64,000 bases of DNA from Malacoraja senta (lineage: Eukaryota): NCBI GenBank assembly GCA_038087875.1, contig CM075988.1, forward strand, positions 3,534,001-3,598,000, read 5' to 3'. The translations under genes were made by a program, and so were the position numbers. The notes under the pieces were generated by a model. The model was not told the DNA's origin and did no database searches. It worked only from the letters and a program-made list of their open reading frames with translations. Positions within the stretch are counted from its first letter, which is position 1. Each line of letters opens with the position of its first letter. This document shows, in pieces, positions 1 through 64,000 of this stretch.

Positions 1-120
1 GTGGGAGAAGATGCCCTGAAACCTGGGCAATCAGCTCCACACGGTGGCGAGAGGCGGTGTTGCAGCTTCATCGCTTGTAGGCTGACGGTAGCTGGAGAAA
101 ACGGGAATAACAAGCAGGAA

Positions 121-1458
121 GGTACACAAAAATGCTGGAGAAACTCAGCGGGTGCAGCAGCATCTATGGAGCGAAGGAAATAGGCAACGTTTCGGGCAGG
201 AACCCTTCTTCAGACTGATAGGGGGTGGGGAGAAGAAAGGAAAAAAGGCGGAGGTGGAGCCCGAGGGCTGGGGGAGGGGAGGAGACAACCAGAGGGCTGA
301 TGAAGGGGAGGGGACAGCAAGGGCTAGCAGAATTGGGAGAATTCAATGTTCATGCCCCCAGGATGTAGACTGCCCAAGCGGAATATGAGGTGCATTTCCT
401 CCAATTTCCGGTGTTGCTCGCTGTGGCCATGGAGGAGACCCAGGACAGAGAGGTCAGATACGGAATGGGAGGGGGAGTTGAAGTGCTGAGCCACCGGGAG
501 GTCAGGTTGGTTATTGCGGACCGACCGGAGGTGTTCGGCGAAACAATCGCCAAGCCTCCGCTTGGTCTCACCGATGTAGATCAGCTGGCATCTAGAGCAG
601 CGGATGCAATAGATGAGGTTGGAGGAGATGCAGGTGAACCTCTGTCGCACCTGGAACGACTGCTTAGGTCCTTGAATGGAGTCGAGGGGGGAGGTGAAGG
701 GACAAGTGTTGCATCTCTTGCGGTTGCAAGGGAAAGTACCCGGGGAGGGGGTGGTACGGGAGGGAAGGGAAGAATTGACAAGGAAGTTACGGAGGGAGCG
801 GTCTTTGCGGAAGGCAGACATGGGGGGAGATGGGAAGATGTGGCGAGCGGTGGGGTCACGTTGGAGGTGGCGAAACTGACAGAGGATCACTTGTTGTATG
901 ACGGCTGGTGGGGTGAAAGGTGAGGACTAGGGGGACTCTGCCCTTGTTGTGAGTGGGGGGATGGGGAGAGAGAGCAGTGTTGCGGGGTATGGCAGAGACC
1001 CTGGTGCGAGCCTCATCTATGGTGGAGGAGGGGAACCCCCGTTCCCTGAAAAATGAGGACATTTCGGATGCCCTGGTGTGGAACGCCTCATCCTGGGAGC
1101 AGATGCGGCGTAGAGGGAGGAATTGGGAGTGGGGGATGGATTCGTTACAGGAAGCAGGGTGGGAAGAAGTGTAGTCCAGATAGCCATGGGAGTCGGTAGG
1201 TTTGTAGTGGATGTCGGTAAGAAGTCTATCACCTGCGATGGAGATAGTGAGGTCAAGGAATGGTAGGGAACTGTCGGAAATGGTCCAGGTGTATTTGAGT
1301 GCCGGATGGAAGTTGGTGGTGAAGCGGATGAAGTCAGTCAGTTGTGTGTGGGTGCAGGAGGTGGCACCAAAGTAGTCATCGATATAGCGGAGGTAGAGGT
1401 CGGGGATAGGGCCCTGGTACGCATTGAACAAGGATTATTCTACGTACCCGACTAAGAG
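121..1458 (-). mobile_element. Penelope-like retroelement, 5'-truncated: RT C-terminal half, GIY-YIG endonuclease and 3' pLTR
   Basis: ORF 856-1431 has LRYIDD, FLDL and KPTDSHGYL RT motifs. ORF 324-890 has a CxxxxCxxC linker and NLIYCIRC...YIGET..RL...EH (GIY-YIG). There is a frameshift near 880 and a possible 7-bp TSD gcaggaa (114-120 / 1459-1465). Confidence 0.93.
184..215 (-). ncRNA. Minimal type I hammerhead ribozyme motif in the Penelope pLTR
   Basis: Minus strand reads GU-CUGAAGA-A-GGGU-UCCU-GCCC-GAAA-C-GUU-GC: conserved core boxes, stem II, and a loopless palindromic stem III (AACGUU) of the type described for PLE hammerheads. Confidence 0.8.
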
Positions 1459-1469
1459 GCAGGAATGTC

Positions 1470-1600
1470 GGATAGTGTTCTGGGTCCGTCAGCTCCTGGG
1501 AGAGTGCGTGGTGGGGTGGTGTCTGTGGGCAGAGGAGGATCTCAGCCTGCTTTTCTCACAGGTTGGCAGACATGGCTTATCCAGCAGTCCACTTCTGTCT
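1470..1600 (-). mobile_element. Old RTE-clade LINE fragment
   Basis: Degenerate minus-strand similarity to the RTE RT region (REGLW...LRLLH...TDP-like); collinear with the other RTE pieces. Confidence 0.4.
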
Positions 1601-1608
1601 GATTTTTT

Positions 1609-1900
1609 AGTTTAGTTTAGAGATACAGCGCGGAAACAGGCCCATCGGCCCATCGAGTCCATACCGACCTGTGATCCCCGCACACTAACACTATCCTGCA
1701 CCCACGAGGCACAATTTACAACTATACCAAACCTATTATCCTCCAAACCTGTACGTCTTTGGGGTGTTGGAAGAAACCAAAGATTTCGGAGAAAAGCCAC
1801 GCAGTCATGGGGAGAGCGTACAGACAGCAGCCGTATTCAGGATCGAACCCGGGTCTCTGGCGCTGTGAGGCAGCAACTCTACCGCTGCGCCACCATGCCG
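1609..1900 (-). mobile_element. tRNA-derived SINE (HE1/V-SINE-like)
   Basis: A box TGGCGCAGCGG, B box GGTTCGATCC, conserved body GGTTTCTTCCAACACCCCAAAGAC, CR1-like tail and (CTAAA)n. Confidence 0.88.
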
Positions 1901-2044
1901 CCCTGGAACAGGTGGCTAAGTCGGGCAGATGGTTGGACCACAGTAGTGTCACGGGTCATGGGAACTAGACGTGACCATGACCTTACTGGATGACAGACCA
2001 GGCTCGATGGGCCGATTGGCTTCCACCCTTTATCTTCTAAAAAC

Positions 2045-2410
2045 GGGGTGGCACGGTGACGCAGCGGTTGAGTTGCTGCCTTACAGCGCCAGAGATCCGG
2101 GTTTGATCCTGACTACGGGTGCTGGCTGTGCGGAGTTTGTACGTTCTCCCCGTGACCACGTGGGTTTTCTCTGGGTGCCCCGGTTTCCTCCCACACTCCA
2201 AAGATGAGCAAGTTTGTAGGTTAATTGGCTTTCGTATGAATTGGAAATTGTCCCTTGTGTATAGGATAGTGCTAGTGTACAGGATGACCACTGGTCAGCA
2301 TGGGCTCAGTGGGCCGAAGGGCCTGTTTCCGCATTAAATTACATTAAACTAAATCAAACCAATCTAAACTGAACTAATCTAAACTGAACTAAATTAAACT
2401 AAACTAAACA
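2045..2410 (+). mobile_element. tRNA-derived SINE (HE1/V-SINE-like)
   Basis: A/B boxes, GGTTTCCTCCCACACTCCAAAGA core, GGGCCGAAGGGCCTGTTTCC tail, (AAACT)n. Confidence 0.88.
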
Positions 2411-2835
2411 ATATAAGGAACTGCAGATGCTGGTTTACAATAGACAACACAAAGCGCTGGAGTAACTCAGCAGGTCAGGCAGCATGTTTGGAGAATGTGG
2501 ATAGGTTATGGTTCAGGTTTGGACCCTTCAAACTCAGCATGAGTTCAGACTCAGCATGAATAGGTGACATTTGGGCCAAGACCTAATATCTTCTGGTAGA
2601 CACATGATGCAGGAGCAACTCAACGGGACAGGGATGTCAATAGATTGGAGATGGTGCAGTGGAGATTTACCGAGTCTGGAGGCTGTCGTTACTCGCTGTC
2701 AGTGGGCTATTTCTATGGTCTTTGCACTAATTGGGGATTGTGCTTTGGTTTGGCAATACTTCACGGAACTGTACGCAAAAAAAGTTCACTGTACATTTGT
2801 ACATGTGACAATGTATGGAGCACGGTGACAATGCA

Positions 2836-3125
2836 TGGTGGCGCAGCGGTAGAGTTGCTGCCTTACAGCACTTGCAGCGCCAGAGACCCGAGTTCGATCC
2901 TGATCATGGCCGCTGTCTGCTTTCGCCCCGTGACCGCATAGATTTCCCCCGAGAATCTTCGGTTTCCTCCCACACTCCAAGGACACTCCAATTGGCTTTG
3001 CATAAGTGACAAATTGTCCCTAGTGTGTGTAGGATAGTGTTGATGTGCAGGGATCGCTGGTTGGTGCGAACGCGGTGGGGCGAAGGGCCTGTTTCCGCAC
3101 TGCATCTCCAAACTAAACTAAACTT
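2836..3125 (+). mobile_element. tRNA-derived SINE (HE1/V-SINE-like)
   Basis: Same head, core and tail as the other copies. Confidence 0.85.
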
Positions 3126-3209
3126 AGAAATTAAATAACCATTGAGCCATTAATCTCTAAACTAAACTCAAGTTATCTCACAATGATATCTATTGGAAGG
3201 GCAGGTACA

Positions 3210-3785
3210 TTTGGGCACCGTGTTATATTAAACATGTTGTCAAGCTGGAAAGGGCACGGAGTGGATTTATGAAGGCCTGAGCTAGGAGAGGTTGAGTTGG
3301 CTAAGACTATTCCTTGGAGGCAGGAAGATGAGGTGATAAGATCACCCATAGAGGTCTCTAGCCCAGAGTAGGGGATTGGAGAACCTGATGACCAAGGTTT
3401 AAAGTGAGGGGGGAAAGAATTACTAGGAACCTGAAGGGTAACATTTTCACACAAAGGTTGCTAGGTGTATGGAGCAAGCTGCCGGAGGAGGTAGTTGAGG
3501 CAGGGACTATCACACCATTTAAGAAACATTTAGACAGGTACATGGATAGGACAGGTTTGGAGGGATATGGGGCAAACACAGGCAGATGGGACATGTTGGT
3601 CGGTGGGCAAGTTGGACCGAAGGGCCTGTTTCCCCACTGTATCACTCTATGACATGGATTGGAAAGGTTTAGAGGGATACTGTGCAAGCATAGGCAGGTG
3701 GGACGAGCTGAGGAAGAAACCTTTTGTTGGCGTGGGTGAGTTGGGTCAAAGGGGCTGTTTTGGTGCAGTAGGACTCTATGATGAA
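3210..3785 (+). mobile_element. CR1 LINE 3' fragment
   Basis: Encodes FTQR..GVWSKLPEEVVEAGTITPFKKHLDRYM and ends in a (CTCTATGA)-type tail. Confidence 0.88.
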
Positions 3786-3789
3786 GGCC

Positions 3790-4390
3790 ATTTGCACTCT
3801 GTCTAGATGGTGTCCATGCTGCCATGTTGGGAGGACACAGTCAGATCCATTGGGGACTGTGTAGGAAGGAACTGCAGATGCCGGATTAAATCGAAGATAG
3901 ACGTAAAACGCTGGAGCAACTCAGCGGGTAATGCAGCATCTCTAGAGAGAAGGAATGGGTGACGTTTCCGGTCGAGAACTGAAGAATTCTTCTGCAGGAA
4001 GAATTTTGAGTCTATCCACTCGGGGGCAGTGGTTGAGGAGGACGAGGGCAATGGGTTTCTGTGTGGTGGGCAGCAGAGGGACATCTCCAGAGTTACTGCA
4101 GTCAGGCATGTCTCCTCTCCTCTCCTGAGGTGGCTCATGGTTACTGATCCTTGGGATACCCTTCTCTTCCCAGACGTAGGGAGAGATTTGAGATTGACTC
4201 TCTTGACAACCAGTTTACAAACTTTACCGGGGATGCTGCCTGCTCCTGAGGCCCTGTTATTGCTCTTGTTCCGGATGGCCTTTCTGACTACAAGTGGTGG
4301 CAAAACTACCCGGGCTGGGCTGCCGTGGGCTGGAACAAGGGCACGTCCATCAAGGATGGGGTTGTGGTTAAGGAGATCTTCAATGTAAGA
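3790..4390 (-). mobile_element. Old RTE-clade LINE fragment, split by a hammerhead mini-element at about 3858-3985
   Basis: EDLLN...VRKAIRNKSNNRASGAGSIPGKVCK and, in another frame, GDMPDCSNSGDVPLLPTTQKPIALVLLN, resembling the RTE KAIxxLKNNKASGxDGIP and GDxxDCxNYRGISLL motifs. Confidence 0.7.
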
Positions 4391-4605
4391 TACAGACACA
4401 AGTTTAGACACAAGCTGCTGGGGTAATGCAATGGGTCGGGCAGTATCTGTGGAGAAAATGGATAGGTGACGTTCCAGGATGGGACCCTTCTTCAGACTGA
4501 AGAAACCTCACCTATCCATTTTCTGCAGTGATGTTGCCTGACCCACTGAGTTGCTCCAGCTTTTTGTGTCGATCTTTGGTATAAACCAGCATCAGCAGTT
4601 CTTTT
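4387..4605. mobile_element. Palindromic Penelope-pLTR/hammerhead mini-element
   Basis: Inverted arms meeting at cttcttcagactgaagaa. Confidence 0.75.
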
Positions 4606-4685
4606 ATATTACATGCGATCTCTAATGTGTTCCTTCTACTGTAGTTGCTGTGGACTGCCCTCTTGAAGCTCATTCTGTTCTTGGT

Positions 4686-4874
4686 TAAGAAAGAACTGCA
4701 GATGCTGGAAAAATCAAAGATAGACAAAAATGCTGGAGAAACTCAGCAGGTGAGGCAGCATCTATGGAGCGAAGGAATAGGTGTCGTTTCGGGTTGAGAC
4801 CCTTATGTCACATATTTCCTTCGCTCCATAGATGCTGCCTCACCTGCTGAGTTTCCCCAGCATTTTTGTCTACC
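4686..4874. mobile_element. Palindromic Penelope-pLTR/hammerhead mini-element with 11-bp TSD
   Basis: Inverted arms closely related to pLTR 121-215; direct repeat ctgttcttggt at 4675-4685 and 4875-4885. Confidence 0.85.
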
Positions 4875-5065
4875 CTGTTCTTGGTGGTCAGTATAGTAGG
4901 GGCGAAACTTCCGGGTTGAACATGGAATGAACAGCTATGTGTGAGCGTGGCTCCCGATTTCTGCTCAAGTCTACTTGTTTATCTTTGTCATATTCTTGAG
5001 ATAACCCACTATTGAACACGATGAAGGACTCGAGGCAGTATTAAGCACCTGATACAATAAGCCAA

Positions 5066-5944
5066 ATGAGCCGTCGAGCTAAAACCGGGGGAAAAGGCAG
5101 TGAAGTCTCAAGCAAGAGAGCTGCAGCTTTGGCACCGCTGCCTGAAGCTGGGCTTGAACTACCAGAGGATCTGGAGAGGCTTCGTTCAGCACTCCTTGCC
5201 GATATGACACAAGCGGTTAACTCTGTCCTAAAAAGAGAACTTGAAGTGGCTTTGTCGCCGGTGAACACCAGTCTGGAACAATTTAAATCCTATTACGAGA
5301 CGCACGATGAACGCATTCGTGAGGTTGAAGGCGGCCTGAATGACCACAGTGACAGACTGGTGAGCGCTGAAACTGCCATAGCTACATTACAGAGTGAAAA
5401 CGCACTCCTGAGAGTGAAGCTAGATGACCTCGAGAACCAGTCGCGGAGATCCAACCTAAGGGTGATTGGGACTCCCGAAAAGTTGGAGGGTTCGGACCCT
5501 GTTAAATTTATGACTGAGTTTTTTGAAGAAGTGTTGGTGGCTGATTTCTTCCCAATACCTCTTATGCTTTCGCGTGCCCACCAAATTGGACCTACATGAA
5601 CCAACGTCCCGAATATCAAGCCATCTAAGCCACGAGTGTTCCTGGTTCTCTTTCATTACTTCCAGGATATACATCGTATCATCACCAAACGGAGGCAGGA
5701 GCTGTCCTTCCGAGGGCACCGGGTGTTTTTTCATGAGGATTTCAATGCGGAGCTGGGGAGAAAACGTGCAACTTCTAGGGAAATAAAATCCCTGCTCTAT
5801 GAGAAAGGGGTTCGGTTTGGCCTCCTGTATCCTGCCCAGCTCCAGGTCACTCATGAAGGTAAAAACCACTACTTCAATACACCAGAGGCTGCCAAAAGGT
5901 TTTACTACTCGCGCTGGGGAGGTGACGGCCGTGAAGAACAATGA
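5066..5944 (+). pseudogene. L1 ORF1 (coiled coil, RRM, CTD), disrupted near 5600
   Basis: LDDLENQSRRSNLRVIGTPE, RAHQIG, FFHEDF, FGLLYPAQLQVT motifs. Confidence 0.9.
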
Positions 5945-6112
5945 CCTTTTAGGATATCCACGCGGCATTGGCAAGGCCTCCTGCGGCGGTAAACTGTTAA
6001 TCTTTGTAAGATTTAATTTGTGGAAATGTAAATGTCTATAATTGCTCTCTGGGATAAAAATTTTACTTCATTCCTTCTCGTAACGTTTTGCTTGTCTGGG
6101 GTTATCTTTAGC

Positions 6113-6144
<32 letters not shown>

Positions 6145-6159
6145 ATATCTATATTTAAA

Positions 6160-6243
<84 letters not shown>

Positions 6244-6697
6244 TATTACACGGTTCGACACAACTCATAAAGTCTCATTGTATGCGGATGACCTGCTCCT
6301 GTACATCGCGAACCCAGTCAGTTTTCTCCCTGTGATTATGAATATTTTAGAACGGTTTGGTGCACATTCTGGTTATAAACTTAACTACCAAAAGAGTGAG
6401 CTAGTACCGATTAACTTACCGGCTAAGCAGCTCCCTCGCTCTTTAACCTCATTCAAAAGGGCAGAGGATGGGTTTCGCTATCTCGGCGTTTTTATCACAA
6501 TACCCTTATCTGATATGTTCCGCACAAACTTTTTGCCTCTGGTTGAGAAAGCCGAAAAAGATTTTGATCGCTGGTCAGTCTTACCTCTATCCCTCGTGGG
6601 CCGGATAAATCTGGTTAAGATGGTTGTCCTACCCAAATTCCTCTATCTTTTCCAGCATGTCCCCATACTTATCACCAAATCTTTTTTTGACAAATTA

Positions 6698-7263
6698 TTA
6701 TTATTATTTTTTTTTTTTTTTTTTTTTTTTTAATTTTTATTTATTAGAAGTACATTACATTACAACCACATACATTAATACTCGTCATTTATATCATCTT
6801 ACAATTAATGTACTCCCTTTATTTATTTTTTTACACTAGAGAAAGAAAAGATTGAAAGAGAGAAGAAAGTGAAGGAAAAAGTGCAAGTGTAGAAAAGTGT
6901 AGAAAATGTAACAACAAAAAAGGACGAAGACCCTATAAGAGCGAAATTAAAAACAAAAAGAAAAAGAGTTAAGAAATAGGCCCTAAGAAAAGAAAAGAGA
7001 AAGAGAAAAAAAAGAGAAACAAATGTTTTTTTTTTTTGAGCATCACGTAAATAGGACATACCAACTCTTCAACTATCATCCCCCCTTACCCGACCTCAAT
7101 TTTTTATTTTTTTTTAAAGTACTTTTTCACCCTATGTTTGTAATAATTCTATAAATGCAGACCACGTCAGGTGGAAGTGATCTGGTTTACCTGCTAGGAG
7201 GAGTCTTATCTCTTCAAGGTGTAATGTTTCAAACATATTTGAAATCCACATATTTATAGTTGG
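6698..7263 (-). mobile_element. Short 5'-truncated AT-rich L1 (ORF2 C-terminus, 3' UTR, poly(A))
   Basis: Minus strand encodes PTINMWISNMFETLHLEEIRLLLAGKPDHFHLTWSAFIELLQT*; poly(T) at the left; TSD ttttttgacaaatta at 6683-6697 and 7264-7278. Confidence 0.92.
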
Positions 7264-8491
7264 TTTTTTGACAAATTAGAAAGGACAATATCTAAATTCT
7301 TATGGGGTAGCAAACCGGTCAGAATCCGAAAGGCGATACTGCAGTCGCCTAAGAGTGATGGCGGTTTGGCCCTCCCTGATTTTAGGCGATACTACTGGGC
7401 AGCTAACTTGCAAAAACTCCTGTATTGGATGAATGATGATTGCGAGCACCCACCGATCTGGGTATATATGGAAAAGGCGAGTTCACATCTCCCATTGCGG
7501 TCTGTCCTATGCTCCCAACTCCCCCTTTCTATAACATCTGTGGGTGCAGGCCCAATTGTGTCCCTTTCGCTCAAGATATGGAGTCAATTTAGGAAAAACC
7601 TCGGTTTACAGGGTCCTTCCATCTTGACCCCACTGCTTAAAAATCACATTTTTAAACCTTCAAGTATAGACCACGCATTTAAAACCTGGCATAGTAATGG
7701 CATCAGTAGTATTAAAAACCTATATAAGGATGGTATCTTCTCATCTTTCACGGAGCTCTCGTCTAACTGCAACCTCCCAACCACCTTTTTCGGTTTTTCC
7801 AGATTAGGGATTTTGCGAAGAAGACATTTCCCTACTTCCCAAATCGCCCTCCTGAAACCCTGACTGATATCATCTTAGCTTTAGACCCCAATCGGAAGAA
7901 ATGCATCTCTATTTTGTATAACTTGCTAGGGATGGTTTTATTGAAACCTCATACCTCATTAAAAGCTGCGTGGGAGGGAGAGCTGAATACGCAATTAACA
8001 GACCAGCAATGGGACTCTGCCTTGGATTTGATCCACTCTTCTTCCATATGCGCTCGTCATGGCCTAATCCAATGCAAAGTCCTTTACAAAGTCCACTATA
8101 CAAATGCAAGATTATCTAGAATGTACCCAGCTGTTAATGACACCTGTAACAGATGTTGTCAATCTCCTGCCAACCATAGCCATATGTTTTGGTCTTGCCC
8201 TAAGCTAGCAGCCTTTTGGAGGAGTGCTTTTGAATTGATAAGCAGAGCTTACGACCAGACTATTCTTCCAAATCCAATGTCAGCCATTTTCGGTACCCCT
8301 CCCAATACCAACCTCTCTGTTGCGGTGAAACGGGTCCTAGCTTTTACAACCTTGTTAGCCCGGAGACTGATCTTGCTTAGTTGGAGGCTCACCTGTCCCC
8401 CGACACACGCCCGTTGGATTAAGGAGGTGCTTTACAATCTGAAACTTGAAAAACTTAGGTTCTCTCTCAAAGGCTCTACCAAGACATTCCT

Positions 8492-11400
8492 TTTTTTTAT
8501 TTTTTTTTTTATTTTTTTTTATTTTTTAGAAGTACGGTAGATTACAGTAATGTACAACACGTATATATTAATACATTTTTTGTACCGCTTCACTTTTTTA
8601 AACTTTAAGAAAGAAAAAGAAAGAAGTAAGAAAAGTGAAGAAAGTGCGCAAAGGTTGTGAAGTGCAAAAGAGTGTTGGGAAAAGAAAGCCCCTTAGAAAA
8701 GAAGTTAGAGAAGGAAGTAAAGTTAGAAAATAGACCCTAGAAAAAAAAAGAGAAAGAAAGAAGGAACAATCGCTCTATTATAACTCTTATACCATACTTC
8801 ATAGAGAAGGAACTACCAACCAAGTCTGTTTTTATTTTACCTCCCATTACCAGGTCCAGATACCTTTTATTTATTTATTTGTTTTTCTAAATTACTATTG
8901 CACCTCATGCTTGTAATAGGTCCAAAAACGTAGACCACGTCTTTTGAAATTGATCTACTTTGCCTACTAGGAGGAATCTCATCTCTTCCAGATGTAATGT
9001 TTCCAACATATTTGATGTCCACATTTTTATTGTTGGTGTGGGCGCATTTTTCCAGAATTTAAGTATAAGCTTTTTTCCCATTATTAGCCCATAATTGAGT
9101 AAATTCTTCTGATACACGTTTAATTCAGGAATACCTTCCGATATTCCAAAAATAATCCATTCTGGTTTTGGTACCAGTTTTATTTTGATTAATTTTGAAA
9201 AAATATCAAATATTTCAAACCAGAATTTTTGGATTTTTGTACAAAAAACAAAAGAATGTGCTATGGTAGCTTCTTGACATATACATTTATCACAGATTGG
9301 TGAGACGTTAGGAAAGATTTTATTTAGTTTGGTTTTTGAATAATATAATCTATGTAATGTTTTAAATTGGATAAGCGTATGTCGTACGTTGATCGAGCAT
9401 TTATGCACCTGTAATAAATGATTATCCCAACTCTCTTTTGAAATTTTTATACCTAGATCTTGTTCCCAATCTCTTCTAATTCCATCTGTTGTGGGTATTT
9501 CTATATTTAAGATGATATTATATAAGTATGATATTAAATTAACTGATTCCGCCTTTGTCTTCATTGCTTCATCTAGTAAGTCGGAAGGCATATTATAATA
9601 ATCTTTTGTGTGTGTTTTCAAATAGTCACAGATTTGTAGATATTTAAAATAATGATTATTTTTCAAATTATATTTCAGTTGTAGTTGTTGGAATGATAGT
9701 AATTTTTCTAATTCATACAGATCTTCGAGCGTTTTAATTCCCATTCTTTCCCATTGTATAAATGCTTTATCTATGATTGAAGGTTTAAACGATGGGTTAT
9801 TGACTATTGGTATTAAGAGAGATAGGTTTCTTAATTTTAGATTCTGTTTTATTTGCTTCCATGTTCTAATAGTGCTATATATAATTGGATTTTTATTATA
9901 ATTTTTATTATTCAAATTTATTGGAGAGAGAATAATCGCTCCTATATTATTCGGGGAGCAATCCCCTTTTTCCATTATAATCCAGTCCACCTGCTGGGCA
10001 GAATTGTCCAGCAGGTGAATCATATTTTTAATATTTACTGCCCAGTTATAATACATAAAGTTAGGGAGCGCTAGACCCCCCAACTCTTTTCGTTTGTTAA
10101 GGTGTGTTCTTTGTATTCTGTGGGATTTGTAATCCCATATAAAATTTGTAATGTCTGAGTCCAGTTTTTTGAAAAACTTTTTTGGGAGATATATAGGTAT
10201 TGATTGAAATAGGTAAAGGATTTGTGGTAAGAAAATCATTTTTATAGCATTTATCCTACCTATTAAGGACATCGGAAGTGTTTTCCAAAATTTAATCAGA
10301 TTATTTAATTTCTTAAGTAGGGGATTATAATTAGCTTTAAACATATCATGGTAATTTCTAGTAATCTCAATTCCTAAATATTTGAATTTTTCCATAGCTA
10401 TTTTAAAAGGGAATTTCCTGAGATGTGTTGAGTCTTTTGGTTTAATCGACATAATTTCACTTTTGTTCCAATTTATTCTATATCCTGAAAAGGATCCAAA
10501 GTCCTCAATTAAGTTTAATATATTTGGTATACTAATTTGTGGTTTTGTGATGTACAGTAGTACATCATCAGCATATAGGGATAGTTTGTTGTTTGAATAT
10601 TTTGTGTTATAACCGTGAATATTCGAGTGTGTTCTTATTTTTTCAGCAAGGGGTTCAATTACCAAAGCAAATAACAGCGGTGATAGTGAACATCCTTGTC
10701 TGTTGCCCCTAGATAATTCGAATTTTGAAGATAATATATTATTAGTTAGTATTCTAGCCGTAGGTTTGTTATATAGTAGTTTTATCCATGCAATAAAGTT
10801 TTCTCCCAATTGGAATTTTTGCAATACTTTGATCATATAGTCCCATTCTACTTGATCAAACGCTTTTTCTGCGTCCAGTGAGATGATAGCTAACTCTTGG
10901 TCATAAGATTTATGTGAATGCATTATGTTAAGCAAACGTCTCAAATTATTAAATGAGTGTCTCTTAGGTATAAATCCTGTTTGATCCTCATGTATTAGTC
11001 TACTAACATACTTGCTTAATCTATTGGCTAATGTTTTTGCTATTATTTTCTGATCCGTATTTAACAAAGCAATAGCTCTATATGATCCTGGTTCTTCTAT
11101 ATTTTTATCTTTTTTAAGTATTAATATGATCGTTGATTCCGCTAGTGTTTCAGGTAGGTTTTGCTCTTTATAAGCATATGTATACATTTTTTGTAATCGT
11201 GGAGTAACTATATCATAAAAAGATTTATAAAATTCATTACTGAATCCGTCTGGTCCTGGTGTTTTTCCATTTTTTAGTGTTTTTATTGTGTCTTCTATCT
11301 CCTTAGAAGTAATTTGTGCTCCCAGTTCCTCTTGTTCCCTGCGTTCTAATTGTGGTAGATTACAATTATCTAAAAATTCTGAGATTTTATTATTGTCTAT

Positions 11401-12660
11401 TGACGTTTTAGATGTGTATAGATTCTGGTAAAATTGAGCAAATCTTTTATTAATATCCTTGGGTAGTGTTAATACTTCCCCTCTATCTGATTTAATCTTT
11501 AATATTGCATTCTCTTTTTCCCGTTTTTTAAGTTGTCGTGCTAGAAGTTTGTGGGGTTTGTCCCCGAATTCGAAGTGTTCTTGTTTTGTGATTTGAAATA
11601 ATGTTATAACTTTCTCTGACAGTAATTTATTTAACTGAAATTTCAGTAGTAGTATTTTATTATGTTTATCCATAGTTGGGTCTTTAGCATTATCTATATC
11701 TAACTGTTTTATTTGATCTTCTAAGTGTCTTTGTTCATTCTTATTCTTTTTATTTTGATAAGCTTGAAATGAAATAATGACTCCTCTTATAAATGCTTTG
11801 AAGGATTCCCATAATAACGTGGGGGATATCTCTGGTGTATCATTTAACTCAAAAAATAGATCCATCTGTTTTTTTAGATAGATACTCCCTTGAGGGTCTT
11901 TTAAAATTTGTGAGTTAAACCTCCAGAACGGTTTATTCATAGACATTCCTTCTAGTTTTAGAACAAAAGTTAACGGAGAATGATCTGAGATCGCATTAAT
12001 ATGATATTTAGGATTCAGAGATTGCGAAATTAATTTTGTATCCACAAGAAAATAGTCTATCCGTGAATATGTTTTATGCACCATTGAATAAAACGAGTAA
12101 TCCCTTCCCGTCGGGTTTGCAATCCTCCATACATCTGTTATATTTGTGTTTTCCATATATGTGTGTAAGAGTTCACTGGTTTTAGATTTCGTCTGACCTT
12201 TTTGTTTTTGCATCGATTTATCTAAATAAGGATCTAAAACACAATTAAAATCTCCTCCGATTATAACATTTTGATAATTAGATTCTGCAATTATATTCAG
12301 AATTTTATTAAAAAATTGAGGGTTATCAAAGTTGGGCGCATATATGTTTACCAGCGTAATTGGCATATTATTGATCTCCCCTGCTACTATAAGATATCTC
12401 CCTTCCTTATCTACTATAGTGTTCTTTGATTTAAATGGAATTCCTTTACGAATAATAATTGCAGTACCTCTAGATTTGGAGGTAAATGAAGAGTGAAATG
12501 TTTGGCCTATCCAGTTCGCCCTCAGTCTTGTCTGATCTTGCTGTTTAAGATGTGTTTCCTGTAGAAACGCAATGTCCGTGTTGTATGATTTCAACTGAGC
12601 TAGTATCTTGCCCCTTTTAATAGGTTCATTAATCCCCCTTATATTCCAACTACATATTCC
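8492..12660 (-). mobile_element. Young AT-rich L1, truncated at the very start of ORF2, flanked by a 234-bp direct duplication
   Basis: Patterned poly(T) tail from 8492; uninterrupted ORF2; 8258-8491 equals 12661-12894. Confidence 0.95.
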
Positions 12661-12690
12661 GACTATTCTTCCAAATCCAATGTCAGCCAT
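8905..12690 (-). CDS. Intact L1 ORF2p (APE endonuclease, reverse transcriptase, C-terminal Cys-rich domain), 1261 aa from an ATG located in flanking host sequence
   Basis: SWNIRG, LQETH, GGDFN, SRIDY, SDH, PGPDGF, SLDAEKAFD, QGCSLSP, YADD and CDKC...HSFVFC all lie in one frame with no stops. Confidence 0.9.
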   Translation of the reverse strand: MADIGFGRIVGICSWNIRGINEPIKRGKILAQLKSYNTDIAFLQETHLKQQDQTRLRANWIGQTFHSSFTSKSRGTAIIIRKGIPFKSKNTIVDKEGRYLIVAGEINNMPITLVNIYAPNFDNPQFFNKILNIIAESNYQNVIIGGDFNCVLDPYLDKSMQKQKGQTKSKTSELLHTYMENTNITDVWRIANPTGRDYSFYSMVHKTYSRIDYFLVDTKLISQSLNPKYHINAISDHSPLTFVLKLEGMSMNKPFWRFNSQILKDPQGSIYLKKQMDLFFELNDTPEISPTLLWESFKAFIRGVIISFQAYQNKKNKNEQRHLEDQIKQLDIDNAKDPTMDKHNKILLLKFQLNKLLSEKVITLFQITKQEHFEFGDKPHKLLARQLKKREKENAILKIKSDRGEVLTLPKDINKRFAQFYQNLYTSKTSIDNNKISEFLDNCNLPQLERREQEELGAQITSKEIEDTIKTLKNGKTPGPDGFSNEFYKSFYDIVTPRLQKMYTYAYKEQNLPETLAESTIILILKKDKNIEEPGSYRAIALLNTDQKIIAKTLANRLSKYVSRLIHEDQTGFIPKRHSFNNLRRLLNIMHSHKSYDQELAIISLDAEKAFDQVEWDYMIKVLQKFQLGENFIAWIKLLYNKPTARILTNNILSSKFELSRGNRQGCSLSPLLFALVIEPLAEKIRTHSNIHGYNTKYSNNKLSLYADDVLLYITKPQISIPNILNLIEDFGSFSGYRINWNKSEIMSIKPKDSTHLRKFPFKIAMEKFKYLGIEITRNYHDMFKANYNPLLKKLNNLIKFWKTLPMSLIGRINAIKMIFLPQILYLFQSIPIYLPKKFFKKLDSDITNFIWDYKSHRIQRTHLNKRKELGGLALPNFMYYNWAVNIKNMIHLLDNSAQQVDWIIMEKGDCSPNNIGAIILSPINLNNKNYNKNPIIYSTIRTWKQIKQNLKLRNLSLLIPIVNNPSFKPSIIDKAFIQWERMGIKTLEDLYELEKLLSFQQLQLKYNLKNNHYFKYLQICDYLKTHTKDYYNMPSDLLDEAMKTKAESVNLISYLYNIILNIEIPTTDGIRRDWEQDLGIKISKESWDNHLLQVHKCSINVRHTLIQFKTLHRLYYSKTKLNKIFPNVSPICDKCICQEATIAHSFVFCTKIQKFWFEIFDIFSKLIKIKLVPKPEWIIFGISEGIPELNVYQKNLLNYGLIMGKKLILKFWKNAPTPTIKMWTSNMLETLHLEEMRFLLVGKVDQFQKTWSTFLDLLQA

Positions 12691-13062
12691 TTTCGGTACC
12701 CCTCCCAATACCAACCTCTCTGTTGCGGTGAAACGGGTCCTAGCTTTTACAACCTTGTTAGCCCGGAGACTGATCTTGCTTAGTTGGAGGCTCACCTGTC
12801 CCCCGACACACGCCCGTTGGATTAAGGAGGTGCTTTACAATCTGAAACTTGAAAAACTTAGGTTCTCTCTCAAAGGCTCTACCAAGACATTCCTAGATAC
12901 ATGGAACCCTTTCTTTGAACTGGTTAACTCTCTTACCTTGTCCCCGGACTCGGAAGAGGACTGAGTGTTCTCCATTATCGTTTTGTTCTACAGCAGCTGC
13001 TTTCCCCTTAATCCCCCCTCCCTACAATTGTTTATTTAGATGTGTATGTATATATATATATG

Positions 13063-13123
<61 letters not shown>

Positions 13124-13679
13124 TTTTTTAATTTTTTTTAATTTTTATTTTTTTATTTTTATATAGCACATTTTGTTTAGTCTATTCTACCATTTGTGTG
13201 TGGATGTGTACGTATGTGAGTGTTGTTTGTCCCCGTTTGGCTCCGACCTGACTTGGGTGGGTTGAAGGTGGGTAAGGGTAAGGGTTTTGAGGATTGCTTA
13301 AATACTGTTGTACAATTATGCCTTGATTATTACTGTCTTATTATTGTATGTATGTAAATTGCCGTGAAATTCAAATAAAAAGATCAAATGAAAAAAAAAT
13401 AAAAAAAATCCTTCTCCCCCCAACCCAAAAATGTCAAAATGTTTTAAAAAAACAGCTCTCACCCATAGAATGTTGGTGAAGGTTCCATCGTGTGATGTCA
13501 CAATGCCCAATGCTCACAGATGTCCAAATGGAATGGATCCATTTACATATGCCTTTGCAGCAGCCCCAGCCCCAGCCCCTCCCCCCCACCCCCGCAGCCT
13601 GTGGCGAAGCACGTCATCACGTGTGTGGGAATAGAGAAAGAGGATTGGGGGTGATAGGGAATGGGAAACAGATGGACTG

Positions 13680-14930
13680 TCCCTACGCCTCCCCCTTCCA
13701 GTCTCCCTCCCCACTATTTCCCCTCTCTCCCCCCACCCCTCTCCCCCTCCCTCCACACTCTTCCCCCTCCCTCCCTTACCCCATCTCCCTCCTCCCCTCA
13801 CTCCCCCCTCCCCCACACCTCTCTCCCCCCTCCCCATCCCTCTCTCCCCCTCCCCCATCACTCTCTCCTCCCCTCTCCACCTCCTTCTCCTCACCCTCTC
13901 CCTGTCCCCCCCATCCTCCTCCCACCCATCCCTCTCACCCCCACACCCCTACCCTCTCCCCCTCCCTTCCCCCTCCCCCACCCCCTTCCCTCTCTCCCCC
14001 AGCCCCCTCCCCCCACACCCTTCCCTCCCCCACCCCCTTCCCTCTCTCCCCCACCCCCTACCCCCTCCCCAATCTTCCCCCTCCATCCACACTCTTCCCC
14101 CTCTAACCCCTACCCCATCTCCATCCTCGCCTCCCTCCCCCCTCCCCCACACCTCTCTCCCCTCCCCTCTCTCCTCTCCTCCCCCATCCCTCTCTTGTCC
14201 CCCTCTCCATCTCCCTCTCCATCTCCCTCTCCTCACCCCTCTCCCTCTCCTCCCCCTCACCCCACCCCCATCCCTCCCTCCCCCACCCCCTTCCCTCTCT
14301 ACCCCACCCCTTCCCTATCTCTTCCCGCCCCCTTCCCCTACCCCTCTGTCCCTCTTCCACCACTCCCCTACTCCTCCCTCCCCACTCTTCCACTTCTCTC
14401 CCCCTTACCCCACCCCTCTCCCTCTCCCCCCCACCCCTCTACCTCTGCACTCTCCCCCCTCCCTCCCCTACCCCAACTACCTCCTCCCCTACCCTATCTA
14501 CCTCCTCCACTCCCTCCCCCATCCCTTCCCCCTCCCCCACACCTCTGTACCCCTCCCCCATCCCTCTCTCCCCCTCCCCATCACTCTCTCCTCACCCTCT
14601 CCATCTCCCTCTCCTCACCCTCTCCCTCTCCTCCCCCTCCTCCTCCCACCCCCATCCCTTTCTCCACCACCCCCCTTCCCTCTTACCCTTCCCTCCCCAC
14701 CCCCTTCCCTCTCTCTCCCACCCCCCTCCCCTACCCCCTTCCCTCCCACACCCCCTTCCCTCTCTCTCCCCACCCCCTTCCCCCTCCCCACTCTTCCTCC
14801 TCCATCCACATTCTTCCCCCTCTACCCCCTATCCCTATCTCTGCTCTCTCTCTCTTTGATTTTTATCTTTTTCTCTGCACTCTCTCTCTCTCTCTTCCAC
14901 TCTGTCTGTGCACACTCTCTCTGCCCCCCA
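13680..14930. repeat. Low-complexity polypyrimidine (C/T-rich) tract inside Helitron copy 1
   Basis: About 1.25 kb almost free of G on the plus strand. Confidence 0.95.
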
Positions 14931-15644
14931 CCTCTAGATGCACCTGAGAGGTGAGGGCTATTCGTCAGTGGATAGGGTGGAGATGGGATAAAAGAAGCCA
15001 ATTAATAAAATTGAGATAATATCAAGGGGTGTGATGAGTGTGTGTGTTTGTGGGTGCCAGATTCCCACCCTGCAACCGTGCTTTGGAGGAAGAGACCCAA
15101 TGTGGCTAGTGTGACGCCGCTGCACCCCCCAGCAAACGCGCGTTGGGGAAACAGACCCAACGGGTCTGCACTTGGTCTAGTCTATATTTAAAACTCTGTG
15201 TGTGTGTGTTTGTGTGTCTGCCTGTCTTGTGGCTGTCAGCCTTTGATTCCTTGCTACGCCAACACCACATGCAGAAACGCCGAGATTTTTTCTCCTTTTC
15301 ATTCCAAGTAGCCACTCCTGATTAAATTTCATAGTGTTTATGTACACATTTTAAAATAAAATCCTTCTCTCCCCCCCCCCCAACCCCAAAATTTCAAAAT
15401 GTTTAAAAAAACAACTCTCACCCATAGAATGTTGGTGAAGGTTCCATCGTGTGATGTCACAATGCCCAATGCTCACAGATGTCCAAATGTAATGGATCCA
15501 TTTACATATGCCTTTGCAGCAGCCCCAGCCCCAGCCCCTCCCCCCCACCCCCGCAGCCTGTGTCGAAGTGTGTCATCACGTGTGTGGGAATAGAGAAAGA
15601 GGATTGGGGGTGATAGGGAATGGGGAACAGATGGACTGTCACTA

Positions 15645-17715
15645 CCCCTCCCCCTTCCACTCTCCCTCCCCACTATTTCCCCTCTCTCCCCCCACCTCTC
15701 TCCCCCTCCCTCCTCACACATCCCCCTCCCTCCCCTACCCCATCCCCCTCCTCCCCTCCCTCCCCCCAGCCCCCCTCCCCCACACATCTCTCTCCCCATC
15801 CCTCTCTCCTCCAGTCCCCATCCCTCTCTCCTCCCCCTCTCCAACTCCCTCTCCTCACTCCTCTCCTCCCCTCCTCCCCTCCTCCCTTCCTCCCCTCCTC
15901 CGACCACCCCATCCCTCTCTCCCCACCCCTTCTCCCTCCACACTCTTCCCCCTCCCTCCCCTGCCCCATCTCCCTAATCCCCTCCCTCCCCTATCCCTCA
16001 CCCCCTTCCCCACACCTCTCTCCCCCTCCCCATCCCTCTCTCTCTCCCTCCCCAATCCATCTCTCTTCCCCTCCCTTCCCCCTCTCTCCCCTCTCTCCCC
16101 CCACCCCTTCCCCTACCCCGCTGTCACTCTTCCAACACTACCCCTACCCCTCTCCCCCTCCCTCTCTCCCACTTCCACCACACCCCCTACACCTCTCCCC
16201 CTCCCCATTCTTCCACTTATCTCCCCACCCCCATCCCTCCCCATCTCACTCCCGCACCCCTCTATCCCCCTCACTTCCCTCTCCCTCCACACTCTTCCCC
16301 TCTCTCTCCCCCTACCCCTCTCCCCCTCCATCCACACTCTGCCCCCATCTCCCTCCCCCACCCTCTCTCTCCCCCTCCCTTCCCTCTCCCTCCACACTCT
16401 TGCCCCACCCTCCCCTACCCCCACCCTCACTCCTCTCTCCCCCACCCCCCATCCGTCTCTCCTCGCCTCCCCACCCCTCTCTCCTCCCCCTCTCCATCTC
16501 CCTCTCACTCTCCTACCCTCCTCCTCCCAACCCATCCCTCTCTCTCCCACCCCACCACCCACATCCCTCTCTCCCCACCCCCTTCTCCCTCCCCACTCTT
16601 CCCCCTCCCTCCACACTCTTCCCCCTCTCTCCCCTACCCCATCTCCCTCCTCCCCTCCCTCCCCCTCCCCTTCCCCTCCCCCACACCTCTCTCTCCCCTC
16701 CCCACTCCCCTCTCCTCCCCTGCCCCATCCCTCTCTCCCCCTCCCTCTCATCCTCCTCCTCCTCCTCCTCCCCCCACCCCATTCCTCTCTCCCCCACCCC
16801 CCTTACCTCTCCACCCCATCCCCTTCCCTCTCTCCCCCTGCTCCCCCCTACCCCTCTGTCCCTCTTCCACCACTCCCCCTACCACAATCCCCCTACCACT
16901 CTCCCCATCCCTCCCCACTCTTCCACCTCTCCTCCCTTCCCCACCCTCTCACTCCCTCCCCCACCCTCTCTCTCCCCCTCCCTCCCTCCCTCCCTCCCTC
17001 TCTCCCCCCACCCCCTTCCCCTACCCTCTCTCCCTCTTCCACCCCTCCCCTACCCCCTCACCCTCCCTCTCTCCCACTTCCACTACTCTCCTACACCTCT
17101 CCCCCTCCCTCCCCATTCTTCCACTTATCTCCCCCATCCCTCCCCATCCCCCACCCCTCTCTCCCCCACTCCCTCCCTTCCCTCTCTCTCCACTCTCCCC
17201 CTCCCTACACACTCTTCCCACTCTCTCCTCACCCTCTCCCTCCTCCCCTCCCACCCCCTCTTCACCCCTATCTTCCCCCCACCCCCTTCCCCTCTCTCTT
17301 GCACCACTCCCCGCTACCCCTCTCCCCCTCACTCCCCACTCTTCCCCTCTTGCTCCCCCACCTCTCTTCCTCCCCCCTCCCTCTCTCTCTTCCCCTAATC
17401 CTCTCTCCCCTTCCCCTCATCCCCTCTCTCCACCTCCAACATCCCCTCCCCCCTCTGCCACCCCCCTACCCCTCTCCCCCCTTCCTGCCCTCCCCGCTCT
17501 CCTCCCACTCCCAACTCTCCTCCCCCTCCCTCCCCCACCCTGCTCTCCTCTCCCTCCCCAATCTCTCCCCTTTCCTCCTCCCCCCTCTCCCCTCCCTCCC
17601 CCCTCTCCCCTCCCTCCCCCTCTCCCCTCCCTCCCCTCTTCTGTCCCCACCCCCTCTCCCTCCCCCCCTCCCCTCTTCACTCCCCACCTCGTCTCCCTAT
17701 CCCACCTCCCCCTGC
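15645..17715. repeat. Low-complexity polypyrimidine (C/T-rich) tract inside Helitron copy 2
   Basis: About 2.1 kb almost free of G on the plus strand. Confidence 0.95.
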
Positions 17716-17817
17716 CTGTGTGTTTGGGGGGTGGTTAGTGTGAGTGCGATGCTGCAGCTCCCCTCCCCCCCCGCAAACACGCGTTGGGGAAACAGACCGC
17801 CAACAGGCTCTCTGTCT

Positions 17818-17998
17818 TTAAGAAGGAACTGCAGATGCTGGAAAAACGAAGGTACACAAACAAAAACTGGAGAAACTCAGCAGCATCTATGGATCAAAGG
17901 AAATAGGCAACGTTTCGGGCCAAAGCGTTGCCTATTTCCTTCGCTCCATAGATGCTGCTGCACCCGCTGAGATTCTCCAGCTTTTTTTTTGTACCAGT
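17818..17998. mobile_element. Palindromic Penelope-pLTR mini-element with 10-bp TSD
   Basis: Inverted arms matching 121-196; ctctctgtct at 17808-17817 and 17999-18008. Confidence 0.78.
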
Positions 17999-18829
17999 CT
18001 CTCTGTCTCTCCCCTCTCTCTCTCTCTCTCTCTGCCCTTCACTCTTCACAGCCCGCAGCTCAACTCATGCACGCCCGCTGCAACCCCCCTCACCTCTCTC
18101 CCCATCCTCTCCTTCCTCTCTCCCCCCCTCCTCTCTCCCCCTCCTCTCTCCCCCTCCTCTCCCCCTACTCTCCCCCCTTCCTCTCCCCCCTTCCTCTCCA
18201 CCCTCCTCATCCCCCTCCTCACAATTTTTTTTCTCACATTAAATTTTCTCTCTCTGCCCCCCCCCCCCACCTCTAGACGCACTTGAGAGGTGAGGGCTAT
18301 TCATCAGTGGATAGGGTGGAGATGGGATAAAAGAAGCCAATTAATAAAATTAAGATAATATCAAGGGGTGTGATGAGTTTGTGTGTTTGTCGGTGCCAGA
18401 TTCCCACCCCGCAACCGTGCTTTGGAGGAACAGACCCAACGGGTCTGTACTTGGTCTAGTGTATCTTAAAAGTAGAACAAATGACTGTACAACTTTGAAA
18501 GAAGGGAGCCACCCTCAATTGGATCTAAAATTTTAGTTAGGGAACACTTTGGAAGTTTTTTGTTTTGTAATGCCTGCGATCATCCTCAGTTGGGGAAGAA
18601 GATCTAGGTTCTTGGGGATTAAATGTTTTTTTTTGTTATTGTAAGGGGATGAGGGAAAGGTTTTTGGGTAATGGCAGCTTATTCTTTGATTGTTACAAAT
18701 GCACTCGCCTTTTTTTGTCCTCTTTTTTTTTCCATTGTGGGCTCTCACATGCAGCCTTCGCGTTGTTTTGGATGGCAGACCCTGTATGTATTTTTTAAAT
18801 ATATATTTTGAAATATGTCTAATTGATAT

Positions 18830-21628
18830 TGATGGAGGCTATCCTGTGAGGTTTATATCTTGGAATGCAAAGGGTTTAATGGTCCTGTTAAAAGAGCTAA
18901 CGTTTTTTCTCATCTAAAACAACTAAGAACAGATATACTACTTTTACAAGAAACCCACTTAAGACTGCAAGATCATAATAGACTGTGTAAAACGTGGGTT
19001 AGTCAGACCTTTCACTCCAGATTTAATAGCAGGTCCAGGGGTGTGGCAATATTAATCAACAAAAGAATACAGTTTACACCGTCCGACATAGTCAGTGACC
19101 CTAATTGCTGGTTTATTATAGTTTCCGGGTGTCTTTTTAAAAAAACTGTCATTTTAGTGAATGTTTATGCCCCTAATTGGGATGATGTTCACTTTGCAAA
19201 TAAGGTTTTGTCATTAATACCCGATCTGAACACGCACCAGCTAATTTTTTCGGGAGACCTGAATTGTGCTATTGATCCACTACTTGATAGGTCTAATTCT
19301 AAGGGGACACCTTCTGGTATGGCAAAGACCTTCTCACTGTTTATGCAACAAAATGGTTATATGGACCTCTGGAGATTCCTGAACCCAACGGCTAGACAAT
19401 TCTCTTTTTTTTCTCATGTTCACCATTCTTTTTCCAGAATAGATATTTTTTTTATAGACAGCCCCTTCATTCCTGTGGTTAAGAAATTGAATATACTGCT
19501 ATAGTAATATCAGATCACTCGCCTGTGATACTGGACCTAGGCTTTCCTTTAAACATTAGAGAATGACCTCTCTGGAAACTGAACCCCCTTTTGCCATGAT
19601 CATAATGAATGGCGGTGCTGGCTCGAAGGGCCGAATGGCCTCCTCCTGCACCTAATTTCTATGTTTCTATGTTTTGCTTTCCAATGAAAAATGTTGCAGT
19701 TTTGTAACGGCTAACATAGACACATTCCTCGAGATGAATAAAACCGAGTCCGTATCCTGCTCTTTATTTTGGGAAACTTTAAAAGCCTACTTGAGAGGTC
19801 AAATCATATCTTATACTTCATACGCCAATAAAGAACGCAAGAAGGAAATGCAAACCCTGTTACAATCCATCTTGGCTCTGGATAGGCAATATTCTGAAGC
19901 ACCCACTGCCCAATTATATAAAAGCCTTGCTGATTTACAAATAAAATTCAATCTTCAATCTACTAAGCAAACAGAACAACTAATTCTCAGGACTCGTGGT
20001 CTTTATTATGGTGATAACGGTATATACGGTGATAAGGCGAGCCGGCTTATGGCTCACCAACTGAAGCGTTAATCTGCATCACGACTTATTCCTCAGATAA
20101 GAGACATACACCAGGACATAACAAGCAATCCAAAAGAAATAAACAATACTTTCACAGCCTTTTATTCTTCTCTTTACACCTCAGAATTCCCCTTGGATAC
20201 AATGAATATGGAAAATTTCTTAGACGATTTGGAAATACCCACTCTGGAATTAGAAGGCAGAAGATCTAGACCAGGCCCTTGGGCAGGAAGAGATTAATAA
20301 TGCCATTATGGTGATGCAGAGTGGTAAAACCCCGGGCCCTGACGGCTACCCATTAGAATTTTATAAGAAATTTAAGGATAAGCTCACACCAGTTCTTTTA
20401 GAAATGCTTCAAGAATCTTCGGAAAATGGTTCATTACCCCCCTCCCTTTCACAGGCATCTATTTCACTTCTTAAAAAAGACAAGGATCCGACTCAATGTG
20501 GATCATACCGCCCCATCTCACTTTTGAATGTAGGTGTAAAAATTTTGGCTAAGGCGCTGGCTTGCCGTTTAGAATGCCAACTTCCCAAAATAATCTCAGA
20601 GGATCAAACAGGTTTCCTTAAAAATCGTCATTCCTTTTCTAATATCCACCGACTGGCCAGTGTGGTCTATTCGCCCAGTGCTTCTCCGCGCCCAGAGGTT
20701 GTTATCTCTTTGGACGCAAAGAAGGCATTCGATCGAGTGGAGTGGCCATATTTGTTCAGAGTCGTGGGGAAATTTGGATTCGGCAAAACAATTGTAGCCT
20801 GGGTTAAGCTATTATATCATTCACCTTTAGCATGTATACAGACAAATTATTTGCGATCTGATTATTTTCCATTAACACGCGGCACTCATCAAGGCTGCCC
20901 TTTGTCTCCGCTTCTTTTTGCGATTGCAATTGAGCCTCTCTCTATTGCACTTAAGTCAACCACATTATTCCAGGGCATTAGGAGAGGAAACATGGAACAT
21001 CGTGTGTCTCTATATGCCGAAGACCTCCTTCTTTATGCGAATGACCCTACAGCCAGTGGCCCTGCAATTGTGTCCTTCTTAGATCAGTTTGGAACTTTCT
21101 CTGGCTATAAACTAAACCACCAAAAAAGTGAATGCTTTCCCATCAACCTAGCCCTACAGATCCGACAGGAATCCCTGCCCTTTCCCATATCTCAAGAAGG
21201 TTTTGTATATCTAGGAATACACATTACCCGCTCTTTCACATCCCTGTTTGAAGCTAACTATACGCCTCAAGATAGCCAAATAAAGGCTGACTTTGAGAGA
21301 TGGCGTAGTCTACCTCTCACTATGGCTGGGAGAGTGCAGTCGGTGAAGATGACTGTACTTCCCAGATTTCTTTACTTGTTCCAATGTTTGCCGGTCTTCC
21401 TATCCAAGTCATTTTTTAACTCAGTTAACCAATCTATAACCTCGTTTATATGGGGTAACAAGGTTCCATGGGTCAATAAGTACACTCTCCAAAGAGGTCA
21501 TGAAGTAGGTGGACTGGGCCGTCCTAGCTTTATTCATTATTACTGGGCATCCAATATCCAAAAGATATTATTCTGGCTCCACCGACCAGATACAGACTGG
21601 TGTCTGCTTGAGTCACAGTCTTCTTATT
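18830..21628 (+). pseudogene. Outer L1-B ORF2, EN and RT part (frameshifts and stops)
   Basis: FISWNAKG, LQETH, NVYAPN, GDLN, PGPDGY, SLDAKKAFDRVEW, QGCPLSP, YAED. Confidence 0.92.
19595..19671 (+). mobile_element. CR1 3'-end micro-insertion
   Basis: GGCTCGAAGGGCCGAATGGCCT hairpin plus (TTCTATGT)n; TSD ttttgc at 19589-19594 and 19672-19677. Confidence 0.85.
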
Positions 21629-22138
21629 TTACTTCGGAGTCACGTGAGTGACTACGTGAAGAACCCCGTCAGGGCGCATGCGCGTCATTACGTCGGACGC
21701 ATTGGTGCGAACGGCAGCGGGAGCACGGACCTCCTGCTGCAACGTGAGTAAATACAGCTCCACCAAAGTCGGGGAGACTTTGGAGGAGTTAGAAAAAAGT
21801 AAAGAAATTGTTTCTGTGTGTTTTTCCCCCACATACAGGAACAAGGAAAAGGTGCAGGCTGCTGCCGACAAGGAGAGAGAGAGCTGCGGGACGCAGTCTC
21901 TGAAAGGCAGCCTGTCACCTCGGGGGAGTCGCAAGCCGGTAGCGGTGCGGCGACAGACTTCAGAAAGTGCCCAGCTGGGTGCACAGCCAACGCCAGTCGG
22001 GCGGTCGGCATAAGTTAAGTCTGTCAGGGCTATAGACTCCGCAGAGTCGGGCCACGAGAGTCCCGTCGGGGACAGGATACCGTTCCCCAGTGGTTATCCA
22101 AAAGGAGCAGCTCATACAGGGGCTGCTCCACAGAGACG

Positions 22139-22385
22139 CTCCAGGAGGAGTAGTGCAGGTGGGAAGCCATAGGGAAGGCTCCGCTGGCAGTGCCTAGGAG
22201 AGGTCTGCCTCATAAAGCCACAACTCCAGGAGGAGTAGTGCAGGCGGGACGCCTTAGGGAAGGCTCCGCTGGCAGTGCCTAGGAGAGGTCTGCTTCAGAA
22301 AGCCATACTCCAGGAGGAGTTGTGCAGGCGGGAGGCCGTGGGGACGGCTCCGCTGGCAGTGCCCAGTAGAGGCCTGCTTGAAAGC
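22139..22385 (+). repeat. Three ~84-bp tandem repeats in the DIRS ORF1 region
   Basis: Units begin ctccaggaggagt at 22139, 22224 and 22308. Confidence 0.9.
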
Positions 22386-24929
22386 ACCCTCTTTGCAAGA
22401 GGTGAGTGCAGAAGGGCAGATACGCTCTGACCCTGAGTCCGACGACTTCCAAAGGGAGGGCAGGCAGCTGCCAGAGCTGACACCGTGTGCAGCACGGTTT
22501 GCCATGTCGTCGGATGCTGGTGAGCCTCTGGGTGAGGAACTTGCCACCAGCATAAATTACCAAGTCTCACATCAGCTACAGGAGCTGACAATGGATGAGA
22601 CAGTAACGAAGTATGAAACCCCAATCAACTGTGGACTGTTAAAAGTTCCTGTTGGGAACAGGAAGAATTGGGGTAAGATGGGCATACTAATGAAAGCCCA
22701 GGAGCATGTGAAGCTCCAGCATATTTTTAAAGTTGCTGGCATCTGGTATAACGAGCTTTGCCAGGATGGTGGATGGAGAGGGCATGACAAATTACAACAA
22801 AAGGCGCTATTGTGGAGTGCCCACTTTGAGATCAATTGTCTCCGCAAGATGCGATTAGACCAACCATCAATGCTAAATATGCTTCACTCTGCCAGCCTGG
22901 CACAGTGCAACTGGCACAGCTGTTTGGCGAGGATTTCGCACAGCAGGTGAAGGAGCTGGAGGAGGAAGCTAAGACGGCAGCCACATATTCACCAAAGCGG
23001 AAGTATCCCTATAAGGGAGCAGACTGGTCCGGGCAAGGGACGAGTCCAGCTAGGATGCAGCGCAGTTGGCGTTCGGCTGTAGCACCGCCACGGAGGTGAG
23101 ATATCCAGCTCAAGGCCGGGCAAGAATGCCAGGTGGTAAGGAGGTAAGAGGGTCTGGTTCTCATGTAGACAGATCTAATGTGATACAATTAAATGTTTAC
23201 CTCAGATATGTTTATACTGAAGGTTATTCAAGAGCATCGAATAAAGCTTAAATGCAAATTCTGATTTACCCATGCAACATGTTCCAAAAAAGGAGTTTGA
23301 CTTCAGTATCACTGAACAATTGGAAGTTCAGCTGGAACTTGCAAGCTTATGTAATAAAGGTGTAATTGCTAAGGCAGTTTACCAAAGCCATCAGTTTGTG
23401 TCCAATATCTTTCCCAGACCAAAAAAGGATGGGGGGATGCAGAATTATACAGACCTGAATAGGCTTAACCCTTTTGTACGGTATAGACATGTTAAGATGG
23501 AAACGTTTGTGAAGGAGATCTTAAAGATGCGGATTCAGTGTCTGTTCATTTGCAGGATAGAAGATTTAAAATTCAGCTGGATGGGAATTATGCCAATACA
23601 ATCCACTGCCTAATGGTTTGTCTTCAGCTCCAAGAGGGATTACAAAGTTGTTAAAACCTATTCTAGGCATGATGAGAAGTCAAGGTCATGTGCTCATGGC
23701 TTAGCTAGATAATATCTTGATTGTAGGACAATCAAAGGAAACAGCTGAAGTATCAGTGGCAGTTGGTAAAAACTAATTTTTAATTGGGCTTTATAAGCTA
23801 TTCTGAAGAATCTAAATTTATACCTGGGACACAAATTGATTAGTTGGGTTCACAATGGACTTAATCAACATCATTGTGACCTTGCCCAGGCAAAAAAGGG
23901 TAGAGCTAATTAAGAGCTATATCAAGTTAATTGCTAACACACAGCCTTCAATTAGGCAGGTGACAAGACTGCTGTGGTAATGGCTGGCAGCATTTCCAGC
24001 AGTTCAATATGGCCACTTTATTATCTACAATTACAAAGGTCAAAGGAACAAGCATTGAGGATACATTGGGGTCATTATAATAGACCTATGCTTCTATCAA
24101 TAGAGGCTGTTGCTGATGTACAATGGTGGATTCAGCATGTGTCCACTAGTAGTTCCAAAGTGTTATTGGACCAAGTTTCCATGATTTGCAGACAGATGTC
24201 AGAGCACTTGGGTAGGGTGCTACTGATACAAGATCCAGCGGTGGAGACAGATGAACATTGCTTCTGCAAACATGGGGAATTAACCAAGAGTATTTTATGG
24301 ACTCAAGGCTTATGGCACTAACTAAACTAGTTGGCATGTGCAGTGCAAAATAGACAACACTGCAGCAGTTGCTGATATGAATCACATGGGTGGAATCAAA
24401 TCGTTATCATGTGACAGGTTGGCAAATACAATTGGACCTGGAGTAGGGATAGAGAGATTTGGATTGGAGCTATCTATCTGCCAGGGAAACTTAATGTAGT
24501 ACCAGATGGCAGCTCACGAAAATTCCATCATAACACAGAGTGGATGTGGAACCAGGATGTGTTCAAGAACATAGTACTTCTATATGGAAGGCCAAAATAT
24601 GTTTCATAGGCACCAGATCCAGGGGCAGTGGCAATTGATGCTTTTTCACTAAATTGGGATGATATGTTTGTGTACATTTTCCCACCATTCTGCCTCATAG
24701 GTCGGTGTTTGAGAAAATCAAGCAGGATGCCGCTTCAGGGGTTTTGGTGATACCAAATTGCCTGATTCAACCATGGTTCCCTTTGAGGTTACAGATAGCG
24801 ATCCAACCTCTTTTTGCTGATTCCAAACAGTAGGAATTTGCTGGAGCATCCAGTAACGCATTAAGTTCATCCGTTATGTGACGGTATGGATCTGTTAGTT
24901 TGCAGGTTTCAAGAATGCCTTACATTGGT

Positions 24930-25893
24930 CGAGGCCTTTCTAGGCCAACGGTGTATATACTCGCTGCAGTCTGGAGAAAGAGTACTCAAAAACAGTATAT
25001 GACATGAAAAAAAAAAAAAAAAAAGGAACAATATTGTGTTCAAAAGAATATTCAATATGATACTGTAGTTATTGAAAATGTGTTAGAGTTTATCTACACT
25101 TTATTATGATGAAGGTCTTAGCTATACTGCTATCAATACAGCTAGAAGTGCTTTGTCCGCATATCTTGTAATAGGTACACGGACACAAAGTATAGGTTCT
25201 CACCCTCTCATATCTAGGTTGATGAAAGGAATCTAATTCCAAACCGCCTAAGCCTAGGTATATGGTAATCTGCGAGTTAAGCGTTGTTCGTAACATACTT
25301 CGTCATTGGGTCCCTGTCACGGCTATAACTTTGTTAAAATTAACCATGAAATTGGCTATGCTAATGGCATTGGTGTCAGTACAGAGAGTGCAGACTTTCC
25401 AAAAAACTTCAGTTCGAGAGAATGGAAGTGAATACAGAGAATGTTCTGTTTTATATTTCTGACCTGCTCAAACAAAGCAGGCCAGGTGTGACAGGTTTTA
25501 AGATTGTGTTCTCAGCATATCCTACAGCTCCATGTTTATGTGTAAGGACACATTTGTTACATTACATTGAAGCCACAAGGGCTTTAAGACAAGAAGAAAC
25601 AGGATTATTTGTCAGTTACAAAAAGCCAACATAAAAGAGTGGCAGTTCAGACTATCTCAAGGTGGTTAAAGCAAGAGTTGGTTCAGGCAGGAATTAACAT
25701 TTATGTGTTTACATCTCATTCCACTAGCGCAGTAGCAACATCCGCGGCCAGGGCGATGGACGTTCCCATCGACCATATATTAAAAGTTGCAGGTTGGAAA
25801 AATGAACTTGTGTTTCAGCAATACTACCATCGGCCGATTGCCGATGGAGGGCTGTTTGCTAACTCATTATTGAGTGCTGTTGCTATTGTTTAA
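24930..25893 (+). pseudogene. DIRS tyrosine recombinase ORF (disrupted)
   Basis: GLSYTAINTARSALS, HPLISRLMKG, LKQSRPG, QTISRWLK, HSTS, GWKN..FQQYY spread over several frames. Confidence 0.88.
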
Positions 25894-26102
25894 AGTCTGT
25901 TTTCAATACTGTTTCATTCTGTTTCGTTTGTTGCCCTACATTAAGAGGATTTATTGGTTGTTTTATGACCAAAAATAAAACTGTTTTGTTTTTGCATGAT
26001 ATGCAATGTCATGTTTACAGCATTATTGATGATACTCAGTCAATCGATGCAGTGAGAAGCCGGGATTTTGATCTGCGGCATAAAAATCACAGAGCTTTAA
26101 AA

Positions 26103-26214
26103 TCTTCACGTAGTCACTCACGTGACTCCGAAGTAAAATAGTAAGATTAAACGAGAACTTACCAGTTTGAAGTTTGATCTTTATTTTATGAGGAGTTACG
26201 TTGGTGATTACGTG
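26103..26214. other. DIRS internal complementary region (ICR)
   Basis: Left part is the reverse complement of the left terminus (21627 onward); right part is the reverse complement of the right terminus (26366-26441). Confidence 0.92.
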
Positions 26215-26443
26215 CCCGCCACGCCCAACCCTCTCTCATAGAAAAAAGGTCATAATGGTAGTTCTCATGTTGATCATCTTAATATGTTACTTCAATTATG
26301 GTGTTGTCTGTGATTTCATACCGCTGCTTTGAAGATTGACGCGCATGCGCCCTGACGGGGTTCTTCACGTAATCACCAACGTAACTCCTCATAAAATAAA
26401 GATCAAACTTCAAACTGGTAAGTTCTCGTTTAATCTTACTATT

Positions 26444-26980
26444 CCTCGTCTCTCCCAGCTTTAGTATATTCCTCCCTGCCATTGAAACCCTCTTGACTTA
26501 CATCCAACCCTGTCGTACTATCCACCATCAACATTTGTAATCAATTTTGTTGTCATTATAAGTTTACATCAGCTTCAGTTCTGGGTCCCATTCACAGTAA
26601 CCATTTATTCCCCCCCTCCACACTTGATTCAACCTTTAGACAGTGGCGTTTGAATGGTCTTATGTATGTTAAGGATTTATACACTAACAACATATTTGAT
26701 AGTTTTGTTAACCTACACAGAAAATATGGCCTCCCACATAATCATTTCTTTAAATATCTTCAGGTCCGTCACTTTGCCATGAAAAAAATTCTCTCTTTTC
26801 CTGATTTCCCGCCTGTCACAGTGTTGGATAAACTCACTTTTACCTTTGCAAATAAAGGACAGTAGTATATTCTCAACTGATGTCTTTAGGAGATCAAAAC
26901 CTGAACAAAGTTAAAACTAGGTGGGAGGACGACCTTGGTATAGATCTGTCTGAGGAATGCTGGACAGAAGCACTAGTCAG
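26444..26980 (+). pseudogene. Outer L1-B ORF2 continuation
   Basis: Rejoins in frame across the DIRS (ESQSSY|SSSLPALVYS); KYGLPHNHFFKYLQVRHF. Confidence 0.88.
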
Positions 26981-29801
26981 TCATAGCTATTAATGATTAT
27001 GATATAGTTGGGATCACGGAGACATGGCTCCAGGGTGACCAAGGCTGGGAGCTGAACATCCAGGGATATTCAATATTCAGGAGGGATAGAGAGAAAGGAA
27101 AAGGAGGTGGGGTAGCATTGCTGGTTAGAGAGGAGATTAACGCAGTGGAAAGGAAGGACATTAGCTTGGAGGATGTGGAATCGGTATGGGTAGAGCTGCG
27201 AAACACTAAGGGGCAGAAAGCGCTGGTGGGTGTTGTGTACAGGCCACCTAGCAGTAGTAGTGAAGTTGGGGATGGCATCAAACAGGAAATTAGAAATGCG
27301 TGCAACAAAGGCAAAACAGTTATAATTAGTGACTTCAATCTACATATAGATTGGGTGAATCAAATTGGCAGGGGTGCTGAGGAAGAGGATTTCTTGGAAT
27401 GTATGTGGGATAGTTATCTAAACCAACATGTAGAGGAACCAACGAGAGAGCAGGCCATTCTAGACTGGGTATTGAGTAATGAGGAAGGGTTAGTTAGCAG
27501 TCTTGTTGTGCGTGCCCCCTTGGGCAAGAGTGACCATAATATGGTTGAGTTCTTCATTAGGATGGAGAGTGACATTGTTAATTCAGAAACAATGGTTCTG
27601 AACTTAAAGAAAGGTAACTTTGAGGGTATGAGACGTGAATTGGCCAAGATTGACTGGCAATTACTTCTAAAAGGGTTGACGGTGGATATGCAATGGACTG
27701 CATGGATGAACTACAAAAATTGTTCATCCCAGTTTGGCAAAAGAATAAATCAGGCAAGGTAGTGCATCCGTGGATAACAAGGGAAATCAGGGATAGTATC
27801 AAAGTAAAAATGATGCGTACAAATTAGCCAGAAAAAGCAGCATACCAGAGGACTGGGAGAAATTCAGAGACAAGCAGAGGAGGACAAAGGGCTTAATTAG
27901 GAAAGGGAAAATAGATTATGAATGAAAACTGGCAGGGAACATAAAAACTGACTGCAAAAGTTTTTATAGATATGTGAAGAGAAAGAGATTAGTTAAAACA
28001 AATGTAGGTCCCTTGCAGTCAGAAACAGGTGAATTGATCATGGGGAACAAGGATATGGCGGACCAATTGAATAACTACTTTGGTTCCGTCTTCACTAAGG
28101 AAGACATAAATAATCTGCCGGAAATAGCAGGGGACCGCTGGTCAAAGGAGATGGAGGAACTGAGTGAAATCCAGGTTAGTCGGGAAGTGGTGTTGGGTAA
28201 ATTGAATGGATTAAAGGCCGATAAATCCTCAGGGCCAGATAGGCTGCATCCCAGAGTACTTAAGGAAGTAGCTCCAGAAATAGTGGATGCATTAGTGATA
28301 ATTTTTCAAAACTCTTTAGATTCTGGAGTAGTTCCTGAGGATTGGAGGGTAGCAAACGTAACCCCACTTTTTAAGAAGGGAGGGAGAGAGAAAACGGGGA
28401 ATTACAGACCAGTTAGTCTAATATCGGTAGTGGGGAAACTGCTAGAGTCAGTTATTAAAGATAGGATAGCAGCACATTTGGAAAGTGATGAAATCATTGG
28501 ACAAAGTCAGCATTGATTTACGAAAGGTAAATCATGTCTGACGAATCTTATAGAATTTTTCGAGGATGTAACTAGTAGAGTGGATAGGGGAGAACCAGTG
28601 GATGTGTGGTATCTGGACTTTCAGAAGGCTTTTGACAAGGTCCCACATAAGAGATTAGTATACAAACTTAAAGCACACGGTATTGGGGGTTCAGTATTAA
28701 TGTGGATAGAGAACTGGCTGGCAAACAGGAAGCAAAGAGTAGGAGTAAACGGGTCCTTTTCACAATGGCAGGCAGTGACTAGTGGGGTACCGCAAGGCTC
28801 AGTGCTGGGACCCCAGCTATTTACAATTTATATTAATGAACTGGATGAGGGAATTGAAGGCAACATCTCCTAGTTTGCGGATGACATTAAGCTGGGGGGC
28901 AGTGTTAGCTGTGAGGAGGATGCTAGGAGTGCAAGGTGACTTGGATAGGCTGGGTGAGTGGGCAAACGTTTGGCAGATGCAGTATAATGTGGATAAATGT
29001 GAGGTGATCCACTTGTGGCAAAAACAGGAAAGCAGACTATTATCTAAATGGTGGCCGATTAGGAAAAGGAGAGATGCAGCGAGACCTGGGTGTCATGGTA
29101 CACCAGTCATTGAAAGTAGGCATGCAGGTGCAGCAGGCAGTGAAGAAAGCGAATGGTATGTTAGTTTTCATAGCAAAAGGATTTGAGTATAGGAGCAGGG
29201 AGGGTCTATTGCAGTTGTACAGGGTCTTGGTGAGACCACACCTGGAGTATTGCGTACAGTTTTGGTCTCCAAATCTGAGGAAAGACATTATTGCCATAGA
29301 GGGAGTGCAGAGAAGGTTCACCAGACTGATTCCTGGGATGTCATGACTTTCATATGAAGAAAGACTGGATAGACTCGGCTTGTACTCGCTAGAATTTAGG
29401 AGATTGAGAGGGGATCTTATAGAAACTTACAAAATTCTTATGGGGTTGGACAGGCTAGATGCAGGAAGATTGTTCCCGATGTTGGGGAAGTCCAGGACAA
29501 GGGGTCACAGCTTAAGGATAAGGGGGAAATCCATTAAGACCAAGATGAGAAAAACATTTTTCACACAGAGAGTGGTGAAACTCTGGAACTCTCTGCCACA
29601 GAGGGTAGTTGAGGCCAGTTCATTGGCTATATTTAAGAGGGAGTTAGATGTGGCCCTTGTGGCTAAAGGGATCAGGGGGTATGGAGAGAAGGCAGGTACG
29701 GGATACTGAGTTGGATGATCAGCCATGATCATATTGAATGGCGGTGCAGGCTCGAAGGGCCGAATGGCCTACTCCTGCACCTATTTTCTATATATCTATG
29801 T
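26981..29801 (+). mobile_element. CR1 LINE, near-complete decayed ORF2 plus 3' tail
   Basis: [75 protein letters not shown]1 3' hairpin and tail. Confidence 0.95.
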
Positions 29802-30315
29802 ATCATCATGTGCTAGATTGGGGCTAATACAGTTCAAAGTTTTACACAGGGTTCATTTAAGCAAAGCCAGGCTTGCTGACATATATCCGGGGACAGACGC
29901 TGGCTGTGACAGGTGCTCCTTCTCGCCAGCCAATCTAGTTCATGCATTCTGGTCTAGTCCCAAACTTGGTAACTACTGGGCAGTGGTTTTCAAAACCATC
30001 AGTGAAGTCCTTGGGATGACAGTGAGACCTTGCCTGCTTGTAGCTGTATTTGGTGTAGCAGATAAAACCTTGGGTTTAAATACAACCCAGTCTGATATCA
30101 TTACATTGACATCACTTTTGGCCCGTAGGAGAATCTTGCTGATCTGGAAATCTGCCACTCCTCCATCTGCTGCTGCTTGGCTGGAAGACGTGATTTTCTT
30201 TTAAGGCTAGAAAAGATTAGATTCACATTGAGGGGGCTGTGAAAATGTTTTATTTGAAATGGGAACCTTTTTTTAATCATACTTTGAGGGTCCAAAGGAA
30301 CCACCTATTGACTGA
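29802..30315 (+). pseudogene. Outer L1-B ORF2 C-terminus
   Basis: SSCARLGLIQFKVLHR, CDRC...HAFWS, LLARRRILLIWK. Confidence 0.9.
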
Positions 30316-30573
30316 GGGCATTTGACAGTAAGTGGGGAGCCGCCTTTATTCTGTTTTGTTACTTTATTATTGTTAAAATGTGCATTTGTATTTGTGATAT
30401 GTTTGTATTGTGAACACATTAGCTGCCAAGGAGTGTTTAGGGAGGGTGGGGAAGGGTTATTTTGTTATTATATATAAAAAACAAAATGGAGGGTAACGTA
30501 ATGCACTACGTCAGATGTACTGGGTTGTTTTTTCCTCCAGTAAAAAGAAAAAGAAAAAAAAAGTATAGTAGGG

Positions 30574-30830
30574 CCTTGGGTATTTGGGCCAAGTCTGTAT
30601 TAAACTAAACTAAACTAAACTAAACTAAACTAAACTAAACAGGTTGAGTTTCAACTAAACTAAAGATTGTCTGTACAGGCTGAGGAACCTCTGCAGCTCA
30701 TGGCCGTTGGTAACTTGCAGAGCCTCCTGTTCTCGCTTCATCCATCGGCAGTTGTTTAGATACTGGGCTATTTGCTGGAGCTGTGTCTCCTGGTGCCTGG
30801 AGAGCTGCTTCTTCTCATGTGTGGAATGAT
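30574..30830 (-). mobile_element. Old RTE fragment, continuation of the element cut by L1-B
   Basis: Minus strand reads GPNTQGPT into the TSD and continues on the other side at 4901-4615; upstream there is weak similarity to QQ...L.N..WM...QE...H....F. Confidence 0.6.
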
Positions 30831-32089
30831 GTAGTCATGGAGCTACAGAGATTGGAAACAGACCCTTCAGCCCAATTCGTATGTGCTATAATTTGTCTAC
30901 TCAAGCTTACCCCCCTTGTCTTTTTCTGCCCCATATCCCTCAAAATGGCACCCACCTATCTACCTGCCCAAGTGTCTTTTAAGTGTCATAAATTTACCAT
31001 TTCCTCTGACATTTTGACCCATCACCCTCGGACATGTAAAGGTCCCCTGTCATATTTCACTGAGAGGATGGTGGATGTATGGAACAAGGTGCCAGAGAGA
31101 GTTGTTGAGGCAGGTAGTACAATAACAACATTTGAAAGATGTGGATAGGCGCATGGATAGGAACAGTTTAGAGGGATCTTGGCCAAATGCAGGCAGCTTC
31201 TTGGTTGGTATGGTCGAGTCGGGTCGAAGGGCCTGTTTCTGTGCTGTATGTCTCTATAACTATGACTATGGCTCCAGGTGTCTTTAAATCCCCTCACCTT
31301 AAACCTATGCCTTCTAGCTTTTGTTCCCCCAACTCTAGGAAATAAATTGTGGCTATTCATCTTAACTATGCTGCTCAATATTTTATAAACCTCTGTCAGG
31401 TTGCCCCTCCATCTCCTACGCTCCAGCGAGAAATGACTCTGTTTATCCTTCCCCTCCCTACACCTTAAACCTTCCAGACCCGGTAACATCTTCATAAATA
31501 TCCTCGGACACTCACATGGAGGGGCACACAAGTGGGCATCACCTGGCAAGTAGACTTCCGCTCACTTACTCTGGTTTCCTCCCACACCCCATAGACGTGC
31601 AAGGTTGCAGGTTAATTGCGCTCTGTAAATTGCCTCAAATGTCCAAGGAGTGGATGAGAAAGTGGGATAACATAGAACTAGTGTGAATGGGTGATTGATG
31701 GTCGGTGTGGCCTCAGTGGGCCGAAGGGCCTGTTTCTATGCTGTATATCTCTACAACTATGACGATTCCTCCTCCTCTCTTTAAACACTCTCTCACTTTA
31801 AATCTGTGCCTTCTAGTTTTAGATTCCCCAGTAAAAGATTATTGCTATTCATCTTCTCTGCCACTCAATATTATATAAACCTCTATGTCTATAAACTAAA
31901 CTAAAGCGGCACCTCTCCAGCTGTTCCTGGTGTCTCCTGCTCCTAATCATTTCCGACAGCTTGACCTGTCATCACAGAACTATTAGTTCAGTGATTGATG
32001 GACGGGTGTGTGGTAATAGCCAAGTATTAGACGTATCTAAAAGGGTCTTATTTTAGAAGTTGAGAACTTTGCTGGCAATGCTGAGAGAC

Positions 32090-32432
32090 ACGCTAGAGGC
32101 AGGAAACATGTTCCCGATGTTGGGGGAGTTCGGAACCAGGGGCCACAGTTTAAGAATAAGGGGTAAGCCATTTGGAACGGAGATGATGAAAAACATTTTC
32201 ACACAGAGAGTTGTGAGTCGGTGGAATTCTTTGCCTCAGAGGGTGGTGGAGGCCGGTTCTCTGGAAGCTTTCAAGAGAGAGTTAGATAGGGCTCTTGAAG
32301 ATGTGGAGTCAGGGTATATTGGGTGAAGGCAGGAACAGGGTACTGATTGTGAATGATCAGCCATGATCACATTGAATAGTGGTGCTGGCTCGAAGGGCCG
32401 AATGGTCCTGCACCTATTGTCAATTGTCTAAT
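32090..32432 (+). mobile_element. CR1 3' fragment
   Basis: TRGHSLRIRG...FTQRVV..WNSLPQ, CR1 tail. Confidence 0.88.
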
Positions 32433-32671
32433 GTTTGCATTTATTATCCGCCTCAAGTTTCTTCTGAGCTGAGGGGAAAAGTTAGAGTGAATTCCATAAG
32501 GTCTTCAACCCAGTGTTGGGGAATCAAGAACCAGAGGACGTAGGTTTAAGCAGAGAGGGGAAAGATTTAATAGAAACCTGGGGGGTAACCTTTTCACACA
32601 GAGGGTGGTGGGTGTCTGGAACTAGCTGCCAAAGGAGGCAGCAGAAGCAGTTACTATAACATAGTACAGTG

Positions 32672-32960
32672 AAGTAGTGGTAGAGCGACTGCCTTACAGT
32701 GCCAGAGACCCGGGTTCGATCCTGACTACGGAGGCTTATCTGTACGGAGTTTGTACGTGACCTGTGTGGGGTTTTTCAACGACATCTTCAGTTTCCTCCC
32801 ACATTGCAAAGACGTACAGGTTTGTAGGTACATTGGATTGGTGTAAATGTAAAAACTGTCCCTGTGTAGGGTAGTATTGATGTGTGGGGATCGCTAGTTG
32901 GTGTGGACCCGATGGGCTGAAGGGCCTGTGTCCATGCTGAATCCCCAAACTAAACTAAAA
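32672..32960 (+). mobile_element. HE1/V-SINE-like SINE
   Basis: B box GGTTCGATCC, core, tail. Confidence 0.82.
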
Positions 32961-32989
32961 ACTGCATCTAAAGGAAACTTGGACAGATA

Positions 32990-33610
32990 CAGTGAAGAAA
33001 GCTAATGGCATGTTGGCCATCGTAGCGAGAGGATTTAAATTTAGGAGCAAGGAGGTCCTACTGAAGTCGTACAGGGCCCTGGTGAGACCTGGAGTATTGT
33101 GTGCAGTTTTGGTCTCCTAACTGGAGGAAGGATATTCTTGCTATTGAGGGAGTGCAGCGTAGGTTCACCAGGTTAATTCCCGGGATGGCGGGACTGACAT
33201 ATGTTGAAAGAATGGGTCGACTGAGCTTGTATTCACTCAAATTTAGAAGGATGAGAGGTTATCTTATAGAAATATAAAATTCTTACGGGGTTGGACAGAC
33301 TAGATGCAGGAAAATGTTCCTGAAGTTGGGGGAGTCCAGTATCAGTGGTCACAGTTCAAGAATAAAGGACTGAGGTGAGAAAAAACGTTTTCATACAGAG
33401 AGTTGTGAATCTGTGGTATTCTCTGCCACAGAAGGCAGTGGAGGCCAATTCACTGGATGTTTTTCAAGAGAGAGTTAGATATAACTCTTAGGGCTAACAG
33501 AATCATGGGATATGCGGAAAAAGCAGGAACAGGGTACTGATTCTGGATGATCAGACAGGCTCAAAGGACCAAATGGCCTACTCCTGCACCTACTTTCTAA
33601 GTTCTGTGTT
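32990..33610 (+). mobile_element. CR1 3' fragment
   Basis: LEYCVQFWSP, IEGVQRRFTRLIPGM, 3' hairpin. Confidence 0.88.
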
Positions 33611-33788
33611 TCAATGATCCCGACCACGGGTGCTGTCTGTAGGGAGTTTGTACATTCTCCCCATGACCTGCGTGGGCTTTCTCCGAGGTCTTCGGTTTCT
33701 TCCCGCACTCCAGAGACGTTCCGGTTTGTAGGTTAATTGGCTTGGTATAAATGTAAATTGTCCCTAGTTTGTGTAGGATAGTGTTAAC

Positions 33789-34051
33789 CTTGCATCGCCC
33801 GGCACGGCTTTAATGGATGCGGGACTTATTTACCACCGCCCGCCGGGGGCTTTGACTTTGATATCGGGAGGAGAATGGGGAGTGCAGGGGAGAGACAAGA
33901 CTTTGCCTTCCATCACAGCGAGGAGATTCACTGTGATGGATGTTTGTGTAAATTGTGTTGTGTCTTGGTTCTTTTTACTTGTTTGTATGACTGCAGAGAC
34001 CAAATTTCATTTGAACTTAGGTTCAAATGACAACAAATAAATTGTATCATC
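33789..34051 (+). mobile_element. Non-coding retroposed fragment with a Rex/L2-like 3' hairpin, inserted in a SINE (33616-34135)
   Basis: Hairpins CCATCACAG...CTGTGATGG and TCATTTGAAC-TTAG-GTTCAAATGA followed by AATAAA; SINE sequence resumes afterwards. Confidence 0.5.
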
Positions 34052-34514
34052 TGTGGGTAATGGTCGACGTGGACTCGGTAGGCCGAAGGACCTGTTTCCG
34101 CGCTGTATCCCAAAACCTAAAAAATCTAAAAACTAAGAAATAATGTGAACGTCTAATCGATGGGCTGCGTGGACTTGGTGAGCGACACGGTCTGTTTCCT
34201 TGCTGTATCCTTCAAGCAATCGATTTCTATCCTCAAAAGGATGTGAATGCACTGTAGAATTTGTTTGGGATCTGCACAGCAAACTGCAACTCGAATACAT
34301 CCCCAGCGCAAATCCCCACCAGCTGTCCCACACAGTCAGGGAGAACATGCAAACTCCACACACACAGACAATCCCCAACCAAGGTCAGGATCAAACCTGG
34401 GTCTCTGGCGCTGGGACGCAGCAGCTCTACCATCTGTGACAATATATTCCCATTACTGGACAATACATGAATCCAGACCCTGCCAGGGGTCCGTTCTGCC
34501 TCTCCAGAGACATG

Positions 34515-34715
34515 GAGTCACATAGCACGGAAACAGTCACATAACACGGACACAGAGTCACACAACACGGAAACACATACAACATGGAAACACAGTCATA
34601 CAACACGGCAACAGTCACATAACACGGACAGAATCACACAACATGGAAACATAGTCATACAACACGGAAATACAGAGTCATACAGCAAGGAATTATGGAA
34701 TCATACAACACAGAA
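34515..34715. repeat. ~20-bp minisatellite (ACAGAGTCATACAACACGGAA-like)
   Basis: About 9 degenerate units; resembles the reverse complement of the CR1/SINE tail. Confidence 0.75.
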
Positions 34716-35055
34716 GGATGTCAGGATGTGGAGAAGGCAGGAGAATGGGGTTGGGATGGAGAGATAGATCAGCCATGATTGAATGGCAGTTTCGGCATGA
34801 TGGGCCGAATGGCCTAATTCTGCTCGAAGAACTTATGAACTTATAAAACAGACCCTTCAGCCCAACTCACCCAGACTCTATGGAGTGGATGGAGACCCAG
34901 AGAGACCGGACTCTAATGACCAAAGTTGAATTGTAACCAGCGAGAGGTAAGGTGGTGGATTGTCACAGTCTGTGAGTAAATGGCGATCTATGCAAAGCCT
35001 TTGTAGACATCTGGTTGACAACAGAAATGTTTGACACTTGAAATCTTTTCCATAA

Positions 35056-35061
35056 TTTATT
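35056..35061 (-). promoter_or_regulatory. Candidate distal poly(A) signal for the minus-strand gene (alternative candidate at 36984-36989)
   Basis: AATAAA on the minus strand in non-repeat, U-rich context downstream of the KIRREL3 stop; no transcript evidence. Confidence 0.25.
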
Positions 35062-35227
35062 CACATTTTATCTTTACCGATTGAGTGCACAAAAAAAGCA
35101 AACGCAAGAAACGCCACTGGGGTCACGAGCACAGAATTGAACCGTTGAGGAGCAGAAGGCAAGTGTGGGGATGAACCGTCTCATTCTGAACATTCCTCTG
35201 TTGAAGAATGGTTCCCACGGGGACTCT

Positions 35228-35441
35228 GCCTGTCCCACTTACGCGATTTTCCAGCAGCGACCAGAAAAAGGACATGTCGCGGGGTGACGCCTGTTTGGCG
35301 GTGAGTAGTCGCCTAAAGAGTCGTACCTTTCTCTGGTCACCGCTGGATTTTCAACATTTTGACATTTTTCGGCGACTTGCTGCGACCATGACGGTTGCCG
35401 GCAAGTCGCTCAAAAAAAGCGCGTAAGTGGGACTGGCCCTT
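35228..35441. mobile_element. MITE (PIF/Harbinger-like)
   Basis: TIR cctgtcccacttacgcg ... cgcgtaagtgggactgg; related to 61668-61883. Confidence 0.7.
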
Positions 35442-36132
35442 AGTGGTAGGTAGATTGTTGTGTCCAATTCCCATTCACCAGGTAGAGAGGTACTGCCTGT
35501 CAACTCGTGGGTAATATTGTGTGGAGAAATGATGCCCCCCCTCTGACTGGGGAAAGCAAACTTCGGCAAATATATTACCAGTGTTCTCTTGAGTTATTTT
35601 CGTCATTCCTTTGATGGGAAGACTACACAGGGTCTTGGAAACATTGGGGCACAAAGCCGATTATCCCCTTGGATACAAGAAAGCTGCTCCAGAATCTGGA
35701 AGACCATTATTGGAATATGGGATTGGAGAGCTGTTCAGGCGGAGGACGATAGGTTATCATGGATAGACGCAAGGAACTGCAGATGCCGGTTTACAACAAA
35801 AAGCGCACACAAAGTGCTGGTGTAACTCAGTGGATCAGGCAGCATCTCTGGGGAACGTTAATTGGTCGATATTTTACTTCCTGAAATATCACCCATCCAT
35901 GTTTCCCAGAGACACTGCCTGGCCCGCTGATACTCCAGCCTTTTGTACCTTAGTTTACCTATGTTTTACATCATGTTCGGCACCAACATAGTGGGCCGAA
36001 TGGCCTGTTCCTGTGCTGTACTGTTCTATGTTCAAAAGAGGACAGTTCTAACTATTTATTAAGTGCCCTGCTCTTAGTGTCAAATCTCTCAAAGCATGGG
36101 TAATGATATACCGTTGAAGTGCGGAATAGTTG

Positions 36133-36432
36133 TTTAGTTTAGAGATACAGTGCGGAAACAGGACCACCGGGTCCTCACCGACCAGCGATCCCCGCACATT
36201 AACACAATCCTACACACACCATGGACAATTTCACAGTTACAGCAAGCCAATTAACCTACAAACCTGTACGTCTTAGGAGTGTGGGGGGGAAAGCGAAGAT
36301 CTCGGAGAGAGCCCACTTGGTCATGGGGAAAAACGTACAAACTCCACACGTACAAGCACCCGTAGTCAGGATAAAACCAGGGTCTCTGGCGCTGTAAGGC
36401 AGTAACTCTACTGCTGCGCCATCGTGCCACCC
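36133..36432 (-). mobile_element. HE1/V-SINE-like SINE
   Basis: Head, core and tail on the minus strand. Confidence 0.85.
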
Positions 36433-36694
36433 ATCGTGTGTTCAAAACAGAAATAAACATCAGCTTGTGAACAACAAGCTCCCACAAGCTGATATTTAAC
36501 CTGGTCAACAGTCGATTTAATTGAACATAGAACACAGAACAGTACAGCAGCAGGACAGGCCCTTCGGCCCACGATGTCTGTGCCGAACATGATGCCAAGA
36601 CCACCACTTATCTATCGGCACATACCCATATCCACATCCATATGCCTATTCAAAAGTCTATTAAATGCCACTATAGTATCTGCCTCCACCTCCA

Positions 36695-36785
36695 ACGATA
36701 GACACAAAATGTGGAGTAACTCAGCGGGACAGGCAACATCTCTGGAGAGAAGGAATGGGTGGTGTTTCGGGTCGAGACCCTTCTT
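36695..36785 (-). mobile_element. Single-arm hammerhead/pLTR mini-element with 11-bp TSD, inside a CR1 tail
   Basis: ctccacctcca at 36684-36694 and 36786-36796. Confidence 0.8.
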
Positions 36786-37609
36786 CTCCACCTCCATATC
36801 CGGCAGCACGTTCCAGGGACATCACCCTTAATGTAAAAAACTTGCCCCGCACCTCCCCTTTAAACGTTTCCCCTCTCACCTTAACATATCCAGATGAATA
36901 TTAACCCCTTTCCATTTGGGTTAGTGTTGTGAAAACCTTATTGCATTCCCACTGTTTTTTTTTAAAATATTCCACATAAGTAATTTATTAACTTTATACA
37001 ATTGGGAATATTTTGTGTGGGATTTCGGGCCTCACTGTTGCACAGGCCGAGATTTTAGTGTTACAAGTGAGGTGTCTGGAACTGATGGGCTTAGTGGCGG
37101 AAGCAAGAGGGACAGGCTTTCTGCACAGGTTCTATCTTTGTGTACAATGTTGGCAGTCTGCCCCGGTTACACAATATTATGTGCGGGTTTTGTTGGTTTC
37201 TGTAAGTTGCCCCTAGTGTGCAGGGAGTGGATGGGAGAGTGGAGGTAATATAGAACTAGTGTGAAGGAGTGGTCGATGGTCAGCATGGACTCAGTGGGCC
37301 GAAGGGCCTGTTTCTGCGCTGCGCCTCTGAACTGTTGGGTCAGGTTGTGGCCAGTGTTGGTTGGGTGGTGTGGACAGCAATGAGAGGGCGGGCCCCAAGG
37401 TCAACTGGTGGAAGTGTGGGGACACTGAACCAGTGTTGTCAGGGTCAGGGTCAGATGTAGGGGGACAGGGTCAAGGTTAGGGTGGGAGGGGAGGGGGTGG
37501 AACAGGAGTGAAGAGCAACAGATGAATGGATTTCACTTTGGGGGGGAAATTCATTCCTTCTGTTGGTGGAGGAATTTGAATTTAAGGACTGGGAGTGTAG
37601 CCTGGCGTC

Positions 37610-37875
37610 AGGGAGGGGGAGGGGTGATGGGGTCAGTGTGGGGGAGGTGAGGAGGTCAATGTGGGGGAGGGGAGGGGGTCAGGGTAGGGGAGGGGTCACG
37701 GTGGGGAAGGGGTCAGGGTGGGGGAGGGGTGTGGAGTCAGTGTGGGGTGAGGGGTCAGGGTGGGGAAGGGGATGGGGTCAGTGTGGGGGAGGGGTCAGTG
37801 TGGGGTGAGGGGTCAGGGTGGGGGATGGGGTCAGTGTGGGGTCAGGGGTCAGGGTGGGGGAAGCGGGTGGTGTCA
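37610..37875. repeat. G-rich minisatellite (GGGGTCAGTGTGGGGGA-like)
   Basis: Repeated G4-5 runs separated by TCAG/TGA spacers. Confidence 0.85.
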
Positions 37876-39139
37876 GGTTGGGGGAGTGGTGAGCAGAGTG
37901 GGTCAATGGGGAGTGGGGTGAACACTGTCCCTTGAAGTTACGCAGGTGTGGGTGACGCTGTTCCATTGAGCCTCCCTGATGGACAATGGTCAATGAGAGC
38001 CACGGCTGCTGGTACTGTACAGGGCTGGCCCCGAGACTGGGCCTCAGGAGGCACAGTCCAGCCACTTGCCCAGTGAGTGTCCACTGGCATCACACAGACA
38101 GCAGTGTACACTGGGACCATCCACAGTGTGCACTGGCACTGTCCGTAGAGAGCACTGGCATTGTCCAGTGCACTGGCACTACTTGGAGAGAGCACTGGCA
38201 CCACCCACAGTGTACACTGGCAATATTCTCCCTCAAAAATGAACAATTCTATTTAAAATGACGGCAGCAATGATTGTGAGCAAGGTATCATCAGCAAAGA
38301 GCACTGTGTGTTGTGTGTGGACATTGCGGTGCCTAATCTATTGACCAGGGTCGGGGACCAGTGTGGAGATGAGGGGGTGGTGTACCAGACCAGTGGTGCT
38401 GCACCACGCTGGGACATGTACCACGGGCCCACCGAGACTGATCAGGTAGCAGCGACGGCAAACAAACAACTTGCTGTGGGGGGGGGGGGGGGGGGGGGGT
38501 GAGAACAAGACTCTAAACTCTGTGAAACACTGGCAATGAGATTAAAAATGATATTTACATCTTTTGTACACTTTTCAAACCTCGTGTGGCCGACATCCCG
38601 CCTGCCATCTCTACGATTCCTGCCTGTGACAGGGGTTCGCCATTTGTCGTTCCAGCAGTATCTAGACTTTGACTTTCAAAGGAGATGTGGTGCAAGGAGT
38701 ATTGGAATGGACAGCGGGGGAGTCAGTGTGAGCGCTCTGTGTCAGAGCCCCGTGGGTGTGGAGTTAGAGGAGACCAGCGGACAGATACGGGGAAAGAGAA
38801 TGCGGAGATCACAGACTCGGTCTGCATCTCACCGGGGTCGGGGCCCAGGGTTGGAGAGGACCAGGGTGCGAGGGGCAGGGGTGGTGCCTGTCCACAAATG
38901 CTCCCGGTCACGGGACCAACACAGAGTGTGTGCGTGGGGTTGTACGGGTCTGTATCTGTGGGTGGAAGGGGCTGGGGGGTCACAGAGGTCAATGTTTTCT
39001 CTGGAGGGACAGGGGTAATCGGGGTTGGTGTTTTGAGGGTTGGAGAACCAGGGTTTGCAGGAGTCAGTGTCTGAGTTTGAGTGTTTGTAGAACAGGTTGT
39101 CATGGGGCCACAGCGGGCAGTGTCTGAGTGGAAGGATGA

Positions 39140-39445
39140 GTGGTCTGTGAGTGTGTGTGTGTGAGAGTGTGTGTGTGTGAGAAAGTATGTGTGTGAGAGA
39201 GTGTGTGTGAGATAGTGTGTGTGTGAGTGTGAGAGTGTGTGTGAGATAATGTGTGTGTGTGTGTGAGAGAGAGTGTGTGTGAGAGTGTGTGTGGGTTTGT
39301 ATGTGAGGGAGAGTGCGTGTGAGTGTGTGTGCGAGAGAGACTGAGTGTGAGAGAGTGAGTGTGAGAGTGTGTTTGTATGAAATTGTACATGTGTGGGTTT
39401 GTATGTGTGAGACTGTGTTAGTGTGTGAGAGAGAGTGTGTGTGAG
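39140..39445. repeat. Compound (TG)n/(GA)n microsatellite
   Basis: Directly visible. Confidence 0.95.
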
Positions 39446-39869
39446 GATTTGTGTGGAAGGGACCAGTGTCACAGGGGTCTGAGGGTGGGGGGTCAGGGGT
39501 CAGTAACTGGGCATGGAGGGGTCAGTAACGGGGCATGGAAGGGTGAGGGGTCCCTGTGTTACTGGGCTGATATACGACCACCTGTGTCCCAGTGCAGCAG
39601 TGCCTATTCCACATGTCACGGCGCCGTGAGGGGGAGCAGGCATGTGTCCGTGTGGACCTCTCCCTGGTCACCGTGCGGGGGGAGGGAGCTGGGAGGGGGC
39701 ACAGCATGGGGGACAACAGAGGGATGGGAGACAGCTATGGCTGGCCATTCAGTGCAGGACTTCACACTCGAGGGGGTAGGAAGACCTAGAAAACACTGAA
39801 GCCCCTCGAGGTTTCACAGAGGTTGAGCCTCAGGCTGCGGAGGTCAGACCGTGCGTCCGGGACCCGCTC

Positions 39870-40500
39870 ACTCTTCACACACGGAGGCTGCACGGCCGAA
39901 CAAACACAACTTCACCGCAGTTACTGGGCGAACGTTCTTCAGTCTGTCAGCGTTGACCTTCATGAGGCCACAAAGATGGCAGCTCGGCTCAGAAGGTGGA
40001 CATCGGTCCACGGCGCATAGATGACGGAAGGGTCTCCTGCCCAGAAGCCCAGGCACGGACCACCCTGGTTGGAGACAGCACCTTCGTGGGGGTATTTCGT
40101 GACCAGTGTGTGGCTCTGGGTTGTCGCTTGACCCAACACGTTGCCTGCTTTCACTTGGAGAAGGACCTCGACACAAAGTGCTGGAGTAACTCAGCGGGTC
40201 AGGCGGCATCTCTGGAGAGAAAAGATGGGCGGCCTTTCGGGTCGGGAGCCTTCTTCAAACGCCGACCCACCCACGTTCTCCGGAGATATTGCTGAGTTAC
40301 TCCAGCACTTGGTGTCCACGACCAACTCCAGAATGTCTGTGTCTATCTTCGGTATAAACCAGCATCTGCCATTTCTTTGTGAGAAGTTCTGGAGCAGTTT
40401 GGTTTCCCGTCCTCCACCATGCTTCGAGATGCCGAGGAATGATCTGCGGTTGACGGTGACACCTCCATCCCGTCAGCGATGGGTCCAGACCAGAGATGGA
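39870..40500 (-). mobile_element. Very old Tx1-clade LINE remnant, split by a palindromic pLTR element (40170-40378)
   Basis: Weak similarity to WTDR...VTV..D..K.LG.W and RA.IF...RS motifs of Tx1 ORF2. Confidence 0.35.
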
Positions 40501-40782
40501 GGAGGAGCAGAGCCTGTGGTTAGTGAGGGCCGGGGGCTCCTTGGTGGAGGGTAAGGGGGGGGGGGGGTTGTCAATGGAAGGGGGAGGGCTGTTGGCCAAG
40601 TGAGGTGGGGCAGTGGAGTTGTGGGAGGGGGGGAGAGGGTGGCCTGGAAGAACATGACCTGGGATGATCCCACCTTTAGACCCCCATCTCCAGGGCCAGA
40701 AGCTGCAGCTGTGTGGAGGTGTGGGGGTGGGGGTGGGGAGGAGGGCGGGGAAGCGCGGTGTTGGAGGAGGGGGGGGGGGTCT

Positions 40783-41223
40783 CTAGACGTGGGTCTGCAT
40801 TCTCCTCTGCAGTGGGCGAGTTAAGTCTGAGTTCTGGGAGGAGGAGTGGGAGTAGTGGGAGGAGGCGGACGCCTTGCTGGCCTCGTCGAACTGGACGGAG
40901 CTGTCCTGCTTGCTGGTGCTGCTGATGCTGCTGTTGCACTGGTTGTCCAGGAAGGAGTTGCTGTCGCTCATGGAGCCTCGCTGGTACTCCCGCTCACACA
41001 GCTCGATGGAGCTGCTGCCGTTGCCCAGCACAAAGCGCTGCCCGTACTCGTACATGCGGTTGGCCGCGCTCAGCTGCGTGTACAGGGTGGAGAAGGACAT
41101 GCCCGTGGGCACACGCTGCTTGGCAGGAGGACGCTGGTCGGCCGGGCACACCGCCGTGCCGCTCCCACCGGCTGCACGCAGCTCGGGGAAGGTGTGGACG
41201 CTGTAGTAGCCGTTGGTGGGATC
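40783..41223 (-). CDS. KIRREL3: KIRREL3(-like) last coding exon, cytoplasmic tail with PDZ-binding motif
   Basis: DPTNGYYSV...[10 protein letters not shown]...[26 protein letters not shown]...[10 protein letters not shown]; acceptor ttgccttgcAG at 41224-41225; phase 0. Confidence 0.93.
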
Positions 41224-41262
41224 CTGCAAGGCAAAGCACTGGTTCAGGTAGGCAAGGGATGG

Positions 41263-41728
41263 TTTAGTTTAGTTTAGTTCACAGATACAACGCGGAAACT
41301 GGCCCTTTGGCCCACAACTGGCGATCCCCGCACATCAACACTACCCTACACACACTAGGGACAATTGTTACATTTATAACAAGCCAATTAACCTACAAAC
41401 CTGTACGTCTTTGGAGTGTGGGAGGAAACCGAAGATCATAAGATCATAAGTTTTAGGAACAGAATTAGGCCATTCAGCCCATCAAGTCTACTCCGCCATT
41501 CTATCATGGCTGATCTATCTCTCCCTCCTAACCCCATTCTCCTGCCTTCTCCCCATAACCCCTGACCCCAGTAGATCCCTGTAGACACCCATGGAGACAC
41601 ATCTGTGACTCCAGATCTCTGGGAAAACCCACGCAGGTGACGGGGAGAACGTACAGACAGCACCTGTAGTCAGGATCGAACCCGGGTCTCTGGCGCTGTA
41701 AAGCAGCAACTCCACCGCCGTGCCACCG
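41263..41728 (-). mobile_element. HE1/V-SINE-like SINE interrupted by a CR1 tail (about 41437-41575)
   Basis: SINE tail and head on either side of a CR1 3' end. Confidence 0.8.
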
Positions 41729-41915
41729 TGCGGCCCCAGAGCAGGAACGCAGTCCCCACTACCACAGTCGAGTATCCAGCATTTGCGAACCGCAGGTGGC
41801 AGCCCACGCTAAAGTGCAATGGGATGCCTCATCCGGCGTGGTCGACCATTGTGACCACCGATACTACCCTGCTACGTGAGTATGGCTCAAACATCTCACT
41901 GTACCTCGATACACA

Positions 41916-42130
41916 GGTGGTGGCACGGTGGTGGTGGCACGGTGGTGGCACGGTGGCGGCACGGTGGCGGCACGGTGGCGGCACGGTGGTGGTGGCACGG
42001 TGGTGGTGGCACGGTGGTGGTGGCACGGTGGTGGTGGCACGGTGGTGGCGGCACAGGTGGTGGCACGGTGGTGGCACGTGGCGGCACGGTGGTGGTGGCA
42101 CGGTGGTGGTGGCACGGTAGCGGCACGGTG
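41916..42130 (+). repeat. (GGT)nGGCAC tandem array fused to a SINE head
   Basis: About 18 units of 8-14 bp running directly into GGTGGCGCAGCGGTAGAG. Confidence 0.9.
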
Positions 42131-42432
42131 GCGCAGCGGTAGAGTTGCGGCACCGCAGGTCCGGGTTCGATCCCGATCTGTACGGAGTTTGAACGTTCTC
42201 CCCGTGAACGTGTGGGTTTCTCCGAGATCTTCGATTTTCTCCCACACTCCAAAGAATTACAGGTACAGGATGTCGGTAAATTGCATTGGTAAATATAAAA
42301 ATTGTCCCTAGTGTGTGTAGGATGGTGTTAATATGCGGGAATCGCTGGTCGGTGCGGACTGGTTGGGCCGAAGGGCCTGTTTCCGTACTATATCTCTAAA
42401 CTAAAACTAAACACATGACCAATAAACTAAAC
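42120..42432 (+). mobile_element. HE1/V-SINE-like SINE
   Basis: A/B boxes, core, tail. Confidence 0.85.
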
Positions 42433-42632
42433 TCAAGGTACACGGTGAGTGAGCATCACATCTGTACTGCAAATCAAATCCGCTTTAAAAAAGGTAGGCA
42501 GGAAGGCTCAAAGATCCCTTTGTTATTCACACAGAGGGTGGCGGGTGTATAGAATGAGCTGCCGGAGGAGGTAGTTGAGGCATGGATTATCGTCAACATT
42601 CGAGAAGCAATTAGACAGGTACATGGATAGGA

Positions 42633-43102
42633 CACAAAAGCTGGAGTAAGTCAGCGGGACAGGCAGCATCTCTGGAGAGAAGGAATGAGTGACGTTTCGG
42701 TAGAGACCCTTCTTCAGAATGAGGGTCAGGGTAGAGGGAGACTAGAGATATGGAAGGGTAAGGTGTGAAAATGACATATCAAAGCAGAATGGTTAAGGAA
42801 GTGTAGAGTGGTTGATTGTTGGCTGTGGGGAAGGTGACAAGGGGGTGACAGTAAAATTAATCAGGAGGACAGTGAAACTAGTCGGAGAACTAGGATGGGG
42901 GGGGGGGGGGCGGGGACGGAGAGAGAGGGAAAGCAATGGTTACTTAAAATTAGAGAAATCAATATTCATACCACTGGGCTGTAAGCCACCCAAGCAAAAT
43001 ATGAGATGCTGTTCCTCCAAATTGCGTTTGGCCTCACTCTGACAGAGAGGCGGACTGAGTGGAGGTGTTCAGCGAAACGATCACTGAGCCGGCGCTTGGT
43101 CT
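42633..43102 (-). mobile_element. Penelope 3' fragment (GIY-YIG C-terminus, pLTR, hammerhead) inserted in CR1
   Basis: KTKRRLSDRFAEHL...LEEQHLIFCLG; CTGAAGAAGGGTCTCTACCGAAACGTC; tggatagga repeated at both ends. Confidence 0.85.
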
Positions 43103-43139
43103 TGGATAGGATAGGTTTAGAGCGATATGGGCCAAATTG

Positions 43140-44250
43140 TGGGATAGTCCCAGCCTCAACTACCTCCTCTGGCAGCTTGTTCCACACACCCACCACTTTT
43201 TTGTTGAAAAGTTACCCCTCAGATTTCCTATTAAATATTTCCCCCTTCACCTTGAACCTCTTCCCCAGCCCATTCTGGGCTCCATCCTTCCTTGGTGATC
43301 TTTTGCCAGCCCTGATCCAATCCAAGTCTGTCCAAACTATCCCGATAGCTAATACCACGCTAACCCAGACATGATTTTGGTAAACCTCCTCTGTACCTAT
43401 TCCAAAGCCTCCACCTGCAACCTGTAATGGGGTGACTAGAATTGTACACAATACTCCAAATGTGGCCTAACCAAAATCCTATAAAGCTGTGTCATGACTT
43501 CCTGACTCTTATACTCAACACCTATGAAAGCAAGCATAACATACGCCTTCTTTACCACTCTATCTGCTTGCGTTGCCACCTTCAGGGAGTTATGGACTTG
43601 GACCAAGACCCCTCTACACATCAATGTTGTTCAGGGTCAGTTCAATAGCTCTATAGCTCAAATCACCTCAAAGAGTGTCACAAACAAGCAAAGTACATCT
43701 CCAGTGCAATTGGCGCAGTAACTTATGGTACTGTGTACAGTTCTCGTCGCCCCAATACAGGAAGAATGTGGAGACTTTGGAAACAAAGCCGCAGAGATTC
43801 ACCGGAAAGATACCTGTATTGGAAAGTATTAGCTCCAGGGAGAGGTTGGAATGACTTGGATTATTTCTCTGGAATGCCAGAAGTTGAGGGGAGACCCAAT
43901 GGAAGTATGTGAAATTATGAGAGGCATAGACAGGGTAGAGAGTCAGAACCTTTTTCTCAGAGTGGAGATATCAAATACTAGAGGGCATAGCTTTAAGGTG
44001 AGAAGGGCAACGTTTAAAGGAGAAGTGTGGGGCAGGTTTTATACACAGAGTGTGCCTGAAACTCGCTGCCACGGGTGGTGGTGGAGGCAGATATATGATG
44101 GGAGTGTTTAAAAGGGTTTTGGATAGGCACATGGATAGGCAGGGAATGGGGGTGGGGGGGTGGGGGGATTTGGACCATGTGCAGGCAGAGGAGATTAGCT
44201 TATCTTGCCATTATGTTCAGCATAGATATTTTGGGCTGAAGGGCCTGTTC
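43140..44250. mobile_element. Cluster of CR1 3' fragments in both orientations
   Basis: RPHLEYCVQF on minus; LRGD...IMRGIDRV...TRGH on plus. Confidence 0.8.
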
Positions 44251-44252
44251 CT

Positions 44253-44551
44253 TTAGAGTTTGGAGATACAGCGCGGAATCAGGCCCTTCGGCCCACAGAG
44301 TTCATGCCGACAAGCAATCACCTACTAGCGTACACTAGCATTATCCTACACACTAGGGACAAGTTACAATTTTTACCAAAGCCAATTAACCTACAAACCT
44401 GTACGTCTTTGGAGTGTGGGAGGAAACCAGAGCACCCAGAGAAAACCCACAATGTCACAGGGAGAACATACAAACTCCATACAGACAGCACCCGTAGTCA
44501 GGATCAAACCCGAGTCTCTGGCGCTGTAAGGCAGCAACTCTACCACTGCGT
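44253..44551 (-). mobile_element. HE1/V-SINE-like SINE
   Basis: Head, core, tail. Confidence 0.85.
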
Positions 44552-44969
44552 CTCCATGCGGTCCTGTGTAGTATTGCTCTATGTTCTATGAAACAGACAA
44601 CCTGTGTGAGAGTGGATGCCTCAAACTGCAATGGTGGGATGACCAGATCATTGACCTTGGCACAAAATCCTGGAGTAACTCAACGGGACAGGCAGCATCA
44701 CCGGATAGAAGAATGGATGTTTGTTTCGGGTTGAGTCCCTTCTTCAGACTGGACCTGAAACATTTACCCGTTCCTTCTGCCCAGAGATGCTGCCTGTCCC
44801 GCTGAGTCACTCCAACATTTTTGTGCCTATCTTTGGTGTAAACCAGCATCTGCAGTTCCTTCCTACACAGATAATTCACCTTGCTCCTCTGGTTCTCATT
44901 CATCTCCAATCACCTCTCCTCCAGCCAGATCAGTGATCATTGACAAGCCTTCCTGAGTGATTTTAGCAT

Positions 44970-46140
44970 AGTCATAGAGTGATACAGTGTGGAAACAGGC
45001 TCTTTGCCCAACCTGCCCACACTAGCCATCATGTCCCAGGTACACTAGTCCCACCTGGACGTGTTTGGTCCATATCCCTCCAAACCTGTCCTATCCATGT
45101 ACCTGTTTCTTAAATATTGGGATAGTCCCAGCCTCAACTACCTTCTGTGGCAGCTTGTTCCATACACCCACCACCTCACCCTCAAATTCCCATTACATCT
45201 TTTCCCCTTCACCTTAAACCTACAGTATGTCCTCTTGTCCTTGATTCCCCTACTCTGGGCAAGAGATTCTGTGCATCTACCCGATCTATTCCTCTCGTGA
45301 TTTTATACACCTCTATAAGATCACACCTCATCCTTTTACGCTCCATGGAATAGAGCCCCAGCCAACTCAACCTCTCCCTATAGCTCACACCCTCTAGACC
45401 TGGCCATATCATTGTATATCTCTGCACTCTTTCCAGCTTGACAACATCTTTCCTATAACATGATGCCAAGAACTGAACACCTGTAGTCAGAATTGATCCC
45501 GGGTCCCTGACGCTGTGAGGCAGCAGCTCTACCAGCTACACCACTGTCCCACCCTGCCGCTGCTTGGCTTTGACCCAACGTTTAATCGCACACAAACTGA
45601 TATTGTTCTGGTCATGTCAATAGAACAGATTATCTTCCCATTATTTTGTTGCTGCCTCTGGACTGTTATAGAGTCACACAGCACAGAAACAGGCCATTCT
45701 GCCCATCCCATTCATGTGAACCAAAATGCTCTATTTAAGCTAGTCCCATCTGCACATGTTTGGCCCATATCCCTCCTATCCTTTCCTATGCATGTACCTG
45801 TCCAAAAGTATTTTAAATGTTGTTGTAGTCCCTGCTTCAACCACCTCCTCTGGCAGCTCGTTCCATACACCCACCAGCTCTGTGTGAAAAAGCTGCTCCT
45901 CAGATTCCTATTAAATCTTTCCCCTCTCACTTTCAACTCATGCCCTCGTGCTGGATTCCCATATCCAGGGGTAAACAAAATTGCATTCACCCTATTTATC
46001 CCCCTCATCTTTTTATACACCTCTATAAGATCACCTCTCACCCTCCAAGGAACAAGGTCTCAGCCTCCTCAATCTTTCCCTATAGCCCTGGCCCTCGAGC
46101 CCTGGCAACATCCTTGGAAATCTCTGCACCCTTTGTAGCT
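44970..46140 (-). mobile_element. Two CR1 3' fragments
   Basis: LERVQR...GLEGVSYRERL..LGLYS.E..R and RGDLIEVYK...RGHELKVRG. Confidence 0.85.
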
Positions 46141-46386
46141 TAATGTCTCTTTCTGTGCCTGGACTGAGAGAGGGCTCCATTCGAGGCATGGACAATGTGT
46201 TGAATGTTCGACTCCTTCACAACAGTATATCGGCCCACAATGACGCCAAGCTAAGCTCTGTCTGCACGTGATCCATATCCCTCTATTTCCTGCATATCCA
46301 TGTTCCTATTCAAAACCCTCTTAAATGTCACTGTCATATATCTACCTCCACCACCAACCCTGGCAACACGTTCCAGGTCCCCATCG

Positions 46387-47070
46387 GCGGCACGGTGGCG
46401 CAGCGGTAGAGTTGCTGACTTTCAGCGCCAGAGACCCGGGTTCAATAGACAATAGACGATAGACAATAGGTGCAGGAGTAGGCCATTCGGCCCTTCGAGC
46501 CAGCACCACCATTCAATGTGATCTTGGCTGATCATCCACAATCAGTACCCCGTTCCTCCTTCTCCCCATATCCCCTGAATCCGCTATCTTTAAGAGCCCT
46601 ATCTAGCTCTCTCTTGAAAGTATCCAGAGAACCGGCCTCCACCGCCCACTCAGGCAGAGAATTCCACAGTCTCACAAATCTCTGTGTGAAAAAGTGTTTC
46701 CTCATCTCCGTTCTAAATGGCTTACCCTTATTCTTAAACTGTGCCCCCTGGTTCTGGACTCCTCCAACATCAGGAACCTGCCTCTAGCGTGTCCAAACCC
46801 TTAATAATTTTATATGTTTCAATGAGATCTCCTCTCATCCTTCTAAAGGCTCGATCCTGACTATGGGTGCTGTCTGTACGGAGTTTGTACGTTTTCCCCT
46901 GACCTGCATAGGTTTTCTCCGGGATCTTTGGTTTCCTTCCACACTCCAAAGACATACAGGTTTGCAGGCTAATTGGCTTGGTTTAAAGTGTAAATTGTCC
47001 CTAGTGTGTGTAGAATAGTGTTAATGTGTGGGGATCGCTGGTTTCCGTGCAGTATTTCTAAACTGAACTA
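46387..47070 (+). mobile_element. SINE split at its B box by an antisense CR1 fragment (46446-46848)
   Basis: Head ends gggttcaa and resumes at ggctcgatcctgactatggg. Confidence 0.8.
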
Positions 47071-47318
47071 AAAATATCACTGTGTGATGAACTTCCCCGC
47101 ATATCTGCTTTAAATGTTGTCTCTCTCATCTTAACGCAATGCCCTCTAGTGGTGGACATTTCCACCCTGAGAAAATGTTTCTGATTGTTTACCCAGTCTA
47201 TGCCTCTCAAAATATTGTAGACTTCTGTCAGGTCTCCCCTCAGCCCTCGACATTGCAGAGAAAACAATCCAAAGTCTGTCCAACCTCTCCCTGTAGCCGA
47301 CACCCCCTAATCCAGTAT

Positions 47319-47535
47319 GTGTAGGAAGGAACTGCAAATGCAGGTTTACCCCGAAGATAGACACAAAATGCTGGAGTAACTCAGCGGGACAGGCAGCATC
47401 TCTGAAGAAAAGGAATATGTGACGTTTCGGTTTGAGACCCTCAGTCTGAAAAAGGGTCTCGACCTGAAACTTCACCTATTCCTTTTCTCCAGAGATGCTG
47501 CCTGTCCCGCTGAGTAACTCCAGCTTTTTGTGTTT
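47319..47535. mobile_element. Palindromic hammerhead/pLTR mini-element
   Basis: Arms centred on tcagtctga. Confidence 0.8.
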
Positions 47536-47948
47536 ACCCCTTGACCCAGTCTCCCCTCAACCTCTGCAGTTCCAGCGTGTTTACTGTAAAATATTTCATG
47601 ATTTCATATTTAAGGCAGAGATAGATAGATTCTTGATTAGTACGGGTGTCAGAGGTTATGGGGAGAAGGCAGGAGAATGGGGTTAGGAGGGAGAGATAGA
47701 TCAGCCATGATTTAATGATGGGGTAGATTTGATGGGCCGAATGACCTTATTCTACTCCCATCACATGATCTTATGATCTTATGATTCTGCCCCTGGAGAA
47801 ATGCCAATCCCTCATCGTCTCTACCCTTTACCCCTTCCCTGTGCCTGAGGCTGAGGTCCAATGGACCCCAGTGGAGTTTACAACAAAATAACATTGGGAA
47901 CCAAATATACTCAGACAACTGGGAAACAAGAATGTAGAATGGTTGAAC

Positions 47949-48035
47949 CTTGATGTGCTGATATTCCTTCTCTTCTTCCTTGAGGACTTCCAGCTGTTTC
48001 AACACAGGGTCCTGCTCGAATTCTCCCCTGTTAAT
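47949..48035 (-). CDS. KIRREL3: KIRREL3(-like) penultimate coding exon (87 nt)
   Basis: INRGEFEQDPVLKQLEVLKEEEKEYQHIK; acceptor ttgttcacAG, donor AAG/GTtcaa; phase 0-0, splices in frame to DPTNGYY. Confidence 0.92.
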
Positions 48036-48942
48036 CTGTGAACAACAGACAGACGATGCCTTCATTCCCCGTCCGCAATCCCCCCTCAATATAGTCACAC
48101 CCCAACACTTTGTTCAATCATTGAATCATTGAAAGATCCAGGTCGGCCCACCGAGTCCACGCCGACCACTCATCACCCACTCACATGAGGTCACTGTTGT
48201 CCCACTGTCTCGTTCACTCCCTACATACCAAGGGCAAGTTGCAGAGGACAATTAACCTACAAACCCGCACGTCTTTGGGATGTGGAACCCAGAGGAAACT
48301 CCAAACAGGCAGCCTCCATAGTCAGGATCGAACCGGGGTCTCTGGCGCAATAAGGCAGCAACTCTACTGCTGCGCCACTGTGCTGCCGTGTCCAGTGCAT
48401 GTTGCTTGCTGCAGCGAGGAGCTCTGATTTATGCAGCAGCAGTAGATGTTTATGCTGGCTAGGGAGGAAATGGGCGTCGTGACTTGTGACATAATTTCTA
48501 GGAAAACATTGCTCCCGTGCGGTGAGGTTAGTTATCACAGAGCCGACAGCTAATTTCCTGCAGGAAACAATGACATGTGGATATTATTGCTGGCACGTTC
48601 GATCCCAAGCTGAATTGCTATTATGCACAATTTGTACGTGAAAAATGAAGGCTCTCACAGTTCCATTCTCCAGTTTGCACAGTGTTCTCTGAACTCACAC
48701 AGTGTTCTGTCAATGGACACAGTGCTGGAGTAACTCAGCGGGTCAGGCAGCATCTCTGGAGAGCAGATTTTCTCTGGGGAAAACGGTTGGGCGATGTTTT
48801 GGGTCGGGATCCTTCTTCAGACATTAGTGTTCTGTGAGCTTGTGCTCAGAATGAAGGTGCTGTGGGTGCTTATTGTATGGTGGGCTGTGAGCTGTATGTT
48901 TACAATGTGACTGACTCGCCCAATCCAAATTGCAGAAGAAAT

Positions 48943-49196
48943 GTGTAGGAAGGAACTGCAGATGCTGGTTTAAACTGAAGATAGAAGCTGAAGTAACTCA
49001 GTGGGACAGGCAGCCTCTCTGCAGAGAAGGAATGGGTGATGATTCGTGTCGAGACCCTTCTTCAGTCTGGTGACGTTTTGGGTCGAGACCCTTCTTCAGT
49101 CTGAAGAAGGGTCTTGACCGGAAATGTCACCCATTCCTTCTCTCCAGAGATGCTGCCTATCCCGCTGAGTTACTCCAGCTCTTTGTGTCTATCTTG
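48943..49196. mobile_element. Palindromic hammerhead/pLTR mini-element with duplicated hammerhead segment
   Basis: Two tandem minus-strand cores (about 49038-49068 and 49069-49100), then a plus-strand core at 49101. Confidence 0.85.
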
Positions 49197-49224
49197 GCTT
49201 GTATTAAGTGACCAGGCTAAGCTG

Positions 49225-49801
49225 ACTCTAGACTGCAGGAGTACTTGCCGAGGGACTCACTGAAGCTCGGTGCAGCCACTGCCAAGCTCTGTGGGGTAGG
49301 AGCATAGTCTAAAGTCTTGTTGCAACAGGCCACTGAGGGACAGGAACCTGTGACAGCCTCTGAAGACTTCATGGGTGTAAGGAGAAGATGTGCATGGCTT
49401 TGATGTATTCTAAGCAAATATATTGAAGTGATGGTATAATGAATCTAGAGAAAGTCGTGTCAAATGTATTTACTCTGTATATATTGTGAATAAAGCCATT
49501 TTTGAAAATAAAATCTGCGCGGCTTTGATGCATTGTAACAGAATGTATTGAATTGATGGTACCATGAATGCAGAGACTATCCCGACGTTTAAGAAATAGT
49601 TAGACAGGTACATGGATAGGACAGGTTGGAGGGATATGGGCCAAATGCATGTGGGACTAGTGTAGCTGAGGCATGTTGGTCGGTCTGGGCTAGTTGGGCC
49701 GAAGGCCTTTTTCTATGCTGTATCACTCTATGATTAAAGATGTGTGTCGATTGTATTTACTGTGTATATATTGTGAATAAAGTACATTTTTGAAAATAAA
49801 A
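49225..49801 (+). mobile_element. Tx1-clade LINE 3' end with a second tandem 3'-UTR copy (split by a CR1 tail)
   Basis: RLQEYLPRDSLKLGAATAK.LWG; the tail tatattgtgaataaag...tttttgaaaataaaa occurs twice. Confidence 0.6.
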
Positions 49802-50319
49802 TGTGTGTGCACTGTGATATGTGTACTCACACATGTGTACTACGATGTTATGTGCTCCCCTAAGATGTGCGGGGCAAGTTTTTTACACAGAGGGTGGTGG
49901 GTGATTGGAATGTGCTGCCGGGGGTGATGGTGGAGGCACGTATGATGGTGACATTTAAAAGGCTTTTAGGATAGGGACATGGATGTGCAGGGAATGGAGG
50001 GATAGGGATCACGTGCAGGTAGAGAAGATTAGTTTAACTTGGCATTGTGTTCGATACAGACGTTGTGGGCTGAAGGGCCTGTTCTGTGCTGTACTGTTGT
50101 ATGTTCCCACTCCACACAATGGGACTGTGAGCTCAACTACAGCGGTATCTACCAGCATCTGCAGTTCCCTGTGTCTATATCGAACTAAACACACACTGTA
50201 ACTATTCCATGGCTCCGTGTCCACACTGAGTGTGTGCTGTGGGACTGTGTATGCACATTATTCACTACTGTAAGTGTGCACACTGGGATGTGAGCTCACA
50301 CATGACTCTTTGAATCACT

Positions 50320-50605
50320 TCCCTCTGGAAGGCGACTCCGGATTGTCAAAGCTGCCACAGCCAGATAAAAACAGCTTTTTTTTCCACGAGCAGTAGCTCC
50401 ACTCAATAACCAAAAATCTGCAGCTTCCTTTTGCTCTGGTATTTTATTTAATTCACATGTTTAATCGATAATGTTTTATTATTAATGTTCAATGTTTTAT
50501 GTGTCATTCTTAATTGTTAATATGTCATGTTGCCACTTGCGGGCGGAGCACCATGGCAAATTCCTTGTATGTGAATACTTGGCAAATAAACTTATTATGA
50601 ACTAT
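50320..50605 (+). mobile_element. Rex1/Babar-like LINE 3' end
   Basis: PSGRRLRIVKAATAR..NSFFP.AV-like ORF end, 3' hairpin and AATAAA. Confidence 0.6.
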
Positions 50606-50844
50606 GAAGTCACTTTATTATTGCGTATGACAATGACAGTGTTGATCCCCTCAATTAAGAAAGGATATTCCAAAATTAAAGGCAGGCCAGAAGCAATATA
50701 AATAATTTCTGGGATGAGAGAGTTGGCCTATTGTGAATAGCAGAAAATGTTAGACATTTTCTTTGGAGTTTATACCAATGAGGGATAATCTTATTGAAAC
50801 CTATACCATCCTAACGGGGAAATGGCAGGGTAGATATTGAGATG

Positions 50845-51360
50845 GAGCCACAAGGAACTGCAGATGCTGGAACCTTGAGCAAAACATAAAGTGCTGGAGG
50901 AACTTGCCCAGTGCGATCAGTCAGCATCTGTGGATGGAGTGGACAGACGACATTTTGAGTTGGGGCGCTTCTTCAGACTCAATATTGAGATGTTGAACAC
51001 AAGGAAAGAGATAGATAGATTCTTGATTAGCATGGGTGTCAAGGTTTATGGGGATAAGGAAGAGATAGATTAGAAGGAAGAGATAGATTAGCCATCTCTA
51101 AATGGGCCAAATGGCCTAATTCTGCTCCTATCACATGACCTTATGACTTATGAACTACAGATGCTGGTTTACAAAAAAAGACACAAAGTGCTGGAGTATT
51201 CCAATGGGTCAGGCAGCATTTCTGGAAAACATGGACAGGTGCTGTTTCTGGTCGGGACCATTGTAAAGAAGGTTCCTGACCTGAAACGTCATCTATCCAT
51301 GTTCTCCAGAGATTCTGCTTGACCCGCTCAGTTACCCCAGCACTTTGTCTCTTTTTCTTT
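50845..51360. mobile_element. Two pLTR/hammerhead mini-elements inserted sequentially at one site
   Basis: atattgagatg present at 50834, 50982 and 51362. Confidence 0.8.
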
Positions 51361-51544
51361 AATATTGAGATGTTCCCATTAGAGGAAGTTTTTTGAAAGG
51401 GATGGCAGAGCTAAAAGGCAAGGAGGCTGTCACATAAACCAAAGATGCTTAAGAACTTTGACTTGTAATCCCAGGAAATTTCTATCCTGGTGTATAGATT
51501 ACTGTAAGTATTTAGAGATAATTTTTGAGAGATCCATGCTTTTG

Positions 51545-52027
51545 AGGGAGATATACAAGGATGTTGGCAGGACTAGAGGGACTGAGCTATAGGGAGAGGT
51601 TGAGTAGGCTGGGACTCTACTCCTTGGAGAGCAGGAGGATGAGGGGTGATCTTATAGAGGTGTACAAAATCATGAGAGGAATAGATCGGATAGATGCACA
51701 GAGTCTCTTGACCAGAGTAGGGGAATCATGGACCAGAAATCATAGGTTTAAGGTGAAGGAGAAAATTTAATAGGAATCTGAGGGGTAACTTTTTCACACA
51801 AAGGGTGGTAGGTGTATTGAACAAGCTGCCAGAGGAGGTAGTTGAGGCTCGGACTATCCCAACATTTAAGAAACAGTTAGAAAGTTATATGGATAGGACA
51901 GGTTTTTGAGGGAAATGGACCAAACACAGGCAGGTGGGACTAGCGTAGCAGGGATATGTTGGCTGGTGTGGGCAAGTTGGGCCAAAGGGCCTGTTTCCAC
52001 AATGTATCTCTCACTCTATGACTCTAA
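51545..52027 (+). mobile_element. CR1 3' fragment
   Basis: GLEGLSYRERLSRLGLYSLE.RRMRGDLIEVYKIM; (CTCTATGA) tail. Confidence 0.9.
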
Positions 52028-52365
52028 GAGGCACAATTGTGGAGCTTGGGACAGATGAGCCGTGATCACATGGATCGATGGTGCGGTGCTGAGGATGCAG
52101 GGCCTACTCCTGTCCCTATTTTCTTGTGAGTATGTTGTGCGTTACACTGCAGGAACCAAAGACGAGTGGTCTGCCCCAGTCTGTACCACCAGGACCATCG
52201 CCCTAACAGAGAATTGCTTATGTGGGTGATGCCCAGACCCTGGGCCCATGGGGATCACGGTGCCTGGACAACAATGCACCATCTACCATTCAGCGAGGCT
52301 TGTGACTGGGTTAGAGAGTGAAGACTGGATTGGCGACACTGCGCGGAGAGCGATGCCGGACTCAC

Positions 52366-52466
52366 CATCACGTTTTGGATCGCTGCCTGTTCTCCTGGCT
52401 GCTGGGCCCCATTGTGGACAATCTCCACACGGATCTCATTCTTGGCAGAAACGTCACCCTTAACAT
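52366..52466 (-). CDS. KIRREL3: KIRREL3(-like) juxtamembrane cytoplasmic exon (101 nt; not in the ORF track)
   Basis: Reads xVKGDVSAKNEIRVEIVHNGAQQPGEQAAIQNVM (compare LKGVVSAKNDIRVEIVH of KIRREL3); acceptor ctcttttgcAG, donor ATG/GTGAGT; phase 1-0. Confidence 0.9.
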
Positions 52467-52830
52467 CTGCAAAAGAGTGGCAGCATGAAAGTCAAGCACC
52501 CCTCACCTCACCCTATACACCGCTGGACGTCACGGTGGGTATGCAGGGTGTGCTGTTGTCTGGGCAAACCTGTCTTCATCACCTTGTGCTCTTCCAGCTG
52601 TCAGGAGCTCTCTGCCCTGCCTGCCCATTGCATGATCTATATACTTGGTTTATTGAAAGATACAGCATGGAAACAGGCTCTTCAGCCCATCACATCCACA
52701 CTGACCATCGATCAGCTGTTCACACTAGTTTTATTACCTCACTTTTGCATCCACTCTGTACACACGAGGGTCAACTTAAGGAGGACAATTAACCTGCAAA
52801 ATGTCTCTGAGATGTGGGAGGAAACTCACG

Positions 52831-53294
52831 GTATCTGAAAGGGCTGCTTCTGAAGTTTTGGCTGCACTTTAGCTCTATGCTCCTGATCTTTGGTCACCTG
52901 GTACGGAGGGGGGAGGTGGGTGGGTGGTGGCTGGGGGGATCTCCTTATCAATTCGCTCCTGGACTTGGCCAAGATGGCCATTCGCGAGTCCAAGCAGCGG
53001 GCAATCGAGGGTTCTGCCCGAGTCGACTGCCTGCCCCTCTTCTGGGCCTACGTCCGTGCCAGCGAGTCCCTGGAGAGGGAACACATGGTATCCATGGGGA
53101 CTCTGGAGGCCATCCATGAACGCTGGTCACCGCGGGGGGGGGGGGGGGGGGGGTGTATGGTGGAGAAAGTTGATAATATTTTAACCTGTAAACGGTTTGA
53201 TTATTGATTGTAAACTGCCAATGGCAGTCTTCATTTTGTTATGACTTGTGTATAATTGAATAAAGGCTGTTTGTTAATAATATATTTTTTTAAA
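52831..53294 (+). mobile_element. Tx1-clade LINE 3' fragment inserted in a minus-strand SINE
   Basis: LLLKFWLHFS..LLIFG, LLDLAKMAI, LFWAYVRA..LERE; 14-bp TSD with one mismatch (52817-52830 / 53295-53308). Confidence 0.75.
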
Positions 53295-54614
53295 GGAGGG
53301 AACTCACGCGGTCACAGGGAGGACGTGCAAACTCCACGCAGACAGCGCACAAAGTCAGTATTCCGCCCGGCTCTCAGGGGCTGTGCAGGCTGTGGCTCTA
53401 CCGGCTGCAGCACTGTGCCACCCTAATACTGATGGCGATTCCTCTCCCTCGTTCTGCCTCATTTTATTCTGACTCCTTCCAGCGGCTTTTCTCTGAGTGC
53501 TCCGGTTTCCCCCCCATATCCCAAAGACGTGCAGGTCTGTAGGTTCATTTGGCATCGGTAAAAAATGATGAATTGTCCCTATGGGGAAGGGTAGGGTTAG
53601 TGTGCGGGGTGATTGGTGGTCCGCGTGGACACAGTGGGCCGAAGGACATAAGGTCATAAGTGATAGGAGCAGAATTAGGCCAGGTCTACTCTGCCATTCA
53701 ATCATGGCTGATCTACATCTCCCTCCTAACCCCATTCTCCTGCCTTCTCCCCATAACCCCTGACACCCGTGCTAATGAAGAAGGGCCTGTTCCCGGGTGG
53801 TATCTCTGAACTAAACACTTTGGCTGGCGCTTCACATTGCTATGGTGCCTGCTAATTCACAGGGCAGTAATTTAATAAACATGCAGATTAACAAGCACTC
53901 TTCATATTTACTGACAGACCTTTTCTCAATGCTCAATGGAACCTTTATTGCCGTTTGACACAGTCAGATATGGCCCAGTGTGTCTACACATATATTCTCA
54001 TGCCCTGCACTCCACCCAATTAGTGCACATTTCAAATGGAGTTTAAGTACAGATTGACTGAATTTACTTTGATTGTGACTTTTAGCTGGAATTCTCTGGG
54101 CAATCTAATTTTCATGTCGGCTGTTTGCAAATGAGTGGAGTATCGTCTGAATCTATGCTCCAATGCTAATGGAGTGTTTAGCAAAATTTGTCTTAAAATG
54201 CTCCTGAAGGAAATCAACTTTAACGACCGCACGCTGTTAGTGGATAGTCTTGCTAATGGTTCTTGCATTCCCAAGGCATGGTGCTTTAATGGACAAGATG
54301 CGGCAGGCTCCTGAGCTGATGTTGGAGCTGTGGAAGCAACAGTGATGCATGGAGGCAGCCAGGGCAGAACAAACCAGGGGAAGGGGAAGAAAAAGTGGAA
54401 AGAACTGCGTGAGGTACAATGCGCTGACCTCGTCTGACACCTCTCCACAAAACACCAGACACATACAAATGTTCCCACTCCTCCCAACCCCATCCCTATT
54501 TACAGTGAATAGGGACAGGGTCACACACAGACTGACCACCCCAGTGAACAGGGACAGGGTTAATCACACAGTGATCCCAGTGAATCCCATATTGAAGCAA
54601 CGACCAAGAAAGCA

Positions 54615-55500
54615 CACCTTTCTTAGATGGCTAAAGCCCCTGTCCCACTTGGCTGACCTATGCCGACCTTATTTTACTCGTGGACATTTTTTAGCAGGTT
54701 GAAAAAACTCCGCGACCTACTTAAGGCCACGAGTACGTGCAGACCACTCACGAGCATGAGGAAGAGTTAATGAAGACCTCCCACGACCTTTTACGACCTC
54801 GTGGCGCCCATGCTGCGAGCATGAGTCAAGGGCAAACTCAGCAGAGGTCGGCAATTTGTTCGTACAAGTGGGACAGAGCCTTTAGGAAGTTCGGCATGTC
54901 CCCTACAACTCTCACCAACTTCTACAGATGCACCATGGAAAGCCTTTTATCAGGATGCATCACAGCTTGGTTTGGGAACAGCTCCATCCAAGACCGCAAG
55001 AAATTGCAGCAAATTGTGGACGCAGCCCAGACCATCACACAAACCAACCTCCCTTCTATTGACTCCATCTACACCTCATGCTGTCTCGGCAAGGCCAGCA
55101 GCATAATAAAAGACCAGTCTCACCCTGGCCACTCCCTTTTCTCCCCTATCCCATCTGGCAAGAGGTACAACAGAAGGGTGAAAAGGTACATCTCCAGATT
55201 CAGGAACAGTTTCTTCCCAGCTATTTTATCAGGCAACTGAACCATTCTACCAACATCTCGAGAGCAGTCCTGAGCTACCATCTACCTCATTGGAGACTCT
55301 CGCACTATCTTTGATTGGATTTTACTAGACTTAATCTTGCACGAAGCATTACTCATGCCATTCCCTTCATCATGTATGTGTACACTGTGAATGGCTCGAA
55401 GGTAAGCATGCATTGTCTGCTTAGCATGCAACACAAGCTTTTCACTGTATCTCAGTACACGTGACAATAGACTGAACTCAAATTCAAACTCAAACTCAAA
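54615..55500 (+). mobile_element. Rex1/Babar-clade LINE 3' fragment
   Basis: FLR.LRKFGMSPTTLTNFYRCTMESLLSGCITAWFG...HPGHSLF...PSGKRY...RFRNSFFP; (AACTCA)n tail. Confidence 0.85.
54635..54881. mobile_element. MITE (PIF/Harbinger-like) inside the Rex LINE
   Basis: TIR agcccctgtcccacttg ... caagtgggacagagcct; flanked by taa/tta. Confidence 0.75.
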
Positions 55501-55984
55501 ATACCTTCAGGTACAACTCCAAGTCACACACTATGCTTCGCCTTCTCCTTCCTGTGGCCATTTCTTCCACTATCCCTCCCCTCTCCAACCCACCCTCCTG
55601 TCCCCTTGCACTTATATCCCTCTCTCTGGTAACATTTCACTCCTCCTCCTCATCTGACATTCTTCTGACACATTTTCATCTCTAGCTTTGTCACTTACTG
55701 CACCCATCTGCCAATTAATTCCCCCCACCCTCATCTGCATCCACCTATTACTTGCCAGGCTGTATCCTGTTCCCACCTCTTTTCCAGCTCCCCCCCCCCC
55801 CCATTAGTTAGTCCAACGAAGGATCCCGACCCATCTATTATCCATTCCCTCCACAGATACTGCCTGACCTGCTGAAATCCTCCAGCACTTTGTGTTTTGC
55901 TCAAGATTCTGCCATCTGCAATTCCTCGTGTCCTCCCAAAACTATCCTGTAAGTTTAAAACTGGTGGAGGAACCTCGTGAAGGA

Positions 55985-56700
55985 ATATTCTCAGTCCGCC
56001 TGGACCTACCTGATCTCCTAGTTGCCAAATACTTTAATTCCCCTTCCCATTCCCACACTGACCTTTCTGTCCCGGGCCTCCTCCATTGTCAGAGCGAGGC
56101 CAGATGCAAATTGGAGGAACAGCTTGGGTAGCTTACACCCCAGGAGTATGACTATGATTTCTCTAACTTCAAGTAACCCCTGCTTTCCCCCTCTCTCCAT
56201 CCCCCCCACCCAAGTTGTTGTACCAACTTCAACGTCATCTTTGGGGAGAGGGGCTGGAGGGGGGGGGGGGGGGTAGAACAAAGGTTGACCAGGCACGGGA
56301 TGCTTTGCAACTTTGTCAGTGCCCTTTAAGTGGCGACTATTTGCATACCTTGGGAATGCAAGCAAATTATTTCACTGTGCCTTGTCACATGTGATAACAA
56401 GGTATTCATCCACTCATTCATTGTTCAGTCTCATTGTCTGAAACCCATTTTCACCCAGACCACAGCTAACAATGACCTGTTTCCTTTGTCATTGTTACTT
56501 TTTTGCATATCTTTCATTCATTTGTTCCATATCTCTCTATATCACTGTCTATATCTCTTGTTTCCCTTTCCCCTGACTCTCAGTCTGAAGAAGGGTCTCA
56601 ACCCGAAATGTCACCTATTCCTTTTCTCCAGAGATGCTGCCTGACCTGCTTTTTGTGTCTATCTTCAGTGTAAACCAGCATCTGCAGTTCCTTCCTACAC
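55985..56700 (+). mobile_element. Penelope 3' remnants: GIY-YIG C-terminus, then pLTR with hammerhead at 56585
   Basis: PDLLVAKYFNSPSHSHTDLSV.GLLHCQSEA.CKLEEQ; tcagtCTGAAGAAGGGTCTCAACCCGAAATGTC. Confidence 0.75.
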
Positions 56701-56983
56701 ATTTCCAGATTGCCAATCCTTCATTGCCGCTGGGTCTAAATTCTGGTACTTGCCATCAAACAACAACTTGTGAGTCCCTTCACTAGAAGGACTACAGCAG
56801 CTCAAGAACCAGATCAGCACCAAGTTCTCAGGGGAAACTAGGAATGTGCACTCTATGCAGACTTTGGTGACATATCATGAAACACTAGTTAATAAAAAGT
56901 TATCTGAGTCAATGGGGAAATGTTTTGCCAACATTCTAAATTCAGTTCTAAATTGCTTGGAACTAATACAAATCCAATGTGGA

Positions 56984-57290
56984 GTTTAGTTTAATTAAGT
57001 TTAGAGATACAGCGTGGAAACAGGCCCTTCAGCCCACCAAGTCTGCACCGACCAGCGCTCCCCACACATTAACCCTACCCTACACACACTGGGGACAATT
57101 TTACAATTATACCAAGCCAATTAACCTACAAACCTATACGTCTTTGGAGTGTGGGAGGAAACCGAAGATCTCGGAGAAAACCCACGCAGGTCATGAGGAG
57201 AACGTACATACTCTGTACAGACCGCACCTGGTCAGGATCGAACCCGGGTCTCCGGCGTTATAAGGATGTAACCCTAACGCCACCATGCCA
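56984..57290 (-). mobile_element. HE1/V-SINE-like SINE
   Basis: Head, core, tail. Confidence 0.85.
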
Positions 57291-57387
57291 CACATTCGAA
57301 AAGCACTCAGTTGTCTAATCTGTGCTCATTTACGCTGCGTTCATATCTCCAGTGTAAGCTTAGCCTGGCCACTTAATACAAGCCAAG

Positions 57388-57571
57388 ATAGACACAAAAA
57401 GCTGGAGTAATCAGCAGGACAGGCATCATCTCTGCAGAGAAGGAATGGGTGATGTTTCGGGTCTCAACCCAAAAAGTCACCCATTCCTCTCCACAGACAT
57501 TGCCAGTCCTGATGAGTTATTGCAGCTTTTGGTGTCTATCTTTGGTTTAAACCAGCATCTGCAGTTCCTTC
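57388..57571. mobile_element. Palindromic pLTR mini-element with 14-bp TSD
   Basis: taatacaagccaag at 57374-57387 and 57572-57585; arms join within stem II (gggtctcaaccc). Confidence 0.82.
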
Positions 57572-57713
57572 TAATACAAGCCAAGGTCTGGTTCGGGTCC
57601 TCATTCTCACAGAGGAATCCAGAGGTCCCACTTCTCTACATTCCACCAACCATTGCACATCAACTGCATGATAAGTCATCCCAAGCTTCAGTTCTTCATC
57701 TTACTCATGGGAC

Positions 57714-58025
57714 TTTAGACTTTAGAGATACAGCACAGAAACTGGCCCTTCAGCTAACCGAGTACATGCCGACCAGTGATCACCCCGTACACTAACACTA
57801 TACTGCACACTAGGGACGGACACCTTACAATATTTAAAAATGAAGCCAATTGACGTACAAACCTGCTCGTCCTTATAATGTGTGAGGAAACCGGAGAACC
57901 CGGAGAAAACCCACGTTGTCACGGGAAGAACGTACAAACTCTGTACAGACAGCACCCATAGTCAGGATCGAACCCGGCTCTCTGGCGCTGCAATGCAGCA
58001 AATCTACCGCTGCGTCACTATGCCC
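57714..58025 (-). mobile_element. HE1/V-SINE-like SINE
   Basis: Head, core, tail. Confidence 0.85.
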
Positions 58026-58447
58026 CCCTAAATCTGATTGTTTTTATTATTTGTCATGTGAAGTAGAACATCGTATTACCTTTACTTCAATTTATTTTAA
58101 ACTGGCTTGAACGGCGTGACCCTGGTTTTACATTTCATAATCCATGTTGTCTCCGTCTCCACAACAATGTCTGACATCTCCTTTCAAAGATGGCTACCTC
58201 AGCATTGGCCTATCCCTCTCAACCTGTCCTATCCATGCACCTGTCTAAATATTTCTTAAATGTTGCGATCCTGCCTCAAATGTAGCGATAATATCTCCTC
58301 CGGCAGCTCGTTCCATTCATCCGCCACCTTTTGTGTAAAAAAGTTGCCCCTCAGGTTTCTATTATTACTGGTTTATTTCCAGCTTATGACCCAAGATGTA
58401 TCTCCTGATCTTCAAGAGGCAATGGATTGTCAAGTGGTGTAATGTAA

Positions 58448-59132
58448 AGGCCCTGTCCCACTTACGTGTCCTTGGCATGCAAATTACGCGACCTCGTCGT
58501 CGCGTTGAGGCGCATGGGCATCGTATGGCCGCCCGTGGCCGATCCCACTGCGAAGCGCGGAGGGGTATGGAGTTGTGCGCGGCGCTCCGAAATTTTGTAG
58601 CGAACGAAATCTTTGCGTGCTACTGGCCTGTCGGGTAACTGACGGCCAATGTATGGCAGGCCCAAGACCCTGGCGCGACGCAATGTCTCACCTTCAACAG
58701 CAGCAGAAGCAGGCAAACGATCGCCGAGCTCGGCCTGGGGCTCACGGCCGTTGCGGTCCGGATCCACCCCCACTAATACTCCCAGAGTGGGGCCAAGAAA
58801 TTTGGAGATGGACACAAAATGCAGGAGTAACTCAGCGGGACCGGCAGCATCTCTGGAGAGAGGGAATGGATGACGTTTCGGGTCGAGACCCTTCTTTCAG
58901 ACTGAAGAAGAGTCTCGACCCGAAACATCACCCATTCCTTCTCTCCAGAGATGCTGCCTGTCCCGCTGAGTTACTCCAGCATTTTGTGTCCATCTTCAAA
59001 TGACGTCACGCGCTCCAGACGGCTGTGCGGACGCATGAAGTCGTGTGCGACCTTCGCGGGACCGTCGCGCCTCAACGCGACCACGAGGTGGCATAATTAG
59101 TGTGCCAAGGACACATAAGTGGGACAGGGGTT
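58448..59132. mobile_element. MITE (PIF/Harbinger-like) with long TIRs and TAA TSD, containing a palindromic hammerhead element (58801-59000)
   Basis: aggccctgtcccacttacgtgtccttggca ... tgccaaggacacataagtgggacaggggtt; TAA on both sides. Confidence 0.82.
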
Positions 59133-59349
59133 TAAGGGTTAAACAGACTGTCAGCTAAAATGGATTTGTCAGCTAAATGAATAGCATTGCTTGTCAAGCA
59201 AGCGGGCTCGCTTCGAAAAACAATTAGATGTTTGGGAAAATGCTTGGGGCAGCTGCAAAGAATGACTAGATCATGAGGCGACCTGCAAGGACACTGAGAC
59301 AAACATTTACCTTCTCTCGGACATCCGACACCAGCTCGGCACCTGATAT

Positions 59350-59775
59350 TTTTTAGAGATACAGCGCGGTAACAGGCCCTTCGGCCCAACAAGTCCGCGC
59401 CGACCGATGATCACCTGTACCCCAGTTCAATAATACACACGAGAGACGATTTGCAGAAGCCAACTAACCTAAAAATCAGCACGTCTTTGGAGTGTTGGGG
59501 GAAAGCGGAGCACCGAGTCCTCACCGACCAGCGATCCCCGCACGCTAACACAGCCCGACACACACTAGGGACAATTCACATTTACACCAATCCAATTAAC
59601 CTACAAACCTGTACATCTTTGGAGTGTGGGAGGAAACCAAAGAATCTGGAGAAAACGCAGGCGGTGACAGGGAGAACGTACAAACACCGTACAGACAGCA
59701 CCCGTAGTCAGGATCGAACCCGGGTCTCTGGCGCTGTGAGGCAGCAGCTCTACCGCTGCGCCACCGTGCCGCCCT
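59350..59775 (-). mobile_element. Two nested or tandem HE1/V-SINE-like SINEs
   Basis: Two bodies and one head. Confidence 0.8.
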
Positions 59776-60956
59776 ACTTCCCGATGTGACAAATAATTCT
59801 TGTTTTCGCTACTGAGGAGGATAGTTAGTTATGAAACATAGTCAACTGCTGATCTCAGATTAGGGTTTTCATTAAATTAATTAATTTAATTAGCTCAGGC
59901 TTTTAAGTTTTAAAATGTTTTTTCCGCAAGAACTTCTGGGACTTCACTTTGGGCCGAGCTTCCAGAGTCAAAGGCCAGGTCGTGCAGGATCTCAAAAAGA
60001 TCTCCAGACCAAGGAGATTATATATGGAGTACAGAACATTTTTGAAGTAAGTGAACCTCAGGAGATTTCGCAGTGGAGCAGTCAAAATGTGGAAACAAGG
60101 AACTGCAGATGCTGGTCCCCAAAGATAGACACAAAGTGGTGGAGTAACACTGTGCAGGTGCAGCGGTAGAGTTTCTGCATTACATTACAGCACCAGAGGC
60201 CCGGGTTCAGTCCTGTGTATGGCTGTTGCCTTCATGGAGTTTGCATGTTCTCCCTATGACTGTGTGGGTTTTCTCTGGGTGCTCCGGTTTCCTCCCATAA
60301 CCCAAAGACGCGCAGATTTGTAGGTTAATTGGCTTCTGTAAATTGTCTCCAGTGTGTAGGGTAGAACTAGTGTATGTCTGATCGCTGGTTGGCCCAGACT
60401 CAGTGGGCTGAAGGCCCTCATTCCACGCTGTACCTCTAAACTTAGCGGGTCAGGCAGCATCACTGGTGAAGGGTCGGAAGTAGGGTCTCGACCCCAAACG
60501 TCACCGATTCCTTCTCTCCAAAGATGCTGCCTGTCCTGCTGAGGTACTCCAGCTTTTTAAGTCTATCTTCAGGATCACTGGAGAAGATGGATAGGTGATG
60601 TTTCGGGTCGGCACCCTTCTTCAGACTGTTCTGACCCACTATGTTACTTCAGATCTCTGTGTCTAGCTTTGTAAACCAGCACATGCAGTTCCTTGTTTCG
60701 ACAGGCTGTTGAAGTTACGACCTTCAGTCAGAAGGATGTTTGAGAGATCATTTGTCATTTTCCGCCGTGTTTTTTTTTTTTTATTAATGCTTTATCTGAA
60801 GTTGAATTGCTATTGTGTTACTATTTTATTGCTTGATTGTTGCTTTAATATTGCTCCAATAAATCTTTGTGCTTCAGATTTTATATTGTCTGAGTGTCCT
60901 TCTCCATCATTGATCCGAACCCTTGAAGCCTTGTTTCCAATAACACACATGCAAGG

Positions 60957-61133
60957 TGTAGGAAAGAACTGCAAAAGCTGGTTTAAATGGATGATAGACA
61001 CAAAATGCTGGAGTAACTCAGCGGGACAGGCAGCATCACTGGAGATGTCTCGACCCGAAACGTCACCCATTCCTTCTCTCCAGAGATGCTGCCTGTCCCA
61101 CTGAGTTACTCCAGCATTTTTTGTCTATCTTCG
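60957..61133. mobile_element. Palindromic pLTR/hammerhead mini-element
   Basis: Inverted arms; plus arm retains tctcgacccGAAACGTC. Confidence 0.78.
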
Positions 61134-61184
61134 ACACACACAAAGTCTTTGTTATAGGAAACCAGTTGGGTTACTAATCCAGGG

Positions 61185-61505
61185 CCAGCACAGTGGCGCA
61201 GCAGTAGAGTTGCTGCCTTACTGCACCAGAGACCAGTGTTCGACCCTGATTACGGGTGCTGTCGGTACGGAGTTTGTACATTCTCCTGTGACTTGCGTGG
61301 GTTTTCTCCGGGAGTTCTGGTTTCCTCCCACATTCCAAAGATGTACAGGTTGATAGGTTAATTGGCTTCGGTAAAGATTGTAAATTGTCCCTAGTGTGTG
61401 TAGGATAGCGCTGGTGTACGGGGATCGCTGGTCGGTGCGGACTCGGTGGGCCAGAGGGCCTGTTTCTGCGCTGTTTCTCCAGAAACTAAAAAAACTAAAA
61501 CTATA
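61185..61505 (+). mobile_element. HE1/V-SINE-like SINE
   Basis: Head, core, tail. Confidence 0.87.
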
Positions 61506-61667
61506 TTAAATTGCCCTGACACTAGAAATACAAAATGGTGCTGCTGTATTAACAATAATTAGTTCTAATCGCCTGTCACCTACACCAAGGCAAGGATCAG
61601 AGTTTGAGTGATGCTTCATTGCACCGTGTTCCATCTGATATGACCTGTCTAATTTCAAAAATAGTAA

Positions 61668-61883
61668 AAGGCCTGTCCCACTTGGCGATATTTTCGGCGA
61701 CTGCCAGCATCATTGACTGATGTATCAAGTCACCGAAAAATACGCGGCGTGATGACGTATTGAACGCGCGGTGTTTTTTCAAGTGTAGCACCATTTGTTT
61801 TGTCGCCACTGGATTTTGAATTGTTCAAAATCTTTTGGCGACACTGATATGACGCCGAAAAAATCACCGTGGGACAGGACCTT
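61668..61883. mobile_element. MITE (PIF/Harbinger-like)
   Basis: aaggcctgtcccac ... gtgggacaggacctt, TAA flanks. Confidence 0.75.
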
Positions 61884-62173
61884 TAATGCTTTCATGATGT
61901 TCCTTGGAGGACCTCCCTGCAGCAACAGAAATGCCCTCATGTGGTTTATGGAGAATTTGTAGCAGTTCAGATGGATTGAAAACCAGATGGCAAGGAATCA
62001 AACACTTTTCTGTAAACAATCAATTTCATTTATAGGGGAAGAATATTCTATTGGATCTTAAATGCTGCACAAATGGGGCGGTGCTGTGCCGCAGCAGTGG
62101 AGTTGCTGCCTTACAGCGTCAGAGGCCCTGGTTCGATCCTTACTACAGGTGCTGTCTGTGCAGAGTTTGTACA

Positions 62174-63088
62174 TTTTACTTCGGAGTCACGTGAGTGACT
62201 ACGTGAAGAAGAGCCCGTCCAGCCGCACACGCATCATATCGTCAGACGCATAGTGCTGCGACCGTGTGTGGAGGAGCAAAGCTCCTCCAAGCGTTGAGTA
62301 AAGTAAAAGTCGGAAGGTAAGTGCTTTCACTTTCGCTTCCAGGTTCGCCTTTCTCGTCAGACTTGTTGGTGGAACTCCACTCAAGTTATTATGGAGAGAG
62401 GGCGTAGAGGAAGAAGACGTACCGCAGGTAAACCCCAAGTATGTGAGGGTAGCGGGCATCAGTTAGAGGAGTCAGTGGCAGCTCCTGTTGCGGTCGAAAG
62501 TGCCGTTGTACTGCCGGTGGGGCGCAAGGCAGGACAAAAGTCCGTATGACCAGTAGACTCTGATGAGTCAGACCCGGAGGTAAACCCTCCTCAGTCAGAA
62601 AATGTTATGGCTGCTAGGGTCGCTAGCTTAGAGTTCCTTATGGGGAAGATGATTTATCAAGAGCCCCCGCAGGAGGAATTTAGTCCGCATTGGCCTATGG
62701 GAGATACAGTGCATGGAGTGCCTTGGATGGGACAGGCACAACATTGGCCTACAGGAGAGCCATCAGGAATGTCTGCGCAAAGACAATACATAGGTTGGCC
62801 TACAGGAGAGCCAGTGCCCGAAATGCCAGAAAAAAGGCAGTATATGTGTTGGCCTACAGGAGAGCCAATGCCAGAAATGCCTGAACCAAGGCAGTATAAG
62901 CGTTGGTTCAGAGAAGTGCCAGCGCCAACAATGTCAGAAGAAAGACAGTATAAGCGTTGGCCTAGAGGTGAGCCAGCGCCAGCAGCACCTGAAATAGGGC
63001 TGCCTATCCGTGGGCCTACAGGAGAGCCCGCGCAGGGGGAATCTGGTAGAGAATATAATATGCGAAGGCCGATGGAAGAGCCAGTGCT
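62174..63088 (+). mobile_element. Second DIRS element (left ITR and ORF1 start), inserted in a SINE (62077-62173), continuing beyond the nested L1
   Basis: First ~37 nt identical to the left end of DIRS 21627; ORF1 with ~18-aa repeats (WPTGEP...RQY). Confidence 0.85.
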
Positions 63089-64000
63089 AGGCTGAGGGCG
63101 AAATGGATAGGTCAAACATACCACTCTTCATTCACTTCAAAATCTAGAGGCACGTCAATTATCATAAGAAAAGGTATACCATTTAAAGCAAAGAATATTA
63201 TAACAGATATAGAAGGGAGATACCTAATAGTTAATGGAGAAATCCATGACACTCCACTTACTTTGGTAAATATATATGCCCCTAACTTTGATAACCCCCA
63301 CTTTTTCAATAAAATCTTCAATATAATTGCAGAGTCAAACTATCAAAATGTTATAATAGGCGGAGACTTTAACTGTGTTTTAGATCCGTACTTAGATAAA
63401 TCAAGTCAAAAACAGAGAGGGAATATGAAATCGAAAACTGGGGAACTCCTCAATACCTACATAAATAACACTAATATAGCAGATGTTTGGAGAATTGTGA
63501 ATCCAACTGGCAGGGAATATTCGTTTTACTCAATGGTACATAAGACATACTCACGTATAGACTACTTTCTGCTGGATACAAAATTAATCCCCCAAACATC
63601 TAATGCAATATACCATACAAATTCAATTTCAGACCATTCTCCACTAACTTTCTTTTTAAAACTGGAAGGATTGTCTAAGAATAATTCATTCTGGAGATTT
63701 AACTCTCAAATTTTAAAAGATCCACAAGCGAGTATATATTTAAAAGAACAAATGGAGGTCTTTTTTCAAACAAATGATACTTCAGATATATCACCTACCT
63801 TACTTTGGGAATCTTTTAAAGCATACATTAGGGGTATTATAATTTCATATCAAGCTTTTCAAAATAAAAAGAATAAGAATGAACAAAGACAGTTAGAAGA
63901 ACTTATTAGACAAATGGATATAGATAATGCTAAAGATCCATCAATAGATAAACATAATAAAATAATAATTTTAAAATTTAAATTAAATAAATTATTATCT
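63089..64000 (+). mobile_element. Young AT-rich L1, 5'-truncated in the endonuclease domain; ORF2 open to the window end
   Basis: RLRAKWIGQTYHSSFTSKSRG...NIYAPN...GGDFN...SRIDYF...SDHSP; clear paralog of ORF 8905-12690. Confidence 0.93.

Follow-up and report, generated by a model that had tools for sequence, protein, structure and literature searches.

Short single and head-to-head inverted insertions of a hammerhead-bearing Penelope-like element in Malacoraja senta, probably formed de novo

The window studied here is a stretch of 64,000 nucleotides of Malacoraja senta (assembly GCA_038087875.1, contig CM075988.1, positions 3,534,001 to 3,598,000 of the forward strand), and it holds three longer copies of a Penelope-like element (PLE) together with many short inserts. 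At 118..1434, on the minus strand, lies a 5'-truncated copy of subfamily B, which keeps the C-terminal part of the reverse transcriptase (RT; 856-1434), part of the GIY-YIG domain (324-926), the 3' UTR and a tail-less arm at 218-118 with an intact hammerhead motif. This copy is 96% identical to L131, a copy with an open frame of 1224 aa. The other two, both 3' ends of subfamily A copies, are found at 42626..43100 on the minus strand (tail-less arm 42722-42626) and at 56000..56702 on the plus strand (tailed arm 56580-56702, motif intact). The frame of L131 encodes RT followed by a GIY-YIG domain at the C terminus, begins directly after the tail and follows a pseudo-LTR formed by a partial tandem, the arrangement of endonuclease-positive (EN+) PLE insertions; it matches RVT_1 at E=1.3e-6 and the GIY-YIG family at E=0.0016, in each case narrowly short of the Pfam curated cut-offs. 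No match was returned by a Pfam search with the two reading-frame pieces of the window alone or by a PDB sequence search with the full frame. The arm repeated in the short inserts is the hammerhead-bearing terminal repeat of this RT+GIY-YIG element, and the PLE origin proposed in a first-pass annotation of the window is supported.

That annotation had named 18 positions of short elements, and arms were found at 17 of them; nothing starts at 50995, the element meant being the next one, at 51152..51352. Head-to-head pairs of arms, which form palindromic inserts of 100-280 nucleotides, occur within 13 of the 24 arm-bearing loci. The left arm carries the tail in the B-type pairs at 4686..4874 (target-site duplication, TSD, of 11 bp) and 17818..17995 (joined within hammerhead stem II; TSD of 14-16 bp with 1 mismatch), and also at 35771..35946 (old), 47317..47536, 48941..49195 (hammerhead segment repeated internally), 51152..51352 (old) and 60956..61133. 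The right arm carries it in the subfamily A pair at 4405..4604, and at 40170..40377 (degenerate), 44661..44869 (imperfect TSD of 16 bp) and 57388..57571 (exact TSD of 14 bp). For this last locus no empty site was seen in four other sequencing runs, where repeat copies swamped the comparison. One further palindrome, without tail, lies at 58800..59001 inside a MITE-like repeat. Single arms on the minus strand are located at 2415..2632 (old, tailed, with a second degenerate arm piece), 3858..3977 (tailed), 36695..36786 (tail-less; TSD of 11 bp), 48717..48822 (5' end at -2; TSD of 10-12 bp) and 50845..50981 (old, tailed; 5' end at -3; TSD of 11 bp), and an old one of a diverged subfamily on the plus strand at 55835..55926. 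The stretch at 60033..60694 is composite, with a different repeat lying between its arms, and its minus-strand part 60115-60033 runs from the tail into the start of a PLE reading frame. TSDs, which had been reported for several elements, were recovered; the elements at 2416, 3858, 36695, 48716 and 50845 scored as single arms and 60095-60700 turned out composite. The 28-nt consensus said to be retained in many elements is nowhere matched exactly in the window; with up to 2 mismatches it has 3 matches, and with up to 4 it has 11. For the exon at 40786-41235 a protein atlas comparison gave no more than a weak lead.

In spaced genome samples of 1.4 Mb we counted 437 arm loci, one per 3.2 kb, among which 93 (21%) are palindromes, one per 15 kb; the same arm search gave 0 matches in 600 kb of reversed sequence. 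The proposed density of one element per 3 kb therefore holds for any arm but not for palindromes, and the proposal that most elements are head-to-head dimers fits the window but not the genome sample, where single arms outnumber palindromes by about 4:1, an excess that had been missed. Extrapolation gives 1.3e5 palindromes and 6e5 arm loci in the genome. There are two main arm subfamilies, A and B, as at least two had been claimed, plus an intermediate haplotype. Head-to-head pairs number 98 against 4 tail-to-tail ones, and same-orientation neighbouring arms are rare partial duplications.

A PLE tail of about 35 nt sits on exactly one arm in 70 of 82 palindromes (expected 40.4, p=9e-12), and 4 of the 12 that break this rule are MITE cargo. 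TSDs of 8-23 bp flank 45 of 98 palindromes, against 1 of 193 shuffled pairs, and are undetectable in the other 53. The outer ends defined by TSDs cluster at +87..+102 and +118..+137, counted from hammerhead base C3, and the end sites of the PLE itself lie at about +93 (inner) and about +128 (tail end). Four inverted pairs of PLE copies, 3.6-5.7 kb long, are built in the same way, with one tail and a TSD of 13-16 bp. Detection of TSDs was biased by strand in the first sample (30/42 vs 9/28), which no script error accounts for and which was not repeated in the second.

The inner junctions are distinct in 67 of 70 palindromes. The arms overlap at shared bases in 40 of 98 and are separated by extra bases in 53 of 98; junctions recur at TCAG-N-CTGA, with 10 cases including 4 from MITE cargo, and in stem II, with 3. 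Between loci, the identity of same-side arms minus that of cross-side arms is 0.0009 for subfamily A (485 pairs) and -0.0008 for B (62 pairs), so that free palindromes carry no arm-specific lineage signal as units. Propagation as units, for which junctions and mutations common to different loci had been suggested as a test, is not supported, whereas insertion of each palindrome in a single event and high abundance are supported. At sites diagnostic of the subfamilies, the two arms of a palindrome are concordant in 40 of 41 cases, and the exception resembles a nested insertion. Apparent A/B chimeras were the intermediate haplotype or a nested insertion and were rejected; among the palindromes compared at diagnostic sites none combining two subfamilies was found.

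The short copies have a sharp 5' boundary, also overlooked before. Among non-palindromic copies at risk, 84 of 140 end at -5..+5, where a conserved YCAGT directly precedes the hammerhead core, and the stop hazard there is 0.060/nt vs 0.002-0.006 elsewhere in the arm; 91 of 196 palindrome arms end at the same place. YYANWYY occupies -5..+2 in 67 of 78 long copies, and -10..-6 is variable. None of the 25 copies that span the junction of tail and reading frame and reach this barrier stop there, a count in which several copies belong to common tandem arrays and all are very young. A simple model in which the mRNA starts at -3 does not predict this. We put at about even the chance that the boundary is the 5' end of an RNA begun at an initiator-like site; an internal promoter is present in D. 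virilis Penelope (PMC2377424). An early stall of the RT at the edge of a protein-bound domain is somewhat less probable. No cap-like extra G before the stop was found in copies ending at the boundary. Four contig sets presumed to derive from RNA yielded nothing usable on starts, splicing or cleavage. A 3' splice site (YCAG|T) is disfavoured: A(-3) and G(-2) are retained at stops above the rate of chance extension, and a common upstream exon was not seen.

From the junctions that differ and the arms that show no unit lineage, the palindromes likely form de novo. The reading that we favour, and hold to be probably correct, is that an abundant, endonuclease-positive PLE leaves them as its smallest insertions, made by twin priming on RNA from one source; the very frequent short insertion product that had been offered as one of two options fits it. 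Reverse transcription would be primed by both nicked target strands, one cDNA beginning at the tail end (about +128 from C3) and the second at the inner position (about +93). Each would extend back over 90-130 nt as far as the conserved YCAGT barrier. Joining of the two 3' ends, in many cases where the sequence is self-complementary by itself, would leave two arms head to head, one of them tailed, between the copies of a TSD; a single arm may arise when only one strand is used. The anatomy, the positions of the ends, the TSDs, the variety of junctions, the common subfamily of the two arms and the lack of a unit-lineage signal are observed, and the priming, the order of these events and the nature of the barrier are what we infer. 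The fixed ends likely record where the PLE starts and stops copying its RNA, and the short products are likely inert. In the accessible part of the report on the anole Poseidon PAc element in vitro (PMC11167929), both strands are nicked and extended, the RT has two internal start sites, one at each boundary of the tail, the hammerhead lies immediately upstream and the template is uncleaved RNA; inverted mini-products and a 5' run-off site were not found in that part.

A bolder extension is rather unlikely: the PLE would have a second, dominant template, namely a short RNA with its initiator placed three bases ahead of the hammerhead core, whose run-off ("strong-stop"-like) cDNAs are inserted singly or as twin-primed mirror pairs and fill more than 3% of the genome. 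As the initiator would lie inside the copied piece, short copies might re-seed themselves as a PLE-dependent SINE.

Formation de novo by fold-back is unlikely. Here one cDNA from the tail end would run off, prime itself on a built-in palindrome and copy itself in reverse as far as about +93, the point of resolution by the endonuclease. The junctions overlapping at shared bases, with their recurrence at TCAG-N-CTGA and stem II, speak for such a route, as do arms nearly always of one subfamily and the self-priming proposed for rotifer PLEs (PMC3846280); and since the palindromes compared included none with arms of different subfamilies, the use of two separate RNAs is not demonstrated. However, the majority of junctions carry extra bases between the arms, and a further, hypothetical site-specific cut would be required. 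Moreover, tail-less ends are frequent in single arms (139 vs 91 tailed), which argues that +93 is a start site in its own right, in agreement with the in vitro work (PMC11167929).

Still less probable is a SINE-like non-autonomous family, in which a single arm or one palindrome arm would be transcribed from its own internal initiator and remobilised by the PLE protein, each round giving a new single arm or palindrome. It would account for a sharp boundary that long ORF-bearing copies ignore and for an initiator-like motif inside the copied segment, and short copies of subfamily B are slightly nearer to other short copies (0.976) than to long ones (0.968). For subfamily A, however, best identities are the same, 0.934, whether taken against long or against short copies. 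A comparison of limited power, with 58 long copies, found no diagnostic variant significantly restricted to the short ones, and the hammerhead core decays as its flanking sites do. In addition, the anole RT needed RNA far past its start sites (PMC11167929), which short copies lack.

The state of the hammerheads bears on the remaining reading. Core boxes, stem II and an NUH site of the predicted motif are present in both subfamily consensuses and in 68 of 565 arms. In the window the minimal hammerhead is intact in 2 of 40 arms, those of the longer PLE ends 118-218 and 56580-56702, and in no palindrome, and an Rfam gathering scan of the window gave 0 matches. Of 98 palindromes only 1 keeps both motifs intact, and the two motifs of a palindrome lie on opposite strands. 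The predicted hairpins are strong (-87 to -178 kcal/mol), and in the predicted fold the core is paired with its own complement. RNAalifold on 24 natural arms kept an 8-bp arm-tail helix, with compensatory changes absent. Extra conservation of the core in short copies was considered and rejected, having gone once alignment-edge and subfamily sites were dropped. A fold-back, ribozyme-active, retrozyme-like retroelement spreading as a palindromic unit, the other option offered initially, is highly improbable and already largely refuted: despite high copy number, strong predicted hairpins and the existence of vertebrate PLE-derived retrozymes (10.64898/2026.07.22.740005), the hammerheads are mostly decayed and oppositely placed, the core is sequestered in the predicted fold, ends do not pile up at the cleavage site (4/166 single arms, 4/196 palindrome arms), junctions nearly all differ, unit lineage is absent, both outer ends map to the end sites of the PLE, and the units of retrozymes are arranged in tandem, head to tail (PMC7229834).

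Non-LTR retrozymes (PMC7229834; 10.64898/2026.07.22.740005) are likewise short and non-coding, with a type I hammerhead and kinship to PLE terminal repeats. In them two or more units follow each other in one orientation, with complete ribozymes by which monomers or circles are released, whereas the copies here occur singly or as inverted pairs, and their ends lie apart from the cleavage site. The minimal hammerheads of metazoan PLEs (PMC4209133) share the core boxes, an extra base before stem II, the absence of loop 3 and the palindromic 15.2-16.2, and occur mostly as single motifs with some opposite-strand pairs 100-700 bp apart; stem II has 4-5 bp here vs 7-8 there, and most copies here are decayed. 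Inverted pLTRs with a one-sided tail are already published. The accessible parts of PMC3846280 and the overview PMC8557442 describe for EN+ Adineta Pen2a insertions head-to-head inverted terminal repeats, a one-sided tail of 30-40 bp, variable TSDs, junction palindromes and a parent with RT and C-terminal GIY-YIG; here, in contrast, the entire insert consists of two arms alone, at the extrapolated copy numbers given above, and has a sharp 5' boundary, for which no report was found in those parts. The origin of the inverted repeats and one-sided tail is an acknowledged open question (PMC8557442). We found no report of these mini-palindromes in cartilaginous fish in the literature searched, which lay outside Repbase, Dfam and subscription journals. 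With some 1e5 natural palindromes that follow a strict one-tail rule and have both outer ends and the inner barrier fixed, predictions for the PLE assay already available in vitro become quantitative. In such genomes, counts of hammerheads would refer mostly to dead stumps, and, hypothetically, long RNA hairpins may form where introns or UTRs read through palindromes.

One exception to de novo origin is the palindrome at about 58806, which was spread by its carrier, a MITE-like repeat at 58448..59132 bounded by TIRs with TAA on both sides; the first-pass annotation had placed an element at 58801 and missed that it is cargo. Copies of the carrier have TIRs, flanks and fixed termini in common, and a 3-bp duplication matches in 21 of 35. 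They descend as units, and the identity of their cargo arms (0.930/0.912 for same-side vs 0.899 for cross-side arms) serves as a positive control for the unit-lineage test. The classical-MITE alternative thus applies to this carrier only, which resembles DNA-transposon MITEs in TIRs, fixed termini and 3-bp duplication and departs from them in the captured PLE palindrome inside; the free palindromes differ in TSDs of no fixed length (8-23 bp), asymmetric ends and lack of unit lineage. From its 3-bp TWA flank we take the carrier to be a candidate of PIF/Harbinger type. A Kolobok-like label was dropped, the TTAA 4-bp rule (PMC9587614) fitting fewer copies than the 3-bp duplication. The MITE with its captured palindrome shows that remnants of a ribozyme can also spread by another route, independent of RT.

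The palindromic elements of this window, raised in the first-pass annotation as a possible new class of ribozyme-bearing retroelement, are not such a class; they are the known insertion architecture of Penelope-like elements (PLEs) in minimal form and at very high copy number. The analysis adds a controlled test of unit descent, a quantified 5' barrier together with the evidence against its simplest reading, and the capture of a palindrome by a MITE. Positions in the arm, the hammerhead-bearing terminal repeat, are numbered on the PLE-protein-coding strand with hammerhead base C3 as +1. The arms in the window are genuine and far more abundant than expected by chance, with 24 arm-bearing loci of which 13 contain a head-to-head pair. 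An arm was found at 17 of the 18 element positions first listed, the one placed at 50995 belongs at 51152, and clear target-site duplications (TSDs) were recovered at several elements; the 28-nt consensus originally quoted has no exact match in the window. In a sample of 140 stretches of 10 kb, evenly spaced over the 21 largest contigs (1.4 Mb; small contigs left out, no length weighting), 437 arm loci were counted, 93 of them with a head-to-head pair, and arms made up 3.6% of the bases. Extrapolation from these 21 contigs gives about 6 x 10^5 arm loci and 1.3 x 10^5 palindromes genome-wide, and most arm loci are single arms and the ends of longer PLE copies.

Genomic copies that carry long open frames match the PLE copy at 118-1434 (-) of the window at 96% identity. 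The frame at genomic locus L131 (1224 aa) contains a reverse transcriptase (RT; E=1.3e-6) together with a GIY-YIG domain at its C-terminus (E=0.0016), both just under the Pfam curated cut-offs. The PLE frame starts directly after the arm and an extension of about 35 nt, which makes the arm the PLE's pseudo-LTR and the extension its "tail". The youngest PLE copies (L221-L250) of subfamily B, one of the two main subfamilies, commonly lie in tandem arrays and share 98-100% identity over long stretches, a sign of recent activity.

The analysis of anatomy covered 98 simple palindromes of two arms each, of which 82 belong to the spaced sample, 10 to the window and 6 to loci chosen for their long ORFs; more complex clusters were excluded. 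Among the 82 palindromes in which both arms extend to at least +82, exactly one arm carries the tail in 70 (40.4 expected, p=9e-12), neither in 11 and both in 1. TSDs of 8-23 bp flank 45 of the 98, compared with 1 of 193 shuffled flank pairs, and set the outer ends at +87..+102 and +118..+137. The same build, with TSDs of 13-16 bp, recurs in four inverted pairs (3.6-5.7 kb) made of long PLE fragments. PMC3846280 and PMC8557442 already describe this inverted-pair, one-tail, TSD layout for EN+ PLEs. The two outer ends also match, in layout, the two RT start sites of the anole PLE in vitro, for which PMC11167929 reports nicking and extension of both strands and use of uncleaved RNA. Palindromes likely arise when cDNA synthesis is twin-primed at the two RT start sites and then runs off or stalls at one fixed point. 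Two palindromes in mutually inverted orientation, at 48943 and 57388 (a distance of 8 kb), have unlike centres, yet some 37 nt of flank outside their tail-less arms (49196-49232, 57348-57387) is common to both. This shared flank includes the 14-bp TSD sequence and, together with the arm, is 89% identical over 117 nt; it may derive from templated copying over a short distance or from a rearrangement of some age. A flank sequence of 11-13 nt occurs three times (50834, 50982, 51362) around two neighbouring elements, suggesting a composite insertion or a local duplication within a LINE fragment.

Junctions are distinct in 67 of the 70 one-tail palindromes, and recurrent ones coincide with built-in self-complementary spots; over all 98, 40 junctions have a shared-base overlap, 5 are blunt and 53 contain intervening bases. 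Arm identity within a locus barely exceeds that between loci (A, 0.873 vs 0.854; B, 0.934 vs 0.911), and at sites diagnostic of subfamily the two arms match in 40 of the 41 palindromes that could be scored, so they share a single source lineage and have since decayed independently. When different loci are compared, identities on the same side equal those across sides, with no unit lineage. The test is able to detect unit descent, because in the palindrome at 58800-59001, cargo of a TIR-bounded MITE of about 690 bp (58448-59132; at least two TIR variants), same-side identity (left-left 0.930, right-right 0.912) exceeds cross-side identity (0.899). All 19 distinct best genome matches to this palindrome share both flanks, and 43 of 49 MITE loci pass the palindrome test, four inspected failures being deletions or interruptions and not pre-capture forms. 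In 21 of 35 copies the two flanking 3-mers are identical, for the most part TAA or TTA, which we take to suggest PIF/Harbinger. Such palindromes number 3 in the 1.4-Mb sample, a few per cent of the total. Several cargo variants (e.g. +36, +77, +90; L001-L020, L191-L220) occur on both arms in all combinations, a hint that the arms underwent conversion or flipping once the palindrome had been captured. A relative with both TIRs (L040:9317-9722) lacks the palindrome and about 70 adjoining bases, and may be a deletion or a pre-capture form.

Both subfamily consensuses match the minimal type I hammerhead as defined in PMC4209133, stem II being preserved between them through a one-sided change. By a strict motif, 68 of 565 arms and 13 of 209 palindrome arms are intact, and 1 of 98 palindromes has two intact arms; the core decays similarly to neighbouring sites, the 5' ends of arms show no pile-up at the cleavage site, and palindrome junctions are not seen to mark that site in this genome. 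A palindrome transcript would hold one sense and one antisense hammerhead copy, with a long hairpin predicted. Retrozymes are defined as same-orientation tandems in PMC7229834 and 10.64898/2026.07.22.740005, an arrangement that the palindromes lack. Some palindromes enclose arm fragments of 34-70 nt repeated in short tandem arrays (L100:8140-8582, L125:1300-1570, L119:789-1246); the units of these arrays contain no complete hammerhead core and are therefore minisatellite-like, not retrozymes.

Of 140 non-palindromic copies reaching +5, 84 end at -5..+5 and 56 continue, a stop hazard of 0.060 per nt compared with 0.002-0.006 within the arm, and 91 of 196 palindrome arms end at the same barrier. 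Positions -5..-1 are conserved between subfamilies whereas -10..-6 are not, and the initiator pattern YYANWYY is matched by 67 of 78 long copies. An internal promoter is present in D. virilis Penelope, according to PMC2377424. Some complex loci show repeated restarts at -1..-4, as expected of template jumps at an RNA end, later slippage being a possible alternative. A simple start-site model is opposed by 25 young copies that run across the junction of tail and ORF and extend as far as the barrier, not one of which ends at it. The barrier may reflect either a separate short RNA starting at -3 or an RT stall only early after priming; self-seeding by the short copies is unsupported, at limited power, since they carry no significant private variants.

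Elsewhere in the window, elements labelled LINE-1-like from the look of their translations lie at 5045-8540 (+), 8905-12834 (-), 18833-21651 (+) and 63059-64000 (-), and include a single 1309-aa frame free of interruptions, while several copies are broken. At 40783-41268 (-) lies what is probably a host gene's final coding exon, with a THV motif at its end; the gene may be KIRREL/NEPH-like, a protein atlas offering a weak lead only. Two inverted repeats are unrelated to the PLE arm, one of 78 nt at 100% identity with a 151-nt spacer (26137-26214/26366-26443) and one a pair of another abundant short repeat (1817-1903/2046-2132). An AT microsatellite (13033-13121) adjoins a long C-rich low-complexity tract (13480-17970), whose head of about 200 nt is duplicated at about 13480 and 15493.

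Follow-up and report, generated by a model that had tools for sequence, protein, structure and literature searches.

This locus raises the question of whether an L1 insertion flanked by a 234-bp direct repeat could be the product of a single event, given that such a target-site duplication (TSD) lies outside the ~7-20 bp expected when L1 inserts canonically through target-primed reverse transcription (TPRT). The window, that is, the whole stretch of DNA analysed, comprises 64,000 nt of the Malacoraja senta forward strand (GCA_038087875.1, CM075988.1, positions 3,534,001-3,598,000). The duplicated segment occupies the following positions:

8258..8491, plus strand: copy 1 of the 234-bp duplication, adjoining the insert's poly(A) side; a C-terminal coding part of the host L1 ORF2
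12661..12894, plus strand: copy 2, at the insert's 5' side, running on into the end of the host ORF2 (stop at 12964)

The two copies, described as identical by eye in the first-pass annotation, which asked for an alignment, were confirmed as such by exact extension and blastn (234/234 matches, 100%, offset 4,403), and the bases flanking the repeat differed at either end. In a 20-mer scan of words with 2-6 copies, the pair was the longest exact direct repeat in the window, the runner-up being 75 bp. The length of the TSD is given as 233-234 bp because the final T of copy 1 may equally be part of the tail. The repeat adjoins both insert ends save for four bases on the 5' side; the copies had been said to abut the element directly, which is upheld with the correction that 12657-12660, at the 5' end, are junction bases and not plain L1. 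Removal of the insert with one copy restores the host ORF, as had been noted, the frame being equal at both copy starts. With 0/234 differences, divergence between the copies is bounded at less than about 1.3%, and the insertion, earlier called very recent, can be dated only within that bound, alongside its intact ORF2 and its 3/307 base differences from a family contig.

The insert is a 4,169-bp antisense L1, 5'-truncated, that ends in a poly(A) tail and whose ORF2 is open:

8492..8527, minus strand: poly(A) tail, 36 nt with three interruptions, T-rich on the plus strand, directly after copy 1
8528..8904, minus strand: 3' UTR
8905..12660, minus strand: ORF2, open for 1,251 codons and carrying APE endonuclease, RT and CCHC motifs, native start codon lost
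12657..12660, minus strand: 5' junction, four bases out of family register, beside an imperfect microhomology

The A-rich ORF2 (3,756 nt) contained zero frame errors, was matched by Pfam PF03372 and PF00078, and carried all 10 of the 10 motifs sought. An in-frame ATG lies at 12688-12690. In the PDB comparison, LINE-1 ORF2p was matched over residues 3-1245 (E 2e-185) and an R2-type protein over the RT region only (E 6e-22), and the named relatives were generic teleost RT proteins. A second, restriction-like endonuclease was not found in this ORF2 by Pfam, which detected APE and RT only. Judged by its APE/RT/CCHC ORF2, LINE-1 ORF2p-like throughout, and by its 3' UTR and poly(A) tail, the insert is probably an L1-clade LINE. 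The copy is truncated inside ORF2 and is probably inert, lacking promoter and ORF1. A spliced RNA as the cause of truncation near the ORF2 start was considered and rejected because the upstream sense strand of the family sequence, inspected by eye, is purine-rich and has no acceptor tract.

Both junctions were then compared with the family. As the family contigs depart from the window at 12651-12656, positions 12657-12660 were taken as junction sequence, and the join corresponds either to four extra bases or to a six-base loss relative to those contigs. The microhomology at this point matched at 5-6 of 9 bases (binomial chance 1-10%, varying with the family variant), and the junction, as read from the assembled letters, fits the annealing-type joins of L1. 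On the poly(A) side, the nick site TTCCT/AG, preserved at 12890-12896, is a pyrimidine/purine step that fits YYYY/AR and not the canonical TTTT/AA; 18 YYYY/AR-type steps were counted in ~1.75 kb of the host plus strand. At the second-strand break site, an endonuclease consensus was absent.

The interrupted host ORF belongs, as ORF2, to another L1 and not to a cellular gene; this L1 also carries a second antisense insertion:

6241..13408, plus strand: host L1, sense, 5'-truncated (begins in RT), tail at ~13391-13408
6698..7263, minus strand: the second antisense insert, a fragment from another L1 subfamily, flanked by an exact 15-bp TSD (6683-6697 = 7264-7278)

The host ORF2 shows one frame change near 7773-7791. 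No TSD match longer than 8 bp was found for the host L1 between 4300-6300 and 13330-13520, owing to an apparent target deletion: on insertion, this element seems to have deleted ~120-143 bp of its target. The fragment at 6698-7263 showed ~80% identity to the inserted L1 at the end of ORF2 and ~67% in the 3' UTR, and therefore belongs to another subfamily; the ordinary 15-bp TSD ascribed to it was exact, and its description as a sister insertion was not upheld.

The host L1 is nested in turn among further elements:

6148..15180, plus strand: Helitron-like unit 1, containing the host L1; its start may reach left into (TCTA)n near 6113
15181..18459, plus strand: Helitron-like unit 2, following unit 1 in head-to-tail order
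4900..30561, plus strand: outer full-length L1, older, enclosing the entire nest; poly(A) ends at 30561
5066-5944, plus strand: ORF1-like frame of the outer L1
18869-21633, 26452-26975 and 29803-30291, plus strand: ORF2 pieces of the outer L1
4890..4899, plus strand: left TSD of the outer L1, AGTATAGTAG
30562..30571, plus strand: right TSD of the outer L1, immediately behind the poly(A)

Helitrons are recognized by a 5' TC, a 3' CTAG, a hairpin ~10 nt upstream of it, the lack of a TSD and head-to-tail tandems. All of these features were found in both units, with a 7-bp stem in each, and unit 2 supplies the empty site of the host L1, with a TT/AAAA step at 15352/15353. On the plus strand, the 10-mer of the outer TSD occurs only at 4890 and 30562 (chance ~1e-4). 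Pfam gave no identification of the outer ORF1, whose assignment is supported by a weak PDB match (E 0.0065) and by an Atlas cluster in which 29% of the members carry Transposase_22. For two other inserts within the outer ORF2, no TSD longer than 6 bp was found in the zones searched. By this arrangement of the sequence, the left and right flanks of the 234-bp insertion are one nested locus. It holds four L1s within 26 kb, the two antisense ones falling within ~1.2 kb of host sequence, and two of the four L1 events look aberrant in their target outcome.

The uninterrupted family was examined through related proteins and sample contigs. The duplicated peptide was matched by 85 of 120 relatives, and matched twice in none of the 85. 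The 24 sample runs, all of short contigs, had a word share of at most 0.83, 16 small-share runs being left out. Contigs were placed, as a record of presence only, for 4 of the 24 runs (X19, X20, X21 and X2), over 681 of the 5,767 bases searched; 551-684 contigs were placed per run in three of the four, and one contig was identical over 255 nt. Summed contig depth was left out as a copy-number measure. A 399-nt contig of X20 carried the left flank (144 letters, 30 of them shown, equal to 8228-8257), one copy of the segment (0 differences) and, beyond it, 21 nt of the right flank; the 21 right-hand letters fall below the 31-letter bridging threshold, and the contig is family-level, not locus-level. 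At that level, as these matches indicate, the segment is single-copy in the uninterrupted host family. Among the contigs listed for the four runs, none crossed 12656-12661 as in the window; as 65 loose ends and 1,776 pieces lie outside that listing and the data record presence only, this is neutral evidence. A search of metagenome contigs for related loci returned 44 pattern matches, with 0 confirmed.

The structure is best explained by a single L1 TPRT event with a long TSD, finished from a break in the second strand at a distance of 234 bp, and a probability of roughly three in four is assigned to this reading. The nick step, the annealing-type 5' junction, the single-copy segment of the family and the one-locus flanks all fit it. 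The first nick, made by ORF2p, would have fallen on the host L1's plus strand at TTCCT/AG, a site that is seen intact. The freed 3' end would then have primed cDNA synthesis on the poly(A), and ~4.17 kb would have been copied before synthesis halted a few codons inside ORF2, as the observed structure implies. The opposite strand would have broken 234 bp away instead of ~15 bp, at a site without endonuclease consensus; a host-made nick or a replication-made end, met while the long cDNA intermediate lasted, is the favoured source. The resulting 234-nt 3' overhang may have paired loosely with the end of the cDNA and served as primer for second-strand synthesis, which would have left the four extra bases or six-base slip seen at the junction, and filling of both 234-nt gaps would have yielded two identical copies. 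Distant second-strand cleavage or repair-mediated completion, the two routes put forward in the first-pass annotation, was supported in that every testable feature fits; a distant nick and a repair-mediated completion are not separated by sequence alone. Since the host family is near-identical here, the identity of the copies is by itself no proof of one origin. Against a long TSD, nearly all in vivo L1 TSDs are reported to be <25-30 bp, and when 10 large-TSD candidates from one capture data set were checked, all 10 proved to be chimeras (PMC4805530).

An improbable but best-placed alternative is that two antisense insertions of the same subfamily, ~220 bp apart on two alleles, were joined within the body of the L1, through either a crossover or a haplotype switch in the assembly. 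Recombination of this kind has been proposed for long HERV-K TSDs (PMC5488345), the locus is prone to insertion, as its four L1s attest, the nested flanks are compatible, and 12 bp into the segment there is a TTCC/AA step, at the place expected for the nick of a second insertion. That step carries little weight because equally good ones are common: 14% of host positions have a YYYY/AR step 7-20 bp downstream, and 27% have one of the less strict YYYY/RR type there. Two rare events and an exchange would also be required, and the neighbouring insertion is of a different subfamily. Odds for one event ranged from 0.3:1 to 333:1 and were favourable in 5 of 6 settings, an illustration with guessed inputs and the exchange penalty excluded. 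Somewhat less probable is a local artefact, in which the 5' flank of a short-TSD insertion was re-entered ~220 bp early through merged haplotypes or a chimeric read. The sample contigs are too short to span both junctions, and large apparent TSDs are a known signature of chimeras in capture data (PMC4805530); however, the window contains no N and passes through kilobases of low-complexity DNA, the long A-rich ORF2 is free of frame errors, and a butt join should follow the family to its last base, whereas this junction leaves it four bases early, as is typical of L1 5' joins.

A tandem duplication of 234 bp that arose first and received a blunt L1 insertion exactly at its junction, or a flank copied by later repair, is more improbable again. 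The tandem junction would likewise be a pyrimidine/purine step, but the segment is single-copy in the family, the insertion would have to strike one exact base without a TSD of its own, and the identity of the copies leaves little interval between the two events. Least probable of all is a misjoin or ectopic recombination between two near-identical copies of the host L1 at dispersed loci, with a separate insertion in each. Near-identical members are numerous in both families, as the contig counts of 551-684 per run in three of four runs indicate; yet the flanks rebuild one Helitron-like unit and one colinear outer L1 (ORF1 and ORF2) with a matching outer TSD, so that a join of dispersed loci is strongly disfavoured and largely refuted already.

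Long TSDs of the kind proposed here have been described mainly in cultured cells, and the present case is a natural example of this rare, already known outcome. TSDs >100 bp were reported in up to 10% of L1 inserts in HeLa and in 57-91% in NER-deficient cells (PMC5223499), and one of 25 inserts of a zebrafish LINE in wild-type DT40 had a 1,228-bp TSD (PMC2666801). As described in these sources (PMC5223499, PMC2912911, PMC4245944), the cultured-cell class shares with the skate insert an L1-type ORF2, poly(A), 5' truncation, a >100-bp repeat at both ends and an annealing-type 5' junction. Unlike the engineered reporters, the skate copy is endogenous, lies in an assembled genome nested in an L1, and belongs to a family distant from human L1. 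Genomic L1 TSDs are reported to peak at 13-16 bp in human, cow, opossum and zebrafish (PMC4245944, PMC2912911); element type and tail are the same here, and the rule is followed by the neighbour (15 bp) and the outer L1 (10-12 bp), whereas the TSD of the insert is ~15 times longer.

Among natural LINEs with long duplicated targets, Dualen-4b of Chlamydomonas has a median TSD of 900 bp, and rotifer R9 is described as having a 126-bp TSD (both PMC9977147). Dualens are described there with two endonucleases, whereas the inserted L1 has an APE domain only (Pfam), and the 234-bp length looks like a one-off, not the family trait that it is in Dualen and R9. For HERV-K (HML-2), sites with 250-bp and 111-bp TSDs are reported; these are also germline insertions of similar TSD length with the same pseudo-TSD and reversion caveats, but they involve an integrase-based LTR element with PCR-confirmed empty alleles, compared with a family-level single copy here (PMC5488345). 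L1-associated small tandem duplications (1-10 kb) have been treated as large TSDs tied to the TPRT site; they come from somatic or experimental clones and are larger, and the break-induced replication proposed for them would fit here as a sub-mechanism (bioRxiv 10.1101/2024.12.14.628481).

Second-strand cutting in L1 insertion is still debated, and TSDs >100 bp are usually ascribed to chimeric reads or to cell culture. The present case, which is clean and endogenous, has a known target and one-locus flanks, and it suggests that the long-TSD pathway may operate in a germline too. Such cases may be overlooked, as at least one genome survey covered TSDs of 5-30 bp only and states that longer ones need study (PMC2912911). 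It is conceivable, though unlikely, that germline L1 insertions in the skate lineage often end in large target alterations instead of the 13-16 bp norm, a thought prompted by the one in four readable L1 events that duplicated 234 bp and the one in four that apparently deleted ~120-143 bp. If this were true genome-wide, a wild vertebrate germline would resemble repair-deficient cultured cells, the maker of the second-strand break could be sought in a natural system, and exon-sized duplications that capped TSD searches overlook would routinely come from L1. As a single case with short contigs only, the locus changes little; its use is to encourage a TSD census with no length cap in long-read vertebrate genomes rich in repeats.

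Recombination between the 234-bp copies could excise the insert cleanly, so that an empty allele could also arise in this way. No strand bias of nick sites was found in the host sequence that would account for two antisense inserts (18 versus 19). Tx1L-like target homing would involve repeated insertion at one target sequence; the two inserts lie at different host positions and have only a T/AGA step in common (n = 2).

The segments 8258-8491 and 12661-12894, described as identical in the first-pass annotation, were aligned and matched exactly (234/234 bases), with different flanking bases at both ends (exact extension, blastn); the second-longest exact direct repeat in the window was 75 bp (20-mer scan, words in 2-6 copies). 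The two copies are separated by an antisense element of 4,169 bp with a 36-nt poly(A) tail and a 3' UTR of ∼375 nt. Its ORF2 comprises 1,251 codons without a stop, and the encoded protein contains APE endonuclease and RT domains (Pfam) and 10/10 searched motifs (catalytic and zinc-knuckle). The product of this ORF2 aligned over its whole length with LINE-1 ORF2p of known structure (E 2e-185); its similarity to R2 proteins was confined to the RT. The long-TSD L1 insertion is probably real. The elements involved are as follows:

4900-30561, outer L1, older and full-length, around the whole nest
6148-15180, unit 1, Helitron-like, holding the host L1
15181-18459, unit 2, Helitron-like, head to tail after unit 1
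∼6241-13408, plus strand, host L1, interrupted by the large insert
6698-7263, antisense, neighbouring insertion (L1 fragment)
8258-8491, copy 1 of the 234-bp TSD
between the copies, antisense, large insert (5'-truncated L1)
12661-12894, copy 2 of the 234-bp TSD

The ORF2 of the large insert is cut 5' within a few codons of its natural start (12651-12660), so that a nearly complete ORF2, without ORF1, was copied. Copy 2 supplies an in-frame ATG (12661-12690, minus strand; MADIGFGRIVGICSWN) ten codons upstream of the truncated ORF2, giving a frame of 1,261 codons. The leader of this frame has 13 residues, against a median of 14 in 99 of 120 relatives; both the frame and the similar leader length are probably due to chance.

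The interrupted frame, claimed earlier as a host ORF, belongs to another L1, which lies on the plus strand; it is the ORF2 of that element and has 27-46% protein identity to the large insert. The host L1 is truncated within the RT at ∼6241, with one frame change and zero stops in the aligned pieces; its frame is identical at the start of copy 1 and copy 2 and reaches a stop at 12964. The duplicated peptide was matched by 85 of 120 relatives and matched twice by none of these 85, and the named relatives are teleost proteins (37-45% identity over residues 1-330). The neighbouring insertion, proposed as a sister, has an exact 15-bp TSD but is only ∼80% identical to the large insert and therefore represents another subfamily. 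Both antisense insertions entered the host L1 at a T/AGA step (7272-7284 and 12888-12900; n = 2). The dispersed SINE-like repeats of the window presumably resemble cartilaginous-fish repeats.

Because the host L1 family has many near-identical copies among the family contigs (L1-family sequences from short-contig runs), copy identity alone is no proof of a single place, and the flanks of the large insert were therefore tested for one locus. The repeat unit that holds the host L1 has ends resembling those of Helitrons, judged by general criteria for this class. Unit 2 agreed with the left flank over 29 bp exactly from 6148 and with the right flank at 93% from 13401. To the left of the dimer lies an ORF1-like frame of the outer L1 (weak similarity; no Pfam hit to an L1 domain), and to the right its ORF2, colinear but decayed. 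The TSD of the outer L1, AGTATAGTAG, is perfect: it stands at 4890 and again immediately after the poly(A) at 30562, and this 10-mer has no third plus-strand occurrence in the window. A nest like this would not arise from an inter-locus join: joining dispersed loci would recreate neither the Helitron-like unit around the host L1 nor the outer L1 with its matching TSD, and such an origin is extremely improbable. The dimer (6148-18459) has long internal C-rich tracts and sits in the spacer of the outer L1 (4890-30571), which at least seven nested insertions have expanded to ∼25.7 kb, with the perfect 10-bp TSD still at its edges.

On the poly(A) side, the target step TTCCT/AG is intact at 12890-12896; it is a pyrimidine/purine step, not the canonical TTTT/AA, and steps of this kind are common in the host L1. 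At the 5' junction, family contigs were compared over 12350-13030 in 4 of 24 runs, all short-contig sets. In all four, the family contigs listed diverge from the window at 12651-12656; beyond 12656 they read ATGTGATTCC or GTGTGATTCC, and the window reads TTCC, then copy 2. Given this departure by 12656, either four extra bases are present at the junction or six have been lost from it. Extra bases occur at the 5' junction in 14.6% of 5'-truncated human L1s (part of PMC2912911) and in ∼40% of a zebrafish LINE (part of PMC2666801). Over the next nine bases, window and family matched at 6/9 (X20 variant) or 5/9 (X19, X21 and X2 variant); the binomial probability of such agreement is 1-10%, and microhomology is suggestive only. 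An X20 contig of 399 nt carries the left-flank letters, one segment copy with 0 differences and 21 nt of right flank, below the 31-letter bridging threshold; it shows the uninterrupted state of the family, at family level rather than for this locus.

The 234-bp TSD is best read as the product of one TPRT event (probability roughly 0.75; the odds against two insertions used guessed inputs and serve as illustration only), and the distant second-strand break or repair-mediated completion suggested beforehand fits this reading. The arrangement is directly visible; the order of events would run as follows. The first nick would prime cDNA on the poly(A) tail, ∼4.17 kb would be copied, the opposite strand would break 234 bp from the first nick, the long overhang would pair loosely with the cDNA end, and fill-in of both gaps would yield two 234-bp copies. 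The endonuclease consensus is absent at the second-strand break site. A persistent cDNA flap reaching a distant, unrelated nick is proposed in part of PMC5223499, and break-induced replication for larger cases in part of bioRxiv 10.1101/2024.12.14.628481; we lean towards the flap route, although sequence alone does not discriminate.

Against a single event, L1 TSDs in vivo stay below 25-30 bp almost without exception, and all 10 large-TSD candidates checked in a capture study were chimeras (both from part of PMC4805530). Two nearby same-family insertions, joined via crossover or haplotype switch, would require a second nick step, and a plausible one lies 12 bp inside the segment; 14-27% of host positions carry such a step in that range, however, and this origin is unlikely. 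A local assembly error is somewhat less likely again, and a tandem duplication predating the insertion would be very unlikely.

Long TSDs are known elsewhere: L1 TSDs >100 bp in up to 10% in HeLa, and long ones in NER-deficient cells (part of PMC5223499); one 1,228-bp TSD among 25 inserts of a zebrafish LINE in DT40 (part of PMC2666801); and natural cases in Dualen and R9 (part of PMC9977147) and HERV-K (part of PMC5488345). In a search of mostly open-access main texts, none was found to describe an L1 TSD >100 bp that is endogenous to a non-mammalian vertebrate, and the available parts of PMC12458276, PMC8934628, PMC10249811 and bioRxiv 10.1101/522623 contained no long-TSD case. At the sequence level, the insertion would add to a known rare kind, with a reading well constrained by the nest.

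Unit 1 runs over 6148-6240 and resumes from 13401, with a canonical TT/AAAA step adjoining; exactly at this host L1 site, it is without ∼120-143 bp relative to unit 2 (15181-15370). Within the window, the missing bases were found only in unit 2, and no TSD of the host L1 was found. The gap is probably a long target-site deletion by the host L1; alternatively, unit 1 may have lost these bases before that insertion. Among the four nest L1 insertions with a readable target, two are ordinary (10-12 bp and 15 bp) and two apparently large; a lineage-wide bias to large target changes is unlikely, since the sample is tiny and was picked for one outlier.

The outer ORF2 is interrupted by an element at 21626-26450 (no TSD >6 bp in the zones searched), which has an exact 38-nt start in common with a copy from 62173 onward; the latter seems to harbour another L1 from 63086 onward, with ∼80% identity to the large insert. 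The outer ORF2 is also broken by an insert at 26976-29802 with a distant RT (27980-28894) and an end that seems to be a short AT-rich repeat (no TSD >5 bp in the zones searched).

The two copies differ at 0/234 bases, which bounds divergence at < ∼1.3%, and the large insert differs from an X20 family contig at 3/307 bases. Judged by these values and its intact ORF2, the large insert is young; of the "very recent" age first assigned, youth was upheld, but the bound is only an upper one and gives no date. A two-base difference at 12414-12415 in the large insert is missing from nearly all covering family contigs in most runs; as a private or rare-lineage marker, it is usable for tracing the source element.
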